Positions 1-64,000 of a DNA stretch of 64,000 nt are shown in pieces. The DNA comes from Malacoraja senta (lineage: Eukaryota). The stretch covers positions 21,082,001 to 21,146,000 of the forward strand of contig CM075988.1 in NCBI GenBank assembly GCA_038087875.1, written 5' to 3'. A program made the translations under genes and the position numbers. How positions within the stretch are numbered: position 1 is the stretch's first letter; every line of letters starts with the position of its first letter. The notes under the pieces were generated by a model that saw only the letters and a list, made by a program, of their open reading frames with translations, did no database searches and was not told where the DNA came from.

Positions 1-1112
1 TCATATTGAATGGCGGTGCAGGCTCGAAGGGCCGAATGGCCTACTCCTGCACCTATTTTCTATGTATCTATGTATCTATGTAGAACAGCACAGCGCAGCA
101 AACAGGCCCTTCGGCCCACAATGTCTGCACTGGATGTGACACCACGTCGCACCAATCTCCTCTGCTTGCACATCGAGCAAGAGGCTTACATAGAGTGAAA
201 GTGGAGAGGATGTTTCTACTCGTGGGAGAGTCTAGGACCGGAGGGTGCAGCCTCAGGATTGAAGGACGTACCTTTAGAATGGAGATGAGGAGGAATTTCT
301 TAAAACCAGAGGTTAGCGAATCCGTGGAATTCATTGCCACAGACGGCGGTGGAGGCAAAGCCATTGGGTACTTTTGAAGTGTAGATTGATAGGTTCATGA
401 TTAGTAAAGATGTCAAAGGTTTCGGGGAGAAGGCAGGAGAATGGGGTTGAGAGGGAAAGATAGATCAGCCATGATTGGATGGCGGAGCAGACTTGATGGG
501 CCGAATTCTTCTCCTATGTCTTATGGTGACCGATATCCTTTGCTTCAGGGCCTATCCACGTACATTCCATACTTGTATCACAAGAACTGGGTGGCCATCT
601 TGCTGCCATTTAGGGACGATAGTGCGGTACAGGGACAATGAAAATCTTGGCTGCTCATGTCATGCTGCTATCTAGTGTTGGTAAAATAGACAAGTTTTCA
701 ACCTCCTGTCACTGGGACCAAATGCCATCTAGACCAGAACCAGCCAGATAGAGGAGACAAACCGGCCTGCATTTGAGTCACTCACTTTTTCAGTTTGTCA
801 ATGAATTTCTGAGAATCAAGAACTGGAGGGCATAGATTTAAGGTGAGGGGGAAAGATTTAATAGGAATCTGTAGGGCAACATTTTCAGAAAGAGGTTGGT
901 GGGCATATGGAACGAGCTGCTGCCAGAGGAGATGGTTGAGGCAGGTACTATAACAATATTTAAAAGACATTTGGACAGGTGCATGGATAGGAAAGGTTCA
1001 GAGGAATATGGGCCAAATGCAGGCAAATGGGACTCGTGCAGATGGGGCATCTTGCTCGGCATGGGCAAGATGGGCTGAAGGGCCTGTTTCCATGCTGTAT
1101 GGCTCCATGACT

Positions 1113-1414
1113 ACCGTGGCACAAGGGTGCAGTGGTAGAGTTGCTGCCTTACAGCGCCAGAGACTCAGGTTCGATCCTGACTACGGGTGCTGTCTGTATG
1201 GAGTTTGTACGTTCTCCCGTGACCTGCGTGGGTTTTCTCCTGGTGCTCCGGCTTCCTCCCACACTCCAAAGACGTGTAGGTTAATTGGCTTGGAATAAAT
1301 GTTTAAAAAATTGTCCGTCGCGTAGGATAGCGTTAATGTGCGGGGATCGCTGGTCGGTGCGGGCTCGGTGGGCCCAAGGCCCTGTTTCCGCGCTGTATCT
1401 CTAAACTAAACTAA
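1113..1414 (+). mobile_element. HE1-type tRNA-derived V-SINE
   Basis: B-box GGTTCGATCC, V-domain (GAGTTTGTACGTTCTCCC...TTCCTCCCACACTCCAAAGAC), GGCC..GTTTCCGCGCTGTATCTC tail and (CTAAA)n end. Confidence 0.8.
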
Positions 1415-4327
1415 GACAGGTACTGGATTGCCTTGATGGCGCTATGGTTGGATAGTTGGGCATTTTCAGCTGTCAGTGAGAGCGATGTCAATGAGACGGT
1501 TTGAATTATAAAGTAGCACTGTAAGTAAATCGATAACCATGGGCTGCTGTGTGACCCTGATGAAAGGGCCCGCTAAAAGCTATTGATTGAACAACTTCAC
1601 CACCCATAAATATGCTTTGAAAGCTCTGCATGAAGCTTGCTTCAAAACGCAGGCATTGAGAGTCAACTCCAGAGTACTTAATAATCTGTACCGACAATGA
1701 AATCTTATTTGCGGCAGCTTAACAGGCCTGTAAAACTGTAGCCATAGATGACATATAATAACATTATGTGGAAAAAAAATTATGGAGAGCAAAAAGCCCA
1801 GAGTTCTTGGAGTGTAACTAAGAGAGTTCATCGTTTATGTTTAAGAAGGAACTGCAGATGCTGGTTTATGTAGAAGATAGACACAAAATGCTGGAGTAAC
1901 TCAGCGGGCCAGCCAGCATCTCTGGAGAAAAGGAATAGCCGATTCAGGACTTACCTTGACTTTCATTCATCTGGACGCGGAGGGTTGAGGTCCCGACCAC
2001 GGGGGAAAATGGAGGAGGACTGGCCAAATTGTGTGTCCTTCCACCACAGTGGATGAATGCTGTGGTGGATGATTGTGTAAATTTTTATTAGTGTTTTGTG
2101 TGTTCTTTATCATTGTACCGCTGCTGGCAAATTCATTTCACTTGCACTTTATGTGCAATGTGACGAATAAAACCGTATTGTATTGTACAACGACACAGTC
2201 AGCAAGATGAGGGGAAGGAAAAGATCTCAACTTGTTAATGTAGTTATATTTCTTCTCGTGCTGTAATATGTCTATTTCCCCCAGTCTCACTCCGAGACCG
2301 TTCCGTAGCCACGTTATCAAATATAAATGCAACCTTAGGGGGGCTTTAATGCATTTTCTACACAAGTTGTTGGTCTTCCTCTGGTTCTAGCAGGTGCTTG
2401 CTCCCTACAACAGCAATAACACCATCTGCCTGCTCCTCGGACCTGGGACCAGCGTTGGAATTCAACCAGATCTCACTCTCGTTCTGCAGGAGATGTCAGG
2501 ACGTGTGTTGCATCCGTGTTGTCTCGTGTTTCATTCCACCACTCAAAGAGTCATACATGGTTGAAACAGGCTCAACATGCCCATGCAAACCAATACGCCC
2601 CATCTAATCTAGTCTCACCTGCTTGCGTTTGGCCCATATCCCTCTAAGCCCATCATTTTAATAAGAGTATCATCATCATATCTACCATGTACCTGTTTCT
2701 TATAATGTATGAAATAGCTTTGGCCCGCATGCTCACTCAGTTTGATTTAAAGTCTTAAGCCGAATGAGAGGAGCCTTTGGCCTTGGTGTCTCAGTCAATG
2801 GTAAATGTCCAGCTTCATCTCCATCTTATTTCCATGACCGAATCCGACACAGGGCCTTCGGACCACAGGGTCTAGATCTCGTGCCCAACGGAGCACGTTG
2901 CAGGGAGTGGAGTCCAACTAAATGTTAGAAATAAATCCAAACTGTATCTGGTTGTTTTCCTAGATTCAGTTCCACAAATTCAACACCCTGTAATTAAATA
3001 AATTCCTCCTCATCTCCTTTCTGAAGGCATATCCCTCCAGCGGATGTGGCCCGCCTGGTCCCAGACAGTGGGCGGTACGGGAAAAGCTCAAGTTGTTTGT
3101 TGCTGTTTATTTGGTGAAAGTCTTGAAGCAAGCCTCGAGTTGCTCAGTCAGTCAGTCACCTGCTTGTTCTTGGTGACACTGGGCAACTGGTGGAGTGTCC
3201 ATATCTGGAGATATGAACATCAATCCTGAGATCTGTGCAGTCTTCGTGGAAACCTTTTCATCAGCGTAACCTTTACCTTCAGCAAGTGCACGGTTTCTAA
3301 GTGTCTGCATGAGAAGTGACCTACATGGAATGGAAAGATCTCATTGATCTCATGCTGGGCAGGTACGCAGTGATGCTCCATTGCTTTGCTTATGAGACCA
3401 GCAGCTGTTTTCATCTTTGTCAATGACTTTTTAAAAGACTTTAGTACAGATGCAAGGATGTGACGACTTTAGAGAGATATGGGTCATATGGCAGCAATGA
3501 CTTTTAGACAGTAGACTTTAGAGATACAGTGTGGAAACAGGCTGTTCGGCCCACCCACTAACACTATCCTACACACTGGGGACAATTTACAATTTTACCG
3601 GAGCTTACAAGCCTACAAACCTGCACGTCTTTGGAGTGTGGTAGGAAACCGGAGCACCCGGGGAAAACTCACGCGGTCACAGGGGAGAACGTGCAAACTC
3701 CGTACAGACAGCACCCGTAGTCAGGATCGAATTCGGGTCTCTGGCGCTGTGAGGCAGCAACTCTACCGCTGTGCCACCCTTTGTGGTTACAAAGATTTTG
3801 TACGTGGCAGCAACTGTTTACGGATCACATCATTGAAGCCTGACAGAACTGAATGATTGCCTTGTTCGAATGGAAGAAGCACGATGTTCGAGCGGGTGAT
3901 GAAATCACAACGCAGACAGCAATAATTTGTCTCTCCGTGTCCATTTGGTTTAGGAAGTTATTCAACATTTTGAGCAAATAACAATGGGGGGATGTGTGCG
4001 CTTACCGTGACATTTCCAAGTGTAGCATTTATTGAACAAAAGATAGACACAACGATGTACAGCTTTGTAGGTTAATTGGCTTGGTATAAATGTCAATGTA
4101 AAATTGTCCCTCGTGTGTGTCGGGTAGTGTTAATGTGTGGGGATCGCTGGTCGGTACGGACTCGTTGGGCTGAAGGGCCTGTTTCTGCACTGTATCTCAA
4201 GACTAAACCAAACTAAATTGTCCCTCGTGAAGGTTAGAACTAGTGAACGAACAGGTGGTCGCCGGTCAGCACGGACCCGGCGGGCCGAAGGGCCTGTTTC
4301 CGCGCTGTATCTAAACTAAAACTAAAC

Positions 4328-4662
4328 AAAAAGCTGGAGTAACTCAGCGGGTCAGACAGCATCTCCGGAGAAAAGGAATAGGTGACGTTTCGGGTCGAGA
4401 CCCTTCTTCAGACTGAGAGTCGGGGGGAAAGGGAAAGGAGAGATATGGACGGTGATGTAGGGAGATACAGGACAAATGAGTGAAAGATGTAGCAATAATA
4501 AAGGAAGCGGTCCTTTGTGGGCTAGGTGAAAAGGAGTTACAGACAATGAAACTGACCAGGACGACAGAGACAAGGACTAGCTTGGGGGAGGGATGGAGAG
4601 AGAAGGGATGCAAGGGTTACCTGCAGGTAGAGAAATCAATATTCATACCGCTGGGTTGTAAG
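4328..4662 (-). mobile_element. Penelope-like 3' fragment with intact hammerhead-like motif (4384-4411, minus)
   Basis: Minus strand reads LQPSGMNIDFSTCR*, then UTR, then CTGAAGAAGGGTCTCGACCCGAAACGTC and the shared tail. Confidence 0.75.
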
Positions 4663-5043
4663 ATGCATTCCTCACAAATGAAAAGTTTACAGGTCGAATG
4701 ACAGGAACTGCAGTAAACACGGATTTGGACGTTGCTTCAGTGAGATTTTTCTTGGCGAAGTACAACATTTCTTGTCAGCTGTCATTTGTCATGTCCAGGC
4801 ACTGCCACTTCTCACCCTCAAACACTGCTTTTAACATTGAAACTTCTGGACATTAACGGGCTCCTAAAATAGCATTTTGAATCTTTCTTGAAGCACATTT
4901 AGAAAGACTGGAGACTCCCTCCCGCAACTGTCCACTTGAAATCCTCCAGTGCTCCCGCTGAGTGTACAATAGATGACGAACATCAATGTCCAAAATTCTC
5001 GGGAGATAAATTCATCTTTAGAGACACAGCATGGAAACAGGCC

Positions 5044-5203
5044 CGTGTAGGGAACAACTGCCGATGCTGGCTTAAATCGAAGGTAGACACAAAATGCTTC
5101 AGGGACTGAAGAAGGGTCTCGACCCGAAACATCACCCATTCCTTCTCTCCAGAGATGCTGCCTGTCCCGCTGAGTTACTCCAGCATTTTTGTATCTACCT
5201 TCG
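5044..5203. mobile_element. Penelope-derived partial fold-back inserted in a HE1 SINE tail, 13-bp TSD
   Basis: TSD ATGGAAACAGGCC at 5031-5043 and 5204-5216. Variant motif at 5106-5133. Confidence 0.75.
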
Positions 5204-5567
5204 ATGGAAACAGGCCTTACGGCCCATCGAGTCCATGCTGACCCGTCAATCACCCATTCACATTAGTTCTGTTATCCCACTTTCTCATCCACTCTCTGCA
5301 CATGAGGGCCGATTTAATGAGGCCAATTAACCTGCAAACCCCACACATCTTTGGGATGTGGGAGGAAATTGGAGCACTCTGAAGAAACCATGTGGTCGCG
5401 GTGGGGGTGGGGGGGGGGGGTAGGTACAAGAACCAGCCTACCCCCCACCCCCACAGGATTGAACCTGGGTCTCTGGCGCTGTGAGGCAGCAACTCCACCG
5501 CCACGCCAACTTGATGCTCCAATGCGCACGCATATTCTCCACGTTGGAGCCCCAACGTGGTCTAGAC

Positions 5568-6275
5568 CAGGGATGGGGAACCTTTTCATGTTGGAATGCC
5601 GCATTAAGTTAGCTGTAATCTAATAAGGCCGCATCCAAGAAACTTCAATTAGATATACTTCAAAATGTACATTATTTTGTTAAAATAGCCCTCATGACTT
5701 ACTAATGTTTTAATTGTGGCCGTCAGTCGGGGAGGATTATTTCGTTGAATCTTCTTTTACTCTTTGGTATTTTAAATACGTTCATTTTAAGATTAAAATA
5801 AAAAATAATAAAAGACGAACAAAAACATATTAATAAAAATAAAAGGATTTGTTCTACAAAATTTGGATTCATTCAAAGGCCGCACTTAATGGCCTGGAAG
5901 GCTGCACGCGGCCTTAATAGCCCTGTCCCACGGTGCGAGTTCATTCCAAGAGCTCTCCCGAGTTTAAAAAATAATCAAACTCGGGGTAAGCATGGAGAAT
6001 GAACGTAGCGGGTACGTTGGAGCTCGGGGACGTCTCTTAGCGGCTCGTAACGCTAACGGCAGGTACTCGGGAAGACTCGCTAACGGCAGGTAAGCACGGG
6101 AAGACTCGTGAAGATTTTTTAACATGTTGAAAAATGTCCACGAGAGCCCCGAGTACCGACGAGTGGCCATTACCGTAAATCTCCGAATCTTCGAATCAGG
6201 GCAAACTCGGGAGAGCTCTTGGAATGAACTGGTACCGTGGGACAGGGCTTTAAGGCTGCAGGTTCCCCACCCCTG
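5568..6275. mobile_element. hAT (Charlie-like) MITE
   Basis: TIRs CAGGGATGGGGAACC / GGTTCCCCACCCCTG. 8-bp TSD GTCTAGAC (5560-5567) / GTCAAGAC (6276-6283) fits the NTCTAGAN target. Confidence 0.85.
5918..6250. mobile_element. PIF/Harbinger-type MITE nested in the hAT MITE
   Basis: 47-bp TIRs AGCCCTGTCCCACGGT.C.AGTTCATTCCAAGAGCTCTCCCGAGTTT with 2 mismatches. TAA TSD at 5915-17 and 6251-53; removing it restores GCCTTAAGGC. Confidence 0.8.
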
Positions 6276-6824
6276 GTCAAGACCTTAGAGCTCCCACCTG
6301 GTCTCACACCAGCACTATGCAGTATAAACAGTAGATGGACGCGAGAGAGAAAGCATTTCCGTGTCCGACTTACGCAACATCAGACTTACACAAAGGTCTC
6401 GCGTAAGTCGTGGGGGGGGGGGGGGGGGCGTCTCGTATTCTGTGTGTTGTCAACCGCTGTTGTCCAGGAGCAACGGGCTGTGAATCCATCAGACTGGGAC
6501 GCAGTGACACCAGTGGCAACTCGGGTGCTGAGTGCAAGGGTAAAGGAGTCAAGTTTCACGTGACAGGGGCCAAACGAGGGCAGCACTTGTGGATGCGAGG
6601 TGAAGATAGCATCTTTTCCCAACCCCTGAAACCTCCTGTAGATCAATAATCAGCCGACAATCACCGTCAAATGAAATTGTACTCCAGGAAATAGTTCACA
6701 GGTTGAGAAGAACCTGGGCAAGAACGTTGGCAAAGAACAAAAACTAAAAAGCAAATAATCCTCGTGTTTATAACCTCAGCTGTACGCGCAGGTGATGAAT
6801 TATCCAATTAATCTATTACTGCAG

Positions 6825-7108
6825 TAGAGATACAGCGCGGAAACAGACCCTTCAGCCCATCTAGTCCACATCGACCAGTGATCCCTGCACAAGGGCATTA
6901 TCCTACACACTAGGGACAATTTACCAAAGTCAATTAAACTGTAAACTTGTACGCCTTTGGAGTGTGGGAGGAAACCGGAGATCTCAGAGAAAATCCACGC
7001 GGTCACGGGGGGAACGTACAAACTCCGTACAGACAGCACCCATTGTCAGGATTGAACCCGGGTCTCTGGCGATGTAAGGCAGCAACTCTACCGCTGCGCC
7101 ACCGTGCC
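6825..7108 (-). mobile_element. HE1-type V-SINE, minus strand (others on minus at ~3515-3780, 12075-12335, 14505-14793, 23420-23720, 33035-33318, 34395-34706, 38612-38910, 41083-41366, 46545-46750, 49635-49915, 50330-50575, 60135-60455; on plus at ~16748-17053, 31545-31838, 36565-36856, 44107-44712, 62968-63298)
   Basis: Reverse-complement of the head, ...GGCAGCAACTCTACCGCTGCGCCACCGTGCC, plus V-domain. Confidence 0.82.
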
Positions 7109-7201
7109 CCCCCCCCCCCTCCCAATAATCCAGCAACCGTGGGACTTTGATGGTGGCAGGGCGGTTGATATTCTGTGCTGTTATTCGTTGAGCATAGAAC
7201 A

Positions 7202-7540
7202 TAATGATAATAATAATGGATGGGATTTATATAGCGCCTTTCTAATACTCAAGGCGCTTTACATCGCATTAATCATTCACTCCTCAGTCACACTCGGTGG
7301 TGGTGAGCTACTTCTGTAGCCACAGCTGCCCTGGGGCAGACTGACGGAAGCGTGGCTGCTAATCTTCGCCTACGGCCCCTCCGACCACCACCAATCACTC
7401 ACACACATTCACACGCAGGCAAAGGTGGGTGAAGTGTCTTGCCCAAGGACACAACGACAGTATGCACTCCAAGCGGGATTTGAACCGGCTACCTTCCGGT
7501 TGCCAGCCGAACACTTAGCCCATTGCGCCATCTGTCGTCA
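7202..7540 (-). mobile_element. tRNA-derived CORE-type SINE with L2-like tail (distinct from HE1), 9-bp TSD
   Basis: On minus: A-box TGGCGCAATGG, B-box GGTTCAAATCC, CORE motif CCTTGGGCAAGACACTTCACC and tail GTAAAGCGCCTTGAG..AAAGGCGCTATATAAAT..(ATT)n. TSD CATAGAACA at 7193-7201 and 7541-7549. Confidence 0.75.
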
Positions 7541-7861
7541 CATAGAACAGCACGATACCGGAACAGGCCCTCTAGTCATGAAGTTCTTGTCTAACGTGAC
7601 GTCGACTTAAACTAATCCCCTCTGCCTGCATGTGATCCATATCTACCCATTCCTTGCATTTCCTCCTATCTGTCCATCCATTGCATCTGCCTCCACCCCC
7701 ATCCCTGGCAGCGAGAATCAGGCACTCACCACCCTCTGTGTAAAATATAACTTGCCCGCACATCTCCTTTAAACCTTGCCCCTCTCACCTTAAAGAAAGA
7801 GGAAGGGGCAGGACAAAACCTCTATTCCCTGCACTGCTGAAAGCCTCTTTATTGGTGACAG

Positions 7862-8108
7862 ACACAATAGGGTGGACAAAAATGCTGGAGAAACTCAGCG
7901 GGTGAGGCAGCATCTATGGAGCAAAGGAATAGGTGGCGTTTCGGGTCGAGACCCTTCTTCAGTCCCACAACCCACAATTCTGAAGAAGGGTCTCGACCCG
8001 AAACGTCACCTATTCCTTCGCTCCATAGATGCTGCCTCACCCGCTGAGCTTCTCCAGCACTTTTCTCCACCTTCGATTGTTCCAACATCTGCAGTACCTT
8101 CTTAAACA
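7862..8108. mobile_element. Fold-back (inverted pLTR) Penelope-derived element; intact hammerhead-like motif on + at 7980-8007
   Basis: Arms of ~90 bp are reverse complements (…GGTGAGGCAGCATCTATGGAGC… / …GCTCCATAGATGCTGCCTCACC…) around a short spacer. Confidence 0.8.
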
Positions 8109-10408
8109 TTCCTGTTTTCATGCAACTTAATCTGGTTTATTGTATTTTGCCTTGAAGCATCGCGTAAAAATGAAAATCAATGTTGAAATATGCTGCTGAA
8201 GTAAATGAGTAATCCCTCAATCTGTACGTCAATTCCGATTATCGATTTTTGCAAAGAAAAACAACCTTAAATTTGCCACAAGTAAGATGACTTTAGACTT
8301 CAGCTCTCAGCCAATTAATCGACAAACCTGCGCGTCTTTGCAGTGCGGGAGGAAACCGGAGCATCTGGAGAAAACCCACGTGGTTACAGGGAGAACGTGC
8401 AAACTCCGTACAGTCAGCATCCGTAGTCGGGATCGAACCCAGAGTCTCTGGCTCTATGAGGCAGCAACTCTACCACTGCGCCACCGTGCAGCCCAAAAAA
8501 CATCTCCATTCAACTAATGTAGTTCACTTTCAGGTTGGTCAGAGGTCATAAGTGATAGGAGTAGAATTAGGCCATTCGGCCCATTGAGTCTACTCCGCCA
8601 TTCAATCGTGGCTGATCTAACCCCATTCTCCTGCCTTCTCCCCATAACCTCTGACACCCGTACTAATCAAGAAATCTTCAGTCTGAAGAAGGGTTTTGGA
8701 CCGAAACGTTGCCTATTTCCTTCGCTCCATAGATGCTGCTGCACCCGCTGAGTTTCTCCAGCACTTTTGTCTACCTTCGATTTTCCAGCATCTGCAGTTC
8801 CTTCTTAAACACAAGAATCTATCCATCTCTGCCTTAAAAATATCCACTGACTTGGCCTCCACATCCTTCTGTGGCAAAGAATTCCACGGATTCACCACCC
8901 TTTGACTAAAGACAATCCTCCTCGTCCCCTTCCTAAAAGACGATCATGGTGCAGAGATGGGCATGTACACTACTCTCTTGCACGGGTCAATTCTGCGGTC
9001 AAACCCACGCCCCTCTGCAAAGTTTGCTCTCAGCCGGCATCTTGGTGACTTTATTTTTTCAATCAACAACTCATTAGATTCAAATGTTGCTCATGCTTTG
9101 AAAATATTTTACTCATGACATGTTTGGAAAAAACAAATTAATGTGACTTACAGATCATAAACTACTTAATGCTCATGCTTAAAAATAAAATGTGATTGTT
9201 ATTCATTGAGTTATAGCTCTGTGCTTGGCTGGAGCGGATTATGAAGTAAGTAGATTGTGGGGACCTATGACAGAAGACTACGAAAATATGGGAATTATTC
9301 AGGCTTGTGCAGTTGAGTGATATCAGTGTTTTGCATATGATTACCTGCCGGGGAATAGAATAATCTGCAGCAACTGCAGCTTTGCGGTCCTTTAGGATAC
9401 ATGCGTGTGAGTTTTGGAATCTGTTATTAGCTTATACTGCAGTTTGTGCGTGGGAAGGAACTGCAGATGCAGGTTTGCACCGAAGATGGACACAAAATAC
9501 TGGAGTAACTCAGTGGGACAGGCAGCCTCACTGGAGAGAAGGAATAGGCGATGTTCTGAAGAAGGGTCTCGACCTCAGTCAGTTCTAAAATTTCGATAGT
9601 TTCCATAGTTTCGATATTCTGTCTTGTCTTTCAAACTAATGTACAGTTTTAGTTCATTAATTCAAGGCAAGCGTTAGAGGTGACTTCTGTGCTTTTCGCG
9701 AAACACAAAGTGCTGGAGTTACTCGGCGGGTCAGGCAGCATCTGTGGAGGGAATGGAGGCGTTTCTGGTCAGGGCAACTTCTTCAGGCTGATCCAGGTAC
9801 ACATTTCAAGCCAGCATCGCTCGGTCAGGCTACCTGGCCCTTAACATGGAAGAACCGGGCAGGTTGGACCAGGACCAAAGATAGATGTTTCGGGTCGAGA
9901 CCCTCAGTCAGACTGAGATTCAGCGAGGGGGAAACTAGAGGCGTGGGAAGGTACAGAACAAAGCAGAGCCCGTATCGGATCACTCGGGGAAACGGTGGAG
10001 CCCACAATGGTCCATTGTTGGCTGGGGACGAGGTGATTACAAACAGTGAAGTTAGCAGGAGGATTAGGATGGGGGAGGAATGGAGAGAGAGAGATGGAGA
10101 GAGAGAGAGAGAGAGTCACCCTTGCATTCCCCTCTCTCTCAGTCCCTCCCCCACCCAAGAGGTACAGAAGTGTGAAAATGCACAACTCCAGTCAGGGACA
10201 GTTCTTCCCAGCAACTGAATCATCATTCCACCAACTAGAGAGCGGTCCTGACCTCCCATCTACCTCAGGGGTCACCCTCGGACTATCTTTAATCGGACAT
10301 TACGGGACTTTAACCTTGCGCTGAACGTTGTAACCTTTATCATTATTCTGTTGACATTTCGATTGTATCATATATATTCTTTCCGATGACGATAGCACGC
10401 GACAAAAA

Positions 10409-10708
10409 GGCGGCACGGTGGCGCAGCGGTAGAGTTGCTGCCTCATTGCACTAGAGACCCGGGTTCGATCCCGACTACGGGCGCCGTCTGTACGGAGTTT
10501 CTACGTCTCCCCGTGACCTGCGTGGGTTTTCTCCGGGATCTCCGGTTTCCTCCCACACTCCAAAGACGTGCAGATTTGTAGGGTTAATTGGCTTGGCAAC
10601 TTGGTAAATTGTCCCTAGCGTGTGTCGGATATGTTAGCGTGCGGGGATCGCTGGTCGTCGCGGAATCGAAGGGCCCGTTTCCGCGCTGCATCTCTAAACC
10701 AAACTAAA
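10409..10708 (+). mobile_element. HE1-type V-SINE, near full length
   Basis: GGCGGCACGGTGGCGCAGCGGTAGAG A-box head, B-box, V-domain and (CTAAA)n tail. Confidence 0.85.
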
Positions 10709-10849
10709 CGATATTACACAAAATGCTGGAGTAACTCAGGGCAACAGGCGACTAAACTAAACTAAACTAAAGAAAGAACATTTCTCCGTACCTCAGTACA
10801 CGTGAGAATTAACTAAACCGAGAAATAAAATTTTATAAAACAAAATGTC

Positions 10850-10911
10850 AGGGGGGGGGGGGGAGGTGGCGGGGGGTGGGGAGGGGGGTGGCGGGGGGTG
10901 TGAGGGGGGGG
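10850..10911 (+). repeat. G-rich low-complexity tract (G-quadruplex-capable)
   Basis: At least six runs of 4 or more G separated by 1-8 nt. Confidence 0.75.
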
Positions 10912-12480
10912 TACAAGAAGGCAAAGTTGGAGGGGCAAGACTGAATAGATCTGTGAGTCTGCCCTGCTGGATCTTGGTCAATTCCTGTGAGCCCAGCAGC
11001 TTTTTTTCCCCCTCCAAACATTCTTAATGAAAACATCACCCAGGAAATAAATTCTTTGGGATTATTTTGAAGAACTTTGTGACCCTTCAGCAATTTATAT
11101 TCCTGTCAGTCTGACAGGCTTTGTAATAGTGTGTAAGATCAGGTATCCTTTGGGAAACGCTGCATTTCAATTTTCAATTTCTACTAACCTGATTATCTGC
11201 AGCTAACACCTGAACATTATCTTGCCCGGCATTAATTAGTTTTTTTAATTTTTCAACAACGTTTGTCATTTAAGGTGGTTTTGATTATTGACTCCAATTC
11301 CGGGTTGGATTCTGATGGATACTACCCACGGAGCTACCCACGGAGCGAAGTTTAGCAAATGGAGTCCAGTAACTAGAGAGAGAGGAGAGTGATCAGCATT
11401 ATCTATTATCAGCATTGATTTCATGTTCGGCTGCAAACGTTCCATGAAGAAGGCAATGAGTAATTAGTGCACATGGTGATATCAAAGTCCGCTCTCATTT
11501 AAAACAAAAGTCCTTTCGCTCTTTTACTTCCTCTCAAAGTATATGTTTTTTTGTTTCAGTCTGAGGTCAAAGTTTGCTCCCTGCCACAACTTGGTAAAGG
11601 TGACACACTTATTAATTCAGCTTTATGAATTAGTCATAGAGTCTTACAGTGTGGAAACAGGCCCATCGGCCCAACTTCCCTGCACCGGCCAATATGCACC
11701 ATCTACACTAGTCCCACTTTGCCTGCCTTTGGCCTATATCCTGCAGACCTGTCCTATCCATGTACATGTCTGAATGTTTCTTAAACATCATGATAGTACC
11801 TGCCTCAACTGCCTCCTCCGGCAGCTCGTTCCATACACCCACCACCCTTTGCGTGGAAAATTTACCCCTCGGATTCCTATTAATTTGTCCCGTCTACACC
11901 TCCAACCAATATATCCCCTGGTTCTCGATTCCCCTTCTCTGGGTAAAAAACTCTGCGTCTACTCGATCTATTCTTCTCACGATTTTGTACACCTCTATAA
12001 GATCAGCCCTCATCCTCCTGCACTCCTAGGAACAGAGTCCTAAACTGCCCAACCTCTCCCTATAACTGGGCTCACCGAGTCCATGCCGATCAGCGATCAC
12101 CCCCGTACACTAACCCTGTGGACAATTCACAATTTTCTTTACCAAAGCCAATAAACCTACAAACCTGTGCATCTTTTGGAATGTGGGAGGAAACCGGAGC
12201 ACCCGGGGAAAAGCCCACGCGGTCAGAGGAGGGAGAACGTGCAAACTCCGCACCGACAGCATCCGTGGACAGGATCGAACTCGGGTCTCTGGCGCTGCAA
12301 GGAAGCAACTCTAGCGCTGCGCCACCGTGCCACCCTGGGCAGAGTGTCCACAGCAAAAGACATGATTGATGCAACACTCATGGAGTGGTCTTTGCAGATA
12401 CAGTCGACTGGAGCGTTGCAAGAGAGGCAGATGCATTCCCTAGAGCAGGAATATTGCTTCCATTAATGTCCCCTGTACCC

Positions 12481-12635
12481 ACAGCCCTATATATTTCCAC
12501 TTGGGCAGCTTACAACCCAGCGGTATGAAAATTGCTTTCTCTAACTTGAAGTAACCCTTGCTTTCCCTCTCTCTCTCTCTCTCCATCCCTCCCCCATCCT
12601 TGTTCTCCGACTAGTTCATCTGACCTCCTGATTAA
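12481..12635 (+). mobile_element. Penelope-like ORF end fragment, interrupted by a Rex1/Babar-like LINE; its pLTR resumes ~13255-13500
   Basis: IFHLGSLQPSGMKIAFSNLK* followed by CT-rich UTR. The pLTR with a degenerate ribozyme motif is at 13390-13417. Confidence 0.65.
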
Positions 12636-12637
12636 AT

Positions 12638-13240
12638 ATCAATCAATCAATCAATAACTTTATTGTCATTCAAAAATACACCAACAAATGCAAGTCTGAA
12701 CGAAATGTTGTTGCATCTGGCTCACCGTGCAACATAATATAACAAAAGGAGAAAATAGATCAAAAGATAAAATAGATGAAAAGATAAAATGGATACTAGT
12801 GGCAGCACATAATATGGAATTCAAGAGTCCGATGGCTCGGGGGAAGAAGCTGTTGCAAAACCTGGCCGTTCTGCTCCTTATACTGCGTTACCTTTTGCCC
12901 GAGGGCAGCAGAGTGAACAGTCCATGATGGAGATGTGTGGGGTCCTTTATAATGCTGTTGGCCTTGGACAAGCAACGTTTGCACGCAATGTCCCCGATTG
13001 AAGGAAGAGAAGCCCCGATGATTTTTTCAGCCGTCCTCACCACTCTCTGCACGGACTTCCAGTCGGAGGCTTTGCAGTCCCCAAACCAGACAGAGATGCA
13101 GCTGGTCCAAACGCTCTCTCCATGGTGCCCCTGTAGAAAGTGGTGAGGACGGGATGGGGGAGGTGAGCTCTTCTCATCCGGCGCAGAAAGTGCAAACGCT
13201 GCTGCGCTCTCTTAACTAGTGAAGCGATGTTTTGTGACCG
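12638..13240 (-). mobile_element. Rex1/Babar-like LINE 3' fragment
   Basis: Minus strand reads SLVKRAQQRLHFLRRMRRAHLPHPVLTTFYRGT../CISVWFG..QRVVRTAEKIIG..LP..KDPTH..HGLFTLLPSGKR..SFFPRAI.LLNS. Tail is AATAAAG followed by (ATTG)n. Confidence 0.8.
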
Positions 13241-15379
13241 GGTCAGACTGATTGTACGTCTCGTTGTCATCTTCTCCTCAGCTAACAATGAACCGTTCTA
13301 CATGTCCTTGATCAGCGTCCTCTTTGATCTGCGTTTTCACACCTTACCCTTCCATTTCTCTCCGTCTCCCTCTCCCCCTGACTCTCATTCTGAAGAAAGG
13401 TCTCGACCCGAATCGTCACCCATTCCTTCTCTCCAGAGATGCTGCCTGTCCCGCTGAGTTACTCCAGCGTTTTGTGTCTATCTTCGGTAGGAACCAGCAT
13501 CTGAGCGGATACAGGTGTCGGGGTTTACGGGGAGAAGGCGGGAGAATGGGGTTAGGAGGGAGAGACAGATCAGCCAGGATTGAATGGCGGAGTAGACTTG
13601 ATGGGCCGAATGGCCTAATTGTACTCCTATTCCTCATGATCTGCAGTTCCTTCCTGCACATGACCTCTGGAGTGATCCATTGCAGTGAAGATTGTTAAGG
13701 GTTTGGACACGTTAGAGGCAGGAAACATGTTCCCGATGTTGGGGGAGTCCAGAACCAGGGGCCACGGTTTAAGAATAAGGAGTAAGCCATTTAGAACGGA
13801 GACGAGGTAACGCTTTTTCTCACAGAGAGTGGTGAGTCTGTGGAATTCTCTGCCTCAGAAGGCGGGGGAGGCAGGTTCTCTGGATGCTTTCAAGAGGGAG
13901 CTAGATAGGGCTCTTAAAAATAGCGGAGTCAGGGGATATGGGGAGAAGGCAGGAACGGGGTACTGATTGGGGATGATCAGCCATGATCACATTGAATCAC
14001 ACTGGCTCGAGGGGCTGAATGGCCTACTCCTGCACCTATTGTCTATTGTATTGAGATTTTGTTTGCCCCTTTGCAATCTCACACTCAGAAGGGACATTTC
14101 CATGCCGGCTGAGTTGCTTATGCAGAGAGCAATGTGACGTTGCCATTAGGAGCATTAGGCTCCTGCCAGGAATATGCTGCAATCAATCCCATTAAGCTGC
14201 AAGAAGCCACAAAGCAGAATCAATACATTTCCAAGCCTGGTTTAGTAATGAGCCATCAGTTTTTAGATAACTGCATTAAAACAATAATGCATTTGATTGC
14301 AGAAAGGGTGGCTTTGTAGAAATGCGATGGGCAGCATGGTCATAAAGATAGGCGCAGGTTTTTAATGAATTATTTATTTGCGCGTCCAGTGAAGTTGATG
14401 ATGTTTGCGTTTATGCTGTGTAATTTGCAAGGCTGTTTTCTCTAGAGATATTCTGTTCTTCCAGCTTCATGTTGGTGATTATAAAGGCTTGAATATGATT
14501 CATAGCAAGATGCAGCATGGAAACAGGCCTTTCGGCCCACCGAGTCCACACCGACCAGCGATCCCCGCACATTAACGCTATTCTGCACACAGCAGGGACA
14601 ATTTAGATTTACTGCACTCCAAGCCAATTGACCTACAGACCTGTGCGTCTTTGGAGTGTGGGAGGAAACCGAAGATCTGGGAGAAAAACCCGCGCAGGTC
14701 ACGGGGAGAACGTACAGACAAGCACCCTTGGTCAGGATCGAACCCGGGTCCCTGGCGCTGTAAGGCAGCAACTCTACCGCTGCGACACCGTGCCAGCCCT
14801 CGGGAGATGTTGTGACCGGTGCTGGAAATCCTGCTCGCAAGTGAAGGCGCCGAAGCTTTGAGGTTTGGAGCAGTGAAAAATGGATGGATGCCCTTTGCAA
14901 AGGCATCCCAGGCAGGCAGTGGTGGCCAAATTCCAGTCGAAAGCAAGGTGTGGGAATTTGTGCTGAGGGAAGGATTGAAGGAGAATGCTTTCTGCTCTTC
15001 CTGCTGTTTTTTTGGCTGCTTGTTGAACTGCAAAAAACACCCCGCCACTGCCCACAATTACTTGGTGTCGTGAGGAGAATAAATAGTGCAGCCATTCACA
15101 GTGGCATTTATTACACTAATTATCTGAGTTTTGCAAATATTCTCACAGCTTTCATCATCATATACCAGCTTGCTTGGAAGGGTTTGTAGACGGACTGTCT
15201 GATGCCAAGTTATAATCCAGTCATTGTTTATCATCACTAAAATGGCTGAGCAGTCAGAACTGTCGCTTTGACAATGGGTGGTGCTTTCTCTCTCCAGTAT
15301 GGAAGAACATCAGAGACAGAGCTGTTTGCAATTCAACCTTTGTGTGTTCTTCTCACTCAATACATCATAGTTGATACTT

Positions 15380-15672
15380 GGGCGCAGCGGTAGAGTTGCT
15401 GCCTCCCACCGCCAGAGACCCGGGTTCAATCCTGACTGCGGGTGCTGTCTGTACGGAGTTTGTACGTTCTCCCCGTGACCACGTGGGTTTTCTCCGGGTG
15501 CTCCGGTTTCCTCCCACACTCCAAAGACGTACGGGTTTGTAGGTTAATTGGCTTGGTATAAAAATGTAAATTGTCCCTAGTGTGTGTGGGATAGTGTTAG
15601 TGTGTGGGGATCGCTGGTCGGCGCGGACCCGGTGGGCCGAAGGGCCTATTTCCGCGCTGTATCTCTAAACTA
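15380..15672 (+). mobile_element. HE1-type V-SINE
   Basis: A/B boxes, V-domain and GGGCCGAAGGGCC tail. Confidence 0.85.
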
Positions 15673-16080
15673 ACCGATTTTCTCCATCGACTCTACCACC
15701 AATCTTCATTCCCTTAAGATCCAAACAAGTATAAATCTCTGTAGAAATTTGATGAGGTGAGAGAGTAGGGCACAGAGGTGCCTATTGTTGATGCCAGTGT
15801 TCTACATTTAATTTTTGTGGTTTACAAAAGTTAAATTTGATAACTAATTAATGCATTACGGACTATGACATTGAAGTTTACTTAAGCATATTGACAAGTC
15901 AGACAATTCATAGCGGATTTGAAACTAATCCCTAAGGAATAGTGTGGATTTAATTTTGAAAATGGAAATGATGCAAGCCATAAATCATTGATGTTTAACA
16001 GTTTTAATTACATCTGTCTTAGGTTGAGCCACTTTTGTTACTCGTAACATCTATCATTGTGACTTCACAATGAATTAATA

Positions 16081-16280
16081 TGTAGGAAGGAACTGCAGGT
16101 GCTGGTTTAAACCAAAGATATGCTGGAGTAACTCAGCGGGACAGGCAGCATCTCTGGAGAGAAGGAATGGGTGACGTTTCGGGTCGAGACCCTTCTTCAG
16201 ACCCGAAACGTCACCCATTCTTTCTCTCCAGAGATGCTGCCTGTCCAGCCGAGTTACTCCAGTATTTTGTGTCTATCTTC
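16081..16280. mobile_element. Fold-back Penelope-derived element
   Basis: Inverted arms. Intact motif on minus at 16173-16200; the + copy is truncated to ACCCGAAACGTC. Confidence 0.75.
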
Positions 16281-18252
16281 ACAATAGAGGCCAATTCACC
16301 AGATGTTTTCAAGAGAGAGTTAGATTTAGCTCTTAGGGCTAAAGGAATCGACGGGAGAAAGCAGGAACGGGTACTGATTTTGGATGATCAGCCATGATCA
16401 TATTGAATGGCGGGCTGGCTCGAAGGGCCGAATGGCCCAATTCTATTTTTCTATGTTTCTCTGCTTGTAAATTAATCGTTTTTCTCCTTTCCCTCCTCAC
16501 TTTCTGGTTTCGATTATTAAATCCTCGTACAACGTAATTGGCTTGTGGAAGAAAAACATGATTAATTTGGTTTAATTTTTTCGGAGACATTTTCACTTTG
16601 CACGTAAGATTTTGTATGCAGTGTTGCTAGGTTGGTTTTGTTTGGGAATTGATGGGATTTGATAAGTACGGGTGTCAAGGGTTACGAGCCGAAGGCAGGA
16701 GAATGGGGCTGAGAGAGAAAGATAGATCAGCCATGAATGAATGACAGCGTGGTGGCGTAGCGGTAGAGTTACTGCCTTACAGCGCCAGAGATCTTGGTGC
16801 TTGATCTTGATCCCGACTACAGGTGCTGTCTGTGTGGAGTTTGTACGTTCTCCCTGTGACCTGCGTGAGTTTTCACCAAGATCTTCGGTTTCTTCCCACA
16901 CTCCAAAGATGTACAGGTTTGTAGGTTAATTAGCTTGGTGTAAGTGTAAATTGGCCAGAGTGTGTGTAGGGTGATGTTAGTGTGTGGGGATCGCTGGTTG
17001 GCACGGACTCGGAGGGCCGGTTTCCACGCTGTATCGCTAAACTAAACTAAACTAGACTGGATGGGCCGAATGGCCCAATTCTGCTCCGAGAACTTATGAA
17101 GTAAAAGCAGAGTGATGCAGAGGTTTGTCTTCTGATTCAACATGGATTATGATATTTTATATTACCCAGTGGATATTGGAGAACTAGTCTCTTGCCATGG
17201 CCAGTCACCACATCCACGCCATTATCTACTTTATCTGTCCACAGTTGCCTGCAAAGTAGACTTGACACAACAGCAGTGGAGAAAAGGCACAGATTGCTGG
17301 AGTAACTCCGCAAGTCAGGCACCATCTCTGGAGAAGATGGATAGGTGATGCTTCAGGTCGAGACCTTTCTTCAAGTCTGAAGAAGGGTCTCGACCTGAAG
17401 CGTCATTTATATCTGACTTGCTGAGTTACTCCAGCACTTTACAGGGTTTTTTTGCAAACCAACATCTGCAGTACCGTCTTTCTCCAATAACAGTGGAGGC
17501 GAGGTTGTAATGTTTAGCGGTGTGTGTTAAAGTCCATCTGTGCTTTACAAGCACGCACGTTCCATAATGTTGTCTTGTGGTGAGTGTGGGTGGTGTACAG
17601 GAGATATATTCAGTAGCGTGAGCTTCAGGACAACATTAATGAAGGATCTTGAACAACACAGCCAGGCTCTGAGTGAATATTTCAGCGCGGCTTCTGAAGG
17701 ATATGTAAGCATTGCATGCTACACTGAGCATTCTCCTTACTGTAACTCCTCGGCAATTCATCACTGTCCTGGAGCTGATGTTTTCAGTTTACCTGGAGCT
17801 GCTGCCTAATTTAATTACTGTGTTTGCAAAAACCTAATGAAATCAGTAAGAGGTACGGCTGCTACAAAAAAAGCCCCTGGAAGCAAACGAGGATTTGAGC
17901 GAGGATTGGGTAATGAAGCTGATGGTTTTAGCTCCGTGATTTCATTACACTGAGCTACTGCAGATGAGTGGGAGGGCCAGTGGGCAGTTCCCAGTCGTAA
18001 TCTCAGGAAACGCATCAGAGTACCTGCAATGGGCTGCGATTGAAAGTTCACTTGACATTGGCCGTCTCTCGTGCCTGAAGTCAGTTTAGTTTATTGTCAC
18101 ATGTACCGAGGTGCAGGGAAAAGCTTTTGTCGTGAGCTAACCAGTCACCAGCTAGGTAATACATGATTACAATCGAGCCATCCGCAGTGTACAGATACAT
18201 GGTAAAGGAATGTGGTTTAGTGCAAGGCAAAGCCAGTAAAGTCCGATCAAAG

Positions 18253-18494
18253 GTACACATAAATGCTGGAGAAACTCAGCGGGTGCAGCAGCAGCATCTA
18301 TGGAGCGAAGGAAATAGGCGAAGTTTCGGGCCGAAACCCTTCTTCAGACTTCCCCCCTATCAGTCTGAAGAAGGGTTTCGGCCCGAAACGTTGCCTATCT
18401 CCTTCGCTCCATAGATGCTGCTGCACCCGCTGAGTTTCTCCAGCATTTTTGTCTACCTTCGATTTTCCAGCATCTGCAGTTCCTTCTTGAACAC
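18253..18494. mobile_element. Fold-back Penelope-derived element with 15-bp TSD, inside a Rex1/Babar-like tail
   Basis: TSD AAAGTCCGATCAAAG at 18238-18252 and 18495-18509. Inverted arms. Motif CTGAAGAAGGGTTTCGGCCCGAAACGTT at 18365-18392. Confidence 0.85.
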
Positions 18495-20703
18495 AAAGTC
18501 CGATCAAAGATGGTTCGAGGATTACCAACGAAGCAGGTAATAGCTCAGGACTGCTCTCTGGTTGTGGTAGGATGGTTCAGTTGCCTGATAACAGCTGGGA
18601 AGAAACTGTCCCTGAATTTGGAGGTGTGCGTTTTCACACTTCTCTGCCTTTTGCCCGATGGGGCACATAAATAGGCTCTTCCGTCCATGCTGATCTTTCT
18701 CACATCCTACATTCCTAGTTCAGTACCTGACGGCCCTCCCCGCTCTGCGCTCTCAGCGGTTGCTCGCAGGTCCCTCCTTGCTTTTGCGGTACGGGCCCCG
18801 TTGGGCGTGCCGGGCCCACTGGAGAGCTTGGGTCTGCTCACCAGGAACACTCCCGGCCCCGCAGCTCACTGGGCATAGTGAAGAACAAATCAGAGAAACA
18901 TAGAAAATAGGCCATGTCTATGTTGCTATGTATCCTTCTATGCCTTGCCTATTAGTTGCTTTAGTTTGTGCCTTGCACGGTGTCTAAACGTTGAGATTGA
19001 ACGCGAGAATATTTGATACTCTGCCAGTCCAATCTCCTTGTGGCAAATTGGCTTGTTCTTTTCAAAACCATGTTCTTCTGCTTCAATTTCATTCTTTTCC
19101 AAATGATATGCAAGAGCTGTTCCATCATCGGCGGAACTGTTATCAAAAACTTCGGCAAGTAAAACCCCAACAGAATGAAGAAAAGATTTGCTCAGCCATT
19201 GATATTTGCCAACCCAACTTCTATTCAATTGGTCAAATTCCAGAATTGCCTTTAAACCGTCTTTCAAAAGAGGTCTTGATAATTTTTTCAACGCTGTGGC
19301 TCATGTTCTCACGTTGGTCCCTGATATTTACACCTCTTTCATGCTGTTTATGATACTTTGGTTGTGTTTTGTTTCAACAACACTCCTATGTTGGGAAGTA
19401 GATCATTCTGGTGCCAGCAGCAACTGAAATACATTGAAAGAAGGCTCTTTGGCCTGCCCAGCCCACCACCACCATCCATCACCCATTCGTACTATTCCTA
19501 CCTTATCCCATTTTTACACACCAGGGGCAATTTACACACAGGCCGATGAACCGATAAACACCGCGTGTCTTCGAGGTGTGGGAGGAAACCAGAGCACCCG
19601 GTGAAAACCCACGTGGTCACAGGGCGATCTTGCAAACATCACACGGACATCACATTGGTTTTACTTGCTGCCCTGTGGAAATAGTCAGCAGATACCACAA
19701 GGTTTTGTACCTCCTTGCTCTTTGCTTCTCACAGAGACGAACCCTATTTAAAAGTCACCCACACTAACCAAGATGCCCCATGCAAGCTGGTCCCATTTGC
19801 CCCCACCTGACCTATATTCCTCAAAATCTCTCCTGTCCCAATGTCTTTTAAGTATTGTTATAATACCAGCCTCAACTACCTCCTCTGGCAGCTCATTCCA
19901 TACACCCACCACCCTCTGTGTGAAGAGGTTTCCCCTCAGCTTCCTATTATATCTCCCCCCCCCCACCCCATACTCTCTCCAGTTCATGATTCAGAAGAAA
20001 AAAATGAACACAGAGTGATTTTTAAATGGCGAGAGATTAAAAAGGATCATTGTTCAGAGGGAGCTACACACATTAACATTGCAAGTAAACAGGCAATTAC
20101 GATTTCCCTGCCTTGAGTAAAAGACTTGGCATTCACGCTATCCATGTTTTCAAGAGAGAGTTAGATTTATCTCTTAGGGCTAACGGAATCAATGGGATAT
20201 GGGGAGAAAGCAGGAAGGCGGTACTGATTTTGGATGATCAGCCATGATCATATATTAATGGCGGTGCTGGCTCGAAGGTCCGAATGGCCTTTTCCTGCAC
20301 CTATTTTCTATGTTTCTATTCCCTTCATGATTATATACACCTCTATAGGATCACCCCTCAGGTCAAGTCAATCTAAGCCCTTTGCCTGTAAATGTTGGAT
20401 GCCATTCCCAAGATAGAACATCCTCCTAATATTGCAGTTGTACGCTGTTCAATGTATCCATCTCCCGAGTAGTCAAGAATCTATCAAATCTCTGCTTTAA
20501 AAATACCCAATGACTTGGCCTCCACAACCGTCTGCGGCAATGAATTCCACAGATCCACCACCCTCTAGCTGAAGAAATTCCTCCTCATCTCCTTTCTGTT
20601 GGTACAATCTCCCACGATTGTACATGTCGGAACACGGGAGATGTTATGGGAAGAAAGGGAATTGTACTTCCGGGGCTGGGACATGACACAGATTTGCAGC
20701 AGA

Positions 20704-21090
20704 TCTCATTCCCAATCGGACCTTTCTAGTCCTGGGCCTCCTCCATTGTCAGAGTGAGGCCCAGCGCAAATTGGAGGAACAGCACCTCATATTTCGCTTG
20801 GGTAGTCTACACCCCAGCGGGATGAACATTGACTTCTCTAACTTCAGATAGACCTTGCTTTCCCTCTCTCTCCATCCCCTCCCCCTTCCCCGTTCTCCCA
20901 CCAGTCTTACTGTCTCTGACTACATTCTATCTCTGTCCCGCCCACTCCCCTGACATCAGTCTGAAGTAGGGCCTCGACCCGAAACGTCGCCCATTCCTTC
21001 TCTCCAGAGATGCTGCCTGACCCGCTGAGTTACTCCAGCATTTTGTGTCTACTTTCGATTTAAACCAGCATCTGCAGTTCTTTCCTGCAC
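20704..21090 (+). mobile_element. Penelope-like retrotransposon 3' fragment: C-terminus of GIY-YIG endonuclease ORF + 3' UTR/pLTR with degenerate hammerhead motif
   Basis: 20729-20851 reads VLGLLHCQSEAQRKLEEQHLIFRLGSLHPSGMNIDFSNFR*, an E...IxxLxxLxPxGxN motif typical of the PLE GIY-YIG end. A pyrimidine-rich UTR follows, then CTGAAGTAGGGCCTCGACCCGAAACGTC at 20961-20988 and the common tail ending ...CAGCATCTGCAGTTCTTTCC. Confidence 0.8.
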
Positions 21091-21531
21091 AGATTTGCAA
21101 TGACAGGTTTGGAGTTCACAGACACGGGGAAATATTGACTCTTGCTAAAGATTCTGAATTTCATCTCGGGGTTCAGATGGCAGCCACAAATTAATTGCAT
21201 TTTTTGTTTCATTGCTGGCTGTGTGATCCAAAACCTTTTATGATTATTTCTCCATTCTCTGTTTAATGAACTGCTTTTTTTTGTTGCAAAAGGCACTCAG
21301 AAACCAAGTATTGATCTTATTGAGGTTTCCATTCGAGCAATCTTTCAAATATTGAGTATTTGTTAGAGCTGTGAAAATGTCCCTGCTAAGAAACAATCTC
21401 CACATTACACAGAGGGAAAATCTTCCAGTACTTCATTCATTCAATTAATTCTTGCTACTTTTGCAATGTTACAATGCACCACCCCACACACCCCCGCCTC
21501 CCCCTCTTCATCTGTATCCACCTATCACTTG

Positions 21532-21778
21532 TGTAGGAAGGAACTGCAGATGGTGGTTTACACCAAAGGTAGACGCAAAAATGCTGGAGTAACTCAGCGG
21601 GACAGGAAGCATCTCTGGAGTATAGGAACAGGTGACGTTTCGGGTCGAGACCCTTCTTCAGACTGAGAATCAGAGGAGAGGGAAACTGGAGATTATGGAT
21701 GGGTAGATAGAGAATGTAAGGTGTGAAAAGCACAGATCAAAGCAGACGATGGATCAAGGAAATTGTACTCCAGCATTT
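21532..21778 (-). mobile_element. Penelope pLTR fragment with 19-bp TSD, nested in an older pLTR-like sequence
   Basis: TSD TGTATCCACCTATCACTTG at 21513-21531 and 21779-21797. Intact ribozyme-like motif on minus at 21634-21661. Confidence 0.78.
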
Positions 21779-22092
21779 TGTATCCACCTATCACTTGCCA
21801 AGCTTTGGCGCATCCCCCACCTCTCTGCCAGCTTTCTGCCCCCCCCCCCCCTACTCCATCAACCTGAAGAAGGGCCCTAACCTGAAACATTATCTGTCCA
21901 TTAACTCCACAGATGCTGCTCAACCCGTTGAGTTTTTCACGCACTTTGTGTTCAGCTCAGTCTTTAACATTAACTGTTTATCTCTAAGTTACCGTTGTTA
22001 ATCCTGTTTGTTTATTCGAGATTTATCTTAAAGACTTTTTGTATGAAAAAGTTGAAGGTTTGCAAGGAATGGATAGAAATAGATTACGTGCA

Positions 22093-22420
22093 ACAACATA
22101 ATGGTTGAACACAAACTCAAAACCGACGCTAGGGTCGGGTGAGTGGGCGTAGGGAAGGGCAGTGGGATATATCTCTGCTTTTTTTTTCACTTCTTCGTTA
22201 GTTCAGGGGTTTTTCTTTTTCGTATCTTTTTCGAAATGTTCTCTTTTCTCTTTCCTTTCTCCTTCCTTTCCCTTCTTTGCTTTTTTCTTTTTTCCGATTT
22301 ACTTATTAGTTTATGAAATGTTAAAACTGAAGCTGTACGAAAGTTGTATAATTGTTATGTCGATTACTTTCCCCTCGTACAATTGCTTCTAATAAAATAA
22401 ATGTTAAAAAAAAAAAAAAG
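22093..22420 (+). mobile_element. 5'-truncated poly(A) retro-insertion (L1/Tx1-like 3' UTR) with 13-bp TSD
   Basis: AATAAA followed by an A-run at 22406-22419. TSD TAGATTA(C/T)GTGCA at 22080-22092 and 22421-22433. Confidence 0.72.
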
Positions 22421-22693
22421 TAGATTATGTGCAGGCAGATAAGAGTTAGTCTAGGCGTTGTGGTTAGCATAGACACTGTGGGCCGAAGGGCCTGTTGCTG
22501 TGCTGCAGGGCTGTGTGTTCTAACTTAAAGGTTCCAGAGGCTGTGCTGCTGAAAGTAACAATTTAATTGTTCCATCTGGTGACATCTGAAAATAAAATAT
22601 TCTCTTGACTCTCGACCTTGAAGGACATAGTTCCACGAGGGAAGATGGCAGGTATGATCCTAGCCAAGAGTTAACATAGGGCGATCTCGTTGA

Positions 22694-22990
22694 CGGCGCA
22701 GCGGTAGAGTTGCTGCCTTACAGCGAATGCTGCGCCGGAGATCCGGGTTCGATCCCGACTACGGGTGCTGTCTGTACGGAGTTTGTACGTTCTCCCCGTG
22801 ACCTGCGTGGGTTTTCTCCGAGATCTTCGGTTTCCTCCCACACTCCAAAGACGTACAGGTTTGTAGGTTAATTGGCTTGGTATAAATGTAAAAAATTGTC
22901 CCTTGTGGGTGTAGGATAGTGTTAATGTGCGGGGATCGCTGGTCGGCACGGACCCGGTGGGCCGAAGGGCCTGTATTTCTAAAACTAAAA
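22694..22990 (+). mobile_element. HE1-type V-SINE (variant with extra GAATGCTGC in the head)
   Basis: Same architecture as the other copies. Confidence 0.82.
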
Positions 22991-24470
22991 TTTAAACCTT
23001 CAGGAAGAGAAAATCAAGGGGAAATAAAGTATTTTTAGTTCTTAGTTGAGAGATACAGCGCGGAAATAGGCCCTTTGACCCACCCAGTCCGCGCCGACCA
23101 GCGATCCCCACACACTAACACTATCCTGAACACACGAGGGAAATTGTCCCACCCCGGTCATTCCTTCTTCTTCCTGCTCCCGTACGACAGAAGGTACAGA
23201 AGCATGAAAGTGTGCACCACCAGATACTGGGACAACTTCTTCCCCTCTGTGACCGGGCCTCTGAATGGTCCTTCCATAAGCGAGGGTTCTGTCTGATACA
23301 CTGCTATCCCATTGAGGACATTGGACTTTGTCTATGGAACTGATGCGCTACAATGCGCTGCAAATTTGAGACCTATATCCTGCACTCTATATCTTCCCCT
23401 TTGCTCTATCTATTGTAGTTACGTTTAGCGATACAGTGCCGAAACAGGCCCTTCGGCTCACTGAGTCCGTGCCGACCAGCGATCCCCGTACACCAACACT
23501 ATCCTACACACTAGGGACAATTTACAAGTTTCACCGAAGCCATTAACCGACAAACCTGTACGTCTTTGCAGTGTGGGAGGAAACCGGACCACCCGGAGAC
23601 ACACCCACGCTGGTCACTGGGAGAACGTGCAAACTCCGTACCGATCGCACCCGTGGTCAGGATCGAACCCGGGTCTCTGGCGCTGTAAGGCAGCAACTCT
23701 TCCGCTGCGCCACCGTGCCGCTCCCAAATTCCGTGATTGTATATTTGGCTTCAACAGTGTGGCAATCGACACTTATAACCACACCTGCCGTCCTCCCGCA
23801 TTGTACAATGTCCTTCACGAGCGAGAGAGTCAAGCCAGTGTTTTATTGTCATTTGTCCCTAGTCCGACAGATGCAAGCACTCTAGGTCTGGCCATTGTGA
23901 ACGCTTCCATTGGTCCCTGTGGTGAATGAGATCTCTGTCCTTGCCCTCAGAGATTGAGCCCTGTGGAAGTGCGTACAGGCTGAAGCTGTGATGATCATGA
24001 AGGGCGCTCTGTTCTGGATGAGTAGATGATAGCAGTGCCAGCAGGAGACCCCTTAGTGGGAGCGTGCATCAGTGAAAGCACATTGCAGCTTCCCCACGTC
24101 CGCAACGGAATCGACCTTACTCCCCCATTGACTTTGAAGAGGGGAAGCAAGTTTGACTGGATTTGCAGGAAGGAACTGCAGACGCTGGTTTAAACCAAAG
24201 ATAGATACAAAACGCTGGAGTAACTCAGCGGGACAGGCAGCATCTCTGGAGAGAAGGAATGGGTGGCATTTCGGGTCGAGACCCTTCTTCGGACTTTAAG
24301 TGTTATCTGTAAATTGCACCAGGCCTGTTCAAGGGATTCTCTCTGAGTTTGATTTCAAGTTTAGTTTATTGTCACGCGTTCAGAGGCACGTTATTCCCTT
24401 ATCATATATCTGTACACTGTAAATGGCTTGATTGTAATCATGTATTGTCTTTCCCCTGACTGGTTAGCAC

Positions 24471-24821
24471 GCAGCGGAAATCCTGGGGGGGAGGGGGGGG
24501 GCTGTCCCCCTCATGTTTTGGGAGGTGGGGGACAATCCCCCCATGTTTTGTGACCAGGGCGCTGCAGCCAGTGTGAGGTCGGCTCGCTTGCCACAGGTCT
24601 AGTTGTAGCTGTAGCGCCCAGTTCTCCTGCGTGCCCCGGGACTGGCTGCAGTTCCCAGGTCACAAAAGCAAATTGAAAAAAAACATGCCTGCGGGCCGGA
24701 TGATTTTGGGTTGCGGGCCGGATCCGGCCCGTGGGCCGTAGGTTGCCAACCCCTGTCCTAGATGTTAGGCCTCATTGTGTCCCCGTCCCCCCCCATGTTT
24801 TAAAAACGATTTCCGCCCATG
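24471..24821. mobile_element. hAT-like MITE remnant containing a second hAT terminal fragment
   Basis: GCGGAAATC ... GATTTCCGCCCATG termini. Internal GCGGGCCGGATCCGGCCC..GGTTGCCAACCCCTG followed by TCCTAGAT. Confidence 0.55.
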
Positions 24822-25554
24822 CGATTGTACCTCTGTACAAGTGACAATAAACTAAACTGAACATATCTTGTCACGTGCTGTCAGTGGAAAGACAACACAT
24901 GATTCCAATCAAGCCATTCACAATGTACAGATACAGGAAGAAGCGAATAACATTGAGTGCAAGATAAAGTCCGAACCAAGATAGTCTGAGGGTCTTCGAT
25001 AAACTGAAACTGAAAGATAGACACAAATTGCTGGAGTAACTCAGCGGGGCAGGCAGCATCTCTGGAGAGAACTGAAGAAGGGTCTCGACCTGAAACATCA
25101 CCCATTCCTTCTCTCCAGAGATGCTACCTGTCCTGCTGAGTTACTCCAGCACTTTGTGTCTATCTTCGGTTTAAACCAGCATCTGCAGTTCCTTCCTGCG
25201 CATTGAACTGAACTGAGATTTTGCTGAGACAATGAGAGTTGAACCTGTGGCCATGGGAATCGTTCCATTAGCTGCTGAGTTGTCCTAGCAACAGCAACAC
25301 TTTTATTGCTTAGAAATATCTTTAAACTGCCCAGTTAGCCTTAATGAGAAACAGCGCAGTCTAGTGATTTGATGAATATAACCTTTGTCACTGCAGCCTG
25401 TCTATTTCTGCATTGCTGTCGTCATCTATAATTGCCAAACTGCTGTCTTTTTATTCGTCTCACTTTAAACTTCAGACTTGAGGGATACAGCGTGGAAACG
25501 GGCCCTTCAGCCCACCGAGTCCACGCCTACCAGCGATCACCTTGTACACTAACT

Positions 25555-26055
25555 ATAGACAATAGACAATAGGTGCAGGAGTAGGCCATTTGGCCCTACG
25601 AGCCACACCGCCATTCAATGTGATCATGGCTGATCATCCCCAACCAGTACCCCGTTCCTGCCTTCTCCCCATATCCCCTGACTCCGCTATTTTTAAGAGC
25701 CCTATCTAGCTCTCTCTTGAAAGCATCCAGAGAACCCGCCTCCACCGCCCTCTGAGGCAGAGAATTCCACAGACTCACCACTCTCTGTGAGAAAAAGTGT
25801 TTCCTCGTTTCTGTTCTAAATGGCTTACTCCTTATTCTTAAACTGTGGCCCCTGGTTCTGGACTCCCCCAACATCGGGAACATGTTTCCTGCCTCTAGTG
25901 TGTCCAAGCCCTTAACAATCTTATGTGTTTCAATGAGATGCCCTCTCATCCTTCTAAACTCCAGAGTGTACAAGCCCAGCTGCTCCATTCTCTCAGCACA
26001 TGACAGTCCCGCCATCCCGGGAATTAACCTTGTAAACCTACGCTGCACTCCCTCA
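25555..26055 (-). mobile_element. CR1-clade LINE 3' fragment (ORF2 C-terminus + 3' UTR)
   Basis: QRRFTRLIPGMAGLS..LGLYTLEFRRMRG.LIET.KI..RTRGH..FFSQRVVSLWNSLP; 3' UTR ends in (ATTGTCT)n. Confidence 0.88.
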
Positions 26056-27634
26056 ATAACCTACAAACCTGCACGTCTTCGGAGTGTGGGAGGAAACCGG
26101 AGCACCCGGAGGAAACCCACGCGGTGACCGCGTGGGTTTTCTCTGGGTGCTCCAGTTTCCTAACCCATTTCCCAGCCCGCACAAAGCCCATTCAGACAGC
26201 ACCTAAATTCAGGATCGAACCCGGTTCCTCTGGCACCAACTCTACCGTTGCACCCCTGTGCCGCCCGGTTAAAATGGCCCCCAGAACTTTGTGGATCAAA
26301 CTGAAAGTGCAGCAGCTGATATGGAAACTCAGAAAATTGGGCTGTTTATATGTGTGCGCCGCCCACCATATACTTGGGCGGCACGGAAGGCGCAGCGGTG
26401 GAGTTGCTGCCTCACCGCGCCAGAGACCCGGGTTCCATCCTGACTACGGGTGCTGTCCGTCCGAGCGGAGTTTGTACGTTCTCACCACGACCACGTGGGT
26501 TTTCCCTGGGTCCTCCAGCCTCCTCCCGCACCAAAGACATAGAAACATAGAAAACAGGTGCAGGAGGAGGCCATTCGGCCCTTCGAGCCAGCACCGCCAT
26601 TCATTGTGATCATGGCTGATCGTCCCCTATCAATAACCCGTGCCTGCCTTCTCCCCATATCCCTTGACTCCACTAGCCCCTAGAGCTCTATCTAACTCTC
26701 TCTTAAATCCATCCAGTGACTTGGCCTCCACTGCCCTCTGTGGCAGGAAATTCCATAAATTCACAGGACGTGCAGGTTTGTAGGCTAATTGGCTTCTGTA
26801 AACTGCCCCTAGTGTGTAGGATGAGAAAGTGGGATAACATGGAAGTGGTGTGAAGAGGTGACTGACTGAGTGGGCCAAAGGGCCTGTTTTCATGCTGTAT
26901 CTCGAAACTAAACTCAACTTGGGTGGAGATTGTGGTGTGTACGTGCGTCCGTGACTCTGATGTCTACTATCACGGGTGGCCGTCCCAGTCAGAAAAAAAA
27001 CGTCGCCTGTCCATTACCTCCACAGAGATGTTTGCCCTGCTGAGTTTAGTTTAGCGTAGAGAGACAGCATGGAAACCAGCCCGCCGAGTCCATGCCGACC
27101 ACTGATCACCCGTTCACAACTAGATCTATGTTATTTATGCATCCACACCCTGCACACTCGGGGCAATTGCTAGAGGAAAATTAACCTACAAACCCGCAAG
27201 TCTTTGCAATGTGGGAGGAAACCAAAGCATCCGGAGAAAACCCAATGTGGTCAAATTCCACACACGGACGTCTTTGTATCAACCACAAATCTGGCAATAA
27301 TACATTTGTTTCCTTCCTCTATAAGTCATGAATGTGTTTGTCTAGAAGCCACAGGCAGGCCTCCTGAGGGAGGTGAGGAAATTCAGCATGTCTCCAATCA
27401 CTCTTGCAATCTCCGACTGTAAGCACCATCGGGAGTAGACAATAGACAATAGACAATATACAATAGGTGCAGGAGTAGGCCATTCGGCCCTTCGAGCCAG
27501 CACCACCATTCAATGTGATCAAGGCTGATCATCCCCAATCAGTACCCCGTTCCTGCCTTCTCCCCACATCCCCTGACTCCGCTATTTTTAAGAGGCCTAT
27601 CTAGCTCTTAGGGCTCTTAAAAATAGCCCAATCT

Positions 27635-28105
27635 AGAGTATACTGTATCGGGGCTGCATCACGGCTTGGTTTGGGAACAGCTCTGCCCAAGCCCGCAGGA
27701 AATTGTAGAGAGTTGTACATGTACCCCAGTCCATCGCTCAGACTAGACTCCCCACCACCGATTGCATCTACACTTCACACTGCCTCGGAAGAGCAACTAA
27801 CATAATCAAAGACTTGTCCCAACCCCCCGGTCATTCCTTCTTCTTCCTGCTCCCGTACGACTGAAGGTACAGAAGCATGAAAGTATCCACCAACAGACAT
27901 TGGAACAACTTCTTCCCCTCTGTGACCAGGCCTCTGAATGGTCCTTCCATAAGCTGCATATCACAGCTAGTGGCGATAGCTGTCTGATTCACTGCTATCC
28001 CATTGAGGACATTGGACTTTGTCTATGGAACTGATGCGCTACAATGCGCTGCAAATTTAGAGAACTATATCCTGCACTCAGTATCTTCCCGTTTGCTCTA
28101 TTGTA
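27635..28105 (+). mobile_element. Rex1/Babar-like LINE 3' fragment (close sibling at ~23140-23420; related tails ~18085-18665 -, 24355-24470, 29635-29915 -, 52935-53560)
   Basis: CITAWFGNSSAQARRKL.RVV motif, then HSFFFLLPY.RRYRSMK-like segment and shared 3' UTR. Confidence 0.7.
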
Positions 28106-31100
28106 GTTAATAAGATGTAAGCCATTTACAACAGAGACGAGGAAACACTTTTTCACACAGAGAGTTGTGAGTCTTTGGAATTCTCTGCCTCAGAGGGCGG
28201 TGGAGGCTGGTTCTCAGGATACTTTCAAGAGAGAGCTAGATAGGGCTCTTAAAAATAGCGGAGTCATGCGATATGGGGCGAAGGCAGGAACAGGGTACTG
28301 ATTGGGGATGATCAGCCATGATTACATTGAATGGCGGTGCTGGCTCGAAGGGCCAAGTCATTGTTTCCTGAAAGTTGGCCAATGCCATTGTGTTTCCTCA
28401 CAAATCACATGCTCTTACAAAATAACCTTTTGCGTATCCCAGTTGCCGAACAAGTATTGACATTCCCAATGTATTACAACTCCTGGTTCCATTAGTCCAT
28501 AAATCCTAGGATCCATTCAGCCATTGAGTCTACTCTCTTCAGCCTCCAGAGTTGCTAACTGACCTGCTGAGTTACTCCAGCACTTTGAGCGGTTTTCTTT
28601 TTCTTTTACTGGTAACTTCACGATACCTTCAGTTGCCAAATCTGGATGTTCATAAGTTCAAGGAGCAGAAGTAGGCCATTCAGCCCATCGGGTCTACTCC
28701 CCCATTAATTCGTGGCTGATCTATCTTTCCCCTCTCAATCCAATTCTCCTGCCTTCTCCCCTTAACCTTCGACACCCTCAGTAATCAAGAATTCCATCCA
28801 ATCTAGAACACAAATTAACTTGATTGATTGAAAGATACAGCATGGAAACGGGCCCTTTGGCCCACCGAGTCAATTCTGGCCATTCTCACTGGTTCCACGT
28901 TATCCCACTTTTGCATCCACTCCCTGCACGCTACAGTCTATTTCTACGTTCATTCATGGACATAGAAATAGACTAGTGTGCAGGAAAAGGGTGCATACGT
29001 GGGATAATGTGGAACTAGTGCAAATTCCTTCTCTCTGGAGATGCTGCCTGTCCCGCTAAGTTACTCCTACATTTTGGGCCTATCTTCGGTTTAAACCAGC
29101 ATCTGTAGTTCCTTCCTACACAATCTACTCCAATCAATTTATTGGACCTGATTTCCCTTTCCTTGACTTTGTTCCATCTTTACTTGCTCAGATTATGACT
29201 TTCCAAAGGTTCTGCCATTACCGTCCTGATAACTGAGCCTGGCATTTTCCAGCATCTGCAGTTCCTTCTTTAACACTGGCATTTTATCTGTTCCTCATGC
29301 ATGACCTTCTATCCACATCTCCGTCTGCTCGCATTATTCTCACCGTCGATCCCTCTAGATTCTCAAGGGAGAGAATTCCAGAGCTTTGGGGTCCAATAAA
29401 ATCAAGAATGCGCAGCAGAGCAAATTCAGAGATAGTTGATGGTGTGTAGAAGGAAGAGTGATAACAGCGCAAGTCCACCTGCTGTTCAGTTGCATATTTT
29501 GCGCAGTTTAATGTTGAGAATGCTTCACCAAGATAATGCGCTGCTGATAACATGAGACTCGCACCAACACCCTTCTGTGGCCAGAAAAATAAACTTACCA
29601 GCTCAACATTTTTGTAGTTTGGTCCAAGCTGTGTTTAGTTTTGAGTTTCAATTGAGTTTCTTGTCACGTGTGCAGGTGCAGTGAAAAGCATTTGTCGCGA
29701 GCTGACCAGTCGGCGGAAGGACAATGCATGATTACAATCGAGCCGTCCACAGTGTGCCGATACATGATGAAGGGAACAACGTGAATAACCTTTAGTGCGA
29801 GATAAAGTCCAGTAAAGTCTGATCAAAGATGGTCCAAGGGTCTCCAATGAGGTAGATGGTAGCTCAGGGCTGCTCTCTGGTTGTTGATAAGATGGTTCGG
29901 TTGCCTGATCACAGCTTAGATTGCATGCACAAATCAGTTAATGAATTGACACTCTGTCTAACAGGATTGCTACTCAGGTTTGGGGGTTAGGTTCAGGACC
30001 TAGATAAATGTTGCCAGCCGTACACAATCAAGGGGTAGAAGGGCGATGTCTGTGCCCAGATGTTGAGGGTTCATAAGTTATAGGAGCAGAATTAGGCCAT
30101 TCGGCCACAAAGCCTACGCCACCATTCAGCCATGCCTAACCTATCTATCCCTCTCAACCCCATTCTCCTGCCATCTTCCCGTTACCTTTGACACCCCTAC
30201 TATTCAAGAATCTGGCAATCTCCACTTTAAAAATACCCAAAGACTTGGCCTCCACCGACATCTATGGCAATGAATTCCACAGATTCTTCACTCTCTGGCT
30301 AAAGAAACTCCTCCTCATCTTCTTTCTGAAGGTGCGTCCCTTATTTTGAGGCTGTACCTCCTGATCCTAGACTCTCCCACTAGTGGAGACATCCTCTCCT
30401 CATCCACTTAAGCCAGGCATTTCACTATTCAGTAAGTTTCAATGAGGTCCCCCCTCATTCTTCTAAACTGCAGCGAGTACAGGCCCAGTGCCGTCAAACG
30501 CTTTAAAATTTGTGTGGACGCAAACGTTTCATTTTATTCCATTCCATTGTCATCCCTCCATGACAACTCCTAAGATAAATACAGTTGCCCAAGCTGGAAA
30601 TCCATGTGTAGGAATAAACTGCAGATGCTGGTTTACGCCGAAGATAGACGCAAAATGCTGGAGTAACTCAGCGGGTCAGGCAGTATCTCTGGAGAAAAAG
30701 GAATAGGTGACGTTTCGGATCGAGACCCTTCTTCAGACTCATAATACAAAAAGAAAATGTCTGACATGTTATCAGTGAGGCCAGATTTAAATTTAACAGA
30801 AGGCTAGAGGAACTCACACGTTAGGCAGAATTTGTAGAAGGAATGGATTGACAGGGTTTCGGATTGAGACTCTTCTTCTGAAGATGGTTGCTGACCTGAA
30901 ACGTCATTGTCTATTTCCTTCAGCAGGTGCTGCCTGAGCCGTTGTGTTCTTCCAGCACTTTGTGTATTTTTGTCAAGATTTCAGCATTTGCAGTCCCTTG
31001 TGTCTCCAAACTTAATTTAGTTTGGGCAGTAATTTTTCGTTGAGATTATTAGTTGAATGACACTTGCCGCATACTAATTGTCCTCCACAACCAGATCAAA

Positions 31101-33642
31101 AGACCACATTTAATCAACGTTGATTAGAACTTTTTTTTAAAAATTTCTATCTTTAATAAAAAAATGTTTAATTAAGAATGAACTCATGCCCTTTGTTGTG
31201 AAGTAAAATCATTTGTTACTCTTGGGATATTGAATCTTATTTTGTTGGCAGTTTGTTTAATTATTTAAGTATAGACTGATACTTACAGAGCGAGATACTT
31301 AGAGCAATGTTTGAGCACAGGAATGAAAGTACAGCTCGGAGAATATTTGGGTCACAGCTCTCTGGCATGTCCAAACATTTTAAAGTTGTCCATTCTGCCA
31401 AGTGTACATACGTTCTATTCTTTTGAGTAACAAAACTTTGACAGTTTGCAAGATAGCGGGGAAGACGTTGGTTGAAGCATCCCAATTTTACCTCATTGTT
31501 TGACTTGAGTAACTGGTGAGGAATTGAATGCAGGGATTTGGGCTGCACGGTGGCACAGCGGGAGAGCTATTGCCTTACAGTGCCAGAGGCTCGCGGGTTC
31601 GATCCCAACTACGGGATGCTGTCTGTACGGAGTTTGTGCGTTCTCCCCGTGACCTGCGTGGGATTTCTCCAAGATCTTCGGTTTCCTCCCACACTCCAAA
31701 GATGTACAGGTTTGCAGGTTAATTGGCTTGGTATCAATGTAAAATAGTCCCTCGTGTTAGTGTGCGGGGATCGCTGGTCAGTGCGGACTCGGTGGGCCGA
31801 AGGGCCTGTTTCCTCCCTGCATCTCTAAACCAAACTAAAAGATCAGGCAAGGGAATCCATGGGCTACTGTTGTCCTGCTTAGTTTTACTGTTTGTATCAC
31901 AGGCTAGATGGGTCCCAACCCGAAACGTCGCTGGTCCTTTCCCTCCACAGTTGCCACCTGACCCGCTGAATTCCTCCTGCACTTTGTGTTGTGATAACCA
32001 GCTGCCTGGACTCCAGGTCTGTACCTTCAACATCGAATGCCATCATGTCAACTGGCCAATTTAACTTCAGTTAATTAAATAACCAGCAGACTCAGCACAT
32101 GTTAATACAATCATAGAGTTATACAGCGTGGGAACAGGCCCTTCAGTCCAACTTGCCCATGCCGACCAACTTTCCTCATCTACACTAGTCCCTCCTGCCT
32201 GTGTTTGGCCCATATCCTTCTAAACCTATCCTATCCTGTCCAAATGTCTCTTAAATGTTACGATAACACCTGCCTCAACTACCTCCTCTTGCAGCTCGTT
32301 TCATGCTCATCATCCTTGTGTACCAAAAAAAGTTGATCCTCAGATTCTCATTAAATCTTTGCCACCTCACGTTGTAGCTATGCCCCCCCCCCCTGGTTCT
32401 TGATTCCCCTACTCTGGTTAAAAGACTGTGTGCAATCACTCTATCCATTCCAAAGGGTGGTCTTCAGTAAACCCTCAACATGACAGACCTTCCTGTGCCA
32501 GCTTCCATCCATGGAATCTCTTTACGAGGCTTGTGTGTGTAGGAAGGGACTGAAGATGCTGGTTTACACCAAAGATAGACACATCATGCTGGAGATAACT
32601 CAGCAGGACAGGCAGCATCTCTGGAGAGAAGGAATTTCTATTCTGAAGAAGGCACCCTTCTTCAGAAGGATCGCAATCCGAAACGTCACCCGTTCCTCCT
32701 TCTCTCCAGAGATGCGGCCTGTCCCGCTGGGTTAGTTACGCCAGCATTTTGTGTCTATCTTTAGTGGATGAGGCTTGGTTTTCATGGCTGTGCTGATGGG
32801 TTGTGGGCTGGAGGTTGGCGGTGAACATCTCTTGCTGTGTGGTGGATTAGTTAGAGTTGCTTCTCATTGAACCAGACGGGTAGGAGGCAGAGCCTGCTAC
32901 TTACGTGCTAACATCAGTAATACTATAACCTGGCTGTGGAAGAGTGTCCTCTCGCCCTATCACTGGCTGCTTGCTCAGAGCTGTGGGAACTAATTGTGCA
33001 AAGGCAGCCTGTGGTATTTTCCTCATTTATAAACTTAGTTTAGTTTATTGAATCAGCGCGGAAGCAGGCGCTTCGGCCCGCGATCCCCGTACACCAGCAC
33101 TATCCTGCATACTCAAGGGACAACGTACAATTATACCAAGCCGATTGACCTACAAACCTGTACGTCTTTGGAGTGTGGGATGAAACCGAAGATCCCGGAG
33201 AAAACCCACGCAGGTCACGGGGAGAACGTACAAACTCCGTACAGACAAACACCCGTAGTCGGGGTCGAACCCGGGTCTCTGGCGCTGTGAGGCAGCAACT
33301 CTACCGCTGCGCCACTGTTCCACCTTGATATGATATCTGGATATGATCGGACTCTTGGATATGGAGATCAGTAGAGACTGTTACATATAACTCTGATGAT
33401 TGTCGAGGAAGAAAAAGCCATGAATAAGAAGTGTTAGTGATATGATTAAAGCGGTTTTTAATCTCATTGAAAATTTTGCCATTGATCACGATTATAGAAC
33501 CAGTGAAGGACGTCTGAGAGTTGTTGTCTGCTCTGCAATATTTAATATACGAAGTTACTGAGTCTGTTTTATGACATGAATATTTAGTAAGCACATGTAC
33601 ACATCCCCACTCCAATTCCATAAGAGATCTCGAGCCCTTTCA

Positions 33643-33882
33643 TGTGCAGGAAAGAACTGCAGATGCTGGTTTAAATGAAATGTAGACACAAAATGCTGGA
33701 GTAACTCAGCAGGGCAGGCAGCATCTCTGGAGAGGGTGACCTCTCGGGTCGAGACCCTTCTTCAGACTGGACTTCAGTCTTCAGTCTGAAGATGGGTCTC
33801 GACCCGAAACGTTGCCCATTCCTTCTCTCCAGAGATGCTGCCTGTCCCGCTGAGTTACTCCAGCATTTTGTGTCCATCTTCA
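33643..33882. mobile_element. Fold-back Penelope-derived element with 10-bp TSD
   Basis: TSD AGCCCTTTCA at 33633-33642 and 33883-33892. Inverted arms. Motif CTGAAGATGGGTCTCGACCCGAAACGTT at 33786-33813. Confidence 0.8.
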
Positions 33883-36800
33883 AGCCCTTTCAAGATAACT
33901 CAGGTTTCCACTCGGCATTTTGAAAGGGATTTCAGATTTTATGATGTTCAGTAATGAAAGCAGTGAATAAACACTTTACTCAATAAAAGATGCATGAGAT
34001 CGCGAAAAGTAGGCAGTTGCCAAACTGATAGCTCGCAAAATAAAAAGAACAAATTGGTAGGAGCTGAAGTTGGTAATACATTTTCTATTGAGGAATTGGC
34101 AATAAATTCCAAGCAGTAATCAATTTTCATTAAGAATTCTGAAGTGGTTGAGTGTGTTCATCGGTATTTTCTCATGGAATGTCCATGGCACACAGATAGA
34201 GAGCCTTTAGTAGACAAAAATGCTGGAGAAACTCAGCGGGTGAGGCAGCATCTATGGAACGGAGGAATAGGCGACGTTTCGGGTCGTTCCTTCGCTCCAT
34301 AGATGCTGCCTCACCCGCTGAGTTTCTCCAGCATTTTCGTCTACCTTCGATTTTTTTTCAGCCTCTGCAGTTCTTTCTTAAGCTTTACTTTAGTAGTTTA
34401 CTTCAGAGATGCAGCACAGAAGCAGGCCCTTCGGCCCACCGAGTCTGTGCCGGCCAGTGATCACCCCGTACACTAGCACTATCCTACACACACTAGGGAC
34501 ATTTAGAATCTTTACCAAAGCCAATTAACCTACAAGCCTGTATGTCTTTGGGATGTGGGAGGAAACCGGAGCATCCGGAGAAAACCCACGCAGGTCACGG
34601 GGAGAAGGTACAAACTCCGTACGGACAAGCACCCGTGGTCAGGATTGAACCCGGATGTCTGGCGCTGTGAGGCAGCGACTCTGCCGCTGGGGCCACTGTG
34701 CCGCCCTAACAGTGCCATGAGAGAGAGTTAGGACACAAGACTGTGGGAGGTTGCGGGGACGTAAGGGCCATCTGACATGGCACTGAATGTTGAGCAACAT
34801 ACCAAGTGCTGAAGGAACTCGGCATTATAAGATCATAAGACCGATGAGCAGAATTAGGCCATTTGGCCCATCGAATCTGCTCCGCCATTTGATCATGGGT
34901 GCAGGAGTAGGCCATTCAGCTCTTCGAGCCAGCACCGCCTCTGGAATTCTCTGCCTCAGAGGGCGGTGGAGGCCGGTTCTCTGGATACTTTCAAGAAAGA
35001 GCTAGATAGGGCTCTTAAAAATAGCGCAGTCAGGGGATATGGGGAGAAGGCAGGAACGGGGTACTGATTGGGGATGATCAGCCATGATCACATTGAATGG
35101 CGGTGCTGGCTCGAAGGGCCGAATGGCCTACTCCTGCACCTATTGTCTATTGTCTATAAAGCACAAACATGCAAGCTGCATCAGTACCTTCTCGACACTT
35201 TTGGTCATGATGGCAATTTTACAGATCTTGTTTGTGACCCGCAACATTTATGAGCCAGCTAGTGTGGGTTTGAGCAGGGAAAGGCAGCAACTGTTAATAG
35301 AACACTTAATGAGCGATCCTGACAACTGATGCATTGTAATAACCTGAGATTATAATGATTTTTATTTTTTTATTTCTCTCTGTTAGATTTGCGATCAAAA
35401 GAGACTGTTGGCTTCTAATTGCTATCTTAGCCACTCTGAGCAGAACTTAATTACAGTACTTAGCCGAGGAAAAAAAGCAACCCTGTAGAGAAATGAGATC
35501 AGAGAGTAAGCCGTCCCCGCGTAGAGGCCAAAATGACAGTTACCACGGCAACTGGCGGCATGGCAGAATGCCTATACCCAAGGGAAAGTGTACAGGCGGT
35601 ATTGTTCTTCAGAAATAAAGGTCTTATCTGTTGATTAAAAATCTGGCAATCTGATGAAAACGAATGATAAAAGATAAAGTTATTACTAAAGAGAAGCAAT
35701 CCTCTTCGGTCCAGCTTGCAGGGTGAATGGTTTAGCATTCTGCTTGTGTGAGATGTGAGCATCATTAATAGATTCACCTGAGCAGCGTTGAGATCCCAGT
35801 GCTGCAGCTCATCTCTCATCAGACTCAGTGTTTTTAAAAAAAAACATCATTGAGGCAGATATTTTAAGCATTTCAGAATCGGAATTCATTGCCACAGCAG
35901 GTTGTGGAGGCCAAGTCAATGGGTATTTTTTTAAGGCAGGGATAGATGGATTCTTAGGCAGACACAAAATGCTGGAGCAACTCAGCAGGACAGGCAGCAT
36001 CTCCGGAGGAACGCCCATTCCTTCTCTCCGAAGATGCTGCCTGTCAACGCTGAGTTGCTCCAGCGTTTTGTGTCTGCCTTCGATTTGGACCGGCATCTGC
36101 AGTTCTTTCCTACACATAGATAGATTCTTGAGTAGTACGGGTGTTATGGGGAGTTAGTCAGGGGTTATGGGGATAAGGCAGGAGAATGTGGTTGAGAGGG
36201 GAAGATAGACCAGCCATGATTGAATGGCAGAGTACACTTGATGGGCCGAATGGCCTAATTCTGCTCCTGTCACTTATGAATAATAACTAGGATGCGAAGG
36301 CACACAGCACACAGCCTTGCATTCTTGGTAGGGTCTTTGAATTTGCATTGTTTCACTGGTGAATAAATCACCAGATGTACTAAAAAGGAGCTTGTCTACT
36401 AACCTGTGAAGAAACAGTATTAAATCAACAGGCGCAAGCCAAGCAATTTACATTTGAACCAATGTAGAGTTTCATGTCAAGCTTGTCACGGAGTCTTTGC
36501 ACGGGAAACAGGCCATTCGGCCCAATTTGTCCATGCTGACCAAGACGCCTCATCAGGGATGTAACAGTGGCGCAGCGGTGGAGTTGTTGCCTCGCAGCGC
36601 CCAGAGACCCGGGTTCGATCCTGACGGCGGCTGCTGTCTGTGCGGAGTTTGTACGTTCTCACTGTGACCGTGTGGGTTTTCTCTGGGTGCTCCAGTTTCC
36701 TCCCACATTGGGTCTGGTTGTAAATTGTCCACAGTGTGTCGGATAGTGTTAGTGGACGGGGATCGTTGGTCTGCATGGACTCTGGGGTGGGAGGGGGGGG

Positions 36801-37009
36801 TGTGGGGGGGCGCGAAGGGTCTGTTTCCACACTGTATCTGTAACCTAAACCAAACTACAAGTGTTGTAGGTCCATAAAGTCCAGCCAGCTGACTACCCTA
36901 GCCTTTAATTGCCTAATTGCAAAGATATGTTCCCCAATTGTGTGGTGGCTTATGTGTTTGAGCGTAAAATCATTGAATTTGGTGTTTGCCAGTATCACGC
37001 TGATCATTA

Positions 37010-37161
37010 TGTTTAAGAAGGAACTGCAGATGCTGGAAAATCGAAGGTACACAAAAATGCTGGAGAAACTCAGCGGGTGCAGCAGCATCTATGGAGCGAA
37101 GGTTCCTTCGCTCCATAGATGCTGCTGCACCCGCTGAGTTTCTCCAGCATTTCTGTGTGCC
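37010..37161. mobile_element. Short fold-back Penelope-derived element (centre and ribozyme motif absent) with 15-bp TSD
   Basis: TSD TCACGCTGATCATTA at 36995-37009 and 37162-37176. The arms meet at GAGCGAAGG-TT-CCTTCGCTC. Confidence 0.82.
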
Positions 37162-37353
37162 TCACGCTGATCATTAATTGTACCGATACACTGTTCATTC
37201 ACCATGTTACCTTTCAAACTATCTCTTGAGGTCAAAAGATAAGTTTTACAAGTGCGTGCTTCGTTCAGATGTTGATTGCTCTTCGTGTGATGTGGGCGAC
37301 GGGTTTGGGCTGTGGTTCTTTTGGTCTAATTCCTGTGTTTCTTCTCTCTTTAG

Positions 37354-37427
37354 TTGCCCTCAGGTTGATATTATGCCACCTCAAGGTGAAGTCAGTGTGG
37401 GGGAGTCCAAGTTCTTCCTGTGTACTG
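37354..37427 (+). CDS. NCAM1: NCAM1-like coding exon (human exon 2 equivalent; start of Ig1); 74 nt, apparently 1 nt short
   Basis: Polypyrimidine tract + TAG acceptor (37351-53) and G|GTAAGT donor. Encodes (VAL)/QVDIMPPQGEVSVGESKFFLCT, matching NCAM1 VSLQVDIVPSQGEISVGESKFFLCQ. VAL and QVD are in different frames. Confidence 0.88.
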
Positions 37428-37804
37428 GTAAGTCAGCCAAGGCCTGTCAAACGATTACGCTGATAGGAGCAGACGAACGTTGTGCCTCATCGGGCCAGGC
37501 ATATTCAAATGGACCCATGACGACGTCCTGGGTTTTAGTTCACGGAAGGGTGATGGGCAGCTGGGAGCCTGGCGTGGGGGAGGGGATACGAACGGTCAAA
37601 CCCAGGGAGAAGGAAGGAGCCACAAGGAACTGCAGGTGGCGGAATCTTGAGCAACGCACAGAGTGCTGGAGGAACTCTCTGGGTTGGGCAGCAACTCTGG
37701 AGAGAAGGAGTTGGTGACGTTTTGGGTCAAGACCCTTCTTCAGACTGTACATTTCTAACCTGTCCCTCACCCCGCCCCCTCACATCCTAGAAAACACTCA
37801 TTCT

Positions 37805-38153
37805 TTCTTTTAAAATCTCTTTATTAGTTTTTTTTCCAAAAACCAAAACAAAACAAAAATAATGATGATAAACATAACAATGATATTGATACATAGGGAT
37901 CAGGGTTACATTAATAACAGGTATAACCTAAATATGAGTCAAAATACACATTGAATATAGACCTCTATGTAAATATAGTTAAATGTTTAAAAGAAAACAT
38001 ATATATATATTTTTTTTTAAGATAAAAAGAAAAAAAAGAAAAAAAAGAGAAAAAAGGAAAAAACAAAACCCCCCTAAAGCAAAAACACAATCTGAGCTGC
38101 AAAGAATTTCAACAATTTAAGTCCCTGTTTGTCGTCAAGTCCGTTCCACCGTG
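37805..38153 (-). mobile_element. Probable L1-like 3' UTR fragment (antisense)
   Basis: T-rich end with TTTATT on +, A-rich body and imperfect flanking repeat ACACTCA(G)TTCT. Confidence 0.5.
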
Positions 38154-39235
38154 ACACTCAGTTCTCAACCCGAAACATCAATGACCCCTTCTGTGTGATT
38201 AGATGCTGCCTGTCCCACTGAGTTTCTCGGTAGTTTAATTTTTTGCGTTTTATTCCTCATTTGCTTCAAAGAGAAACAGCCCGCAGTGTATGTTAATATC
38301 AACAAGTCCCATAGAAGATGGGCAATGCAACCAAAACAAAACCAGACAGTGACAGATAACAGAGAGCTGCCATTCCTTGACTTGTACCAATACCATGGGA
38401 GTACTGATAGGATCACGGATCCGTCACGGGTAAAGCTAACAATATAGGCAGGCTATCAAAAACAGAATAACGTGCTTAGCACAGAATGCAGACATCTTGC
38501 CAAATGGAAAGAAAGAGTCCTTTGGGAAATCTGAGCCATTCATCACTCCACCAACAAGTAAAAATGACAAAACTCTTCAATTTCCGCCAAGAATGTTATC
38601 AGATCAACTTTTTAGTTTAGAGGTTCAGCGCCAAAACAGGCCCTTCGGCCCACCGAGTCCGCGCCGACTAGCGATCCCCGCACATTGACACTATCCCACA
38701 CGCACCAGGGACAATTTATATGTACAGAAAGCCAATTAACATGCACACCTGCACGTCTTTGGAGTGTGGGAGGAAACCGAAGATCTCGGAGAAATCCCAC
38801 GTGGTCACGGGGAGAACGTGCAGACCCCGTACAGACAGCGCCCGTAGTCAGAATTGAACACGGGTCTCTGGCGCTGTGAGGCAGGGACTCTACCGTTGCG
38901 CCACCGTGCCTCCCGCCTTTTACTTGAGGCAGTCGCAGGTTATGCAGAGGTGAACCGAACCACACGCTCAGGCCCTGCATGTCGTCTAATGCTGACAAAC
39001 TGCAGGAGAGTGAGGGAGAGGAGACGACTCTGGAAGCAGCCGGCTCCTGGTAAACCACGCTCTCTTCCTGAAAGTGATTTATCTCCCCGCCAGCAAAAAA
39101 CAGGGATAATGCATCAGACTTGATATCCAGTCGTGAATCACCCAGTCCCTGAGAGATGCTCGCCTACAGATACTGCGCACACGTGTCCAGATTCCCCTTA
39201 GAGCGCACACTGCGCACATACAGCCTTCAACACTC

Positions 39236-39680
39236 GTGGGTCTGAGCCATAGGGAGAGGGTGTGTAGGCTGGGAATCTATACCTTGCATCGCAGGAGGAT
39301 GAGGGATGATCTTATAGAGGTGTACAAGATCATGAGAGGAATAGATCGGGTAGACGCACAGAGTCTCTTGTCCAGAGTAGGGGAATCGAGGACCAGAGGA
39401 CATAGGTTTAAGGTGAGGGAGGAAAGATTTAATCGGAATCTGAGGGGTCACATTTTCACACAAAGGGTGGCGAGTGTATGGAACGAGCTGCCAGAGGAGG
39501 TGGTTGAGGCTGGGACTATTGCAACGTTTAAGAAACAGTTAGACAGGTACATGGATGGGACAGGTTTGGAGGGTTAAGGACCAAATGCGGGCTGGTGGGA
39601 CTAGTGTAGCTGGGACATGTTGGCCGGCGTGGGCAAGTTGGGCCGAAGGGCCTGTTTCCACACAGTATCAGTCTATGACA
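39236..39680 (+). mobile_element. CR1/HER1-like LINE 3' fragment whose tail matches the HE1 SINE tail (also ~815-1110 +, 11633-12070 -, 19760-19940 -, 32110-32450 -, 45965-46350 +, 54948-55150 -, 56185-56470 -)
   Basis: ORF2 tail RRRMRDDLIEVYKIMRGIDRVD..RTRGHRFKV..WNELPEEVVEAGT. The 3' UTR ends GGGCCGAAGGGCCTGTTTCC.CAC.GTAT, the same as the SINE tail. Confidence 0.85.
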
Positions 39681-40217
39681 CTGCAAGTTACAAGCACTTT
39701 TCATAGCCATGGAAGGGCCATAATTCCCGAGCTGCAGATTGATGCAGAATTCCTGGAGGAATACTCAACCTTTAATGCTGAGCCGTTCCTTGCAAGCCGT
39801 CCACTTGTCCAGTAGGAGAGACAGTTTCCCCCTTTATCCTGCCTCTGACGCTCTCTCATGCGCTGTGTTGGTTATATTGCAGCTCAGTCTCCTCCAGGGG
39901 TAAATTGGCATTTTGCAACAGTCTCCTTATTGATCAATCTCACATTGCGGACATGTAACCAAATGTAATAACTGATCCCCATCAAAATCTGGGAAAATCA
40001 TTCTGGGGGGGAGAGTTCCTGCATCAGCATTCCTGACACACGTGCCAGTAAAGCAAATCATTCCCCCCCCCCCTAGTCCATGGATGTTTGAGTCCCAAAG
40101 ATTAACGGGATGAGAATCACTGCCCTCATGGAGTTGAGAGATACATTGTGGAAAAAGGCCCTTCGGCCCACCGAGTCCATGCCGACCTGCAATCACCCCG
40201 TACACTAGCACTATCCT

Positions 40218-40297
40218 ACACACACACGCACACACACACACACACACAGGCACACGCACGCACACACACACACACGCACACACGCACACACACACAC

Positions 40298-40345
<48 letters not shown>

Positions 40346-40400
40346 GCACACACACACACGCACACACACAGACACGCGCACACACACACACACGCACACA

Positions 40401-40449
<49 letters not shown>

Positions 40450-40544
40450 ACACGCACACACACACACACACGCACACACACACACACACACAGACACACA
40501 CACACACACACACAGACACACACATACACACACACACACACACA

Positions 40545-40589
<45 letters not shown>

Positions 40590-40604
40590 ACACACACACG
40601 CACG

Positions 40605-40678
<74 letters not shown>
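40218..40678. repeat. ~460-bp imperfect (CA)n microsatellite inside a minus-strand HE1 SINE (~40133-40875)
   Basis: Directly visible. SINE sequence CACTATCCTACAC continues as GGGCAATTCACAGAAGCC on the other side. Confidence 0.95.
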
Positions 40679-40679
<1 letters not shown>

Positions 40680-42978
40680 GGCAATTCACAGAAGCCAATT
40701 AACCTACAAACCTGCACGTCTTTGGAGTGTGGGAGGAAACCGGAGCACCCGGAGAAAACCCACGCGGTCACAGGGAGAACGTGCGAATTCTGTCCACTTA
40801 CAGCAGCCGTGGTCAGGATCGAACCCGGGTCCCCGGCGTGTCAGGCAGCAACTCTACCGCTGTGCCACCATGCCACACCAATAGATTTCCCAGAGGGAAA
40901 TTCTCACATCCATTATAGATGCAGAAATGAAACAAAAATCTCCATTTTGAACTTGCTATGAATTTGATGTAACCAATCAGATTGGCCAAGGAAAGTTTCA
41001 CCGTGCTTGGGATGAAAATTAGAGATTTTTTTAACGCAATAAAAATAGGGCTCGTTTAAAGATGCTACGACATGTTTTTCAGTAGTTTAGTTTCGAGATA
41101 TAGCGCGGAAACAGGCCCTTCGGCCCACCGAGCGGCGATCCCCACACACTAACACTATCCTACACGCAGGGACAATTTTTACCAAAGCAAATTAACCTAC
41201 AAACCTGCATGTCTTTGGACTGTGGGAGGAGACCGGAGCTCGCAGCAAAACCCCCACGCTGGTCACGGGGAGAACATGCAAACTCCGTACAGACAGCATC
41301 CGTAGTCAGGATCAAACACAGGTCTCGGGCGCTGTGAGGCAGCAACTCTACCGCTGCGCCACCGTGGTTCAGAACAGGAGGAATGCCGTCTGTGAAGATT
41401 GTAAAATGACAACTTGTTTATGATGACAGATGTCTGCGACTTATTTAGAAAGTCTAGAGTTGGTTCACGTCAACAGATAATTAAATTAGAGGCATTAGTC
41501 ATTCATTTGGTGAAATTTAGATTGAATAAACATTGAAATGGACCATCACCTCCAATACACTGACATTAACATGAATATTGCACTTCATCATAAACTTTCC
41601 GAATGATCCAGTATTTTAATTGATTTAATTGTGGCGATTATGCGGTTAGCTGTTTAGTCCTATTTTAAAATATATAATTAGGTTGGCATCCGTCCATCTG
41701 CGAGAGATGATGGTGTGGCTTTGACATTGTCCTGAAGATAGACATAAAATGCTGGAGTAACTCAGCGGGGCAGGCAGCATCTGCGGAGAGGAGGAATGGC
41801 TGATGTGTCGGGTCGAGACCCTTCTTCAACGTTGCCCTGCTTGGAGAGGGGAATGTTTCACCTGTGCTGGCATTTCCCGCTGTGGCTGACGAGGCTTGTC
41901 CATGACAGGCAGACTCTCCCACAGCTACAACAGGTGATGTTGTCTGACATTTAGACCAGAGATTACAACATAAAAACAGGCCCTTCGGCCCACTGAGTCC
42001 CTGCCAACCAGCCTCTCCTGCCAACCTTGTACACTAGCACTCTCCTACACACTGGGGACAGTTTACAAAAGCCAAATAACCTACAAACCATTGAATCTCA
42101 TTGAAACATATAAGATTGTTAAGGGCTTGGACACGCTAGAGGCAGGAAACATGTTCCCGATGTTGGGGGAGTCCAGAACCAGGGGTCACAGTTTAAGAAT
42201 AAGGAGTAAGCCATTTAGAACGGAGACGAGGAAACACTTTTTCTCACAGAGAGTGGTGAGTCTGTGGAATTCTCTGCCTCAGAGGGCGGTGGAGGTGGGT
42301 TCTCTGGATGCTTTCAAGAGAGAGCTAGATAGGGCTCTTAAAAATAGCGGAGTCAGGGGATATGGGGAGAAGGCAGGAACGGGGTACTGCTTGGGGATGA
42401 TCAGCCATGATCACATCGAAGGGCCAAATGGCCTACTCCTGCACCTATTATCTATTGTCTATTGTCATAAACCGGTACATTTATGGAATGTGGGAGACTC
42501 GGGTTTGATCCTGACTACGGGTACTGTCAGTACGGAGTTTGTGCGTTCTCCCTGTGACCTGCGTGGGTTTTCCCAAGGTGCTCATGGAGTCTTTTACTCC
42601 CCTGTTGCTTGAAATCACCTCATTTGTCCTGTTCGGGATGTTTGCAGGACCCTGAGTTTGAGGTTAGTTTATGGTCACTTCTGCTGCGTGCTATCCAGTC
42701 AGCGGAAGGACTATACATGCATGTCACTTCCAGCTGAACAGAACCATGAATGAGAAACAGCCAGTGTGTCCGTCCATCTTGCGGGAGAAGTCATCGCATT
42801 AAGTTACCAATTCAGTCACGCCACCTTTTTGTAGCTAACACATGCAGGACCGGAATTCATTTAGTTTAGTTTAGTTTAGAGATACAGTGTGGAAACAGGC
42901 CTATCGGCCCAACGAGTCCGCACCGACCAGTGATCCCCGCACATTCACACTACCGTACACACACAAGGGACATTGTAA

Positions 42979-43195
42979 TGGTCCTGTCCCACTTAGGTGA
43001 TTTGTTGGGCGACTACAGGCGACTGCCGCAAATTTTTCAACATGTTGAAACATTTTCGGCGACAGTGGCGACAATTTTTGCTGTCATAGGTTTACGTGGA
43101 TGCTCTCGTAGGTTGTCGCCAGGTGTTGCAGGTGAATTCCATTAAAACTAGTCCCTGGCAGTCACCTAAAGAGTCCCCTAAGTGGGACAGGCCCT
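42979..43195. mobile_element. PIF/Harbinger-type MITE nested in a HE1 SINE
   Basis: TIRs (T/A)GG(T/G)CCTGTCCCACTTAGG. TAA TSD at 42976-78 and 43196-98. Confidence 0.78.
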
Positions 43196-43569
43196 TAACA
43201 TTCCTATCGAGCCAATTAACCTATAAACCAGTACGTCTTTGGAGTGTGGGAGGAAACCGAAGATCTCGGAGAAAACCCACGAGGTCACGGGGAGAACGTA
43301 CAAACTCCGCACAGACAGCACCCGTAGTCAGGATTGAATCCAGGTCTCTGGCGCTGCAAGCCGGCAACTCTACCGCATTAATTTAAGGTTTTCCTTAAGG
43401 ACCGGATTTCATTTCTATTTCTTTAAAGGATGATTTGCAAAATGCTGCGTTTGCCTTTTTGTGCCGACCTCTGTTCAGAATAGCTGCCCTGTAATTAAAA
43501 TGGCCTCTGCTGGGCTGTGATTGCGCAGTTGCCGGAGTTGTTTGGCTGTGGGCAGAGCTGATGGCTTCA

Positions 43570-43800
43570 TGTGTAGGAAAGAACTGCAGATGCTGGTTTA
43601 AGTCGAAGGTGGACACAAAAAGCTGGAGTAACTCAGCGGGACAGGCAGCATCTCTGGAGAGAAGGAATGGGTGACGTTTCGGGTCGAGACCCTTCTTCAG
43701 ACAGATGTCAGGGGAGTGAGCGGTACAGAGATAGAATGTAGTCAGAGACAGTATGACTGGTCGGAGGACTGGGAAGGGGGATAGGATGGAGAGAGAGGGA
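43570..43800 (-). mobile_element. Penelope pLTR/3' UTR fragment, intact hammerhead-like motif on minus at 43673-43700
   Basis: Same UTR and tail as 20852-21090, reverse orientation. Confidence 0.75.
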
Positions 43801-46800
43801 GATCTTAATGCTGCTGCTTTCCCCACCTGAATTCTGGATTGACTTTAGATTTTAATTCATTCCTTTTAATGTTGGATACCTGTCCATCGGGAATCCATCT
43901 CCGCAACGCAACATTATCCTGCCTGGGATGGATCTCAACCAACCCCACCACAAATCACAGGCAGAGAGACACAAAATGCTGGAGTAACTCAGTGGGTCAG
44001 GCAGCATCGCTGGAGAAAAAGGAATAGGTGATGTTTCGGGTCGAGACACTTCTTCAGACCAGCTTTTTGTGTCTATCCGGTTTGAACCAGCATCTGCGGT
44101 TTAAAGGACGGCGCAGCGGTAGAGTTGCTGCCTTGCAGCATTTACAGCGCCACAGACCCAGGTTCGATCCCGACTTCAGGCGCAGTTTGCACGCTCTCCC
44201 TGTGACCGCGTGCGTGGGTTTTCTCATGGGTGCTCAGGTTTCCTCCCACACTCCAAAGACGTACAGGTTTGTTGGCTTAGATACATAGATACATAGAAAA
44301 TAGGTGCAGGAGTAGGCCATTCGGCCCTTCGAGCCTGCACCGCCATTCAATATGATCATGGCTGATCATCCAACTCAGTATCCCGTACCTGCCTTCTCTC
44401 CATACCCCCTGATCCCCTTAGCCACAAGGGCCACATCTAACTCCCTCTTAAATATAGCCAATGAACTGGCCTCAACTACCCTCTGTGGCAGAGAGTTCCA
44501 GAGATTCACCACTCTCTGTGTGAAAAAGGTTTTTCCTCATCTCGGTCTTAAAGGATTTCCCCCTTATCCTTAATTGGCTTCGGAAAAGGTTGTCAATTAT
44601 CCCTAATGTGGAGGAGTGTGCTAGTGTAGGGGGGTCGCTGGTTGACACCGACTCGGTGGGCCGAAGGGACTATTTCCTCACTGTAACTCCAAACTAAACC
44701 AAACTAAACTAATGCCTCAGTCTCCTCCACTCCATGGAGAGCCGTCAATGCCTATCCACCAAAGGGCACAAAGTGCTGATAATTTAACTATTTATGGGTT
44801 CCCATGCATTATTCTAACGTACAGAATAATAGTCCAGGCTGCCAGTTATCTCAAGGCCACTTATTTTGCGTTTAGTTTAGAGATACAGCACGGAAACAGG
44901 CCTTTCGGCCCACCGAATCTGTGCCAACTATCACCACCCACACATTAACACTATCCTTCACACACCAAGGACAATTTGCAAATTTACCAAGCCAACTAAC
45001 CGACAAACCTGTACGTCTTTTGTTAAATATCTGTACGCATGGATATCAACGTTGACCTTGGCCATTGTGCTTGTTATTGATCTAGCAGGGAGTCAGGGGT
45101 TAGGGGGAGAAGGCGGGAGAAAGGGGTTAGGAGGGAGAGATGGATCAGCCACGATTGAATGGTGGAGTGGACTTGATGGGCCGAATGGCCTAATTCTGTT
45201 CCTATCACTTATGAACTTACAAAACATCCATTCTCAAACATCCGTGACTGAAGAAGTGCGAAGTTTTTGTTGGCCTAGACTGGCAAATGGTTATCTGTGG
45301 GATGTTGACCTGCATGGAGGAATGCACTCAGACGCTGGCTGTTATTTTGGGAAACCACTAGACAGATTCAGCTATAAATAAGCGTGCGATGGTGCACATC
45401 ACTGCCAACCTCAGACACACTAACATTCCTGTAGAAGCAAGGAACTGCATATGCTGGTTTACTTTTTTTTAAAAAGGGCACATAGTGCTGGAGTAACTCA
45501 GCGGGTCAGGCAGCATCTCTGGAGATTATGGATGGGTGACTTTTCGGGTCTGGACCCTTCTGCAGATTGATTCAAACATGGATAGGTGAAGTCGATAGGT
45601 GTGTCTGAAGAAGGATTCTGACCCGAAATGTCACCTATTCATTTTCTCCAGAGATTCTGCCTGACCCGCTGAATTGCTCCAGCATTTTGTGTTTATCTTC
45701 AGTATAAACCAGCATCTGCAGTTCCTTGTGTAGGGAAGAAGGGTCTGAAAGAGATACTGCCTCCACATGGGTAGATGATGTTTCAGGTCAGAGCCCTTCA
45801 TCGATCCATGTTCTCCAGAGATGCTGCCCGACACGCTGAGTTACTCCAGTACTTTGCATCTTCCTTTTAAGCCAAAATTCCTTTTCAATACGCGTTCTAT
45901 TAGAGTCATACAGCACGGAGCAGGCCCTTCGGCCCGACTCATCCATACCGACCAAGGCTAAGGGGTGATGAGGGGGGACCTTATAGAGGTGTACAAAATC
46001 ATGAGAGGAATAGATCGGGTAGACGCACAGAGTCACTTGCCCAGAGTAGGGGAAACAAGAACCAGAGGGCATAGGTTTAAGGTGAAGGGGGAAAGATTTA
46101 ACAGGTATCTGAGGGGTAGCTTTTTCACACAAGAGGTGGTGGGTGTGTGGAACAAGCTGCCAGAGGAGATAGTTGTGACAGGGACTATCGCTACGTTTAA
46201 GAAATAGTTAGACCGATACATGGATAGGACAGGTTTGGAGGGATATGGGCCAAACACAGGCAGGTGGGACTAGTGTAGATGGGACATGTTGGTCGGGTTG
46301 CGCAAGTTGGGCCAAAGGTCCTGTTTCCACGCTGTATCACTCTATGACTCTAAGCTTGTCCCTTTTGCTTACGTTTGGCCCATATCCCTCTAAACCTTTC
46401 CTATGCAAGCACCTAATGGATGTAGGTACACTACCTGCCTCAACTGCCTCCTCTGGCAGCTCGTTCCATACACCCATCATATACCCACCTTCTGAACCTT
46501 CTGAATTTTGTAGTCGGCAGGGCAGTACTCTGCATATCGCCAACTTGGACAATTTTTACATTTTTATCAAGCCAATTAACCTACAAACCTGTACGTTTTT
46601 GGAGTGTGGGAGGAAACTGAAGATCTCGGCGAAAACCCACGCAGATCACGGGGAGAACGTACAAACTCCGTACAGATAGTCGGGATCGAACCCGGGCCTC
46701 TGGCGCTGCATTTTGCTGTAAGGCAGCAACTCTACCGCTGTGCCACCGTGACCACCAGTCTCTGAGTGAAAAAGTTCTGACCTCCGATCTGCCACATTGG

Positions 46801-46976
46801 CATCTGACGTGCAGGCTGTAGACACAAAAAGCTGGAGTAACCCAGCGGGAGGGATGTGCCATCCCGACTGTGTGACGTCCTTGCCTTTGGAGAGCTGCTC
46901 CCTTTTGCCAGGGGAGTGTAAAATCCTCCATCGATGAATGTTTGCTCCTCGTTGAGATTTTCCTTTCTAATTTCAG

Positions 46977-47189
46977 TGACCGGGGATGCCAGCATCATTT
47001 CCTGGTACCTGCCAAACGGGGACAAGATAGACCCGAATCAGCAGCGGATCGTCGTGGTCAAAGTAAGCGACATATCTTCCAGTCTCACCCTGTACAGCGC
47101 CAACGTGGATGACGCGGGGATTTACAAATGCGTGGCCACCTCGAAGGACGGAAATGAATCCGAGGCCACCGTTAACGTCAAGATCTATC
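46977..47189 (+). CDS. NCAM1: NCAM1-like coding exon (exon 3 equivalent; rest of Ig1), 213 nt, phase 1-1
   Basis: tttcag| acceptor and C|gtaagt donor. Encodes VTGDASIISWYLPNGDKIDPNQQRIVVVKVSDISSSLTLYSANVDDAGIYKCVATSKDGNESEATVNVKIY, with the Ig W and DxGxYxC motifs. Confidence 0.95.
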
Positions 47190-47763
47190 GTAAGTCACCG
47201 ATCAGTATCTTGTGTTTCTTTTGGGTAGAACCGCACGTTGGAAAAATATCGTGCTCGTTCCTCGTTGGTTCATCCGCTCGCATTGTGAAATCAGAACGTT
47301 AGGCTGGTGACGATGAGGTTTTACATGAGGTTTTTAATTTCCTTTGTTAATGTTAGTCTGGCATTTGGGGGGTGGGGGGAGGTGAGAGAACAAGGAGGGA
47401 CTGTGGGAAGAATGGGGGAGGGAATGTGGAAGGAAGAGGGACTATATTGAATACTTTTGCGCCCTTTACATGGGGACTTGCATAATTGTACTGCGTGCAA
47501 AGAATCTCGCTGTACCAAGTACACGGGTATCAATCAGCGTATTGAACGACCGTACTGATGCCCGCTGTCGAGCCGCAACCCCATGGGGCTGTGGAGCGGG
47601 ATTCGTGACAATGTCTGGCGTACGTGCCGCGGATGTTCGTGCGTGCCACGGATGTTCTCCGCAGTTGATCCGGCGGTGGGATTAACCGGGCCGGGGCTGG
47701 GGAAGCGCGCGTGTGCGGTGGTGTTGTGTGTTTTTTGCAGCTCTGTGATTTTATCGTCCGCAG

Positions 47764-47907
47764 AAAAGCTGGAGTTCAGGAACGCTCCGTCTCCACAGGA
47801 GTTCAAGGTGGGCGAGGACGCCGTGGTCATTTGCGACTCGGTCAGCTCGCCCCCACCCACCATCACCTGGAAACACCGGGGCAGGGACGTGCTCCTGAGG
47901 AAAGACG
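47764..47907 (+). CDS. NCAM1: NCAM1-like coding exon (exon 4 equivalent; first half of Ig2 incl. basic heparin-binding segment), 144 nt
   Basis: ccgcag| acceptor and G|gtgagt donor. Encodes QKLEFRNAPSPQEFKVGEDAVVICDSVSSPPPTITWKHRGRDVLLRKD, compared with NCAM1 QKLMFKNAPTPQEFREGEDAVIVCDVVSSLPPTIIWKHKGRDVILKKD. Confidence 0.95.
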
Positions 47908-50654
47908 GTGAGTAAAAAAAACACTCTCGCCCAGAGAGACGCTTCAGGCCATGTCTTGGCCGAAACTCGCTCGCCCCTCTCGGTTACTGATTGTTCACTT
48001 GTAGAAAGAAGTCTGGTGTATAGTCCCAGATGTTAGTGGTCACTGCGACCAGCCATATCTCCGTCCTGCAGGTGAAACTTGCAGCGTTACATAATATTGA
48101 TGTGTACATCTTGGATGTTTGCAAGAGAGAGTTAGATTTAGCTCTTGGGGACTAATGGAATCAGGGGATGTGGAGAGAAAGCGGGAACGGGGGTACTGAT
48201 TTTGGATGATCAGCCATGATCATATTGAACTCGAAGGGCCGAATGGCCTCTCCTGCGCCTAGTTTCTATGTACAGCACAGGAACAGGCCCTTCGGCCCAC
48301 AGTGTCCATGCTGTACACGATGTAAATCTAGGCTAATCTCCTCTGCTCATGTTGGGGTTCACAGAATGTAACCCTCATGTAAGTTGGGGAGTGCCTGAAC
48401 AGTGATTGTAATACAATAAGTTAATAATCAGTGATACTAGGTCACCATAACAGTGCAAACTAAGTGCCCAGTGCAATCACAATCACAGAAGGTCACAGTT
48501 GCTGGGGTTAGTGTTGCGCTCGAGAACCTGATGGTTCTTAAGTTCTACGACCAGAATTAGACCATTTGGCCCATCAAGTCTACACTGCCATTCAATCATG
48601 GCTGGTCTATATTTTCCTCTCAACTCCATTCTCCTGAAGAAAGGTTTTGGCCCGAAACGTTGCCTATTTCCTTCGCTCCATAGATGCTGCTGCACCCGCT
48701 GAGTTTCTCCAGCATTTTTGTCTACCTTTGGCCTCTGCAGACATCTGCAGACCCACAAGTAGACGACCCTATGGAGAGGAGAGGACGGTCATACACGTTG
48801 CGAGTGCCCGTCGATGATTCTATGTTTCACACAGTAAGCTTTGGTCCTTGTCACTGGTCCAACAGTGGCCCATCCTTGTGTGTGGCAAAGTCACACAGTG
48901 GAGTGTAGAATCTGCCCAGGTTTAGCCAGAAGAAATTTGATAGCTGTAGTTTAGTCAAGGCATTGGAATGTTTAATATGGGAAATGTTGGCAGCTGTGTT
49001 GGTTCATTAGTTTTAGCTTGAGAGCCAACAATCAAATCACAGTACAAGTCTAGGAGCAGTGACATACTGTATTAACCAGGCCAGCTAACTACATTGTCAA
49101 ACCGTTGTGACTTATTCCAGAGCTGCAAGAGAACACAGAGAAATTCTTCAGAACCCGAGTCTAATTAAGTCAATTTCTCCAGGTCCGTTGCTAGCTGAAA
49201 GTATTCACGTCTGTGAACCTTGCTCTGGGTACTCGTTGCCAGAAGTAGCCATGAGTGGGGTCGTTTTGATTAATATGGAAGGCTACATTTCCTAAAATCT
49301 TCCACATCTTTCTTCATGCCAGCATGGAAATCAAAGCAGAGAGAGAGAGAGAGAGATTTAACAAGACTGCTCTCATATTTTTTTGCTTATCCTATTTTCA
49401 AGGGCAGCCATGCGAGTTATGGGTGATGAGAGGATCAGAGTTAATCTTGGTCATTGAGGTTTTCATCGAGGGCTTGTACTCAACAGAGATTTTTTTTTAA
49501 GTTCTCTTGTTTTCAGATATGTTTACACCAATTAGCTCAAGCTAGTTTCTCCAGAGACCCGTACATGGAAAGCAATCAATATGCAGAGAGGTCTGTGTCT
49601 CACCTCTCCTTGTTGCTCAGGCCCTCTTTACTCTAGAGGTACGCTATGGGACTAGGCCCACCGAGACCACGCCGACCACGGATAAGCCCATATACTAGCA
49701 CTAATTCCAAACACTAGGGACAAGTTTCAAATAGTAGAAGCTGATTAACCTACAAACCTGAACATCTTTGGAGGCTGGAAGGAAACCCGAGCACCCGGAG
49801 AAAACCCACGCGGTCGCAGGGAGAACGTGCAAACTCCCTACAGACAGCACCCGTGGTCGGGATGGAACCCCCGGGTCCCTGGCGCTGTAAGTCAGCAACT
49901 TTACCACCGTGCCGCCATGTTAGGCAACATCCTCGTCAAATCCTAGACAGTAGCACATGTGACCAGCGGTTAGCACCTACTTGCTCGGGGTGACGGCAGC
50001 CATTTCCTGATTCCCCTTGGAGGGAAATCGGAGGGAAGTGCCGAAGGTAAAGATGTTTAAAGCTGGTGTGAACATGAAAGGCAATCGAACCTCTCCCACG
50101 AGACACCATTACTGGATGGCGGTGACTAATAGCCAGAGAAGGATCTCGGGAATTAGCTGCCAGTGTCTTCCCGCTTAGTGACATGTTGTTGGGATTCACC
50201 CACCTGTTACTGACACAACCTTGACGCTCCAATTTACCTTTGGGTTGAAAAAGCACCTGGAACGCAAAAGTGGTGCAGATACACGAGGTTAATTCCCGGG
50301 ATGGCGGGACTGTCATATGCTGAGAGAATTTAGTTCGGAGATACAGCGCGGAAACAGGCCCTTCGGCCCACCGAGTCCGCGCCGACCAGCGATCCCCGCA
50401 CACTAACACTATCCTACACACACTAGGGGACAATTTACAATCTTTACCAGAAGCCAATTAACCTACAAACCCGCACGTCTTTGGAATGTGGGAGGAAACC
50501 GGAGCACCCGGAGAAAACCCACGCAGGTCACGGGGAGTGGACGTGCAAACTCCGCACAGACAGCACCCGTGGTCCTGGAGTAGAGAGAACTGGAATGTCG
50601 TTCGTCTAATCCTGAATTCCGCACTGGATATTCGCTGGTACGGCAATATCGATC

Positions 50655-51090
50655 TGAATGGAGCAGCTGGGCTTGTACACTCTGGAATTTAGAAGGATGA
50701 GAGGAAATCTTATTGAAACATATAAGCTTATTAAAGGTTTGGACACGCTAGAGGCAGGAAACATGTGCCCGATGTTGGGGGAGTCCAGAACCAGGGGCCA
50801 CTGTTTAAGAATAAGGGGTAAGCCATTTAGAACGGAGATGAGGAAACACTTTTTCTCACAGAGAGTTGTGAGTCTGTGGAATTCTCTGCTTCATAGGGTG
50901 GTGGAGGCCAGTTCCCTGGATACTTTCAAGAGAGAGTTAGATAGGGCTCTTAAAGATAGCGGAGTCAGGGGATATGGGGAGAAGGCAGGAACGGGGTACT
51001 GATTGGGGATGATCAGCCATGATCACATTGAATGGCGGTGCTGGCTCGAAGGGCTGAATGGCCTACTCCTGCACCTATTGTCTTATTGTC
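50655..51090 (+). mobile_element. CR1-clade LINE 3' fragment (same subfamily also at ~13690-14050 +, 28120-28355 +, 34940-35157 +, 42091-42465 +, 44283-44570 -, 26537-26765 -, 54000-54300 +)
   Basis: ORF2 tail EQLGLYTLEFRRMRGNLIETYK...GYGEKAGTGY* and 3' UTR GGCTCGAAGGGC.GAATGGCCTACTCC. Confidence 0.88.
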
Positions 51091-51660
51091 TAATAAGGCA
51101 AGACAGCTGACAAGTAAATAAAATGCTGGAGTAACTCAGCAGTTCAGGCTGCATTTCTGGAGAGAAGGAATGGGAGATGTTTCGGTCGAGACCCTTCTTC
51201 AGGCATCTGCAGTTCTTTCCTACACAAGTAAATAAAATGTTCCCTCCGACTTAATGGCGAGAAGAAAATCCATGTGATTTACGATTTTAAATGGAAATAG
51301 CCATTAATCCCTGATTTATCTTTTTAAAGTTCTGCGGAGGCACCTAATTATTGTGTAATTTTCTGATGCGTTCTTGTGGATGTTGGCAACGACCGGAGTT
51401 TGCTACTGAATAAAAATGCTGCCGTGTCAGTCCAGGGCTCTGAGTGATCGCTTCAGTGATCAGTGTGAAACTAGCCAGGCAGTGTCCCACACATAAGTTC
51501 ATATGTTCTTAGAGAAGAATTAGGCCATTCGGCCCATCAAGTCTACTCCGCCATTCAATCATGGACGATCTATCTCTCCCTCTTGATCCCAGTCTTCTGC
51601 CTTCTCCCCATAACCCTTGACACCCATACTAATCAACAACACACAATCCCTTAGCCCACA

Positions 51661-52177
51661 CCAATCCCAGTGTCCCATACCAATCCCAGTGTCCCCACAC
51701 CAATCCCAGTCCTACACCAATCCCAGTGTCCCCATACCAATCCCAGTGTCCCCACACCAATCCCAGTGTCCCCACACCAATCCCAGTCCTACACCAATCC
51801 CAGTGTCCCCACACCAATCCCACAGTCCCCACACCAATCCCACAGTCCCCACACCAATCCCAGTCCTACACCAATCCCAGTGTCCCCATACCAATCCCAG
51901 TGTCCCCACACCAATCCCAGTGTCCCCACACCAATCCCAGTCCTACACCAATCCCAGTGTCCCCACACCAATCCCACAGTCCCCACACCAATCCCACAGT
52001 CCCCACACCAATCCCAGTCCTACACCAATCCCAGTGTCCCCACACCAATCCCACAGTCCCCACACCAATCCCAGTCCTACACCAATCCCAGTGTCCCCAC
52101 ACCAATCCCACAGTCCCCACACCAATCCCAGTCCTACACCAATCCCAGTGTCCCCACACCAATCCCAGTGTCCAACA
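51661..52177. repeat. Minisatellite of 17/20-bp CCAATCCCA-core units with higher-order structure
   Basis: About 27 units: CCAATCCCAGTGTCCCCACA, CCAATCCCAGTCCTACA and CCAATCCCACAGTCCCCACA. Confidence 0.95.
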
Positions 52178-55100
52178 CAAAGCCCATTGTCTCACATCAA
52201 CTCTACCCCTTTGCCACTGGTCGCAGGGCCCTTTAGATTCTGCCTGGTTGAAGCCCTTTGCCCCGTTACGGATATCTTAATTCGCTTCTAGATTCTGGTA
52301 AAGGAGGGTTCTCTGTGTGGTTTCTTTGCAGCTCTTGCAAAGCGGCCGGGTTTGATTTTTCTTCTTTGGCCGAATGACTCACGGGGATATTTTACTGACG
52401 TCATTTACGAAGTAATTAAAGGAAGGAGTCGCCCCCATTGATTCATCCCCACAGTCGGCTGTGACACACACACACTCTTCCCCGGACACAATGCCGCAGA
52501 GAGCCACTTGATTTAGGAATTCTTGACAGCTTTAATTTCCTGTGATGCGCAGGCCAGCATCAAAGTGCTCTTTAAGCAGCAGATAATTAAATGGGCGTCT
52601 GAGTGCGGTGTACCCAGCAATCAACCGACACGGAAGAAACTTGGGAAGTTTGCGGGTCATTCTAAACATTTTCCACCCGCATCCTGGGCGACCACTATCT
52701 ATATGGACACAAAGTGCTGGAGTAACTCAGCGGGACAGGCAGCATCTCTGGAGAGAAGGAATGGCTGACCTTTCCGGTCGAGACCTTTCCTCAGACTGAG
52801 AGTCAGGGAAGAGGGAGTCTAGCGATATGGAGGGGTAAGGTGTTAAAAAGAAAGATCAAAGTAGATGATACTCCAGCATTTTGTGTCTATCTTTGGTGTG
52901 AACCAGCATTTGCAGTTCCTTCTTACACAACTGCCGTCTACCTCATTGGAGACCCTTGGACTATCTTTGATCGAACTTGACTGGCTTTATCTTGCACTAA
53001 ATGTTATTCAGGATATTCTCTCAAGCAGTTTAGTTTAGTTCATTATCACATGTACCGAGGTACAGTGAAAAGCTTTCATGTATCTGTACACTGTGGATGG
53101 CTCGATTGTAATCATGTGTTGTCTTCCCGCTGACTGGTTGGCACGCAACAAAAGCTTTTCACTGGACCTCGGTACACATGACAATAAACTCAACTCAAAC
53201 TCATTTTGTAATCGGCTTCCAAATGTCAAGATATTTTTATTGTGGTATGTACCGTTAACTGAATAATGTGTATACCGAGGTACAGTGAAAAGCTTTTGTT
53301 GCGTGCCAACCAGTCAGCGGAAAGACAACACATGATTACCATCGAGCCATTTACAGTATCGATACAAGATATGGGGAAGGTAGACAAAAATGCTGGAGAA
53401 ACTCAGCGGGTGAGGCAGCATCTATGGAGCGAAGGAATAGGTGACGTTTCGGGTCGAGACCCTTCTTCAGACAAGATATGGGAATAACATTCAGTGCAAG
53501 ATAAAGCCAGTAAAGCCCGACAAAAGATAGTCCGAGGGTCTCCATTGAGGTAGATAGTAGTTCATTGACTCATTGTGTAGGAAGGAACTGCAGATGCTGG
53601 TTTAAACCAAAGATAGACACAAAATGCTGGAGTAACTCAAGGGTCTCGACCTGAAACGTCACCCATTCCTTCATTGAATCATTGACTGTTTGGTCATGGA
53701 GGTGAGTGAGAGAGGGTGGACACAAAATGCTGGAGCAACTCAGCGGGTGAGGCAGCATCTCAGGAGAGAAGGAATGGGCGACGTTTCGGGTCGAGACCCT
53801 TCTTCAAGAGAGGTTGTGCTGGGGGTTACACCAGCATTGAACAGACATCTGTTTGCAGGGATGGACACAGTGTTGGAGTAACTCAGCAGGATGAGGCAGC
53901 ATCTTAGGAGAACATGAAGAGGTGACGTGATGGGTCGGGAGCCTTAAACCTAACATTCCAGCTTCTCAACTCCCAACGTCCCAACTTCATCATCTAAACA
54001 GGGTCGCAGTTTAAGGATAAGGGGAAGGCCATTTAGGACTGTGATGAGAAAACCCTTTTTCACCCTGAGAGTTGTGAATCTGTGGAATTCTATGCCACAG
54101 AAGGCAGTGCAGATCGATTCACTGGATGTATTCAAGATGGAGTTAGTTATAGCTCTTGGGGCTAACAGAATCAAGGGATATGGGGAGAAAGCAGGAACGG
54201 GGTACTAATTCTGGATGATTAGCCATGATCATATTGAATGGCGGTGCTGACTCGAAGGGCCGAATGGCCTACTCCTGCACCTGTCTATTGTCTATTGTCT
54301 AAAAGCCTTCTTCATCACCCCATCTACCAGCGACACAACTCCCAGGGAACCATGTACTTGTACTTCTAGATCCCTCTGCTCTTTCTATTCCATATTTATT
54401 CATTTATTTATTTCATATTTAATTAACGGTACACTCATGCTGAACATGAATGCTCTCTTTCAATAAAGAATGCTGCCTTGCAAACATTGTAGGGAACACT
54501 TCTTCACCTCAGTGCTTGTTCCAGTTATACTATTGTGGAAAACTAAATAAAATGGGCATGAAAAATATGAAAGGATTCACATTACAGTATCAAAACCACT
54601 GCCTTAAATCTCAAGAGGAGTATGCAGTGGTGTTTATTGACCCACTGAGTTACTTCAGCAGTTTGTGTCTTTTTTTTAAAAATTGCAATGTGGCATCTGC
54701 AGTTCTTAGTCATAGAATGATACAGCGTGGAAACAGGCCCTTCGGCCCAACTTGCCCACATCGGCCAACGTGTCCCAGCTTACACGTTAGATAGACCTCT
54801 TAAAGATAGAGGAGTCAAGGGAAATGGGGAGAAGGCTGGAACAGGGTACTGATTGTGGATGATCAGCCATGATCACATTGAATGATGGTGCTGGCTCGAA
54901 GGGCCAAATGGCCTACTCCTGCACCTATTGTCTATTGTCTATTGTCACTAGTCCCACCTGCCCATGTTTGGTCCATATCCCTCCAAACTTGTCCTATCCA
55001 TGTACCTGTATAACTGTTTCGTAAATGTTGGGATAGTCCCAGCCTCAACTACCTCCACTGGCAGCTTGTTCCATACACCCACCACCCTTTGTGTGAAAAA

Positions 55101-55282
55101 GTTATCGCTCAGATTCCTATTAAATCTTTTCCCCTTCACCTTAAACCTATGTGCTTGTTCCTTGTTACTACATCTGTCTGCAGGCAACAGATTCACTCAG
55201 CTGAAGTATTTCTATTACTAAGAGAGATTTTGCTTGAAGTACAAATGCTGATGGCCTCATTTTTATTTTCTTATTTTTGCAG

Positions 55283-55420
55283 CTCGTTTCACGATGTTGC
55301 CGAACAAATACTTGCAAATCCACCACATTAAGAAGACAGATGAAGGCACTTACCGATGTGAGGGAAGAATCGCCGCCCGTGGAGAAATCAAATTCAAGGA
55401 TATTCGGGTCATTGTTAATG
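55283..55420 (+). CDS. NCAM1: NCAM1-like coding exon (exon 5 equivalent; second half of Ig2), 138 nt; this frame is not shown in the ORF track
   Basis: tttttgcag| acceptor and G|gtaagc donor. Hand translation [46 protein letters not shown] matches NCAM1 [45 protein letters not shown]. Confidence 0.95.
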
Positions 55421-55480
55421 GTAAGCCCTCGTTACTGCTGTCCCTGCTGGCCTTTGGTTAATCAGACACGCGACAATAGG

Positions 55481-55795
55481 GGTGGCACGGTGGCGCAGCG
55501 GCAGAGATGCTGCCTTACAGCGCTACCAGCGCCAGAGACCCAGGTTCGATCCCGACTATGGGTGCTGTCTGTATGTTCCCCCTGTGAACTGCGTGGGTTT
55601 TCTCCGAGATCTTCGGTTTCCTCCCACACTCCAAAGGCGTACAGGTTTGTAGGTTAATTGGCTTTCTATATATTTTTTTTAATGTAAATTGTCCCTAGTG
55701 TGTGTCGGCATGCGTCAGTGTGCGGTGATCGCTGGTCGGCGCGGACTCGGTGGGCCGAAGGGCCTGTTTCCACACTGTATCTCTAAACTAAACTA
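55481..55795 (+). mobile_element. HE1-type V-SINE 60 nt downstream of the exon-5 donor
   Basis: Full head-to-tail architecture. Confidence 0.82.
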
Positions 55796-56719
55796 CAATA
55801 GCTTTTCACTGTACCTTAGTACACGTTACAATAAACTAAACTAAAACTAGAAACACCTTCCATTTGCAGAGAGTCCAGATTACTGGGGCATTCCACATTC
55901 ACCTTTCACCATAGAGTCATCGAGTCATAAAGTGTGGAAACAGGCCCATCTACAGAAGGTAAGACACCAAATGCTGGAGGAGCTCAGAGGGTCAGGCAGC
56001 ATCTCTGGAGGAAAAGGTGATGTTTCGGCTTGGAACCCTTCTTCAGACTCACTGCGGAAAAGATTCCAACCTGAAACATCACCCACCCATGTTCTCCAGG
56101 GATGCTGCCTCACCCGTTGCTTTATTCCTGCACTTTGTGTCTGTCCGCATGTGTAGTTCCTTCCTACATACTTTGTATGCCCCATATACACTAGTCTCAC
56201 CTATCTGTGTTTGGCCTGTATCCTTGCAAACCTATCCTATCCATGTACCTACCTTAAACGCTGCAATTGTCCCTGCCTCAACTATCTCCTCCGGCAGCTC
56301 GTTCCATACACCCACCACCCTTTGTGTAGAAAATGTTACCTCTCAGGTTCCTATTAAATCTTTCCTCCCCCCCCCCTCATCTTTAACCAGTGCCATCTGG
56401 TTTTCAATTCCCCTACCCTGGGCAAGAGGCTCTGTGCCTTTACCCGATCTATTCCTCTCACGGTTTTGTATTTAAAAATATTTGCCCCTCAGGTTCCTAT
56501 TAAATCTTTACCCTCCTCACCGCACCTTTTCCCTTCCACAAGGTTCCCTCTCTTGAATCATCTCACAATCAATATGGCAATTTGTATGTAGGTGCAATGA
56601 TACAAGTGTGGGAACTGCAGAAGGGCCATTGTTGGATGTGTTCAGCTCACTGTCACGCGCCATTTGCAATGTAGCGGTTTATGAGTGCGTAGCGATTGTA
56701 ATATGAGTTTGTTGGCGGT

Positions 56720-58135
56720 CTTGGAGGGGAGGGATGCTCCTCAAACTGCGGAGCACCTTGGACAATACAGCGCGCCCCCTCCATGACACACTGGTCAACC
56801 TGAGAAGCACCTTCAGCAGCAGACTGGTTCCCCCAAGATGCAGCACAGAACGCCACAGGAGATCCTTAATCCCTGTGGCTATCAAACTGTACAACTCCTC
56901 CATCTGTAGACTGACTCCCCTCCCCCCCTCCCCCCCTGCCCACACCCCCCCTCCACCCAATCCCCAAATCTCTGGACACCCCCCCCCCAATCCTTTCCAC
57001 TCGTCACTTTATAGGTATGTTACAATACTTACCTTCAGCAGCGCTGCAATTCTGCCACTGGCCGTGTGCGCGACTTTGGCGCCTTTGAGGGGGGGGCTGG
57101 GTTAAAACACGGGTTTCTCCTACCTTGTCCTGTATTATATTTCGTTGGAGTACAAGCTTTTCCTGAAAAATCGTTCCTATGGGCGTTTTGTGTATTTTTT
57201 ATTTTTATTAAATCGACAATGTCAGCGCTGGAGTTATTTTAAAATCAGCTTTTAAAGCCGTCAACGCCGACAACGGGGACGGATTTCACACACGGGACAG
57301 GTAAACGAGTTTATTTTAATGTATAAAAGTGCTTCTTAAGAAGCCTTTTATTCATATTTTTTAATGCGAAACGGTGATTCTTTTCCCCGAACTAACGGCA
57401 GAATTTTTCATGCCGATACGGGGTTAAATTCACCGCAAATCAACGTTCCAAATGATCGCGTTCCAGAAAAACCCACTCGCAAAATGATTTAAATGGCAAT
57501 TAATTTACAGGTATTAAACATTCAATTCCTTCCATTTGGCCTGTAAATCCATGACAATGAGATTTAAAAATTATGTTATATTGTGAATTCTTGTGTGAAT
57601 GTTATTTGGACACTTAGGCTATTTAAAAATGTTAATCTATTCTTAAGAAATTGATAGATGTTTAGATCTAGTAATTGAATTTTGTAATTAGCTACAATTA
57701 GGTAACTAACTAATGATATGCTTTAATTTCATGTCATCTAAGTAAGATTGTTTCATATTTGTTTCAGTATGCTTCAATCTATAATAACTGAAAATGTCTT
57801 TCAGTTCTCTTAATTTTTAAGAAAGTTATGGGCTTTTGACTGTCCTCGATCACAGCTTTTGTGTTAAGTCAATGGAAAAGCAATAGGGAACAAGATGCTA
57901 ATTTCCGAGTATGGAAATGGCCATAACTTTTTTAATACTGCAGATATGAAAGTGAATTAGGTGTCAAATTAAACTTCTTTTTATGCTTTATCTGATGGGA
58001 TAAATTGCAGACTTGATTTTTAAAATCTCAAAATTTTGTAACATTGCTACACTTTAATTTCATGTTACATGTATCTTGTGTTTTATGACTGTTGGCGGAT
58101 CAATTTCCCTCCTGGGATAAATAAAGTTCTATCAT
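56720..58135 (+). mobile_element. Rex1/Babar-like LINE 3' end (56720-57011 and 58050-58135) split by a DNA transposon
   Basis: MLLKLRSTLDNTARPLHDTLVNLRSTFSSRLVPPRCSTERHRRSLIPVAIKLYNSS. The tail resumes after the insert and ends CAATTTCCCTCCTGGGATAAATAAAGT. Confidence 0.7.
57012..58049. mobile_element. 1038-bp AT-rich non-autonomous DNA transposon with TAG-initiated TIRs and 7-bp TSD
   Basis: Left end TAGGTATGTTACAATACTT; right end reverse-complement TAGCAATGTTACAAAATTT. TSD CACTTTA at 57005-57011 and 58050-58056. Confidence 0.8.
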
Positions 58136-58146
58136 ATTGCTAGCAC

Positions 58147-58282
58147 CAGTCTGAAGAAGGGTCTTGACCCGAAACGTCACCCATTCCTCCTCTCCAGAGA
58201 TGCTGCCTGTCCCGCTGAGTTACTCCAGCTTTTTGTGTGTTATCTTCGGGTTAAACCAGCATCTGCAGTTCCTTCTTACACA
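58147..58282 (+). mobile_element. Solo sense-strand Penelope pLTR with intact hammerhead-like motif (58151-58178)
   Basis: CAGT-CTGAAGA-A-GGGT-CTTG-ACCC-GAAAC-GTC-ACC followed by the standard tail. Confidence 0.75.
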
Positions 58283-58502
58283 GTCCCCTGGGCTGGGCGC
58301 CTTCTTGGAAGTAATAGGTGGTAATGTTCCCATGACCGAGCCGTCAGGTTGGGATGGACAACTGAGGGGAGGTGCAGGAGGATCCTATTGTGAATGCAGC
58401 AGGTGATCCATCACCGCGGGTGTCATGGCGACCTGCCCCAGGTGTGCTTTGGATCCACAATTCTCCAGGTCTTTACGCACGTGCTCTCTATTTGTGTTCT
58501 AG

Positions 58503-58620
58503 TTCCTCCCAGCATCCGCGCCCCGGAAATGGTGGTGAACGCAACGGCTCACACCGGCAGACCCGTCACTTTGACCTGTCAGGCAGACGGATTCCCACAG
58601 CCACAGATAACCTGGCAACG
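58503..58620 (+). CDS. NCAM1: NCAM1-like coding exon (exon 6 equivalent; first half of Ig3), 118 nt, phase 1-2
   Basis: ttctag| acceptor and CG|gtaaga donor. Encodes VPPSIRAPEMVVNATAHTGRPVTLTCQADGFPQPQITWQR, with the conserved NAT sequon. Confidence 0.94.
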
Positions 58621-58642
58621 GTAAGAGAAATACAGAATTATT

Positions 58643-59132
58643 TATATGTATGTACACACACACACATGCACACTTATACACACACATACATACATGTGCA
58701 CACACACATACACATACATACATGCCACACACACGCAGGCATGCATACATATATACACATACATACACACACATATATATATGTATGTGTGTATGTACAT
58801 ATATATGAGCATATATATGTGTGTGTTAGTACATGTATATATATATACATATGCATATATATATACATGTACATACACACACACATGTGTGTATGTGTAT
58901 ATATGTGTGTGTATGTATGTGTGTATATATATATGTGTGAGTCTGTGTATGTGTATACCTTAGTATATGTGTGTGTGTATACCTGTGTATATATGTGTGT
59001 CTGTGTATACCTGTGTATGTATGTATGTGTGTGTACCTGTGTGTGTGTGTGTATATGTGTGTATACCTGTTTATGTATGTGTGTGTACCTGTGTGTGTGT
59101 GTATATATGTGTGTATACCTGTGTATGTGTAT
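58643..59132. repeat. Compound alternating purine-pyrimidine tract (CA/TA-rich, then TG/TA-rich)
   Basis: Directly visible; fills most of the 659-nt intron 58621-59279. Confidence 0.92.
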
Positions 59133-59279
59133 AGACCACGGGGGAGCTCCAACACGGAGACCACGTGGGCTTCAGTGAGCTTAGAGAGCAAGTGCGAGTT
59201 TGCATGACCTATTATGTGAGGCAGGGGATTGTGTGTATTCTTTGTTCTGTAACCCTGGTCCTGCTGATTGTGTTTGCAG

Positions 59280-59443
59280 AGAGGATATCATCATTGAAGC
59301 GGATGCCGACAAGTACTCTCTGACTGAGGATGGGTCTGAACTGATGATTCACAAAGTGGGGAAACAGGACGATGGGGAATATGTCTGCATGGCTCAGAAT
59401 AAGGCCGGAGTGTACGAGCTGGAAATGACTCTACGTGTTTTCG
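59280..59443 (+). CDS. NCAM1: NCAM1-like coding exon (exon 7 equivalent; second half of Ig3), 164 nt, phase 2-1
   Basis: tttgcag| acceptor and G|gtaaga donor. Encodes EDIIIEADADKYSLTEDGSELMIHKVGKQDDGEYVCMAQNKAGVYELEMTLRVF. Confidence 0.94.
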
Positions 59444-60813
59444 GTAAGACCTCTCACTGTGAAATGTGTATTGATTTACGAGTGAAGGCATGGTGTGCTG
59501 CCAACTCCTCCCCTCACTGCCAAAGGCAGGCCTGACTTCAGGGCGTGAGGTTGGGCAGGCTGGGATTTTATTCCTTGGAAAGAAGAAAGATGGTGAATCT
59601 GTGGAATTCATTGCCACAGTGGGCTGTGGAGGCCGAGTCAATGGATATTTTTAAGGCAGAGATAGATCGATTCTTGATTAGTACGGGTGTCAAGGGTTAT
59701 GGGGAGAAGGCAGGAGAATGGGGTTGAGAGGGAAAGATAGACCAGCCATGATTGAATGGCGGAGTAGACTAGATGCGGCAAATGGCCTAATTCTGCTCCT
59801 ATCACTTATGATCTTATGAATGTTGTCCTCCCCTTAACCTGCGTGGGTTTTCTCCAGGATCTCCGGTTTCCTCCCACACTCCAAAGACGTACATGTTTGT
59901 AGGTCAATTGCTTTTGTATAATTATAAATTGTCCCAAGTGTGTGTAGGAAAGTGTAAGGGTGCGGGGATCGCTGGTTAGCACGGACTCGGTGGGCCGAAG
60001 GGCCTGTTTCTGCGCTGTATCTCTAAACTAAATTGAAAGAAAAAAGGAAATAATTTGAATGATGAAACTCAATGTGTAGTGAAACCCCATGTGATGGAAC
60101 ACTCAGTAAAGAAGCAGGTATTTTATATTTTGTTTAGTTTAGTTTAGTGGAAACAGGCCCTTCGTCTCACCGAGTCCATGCTGACCAACGATCACCCCAT
60201 ACACTAGTTCTATCCTCCACTCCAGGGACAATTTACAGAAGCCAATTAACCTGCAAACCCACACAGCTTAGGAATGTGAGAGGAAACCGGAGCACCCGGA
60301 GAAAACCCACGAGGTCCCAGGGAGAACGTGCAAACTCCACACAATCCCACGCTGTCACAGGGAGAACGTGCAAACTCCACACGGACAGCACCCGTAGTCA
60401 GGATCGAAGTCAGGTCTCTGGTGCTGTGAGGCACCAACTCTACTGCTGTGCCACTGATTCCGTTATATATAACCGCATCATGGGATAAACTGAATGATTT
60501 AAATCTTCTGGCAACGAGCTTGACGGAGCCAAGGTGTAAATCACGGGGACCTGTGGGGAGTTCGGTGATGCTGATGCACAACTTCTCACCCATTCATTTT
60601 AATTAATTTACTTCCTCCTGATGGACATGGCGCCGTGTGGCTGTGAGTCAGCTTTAGTGATCGCTCCCTGAAGTCCTGTCATATGAAGGACTGCGTTACG
60701 TCTGAAAATTGATTCCGACATTCATTACCTCCCAGTATGTCAGCAGTCACTGACACCGCAGTTGGAGAGGGTGGGCTGTGAACTGAAACCTTCTTCGGCA
60801 GCAGTTGACTTTG

Positions 60814-61036
60814 TGTGCAGGAAGGAACTGGTTTACACCGAAGGTAGACACAGAATGCAGGAGTAACTCAGCGGGACGGGCAGCATCTCTGGAGAGAAGG
60901 AATGGGCGACGTTTCGGGTCGAGACCTTTGTTCAGACCCTTCAGAAAGAAGGGACTCGACCCGAAACGTCACCCATTCCTTCTATCCAGAGATGCTGCCC
61001 GTCCCGCTGAGTTACTCCAGAGTTTTGTGTCTATAT
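60814..61036. mobile_element. Fold-back Penelope-derived element (similar units at ~17285-17470, 25015-25200, 30605-31010, 32538-32760, 34210-34380, 45430-45730, 51126-51223)
   Basis: Inverted arms share the private variant GGGACGGGCAGC / GCTGCCCGTCCC. Confidence 0.72.
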
Positions 61037-61916
61037 TCATGGCCAGAACCTCTGAAGAAAGGTTCTGAAGAAGACCACTGGGTGGGGGAAGGGGGAATGA
61101 CTGGAAGCTGGAAAAAGAGCACAAAAGGGGGAAAATGGAAACATTTTCTTGCTCCCACCCTGTAAAATCAGTGTGAAGAAGGGTCTCTACCTGAAACGTC
61201 GCCCATTCCTTCTCTCCAGAGATGGTGTCTGAGTTACTCCATCATTTTGTGTCTATCTTCTGTTTAAACCCGCATCTGCTGAGTCCGGGGATATGGGGAG
61301 AAGGCAGGAATGGTGGTGCTGGCTCGAAGAGCCGGGTGGCCCACTCCTGCACCTATTGTCTATTGCAGTTCCTTCCTACACCTGTAGTTCCTTCCTCCGC
61401 ACTCTCAGAATTAAGATCTTCCTTAAACGCCGATGAGGTTTTAATTTCTATTACTAAAATATACATCAGGGAAGCTTTTAACATTGTGCAAACTGCTCTG
61501 CCCCCAGAATAATTGCAATGCCCATAATCACTTCGAATCTGCTGAAAATGATGAGAGTCTAATAGTTTCCCTTTGCAGCTGCACATGATTCAAATTCCCC
61601 CAATTGGATCCGTGTCAGCTATCAAATAGAGTGCTTCTATGTTGCATAGACGAATGCCACTGCAGCCAATTGCTTCACCAGTTTAAGGGCTCTTATGTAC
61701 CAGTTTCTGGAGTCAATGATGACATTGTACAGGGAAATTTAGGTTTGTGCAATTTTGGTTAAAGTCCTGCTTTTGTTGGAAGATTGCACTGCAAGTTATT
61801 CGTGAAGCACTTCAACATATAATTATACTCCAGTCGCATTGTTATCGAACCCTTGTTAATTTGTTCCTGCTGTCAAAATTAACCACCACTTCCTTTCTCT
61901 TTGCGTTTGAATTTAG

Positions 61917-62059
61917 TTAGGCCTGAAATCACCTACGTGGAGAATAAGACAGTGGTGGAGCTGGATGATCACATCACACTCACCTGTGAGGCCAAAGGTG
62001 ACCCCACCCCCACCATCACCTGGATGAAAGGCAGCCACACCTACCGGGATGGTGAACAG
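61917..62059 (+). CDS. NCAM1: NCAM1-like coding exon (exon 8 equivalent; first half of Ig4), 143 nt, phase 1-0
   Basis: atttag| acceptor and CAG|gtagga donor. Encodes VRPEITYVENKTVVELDDHITLTCEAKGDPTPTITWMKGSHTYRDGEQ, compared with NCAM1 AKPKITYVENQTAMELEEQVTLTCEASGDPIPSITW. Confidence 0.94.
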
Positions 62060-62304
62060 GTAGGAGAATTACATGCAGTTAGTTGCACACTCTCCACCAC
62101 GCGGCGATGAGCACAAACTTCACCCATGTGTCTTCTGTCATGCTTGCTTGCCCTCCAGATGAAACTTAACCTAAATCCACCTAACGTCCACAAGGGTGCA
62201 TGATTTAGTTGCCTGTCCCTTCCATTTAGGGTTTAAGCAGAGCCGTTGGTGGTGACGGCATGGGATTGCCAATTCCCGCCACATACACAGGCTCCACTGA
62301 TGTG

Positions 62305-62800
62305 CTGTCGTTGGAGAGGGCCCAGAGGAGGTTCACCAGAATGGTCGCGGGACTGATTGGGATAACGTATGATGAGCGTTTGACGGCACTGGGCCTGTAA
62401 CTCACTGGAGTTTAGAAGGGTGCAGGGGGGACCTCATGAAAACTTACCGAATAGTGAAAGACCTGGATAGAGTGGATGTGGAAAAGATGTTTCCACTAGT
62501 GGGAGAGGCCAGGACCAGAGGCCATAACCTCAGAATAAAAGGACGTTCCTTGAGGAAGGAGATGAGGAGGAATTTCTTTGCTCAGTGGGTGGTGAATCGT
62601 TGCCACGTTGACAGTGCTGGAGGCCAATTCAATGAACATTTTTAAGACAGAGATTGACAGATTCTTGATTATTACGGGTGTCAGGGGTTATGAGGGGAAG
62701 GCAGGAGAATGGGGTTGTGAGGTTGATAGATCAGCCACGACTGAATGGCGATGGGCCGAATGCCCTAATTCTGCTTCTAAAACCTATGAGCTTATGATGT
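62305..62800 (+). mobile_element. Older CR1-clade LINE 3' fragment (third subfamily; also ~190-530 +, 8545-8940 -, 30070-30500 -, 59590-59820 +)
   Basis: LERAQRRFTRM..TYRIVKDLDRVDVEKMFPLVGEARTRGHNLRIKGR; 3' UTR GGAGAATGGGGTTG.GAGG..GATAGATCAGCC. Confidence 0.82.
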
Positions 62801-64000
62801 GACTTCATCCTGTGTCGGTCAAATGCACTCACTGGTGCTGAGAGTGAAGGGGTCACGGAGGCTGGTGAAGCAACAAATACTGCCTGACCCACTGCTCAGA
62901 GTAAAACCAGAGGTGGGCAAGCAAGGTATGAAAAGGACGTGCAGAGCGATGTCAACAGGTTAGTATGGGAGACACAGTGACGCAGCTGGTAGAGCCACTG
63001 CCTCACAGCGTCGTAAACCCGGCTCAATCCCGACCTCGAGTCTGCGTGGAGTTTGCACGCTCCCCCTGTGATGGCGTGGAATTCCTAAGAATGCTCCGCT
63101 TTCCTCCCACATCCCAAAGGCCTGTGTGTCGGTGGGTTAATTGGCCTCTGTAAAATTGCCCCCCCCCCCTTGTGTGTAGGGAGTGGATGAGACAGTGGGA
63201 TAACGTGGTACTAGGTGTCAATGGATGATCGGGGGGGCCAGTGTGGACTCGGTGGGCCGATGGGCTTGCTTCAATGCCGGTATCATTAAACTAAACTGAA
63301 GAAATTTGGAGAAATGCGAAGTCGCCTCTTTGGAAGGAGGAATGGGTAAGCAAACTATTATTCAAGGGATGTGAAGTTGCTAAATGTCCTTCGGAAAGAT
63401 AGGGCGACGTTGTACGAGAAACACAGAGAGAGATAGCATGTACGTAAGCAGGTGAATGGAGCACAAAGTTAAGGAAGTCTTATTACAAAAATACAGTGTG
63501 TAGGTGAGACGTCACCCGATGGACACCTATGGAGGAGCTACTTGCAATGCAGACAATTCAGGGAAGGTTCACCAGGTTAATTCGTGGGATTGTTTTGAAA
63601 GGAAAGATTGGGTCTATGTTCTTTGGAGTTTAAAGTATGAGACCCAGGGTGGGAATGTCCGACAATAGAGGGCACGGCTAGTAGGTGAGAGGGGGGGGGG
63701 GTTATTGGAGATGTGCGGGGTAAGTTTTTTTACACAGAGAGTAGTGGGGGCCTGGAACACACTGCCAGGGGGTGGAGCCTGATACAACAGTGGTGTTTAA
63801 GATGCTTTTAGATAGACGCATGGAACAGAGGGTCATAGATCTCGTGCGGGCAGATGATTGTTGGTCTTGACATCATGATCGGTACTGGCATTGTGGGCCG
63901 AAGGGCCTGTTTCTGGGCTCTTCTATGTTCTATTATGAACTCTTCTATGTTCTATTATGAACAAACCTCAGTTACAGAGATTGTTATCGCGTGTTTACGC

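What the first reader, a model, noticed from the sequence alone, without database searches (positions are those of the whole stretch)
4384..61200. Dozens of minimal hammerhead-ribozyme motifs carried by Penelope-like 3' ends inside the NCAM1 transcription unit
Seen: the motif CTGAAGA-A-GGGT-(C/T)TCG-(A/G)CCC-GAAAC-GT(C/T) recurs about 30 times, intact or degenerate. Examples on + are 7980, 18365, 33786 and 58151; on - are 4384, 16173, 21634, 43673 and 53443. At 20729-20988 and 4384-4662 it sits just downstream of a GIY-YIG C-terminal ORF remnant (…EEQHLIFRLGSLHPSGMN…). Established: this matches the hammerhead core (CUGANGA / stem II / GAAA / UH). Penelope-like element pLTRs are known to carry minimal type I hammerheads whose tiny palindromic stem III (here ACGU or AACGUU) is thought to work as a dimer. 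Stem II keeps pairing between subfamilies (GGGU-CUCG-ACCC vs GGGU-UUCG-GCCC). Inference: this is an abundant elasmobranch ribozyme-bearing retroelement family, possibly mobilised as short non-autonomous 'retrozyme-like' units. Caveats: stem I is only ~2 bp and there is an extra A after A9, so activity is not assured.
Basis: partly seen in the sequence, partly recalled or inferred. Interest (0 to 1): 0.8.

Follow-up and report, generated by a model that had tools for sequence, protein, structure and literature searches.

The report
Hammerhead motifs in Penelope-like retroelement tails
The repeated motif is real: it is the small "minimal hammerhead" RNA motif that Penelope-like jumping genes carry near their 3' ends, present here in dozens of mostly truncated copies of a family that fills this genome; this kind of element is already described, and the copies likely cut RNA weakly or not at all.

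Summary
The 25-nt motif occurs 29 times in the window at up to 3 mismatches (11 exact), against 0 expected. Genome-wide there are 51,960 exact copies.

It opens a conserved 95-135 nt unit: 67 fragments in the window (10.8% of its bases), and about 0.7 million genome-wide by extrapolation.

That unit is the 3' end of a Neptune-type Penelope-like element (PLE). The element has a ~1,090-codon ORF with RT, a CX4CX2C linker and a GIY-YIG domain. Longer copies show the pLTR-ORF-pLTR layout, with the motif 120 nt after the stop and 136 nt before the next ATG.

Two sub-claims are not supported:
- The stem II "covariation" is a one-sided U-A to U-G change.
- The copies are solo or head-to-head fold-backs with target-site duplications, not retrozyme-like tandems.

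Cleavage is unproven. There is no Rfam hit, the minimum-energy fold hides the catalytic box, one RNA run shows no pile of read ends, and few copy 5' ends lie at the cleavage site.

This is a known kind, and this scan has found it before in other genomes. Interest is low. One point is unexplained: copy 5' ends pile at the start of the box.

The parts
4387..4411 (-). min-HHR box, exact; 3' end of a PLE copy with a long 3'UTR
4620..4736 (-). GIY-YIG C-terminal ORF remnant (...LQPSGMNIDFSTCR stop) upstream of the 4387 box
5106..5130 (+). min-HHR box, exact; right arm of a head-to-head pair (5045-5107 - / 5090-5225 +)
7938..7962 (-). min-HHR box, exact; left arm of fold-back 7870-8109
7980..8004 (+). 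min-HHR box, exact; right arm of fold-back 7870-8109
8683..8707 (+). min-HHR box, 2 mismatches; TTCG-type unit 8665-8813 with tail
9887..9911 (-). decayed box, 3 mismatches
13390..13414 (+). box, 2 mismatches; unit with 38 nt of 3'UTR upstream
16176..16200 (-). box, exact; fold-back 16078-16281
17377..17401 (+). box, 2 mismatches; fold-back 17285-17480
18323..18347 (-). box, exact, TTCG/GCCC variant; left arm of fold-back 18244-18495
18365..18389 (+). box, exact, TTCG/GCCC variant; right arm of fold-back 18244-18495
20687..20848 (+). GIY-YIG C-terminal ORF remnant, 54 codons to the stop
20861..21091 (+). PLE 3'UTR (100 nt), box at 20961-20985 (2 mismatches), unit and tail
21637..21661 (-). box, exact; unit 21528-21675 with tail
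24268..24292 (-). box, 2 mismatches; solo unit 24161-24305
25072..25096 (+). box, 1 mismatch; fold-back 25011-25204
30712..30736 (-). box, 1 mismatch; solo unit 30603-30748 with tail
33741..33765 (-). box, 2 mismatches; left arm of fold-back 33641-33911
33786..33810 (+). box, exact (T at N7+1); right arm of fold-back 33641-33911
37719..37743 (-). box, 2 mismatches
41805..41829 (-). box, 2 mismatches; solo short unit
43570..43800 (-). PLE 3'UTR (100 nt), exact box at 43676-43700, unit and tail
44033..44057 (-). box, 1 mismatch; separate short unit 43963-44066
48634..48658 (+). box, 2 mismatches; TTCG-type unit, sense to the NCAM1-like gene, in an intron
53376..53472 (-). solo short unit with exact box (53446-53470), flanked by a 12-bp target-site duplication CCCATATCTTGT; the insert starts at the C of CTGAAGA
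53716..53806 (-). solo short unit, box 1 mismatch (53783-53807), flanked by CCTCTCT
56022..56046 (-). decayed box, 3 mismatches; fold-back 55951-56170
58151..58175 (+). box, 1 mismatch; solo unit 58132-58283 with tail, sense to the NCAM1-like gene, in an intron
60911..60935 (-). box, 2 mismatches; fold-back 60812-61042
61173..61197 (+). decayed box, 3 mismatches; unit 61162-61281

Best explanation
The motifs are the first 25-28 nt of a 95-135 nt unit that forms the 3' end of a Neptune-type Penelope-like retrotransposon family. The window holds 67 mostly 5'-truncated copies of that unit, solo or as head-to-head fold-backs, and they are likely inert passengers in and around an NCAM1-like gene. 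Shown: in longer copies elsewhere in the genome the motif lies in each pseudo-LTR, 120 nt after the stop of the RT/GIY-YIG ORF and, in the upstream repeat, 136 nt before the ORF's first ATG. Shown: the motif has all hammerhead core nucleotides, a 4-bp helix II starting with G-C, one unpaired A after A9, no helix III loop but a palindromic ACGU, and C or U at the cleavage position. Inferred: in transcripts of full-length elements it would cut after GUC/GUU, removing the duplicated upstream piece, and only as a weak ribozyme that needs a second copy (helix III formed between two molecules) or the element's own protein. Inferred from published PLE biochemistry: insertion is by target-primed reverse transcription from both cut DNA strands. 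That would explain the head-to-head pairs in which only one arm carries the 33-nt tail.
For: Repeat and abundance:
- 29 matches against 0 expected.
- 51,960 exact copies genome-wide, against 0 for the reversed control.
- 67 unit fragments in the window, and 222 in 600 kb of 60 arbitrarily placed 10-kb stretches.

Link to a PLE:
- The GIY-YIG tail fragment from the window has 72,822 first-look candidates in the genome.
- Copies with open frames of 973-1,093 codons carry RVT_1 (E 5e-6 to 2e-5) followed by GIY-YIG (E ~1e-3).
- 1,024 relatives at E<=0.001, the best 120 at 37-70% identity. Almost all of those carry PF00078, PF28514 and PF26215, and 26 of 120 also carry PF01541.
- The linker reads C-x4-C-x2-C before the GIY...YIG.

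Layout:
- 13 of the 29 loci compared with L048 share its 5' boundary 316 nt upstream of an upstream-repeat box. 18 of all 30 loci hold that box at the same place.
- The order is box, unit, tail, leader, then ATG at +163 from the box start.
- One copy has a 12-bp target-site duplication and the tail; its near-identical sister copy lacks the tail.

Insertion signature: 61 head-to-head, 7 tail-to-tail and 22 head-to-tail neighbour pairs among 289 fragments, often with one arm ending at +123..131 and the other at +88..96. Exact flanking repeats of 7-15 bp occur in 9 of 46 solo copies, against 0 of 46 controls.

Conservation: three lineages with unalignable 3'UTRs (32-52% identity) share the block from -6 onward at 80-93% identity (p 2e-8 to 3e-4). 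The three differences in the 28-nt motif between the two main subfamilies fall in loop II, on a wobble-preserving stem position and on H17.

Literature: PLE min-HHR traits and low in vitro activity (PMC4209133, main text parts 1-2). Partial tandems, inverted 5'-truncated copies and a one-sided 30-40 bp tail (PMC8557442, passages). Both-strand cleavage and extension, and a protein-assisted HHR (PMC11167929, passages).
Against: Against catalytic function, not against identity:
- No Rfam hammerhead family matches the window, at gathering score or at E<=10.
- Minimum-energy folds of the unit do not form the hammerhead. The CUGAAGAAGG box pairs with the downstream CCUUCUCUCCAG (-10.6 kcal/mol), against -3.4 for helix II alone and -3.1 to -5.5 for the intermolecular helix III.
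- Helix I is only 2 bp (U-A, G-C), or 2+2 bp around a 2x2 internal loop.
- In many retrocopies the 5' strand of helix I is shortened or absent: 57 of 107 boxes keep at most 2 nt of the ATCAGT leader, and 22 keep none.
- In one poly(A) RNA run read as raw reads, no place reached the tool's threshold for read starts or ends (a fifth of local depth). 94% of laid reads ran on into unrelated flanks, in both orientations.
- Only 5 of 289 fragments begin within 2 nt of the predicted cleavage site.
- The motif is no better conserved than the ~65 nt after it (p 0.09-1.0), so the constraint may be on the whole terminal module rather than on catalysis.

Pfam scores for RVT_1 and GIY-YIG are below the curated cut-offs. 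The domain call rests on architecture and on the relatives.
Confidence: 0.85

Rival explanations
1. The motif is conserved as part of a terminal RNA module that the element's reverse transcriptase needs (binding, template positioning or 5'-end definition). It would no longer act as a ribozyme in this family, and its hammerhead core would be a relic or a hitch-hiker.
For: Conservation runs evenly from -6 to about +96 and is not focused on the core. The predicted folds hide the box. There is no read-end pile. Almost no retrocopies start at the cleavage site. Copy 5' ends pile at the box edge: 124 of 185 fragments that reach the box stop within -6..+3. Craig et al. note that PLE clades without HHRs proliferate well and that HHRs may simply parasitise PLEs (PMC8557442, passage). 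Frangieh et al. found HHR mutants insert normally in vitro (PMC11167929, passage).
Against: All core positions, the G10.1-C11.1 pair and the palindrome are intact in both main subfamilies. The three substitutions between them avoid every position that would break a hammerhead. Related PLE hammerheads do cleave in vitro (PMC4209133, PMC11167929).
Confidence: 0.3
2. The 95-135 nt units are a non-autonomous family of their own, SINE- or retrozyme-like. They would be transcribed from their first nucleotides or released from tandem arrays, and mobilised in trans by the PLE, rather than being random 5' truncations of the full element.
For: 5' ends are far from uniform: 124 of 289 fragments start at -6..+3, and several target-site duplications abut the C of CTGAAGA. 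Tandem forms exist: seven 50-nt units at L018:2674-3000 and a few unit dimers. A 2026 preprint argues that animal retrozymes are non-autonomous PLE derivatives (10.64898/2026.07.22.740005, abstract and Results part 1 read).
Against: The ends are staggered over six positions rather than sharp. Tandems are a small minority. Units are not bounded by the cleavage site. RNA reads with the unit run on into unrelated flanks in both orientations, as expected for passive read-through. No polymerase III boxes or tRNA-like head were seen by eye.
Confidence: 0.2
3. The match to the hammerhead core is a chance resemblance inside an ordinary repeat, or the inverted pairs are a DNA-transposon MITE.
For: All copies descend from one family, so 29 hits are in effect one event. 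Many copies are hairpin-shaped, and Rfam gives only sub-threshold microRNA-like hits on them.
Against: The motif sits where PLE hammerheads are known to sit. It also shows four independent traits that were not part of the published search pattern (PMC4209133). The arms of the pairs are variably truncated at the centre and carry retroelement tails at the outside. Solo copies have variable-length target-site duplications.
Confidence: 0.02

Closest known systems
Minimal hammerheads (min-HHR) in the pLTRs of metazoan Penelope-like elements (Cervera & De la Pena 2014, PMC4209133)
   Same: CUGANGA and GAAA boxes. No helix III loop. Palindromic 15.2-16.2. An unpaired nucleotide between A9 and G10.1. 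A G10.1-C11.1 pair. Location in the PLE terminal repeat. Thousands of dispersed single copies, plus pairs on opposite strands.
   Different: Helix II is 4 bp (7-8 bp in the Schistosoma families). Helix I is 2 bp, or 2+2 bp, as in the D. virilis variant. The copy number is far higher than the ~4,000-9,000 quoted for coelacanth and Xenopus: 51,960 exact boxes. The sequence is very uniform rather than highly variable.
PAc, the Poseidon-type PLE of Anolis carolinensis (Frangieh et al. 2024, PMC11167929)
   Same: pLTR-ORF-pLTR tandem layout. A hammerhead in the repeat upstream of the ORF. Copies with and without a 3' tail. Published cleavage and extension of both target strands, which fits the head-to-head pairs seen here.
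   Different: In PAc the ORF starts inside the hammerhead; here the ATG is 136 nt after the cleavage site. This element has the CX4CX2C linker of the Neptune/Nematis clades. No biochemistry exists for it.
Neptune clade of EN+ PLEs in fishes (described in PMC8557442 and, by recall, Arkhipova 2006)
   Same: [quoted passage not shown] 5' truncation, partial tandems, inverted 5' copies and a one-sided tail.
   Different: Clade placement rests on the linker motif only. No RT tree was built here.
Non-LTR retrozymes of animals (Cervera & De la Pena 2020, PMC7229834, search listing only; Li et al. 2026 preprint)
   Same: Short non-coding units with a type-I hammerhead, derived from PLE terminal repeats. 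A few tandem arrays exist in this genome.
   Different: Retrozymes are defined by head-to-tail tandems and circular RNAs bounded by the cleavage site. Here most units are solo or head-to-head, and they are bounded by the start of the box.

Membership tests
Hammerhead ribozyme, type I (Rfam RF00163 and relatives) | Conserved core: C3 U4 G5 A6 N7 G8 A9 ... G12 A13 A14 ... A15.1/U16.1, H17 | tested here: met
   CTGAAGA ... GAAA-C-G-T-C/T is present in 11 exact and 18 near-exact copies in the window and in both subfamilies.
Hammerhead ribozyme, type I (Rfam RF00163 and relatives) | Three helices around the core in a single molecule | tested here: not met
   Helix II is present (4 bp). Helix III has no loop and cannot form within one molecule. 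Helix I is 2 bp. Minimum-energy folds do not give the hammerhead.
Hammerhead ribozyme, type I (Rfam RF00163 and relatives) | Match to a curated covariance model | tested here: not met
   No hammerhead family matched at gathering score or at E<=10.
Hammerhead ribozyme, type I (Rfam RF00163 and relatives) | Site-specific self-cleavage | not testable with these tools
   The only indirect looks were negative: no read-end pile in one RNA run, and 5 of 289 copy 5' ends at the site. Both are weak tests.
min-HHR of Penelope-like elements | Catalytic boxes with helix III reduced to a palindromic 15.2-16.2 (dimer model) | tested here: met
   GAA-ACGT-C/T. The self-duplex of this segment is -3.1 kcal/mol (CTCG type) or -5.5 kcal/mol (TTCG type, AACGUU).
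min-HHR of Penelope-like elements | Unpaired nucleotide between A9 and G10.1, and a G10.1-C11.1 pair | tested here: met
   CTGAAGA-A-GGGT....ACCC. The A is kept in 89 of 95 aligned copies.
min-HHR of Penelope-like elements | Location in the terminal repeat (pLTR) of a PLE | tested here: met
   Box 120 nt after the ORF stop. The same box lies in the upstream repeat of 18 of 30 loci.
min-HHR of Penelope-like elements | Families with compensatory changes in the helices | tested here: inconclusive
   Only U-A to U-G in helix II, with the one-step intermediate present. No two-sided change was seen.
Penelope-like element, EN+ canonical | Single ORF with RT followed by a C-terminal GIY-YIG endonuclease | tested here: met
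   RVT_1 then GIY-YIG in 2 of 3 long ORFs, at sub-threshold scores. Relatives carry PF00078 and PF01541. GIY...YIG is visible in the translation.
Penelope-like element, EN+ canonical | Partial tandem (pLTR), inverted 5'-truncated copies, one-sided 30-40 bp tail | tested here: met
Neptune/Nematis clades | CX2-5CxxC motif in the RT-EN linker | tested here: met
   C-NRKR-C-NT-C lies 43 residues before the YIGET motif of the GIY-YIG domain. No phylogeny was done.
Non-LTR retrozyme | Head-to-tail tandem repeats, each unit with a hammerhead | tested here: not met
   22 head-to-tail neighbour pairs against 61 head-to-head among 289 fragments, and several of the 22 are split hits of one copy. One true array was found outside the window (L018).
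Non-LTR retrozyme | Circular RNA bounded by the cleavage site | not testable with these tools
   Only one poly(A) raw-read run was on hand.

The most novel reading that the evidence does not exclude
The 95-135 nt units are a distinct RNA species, not random truncations. Its 5' end lies at the first nucleotides of the hammerhead box, from a start site or processing event at -6..0, and the PLE copies it from both target strands. This would have made it one of the most abundant short retroposons in this genome (about 0.7 million fragments, 3.7% of sampled DNA). In that case the hammerhead box serves as a 5'-end or reverse-transcriptase stop module rather than as a ribozyme.
Probability: 0.15. Interest if true: 0.5.

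Novelty: new member of a known kind. Interest (0 to 1): 0.2.

Why it matters
It matters little for discovering new kinds of systems. Minimal hammerheads in Penelope-like elements have been in print since 2014, and this scan has already reported the same thing in several other genomes, including shark-like ones.

It is useful for annotation. About a tenth of this window, and roughly 4% of the sampled genome, is this one unit. Its hairpin-shaped pairs give spurious microRNA-like hits.

The family could serve as a natural data set on how PLEs insert. The 5' ends pile at the edge of the hammerhead box, and few copies start at the cleavage site. This fits the published in vitro result that uncleaved RNA is the template, and it raises the question of what sets that 5' end.

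Tried and rejected
- **Rfam.** Neither the gathering threshold nor E<=10 gave a hammerhead hit. The only hits were sub-threshold microRNA-like matches on fold-backs and on a TG/CA-rich stretch.
- **Pfam on window ORFs.** All 95 window ORFs of 100 or more codons were scanned. None matched RT or GIY-YIG; only Ig domains appeared. The window holds no long PLE coding remnant.
- **ORF start in the unit.** I considered that the ORF might start at the ATG inside the unit and read through the tail. This was rejected: longer copies have 366 nt more 5' sequence with their own ATG.
- **Tandem pairs.** The same-strand box pairs 43676/44033 and 53446/53783 looked like possible tandem units. The second pair is rejected: each of its units has its own flanking repeat. 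The first pair is a short unit beside a separate copy that carries 3'UTR sequence.
- **RNA evidence.** No RNA holder was listed by the look-up of sequencing runs. The one raw RNA run laid gave no read-end pile, but the tool's threshold is a fifth of local depth, so low-level cleavage would be missed.
- **Genome-wide counts of pairs.** I used the 664-kb sample instead.
- **Promoter or splice site at the box.** I looked by eye for polymerase III A/B boxes, an initiator, or a 3' splice site (polypyrimidine tract plus CAG just upstream of the box). Nothing was convincing. The staggered ends argue against a single sharp start site.
- **Strand bias against sense copies in the gene.** Fragments are 32 on + and 35 on -; boxes are 12 on + and 17 on -. 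There is no bias.
- **Literature on the 5'-end pile.** Four searches turned up no paper describing the pile at the box edge. For most hits I saw only the listings.

Full report
**Observation.** The pattern CTGAAGANGGGTYTCGRCCCGAAAC, at up to 3 mismatches, occurs 29 times in the window (12 on +, 17 on -). Eleven matches are exact, and no shuffle produced any. The two GIY-YIG C-terminal remnants are present at 20687-20848 (+) and 4620-4736 (-), each followed by a motif. Ig-domain exons lie at 46922-47299, 47559-47912 and 59185-59532 on +. The first matches NCAM1 Ig1 best (1qz1_A, E 1.3e-32; NCAM2 6e-22). So at least the last quarter of the window lies inside an NCAM1-like gene.

**What the motif belongs to.** Lining up the copies shows that conservation runs downstream of the motif, not upstream. 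The motif opens a unit that ends either about 88-96 nt or about 123-131 nt after the box start.

- A profile of the unit finds 67 fragments in the window, covering 10.8% of its bases.
- The same profile finds 222 fragments in 600 kb taken as 60 arbitrarily placed 10-kb stretches (3.7% of bases). That extrapolates to about 0.72 million fragments in the 1.94-Gb genome.
- The exact 25-mer occurs 51,960 times genome-wide (26,290 forward, 25,670 reverse). The reversed control gives 0.
- The window holds about six times the genome-average density of exact boxes.

**Link to a Penelope-like element.**

- The 54-residue GIY-YIG tail from the window has 72,822 first-look candidates in the genome.
- A 294-residue open frame from one of them finds copies with open frames of up to 1,093 codons.
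- Three long frames were fetched. All three have RVT_1 (E 5e-6 to 2e-5), and two also have GIY-YIG near the C-terminus (E ~1e-3). All of these scores are below Pfam's cut-offs.
- The RT-to-EN part has 1,024 relatives at E<=0.001. The best 120 are 37-70% identical, come from many animal phyla, and almost all carry PF00078, PF28514 and PF26215; 26 of the 120 also carry PF01541. The best named relative is from the shark Chiloscyllium punctatum.
- The linker reads C-x4-C-x2-C, the mark of the Neptune/Nematis clades according to PMC8557442, and GIY...YIG is visible in the translation.
- The box lies 120 nt after the stop codon.

**Full-length layout.** Thirty loci were retrieved with the 5' part of the ORF region. 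Of the 29 compared with L048, 13 share its boundary 316 nt upstream of a box in the upstream repeat, and 18 of all 30 hold that box at the same place. Reading one of them gives this order:

1. the last ~200 nt of the GIY-YIG coding region;
2. the 3'UTR;
3. the box;
4. the rest of the unit;
5. the 33-nt tail;
6. a leader;
7. the ORF's first ATG, 136 nt after the predicted cleavage site.

This is the pLTR-ORF-pLTR partial tandem that defines PLEs. Other copies add further standard features: one has a 470-nt inverted copy of its own 3' end upstream, and one has a 12-bp target-site duplication and the tail while its 98.7%-identical sister lacks the tail.

**Insertion signature in the sample.** Among 289 fragments there are 61 head-to-head neighbour pairs, 7 tail-to-tail and 22 head-to-tail. 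In the head-to-head pairs one arm often ends at +123..131 and the other at +88..96. Nine of 46 solo copies have exact flanking repeats of 7-15 bp, against 0 of 46 in a shifted control. Two window copies show the same.

These features match published descriptions of PLE insertions: 5' truncation, an adjacent inverted 5'-truncated copy, and a one-sided 30-40 bp tail (PMC8557442, passages). They also fit the finding that a PLE protein cuts and extends both target strands (PMC11167929, passages).

**Is it a hammerhead?** By sequence it matches the PLE min-HHR. It has all core nucleotides, a 4-bp helix II opened by G-C, one unpaired A after A9, no helix III loop but a palindromic ACGU (AACGUU in the younger subfamily), and C or U at position 17. 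The unpaired nucleotide, the G10.1-C11.1 pair and the palindrome are three of the four features that Cervera and De la Pena list as emerging beyond their search pattern (PMC4209133, parts 1-2 read). The fourth, compensatory variation, is not shown here. The subfamilies differ by U-A versus U-G in helix II, and the one-step intermediate exists.

Between three lineages the 3'UTRs are unalignable (32-52% identity). From -6 onward, identity is 80-93% across the motif and 72-85% across the next ~65 nt. So the motif is strongly conserved relative to its upstream flank (p 2e-8 to 3e-4), but not relative to its downstream flank (p 0.09-1.0). The conserved block starts where a 6-nt helix I strand (AUCAGU, pairing 2+2 bp with ACCCAU or ACCUAU) would start.

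**Does it cut?** This is untested, and the indirect looks are negative or neutral.

- No Rfam hammerhead model matches.
- The minimum-energy fold pairs the catalytic box with a downstream CCUUCUCUCCAG (-10.6 kcal/mol). Helix II alone is worth -3.4, and the intermolecular helix III -3.1 to -5.5.
- In one poly(A) RNA run read as raw reads, the unit is covered 700-2,400 deep in both orientations. 94% of laid reads run on into unrelated flanks, and no position reaches the tool's threshold for molecule starts or ends. That threshold is a fifth of local depth, so weak cleavage would be missed.
- Only 5 of 289 fragments begin within 2 nt of the cleavage site. Cleaved RNA is therefore rarely the template, which agrees with the in vitro result for PAc (PMC11167929).

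The published record for such motifs is low activity, as dimers or with the element's protein.

**An unexplained detail.** Of the 185 fragments that reach the box, 124 stop within -6..+3 of its first base. At single-base resolution the ends are staggered. Of 107 boxes, 22 keep no nucleotide of the upstream ATCAGT, and 20, 15, 12, 8, 12 and 18 keep one to six or more. Several target-site duplications abut the C of CTGAAGA. I could not tell whether this reflects an RNA 5' end, a reverse-transcriptase stop, or end-joining. Four literature searches found no description of it (mostly listings only).

**Verdict.** The retrozyme-like idea and the stem II covariation are not. The feature is an ordinary, very abundant member of a described kind. 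The scan's earlier notes report the same motif-in-PLE-tail and fold-back insertions in other genomes.

Noticed in passing
L018:2674-3000 (G000:C4, outside the window): A head-to-tail array of seven 50-nt units, each made of the box plus the next 25 nt. The junction falls at ...CCAGAG(A/T)|CTGAAGA. This is the only clear retrozyme-like tandem I saw.
   Followed up: partly
window 7938/7980 and 18323/18365; G000:C1:557416/557458: Three head-to-head box pairs have the same 42-nt start-to-start spacing. In my sample the arm-end combination of about -3 and -12 also recurs. Some fold-backs may have been copied as whole units, or the junction may be resolved at a preferred place.
   Followed up: no
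L048:993-1135: In the younger (TTCG) subfamily, the unit with its tail folds so that the box region pairs with the last ~14 nt of the tail (-38.2 kcal/mol, z -3.6, 0 of 200 shuffles as good). The older CTCG unit shows no such signal (z -0.6).
   Followed up: partly
window, e.g. 1202-1291, 3609-3699, 10420-10586, 22692-22870, 46577-46744, 55492-55656: A second, unrelated repeat of 90-180 nt occurs about 30 times in the window. It turned up as the 5' flank of my first BLAST query. I did not identify it.
   Followed up: no
window 58640-59140: A TG/CA-rich simple-sequence stretch gives many sub-threshold microRNA-like Rfam hits on both strands. The PLE fold-backs at 7889-8052 and 60863-61016 do the same (MIR2118, 61 and 49 bits against a gathering score of 85). 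These are artefacts of hairpin shape.
   Followed up: partly
L021:5106-5250 (3'UTR between ORF stop and box): In three RNA or RNA-like runs from other coded organisms, depth falls to 0-20 across the pyrimidine-rich 3'UTR. The ORF end and the unit remain covered, and a DNA run shows no dip. This is probably species divergence of the UTR, but an intron ending at the CAG just before the box was not excluded.
   Followed up: no
G000:C1:3872248-3884316 and G000:C562:9265/13261: On C1, six exact boxes lie on one strand at spacings of about 1.96, 2.46, 1.97, 2.45 and 3.2 kb. On C562, two full-length 5' ends lie 3,996 nt apart on one strand. These are likely multi-unit tandem PLE arrays.
   Followed up: no
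window 39927-40961 and 51614-52291: Stretches with long open frames in several frames and on both strands, with no Pfam match. They are probably compositionally biased or repeat DNA.
   Followed up: no
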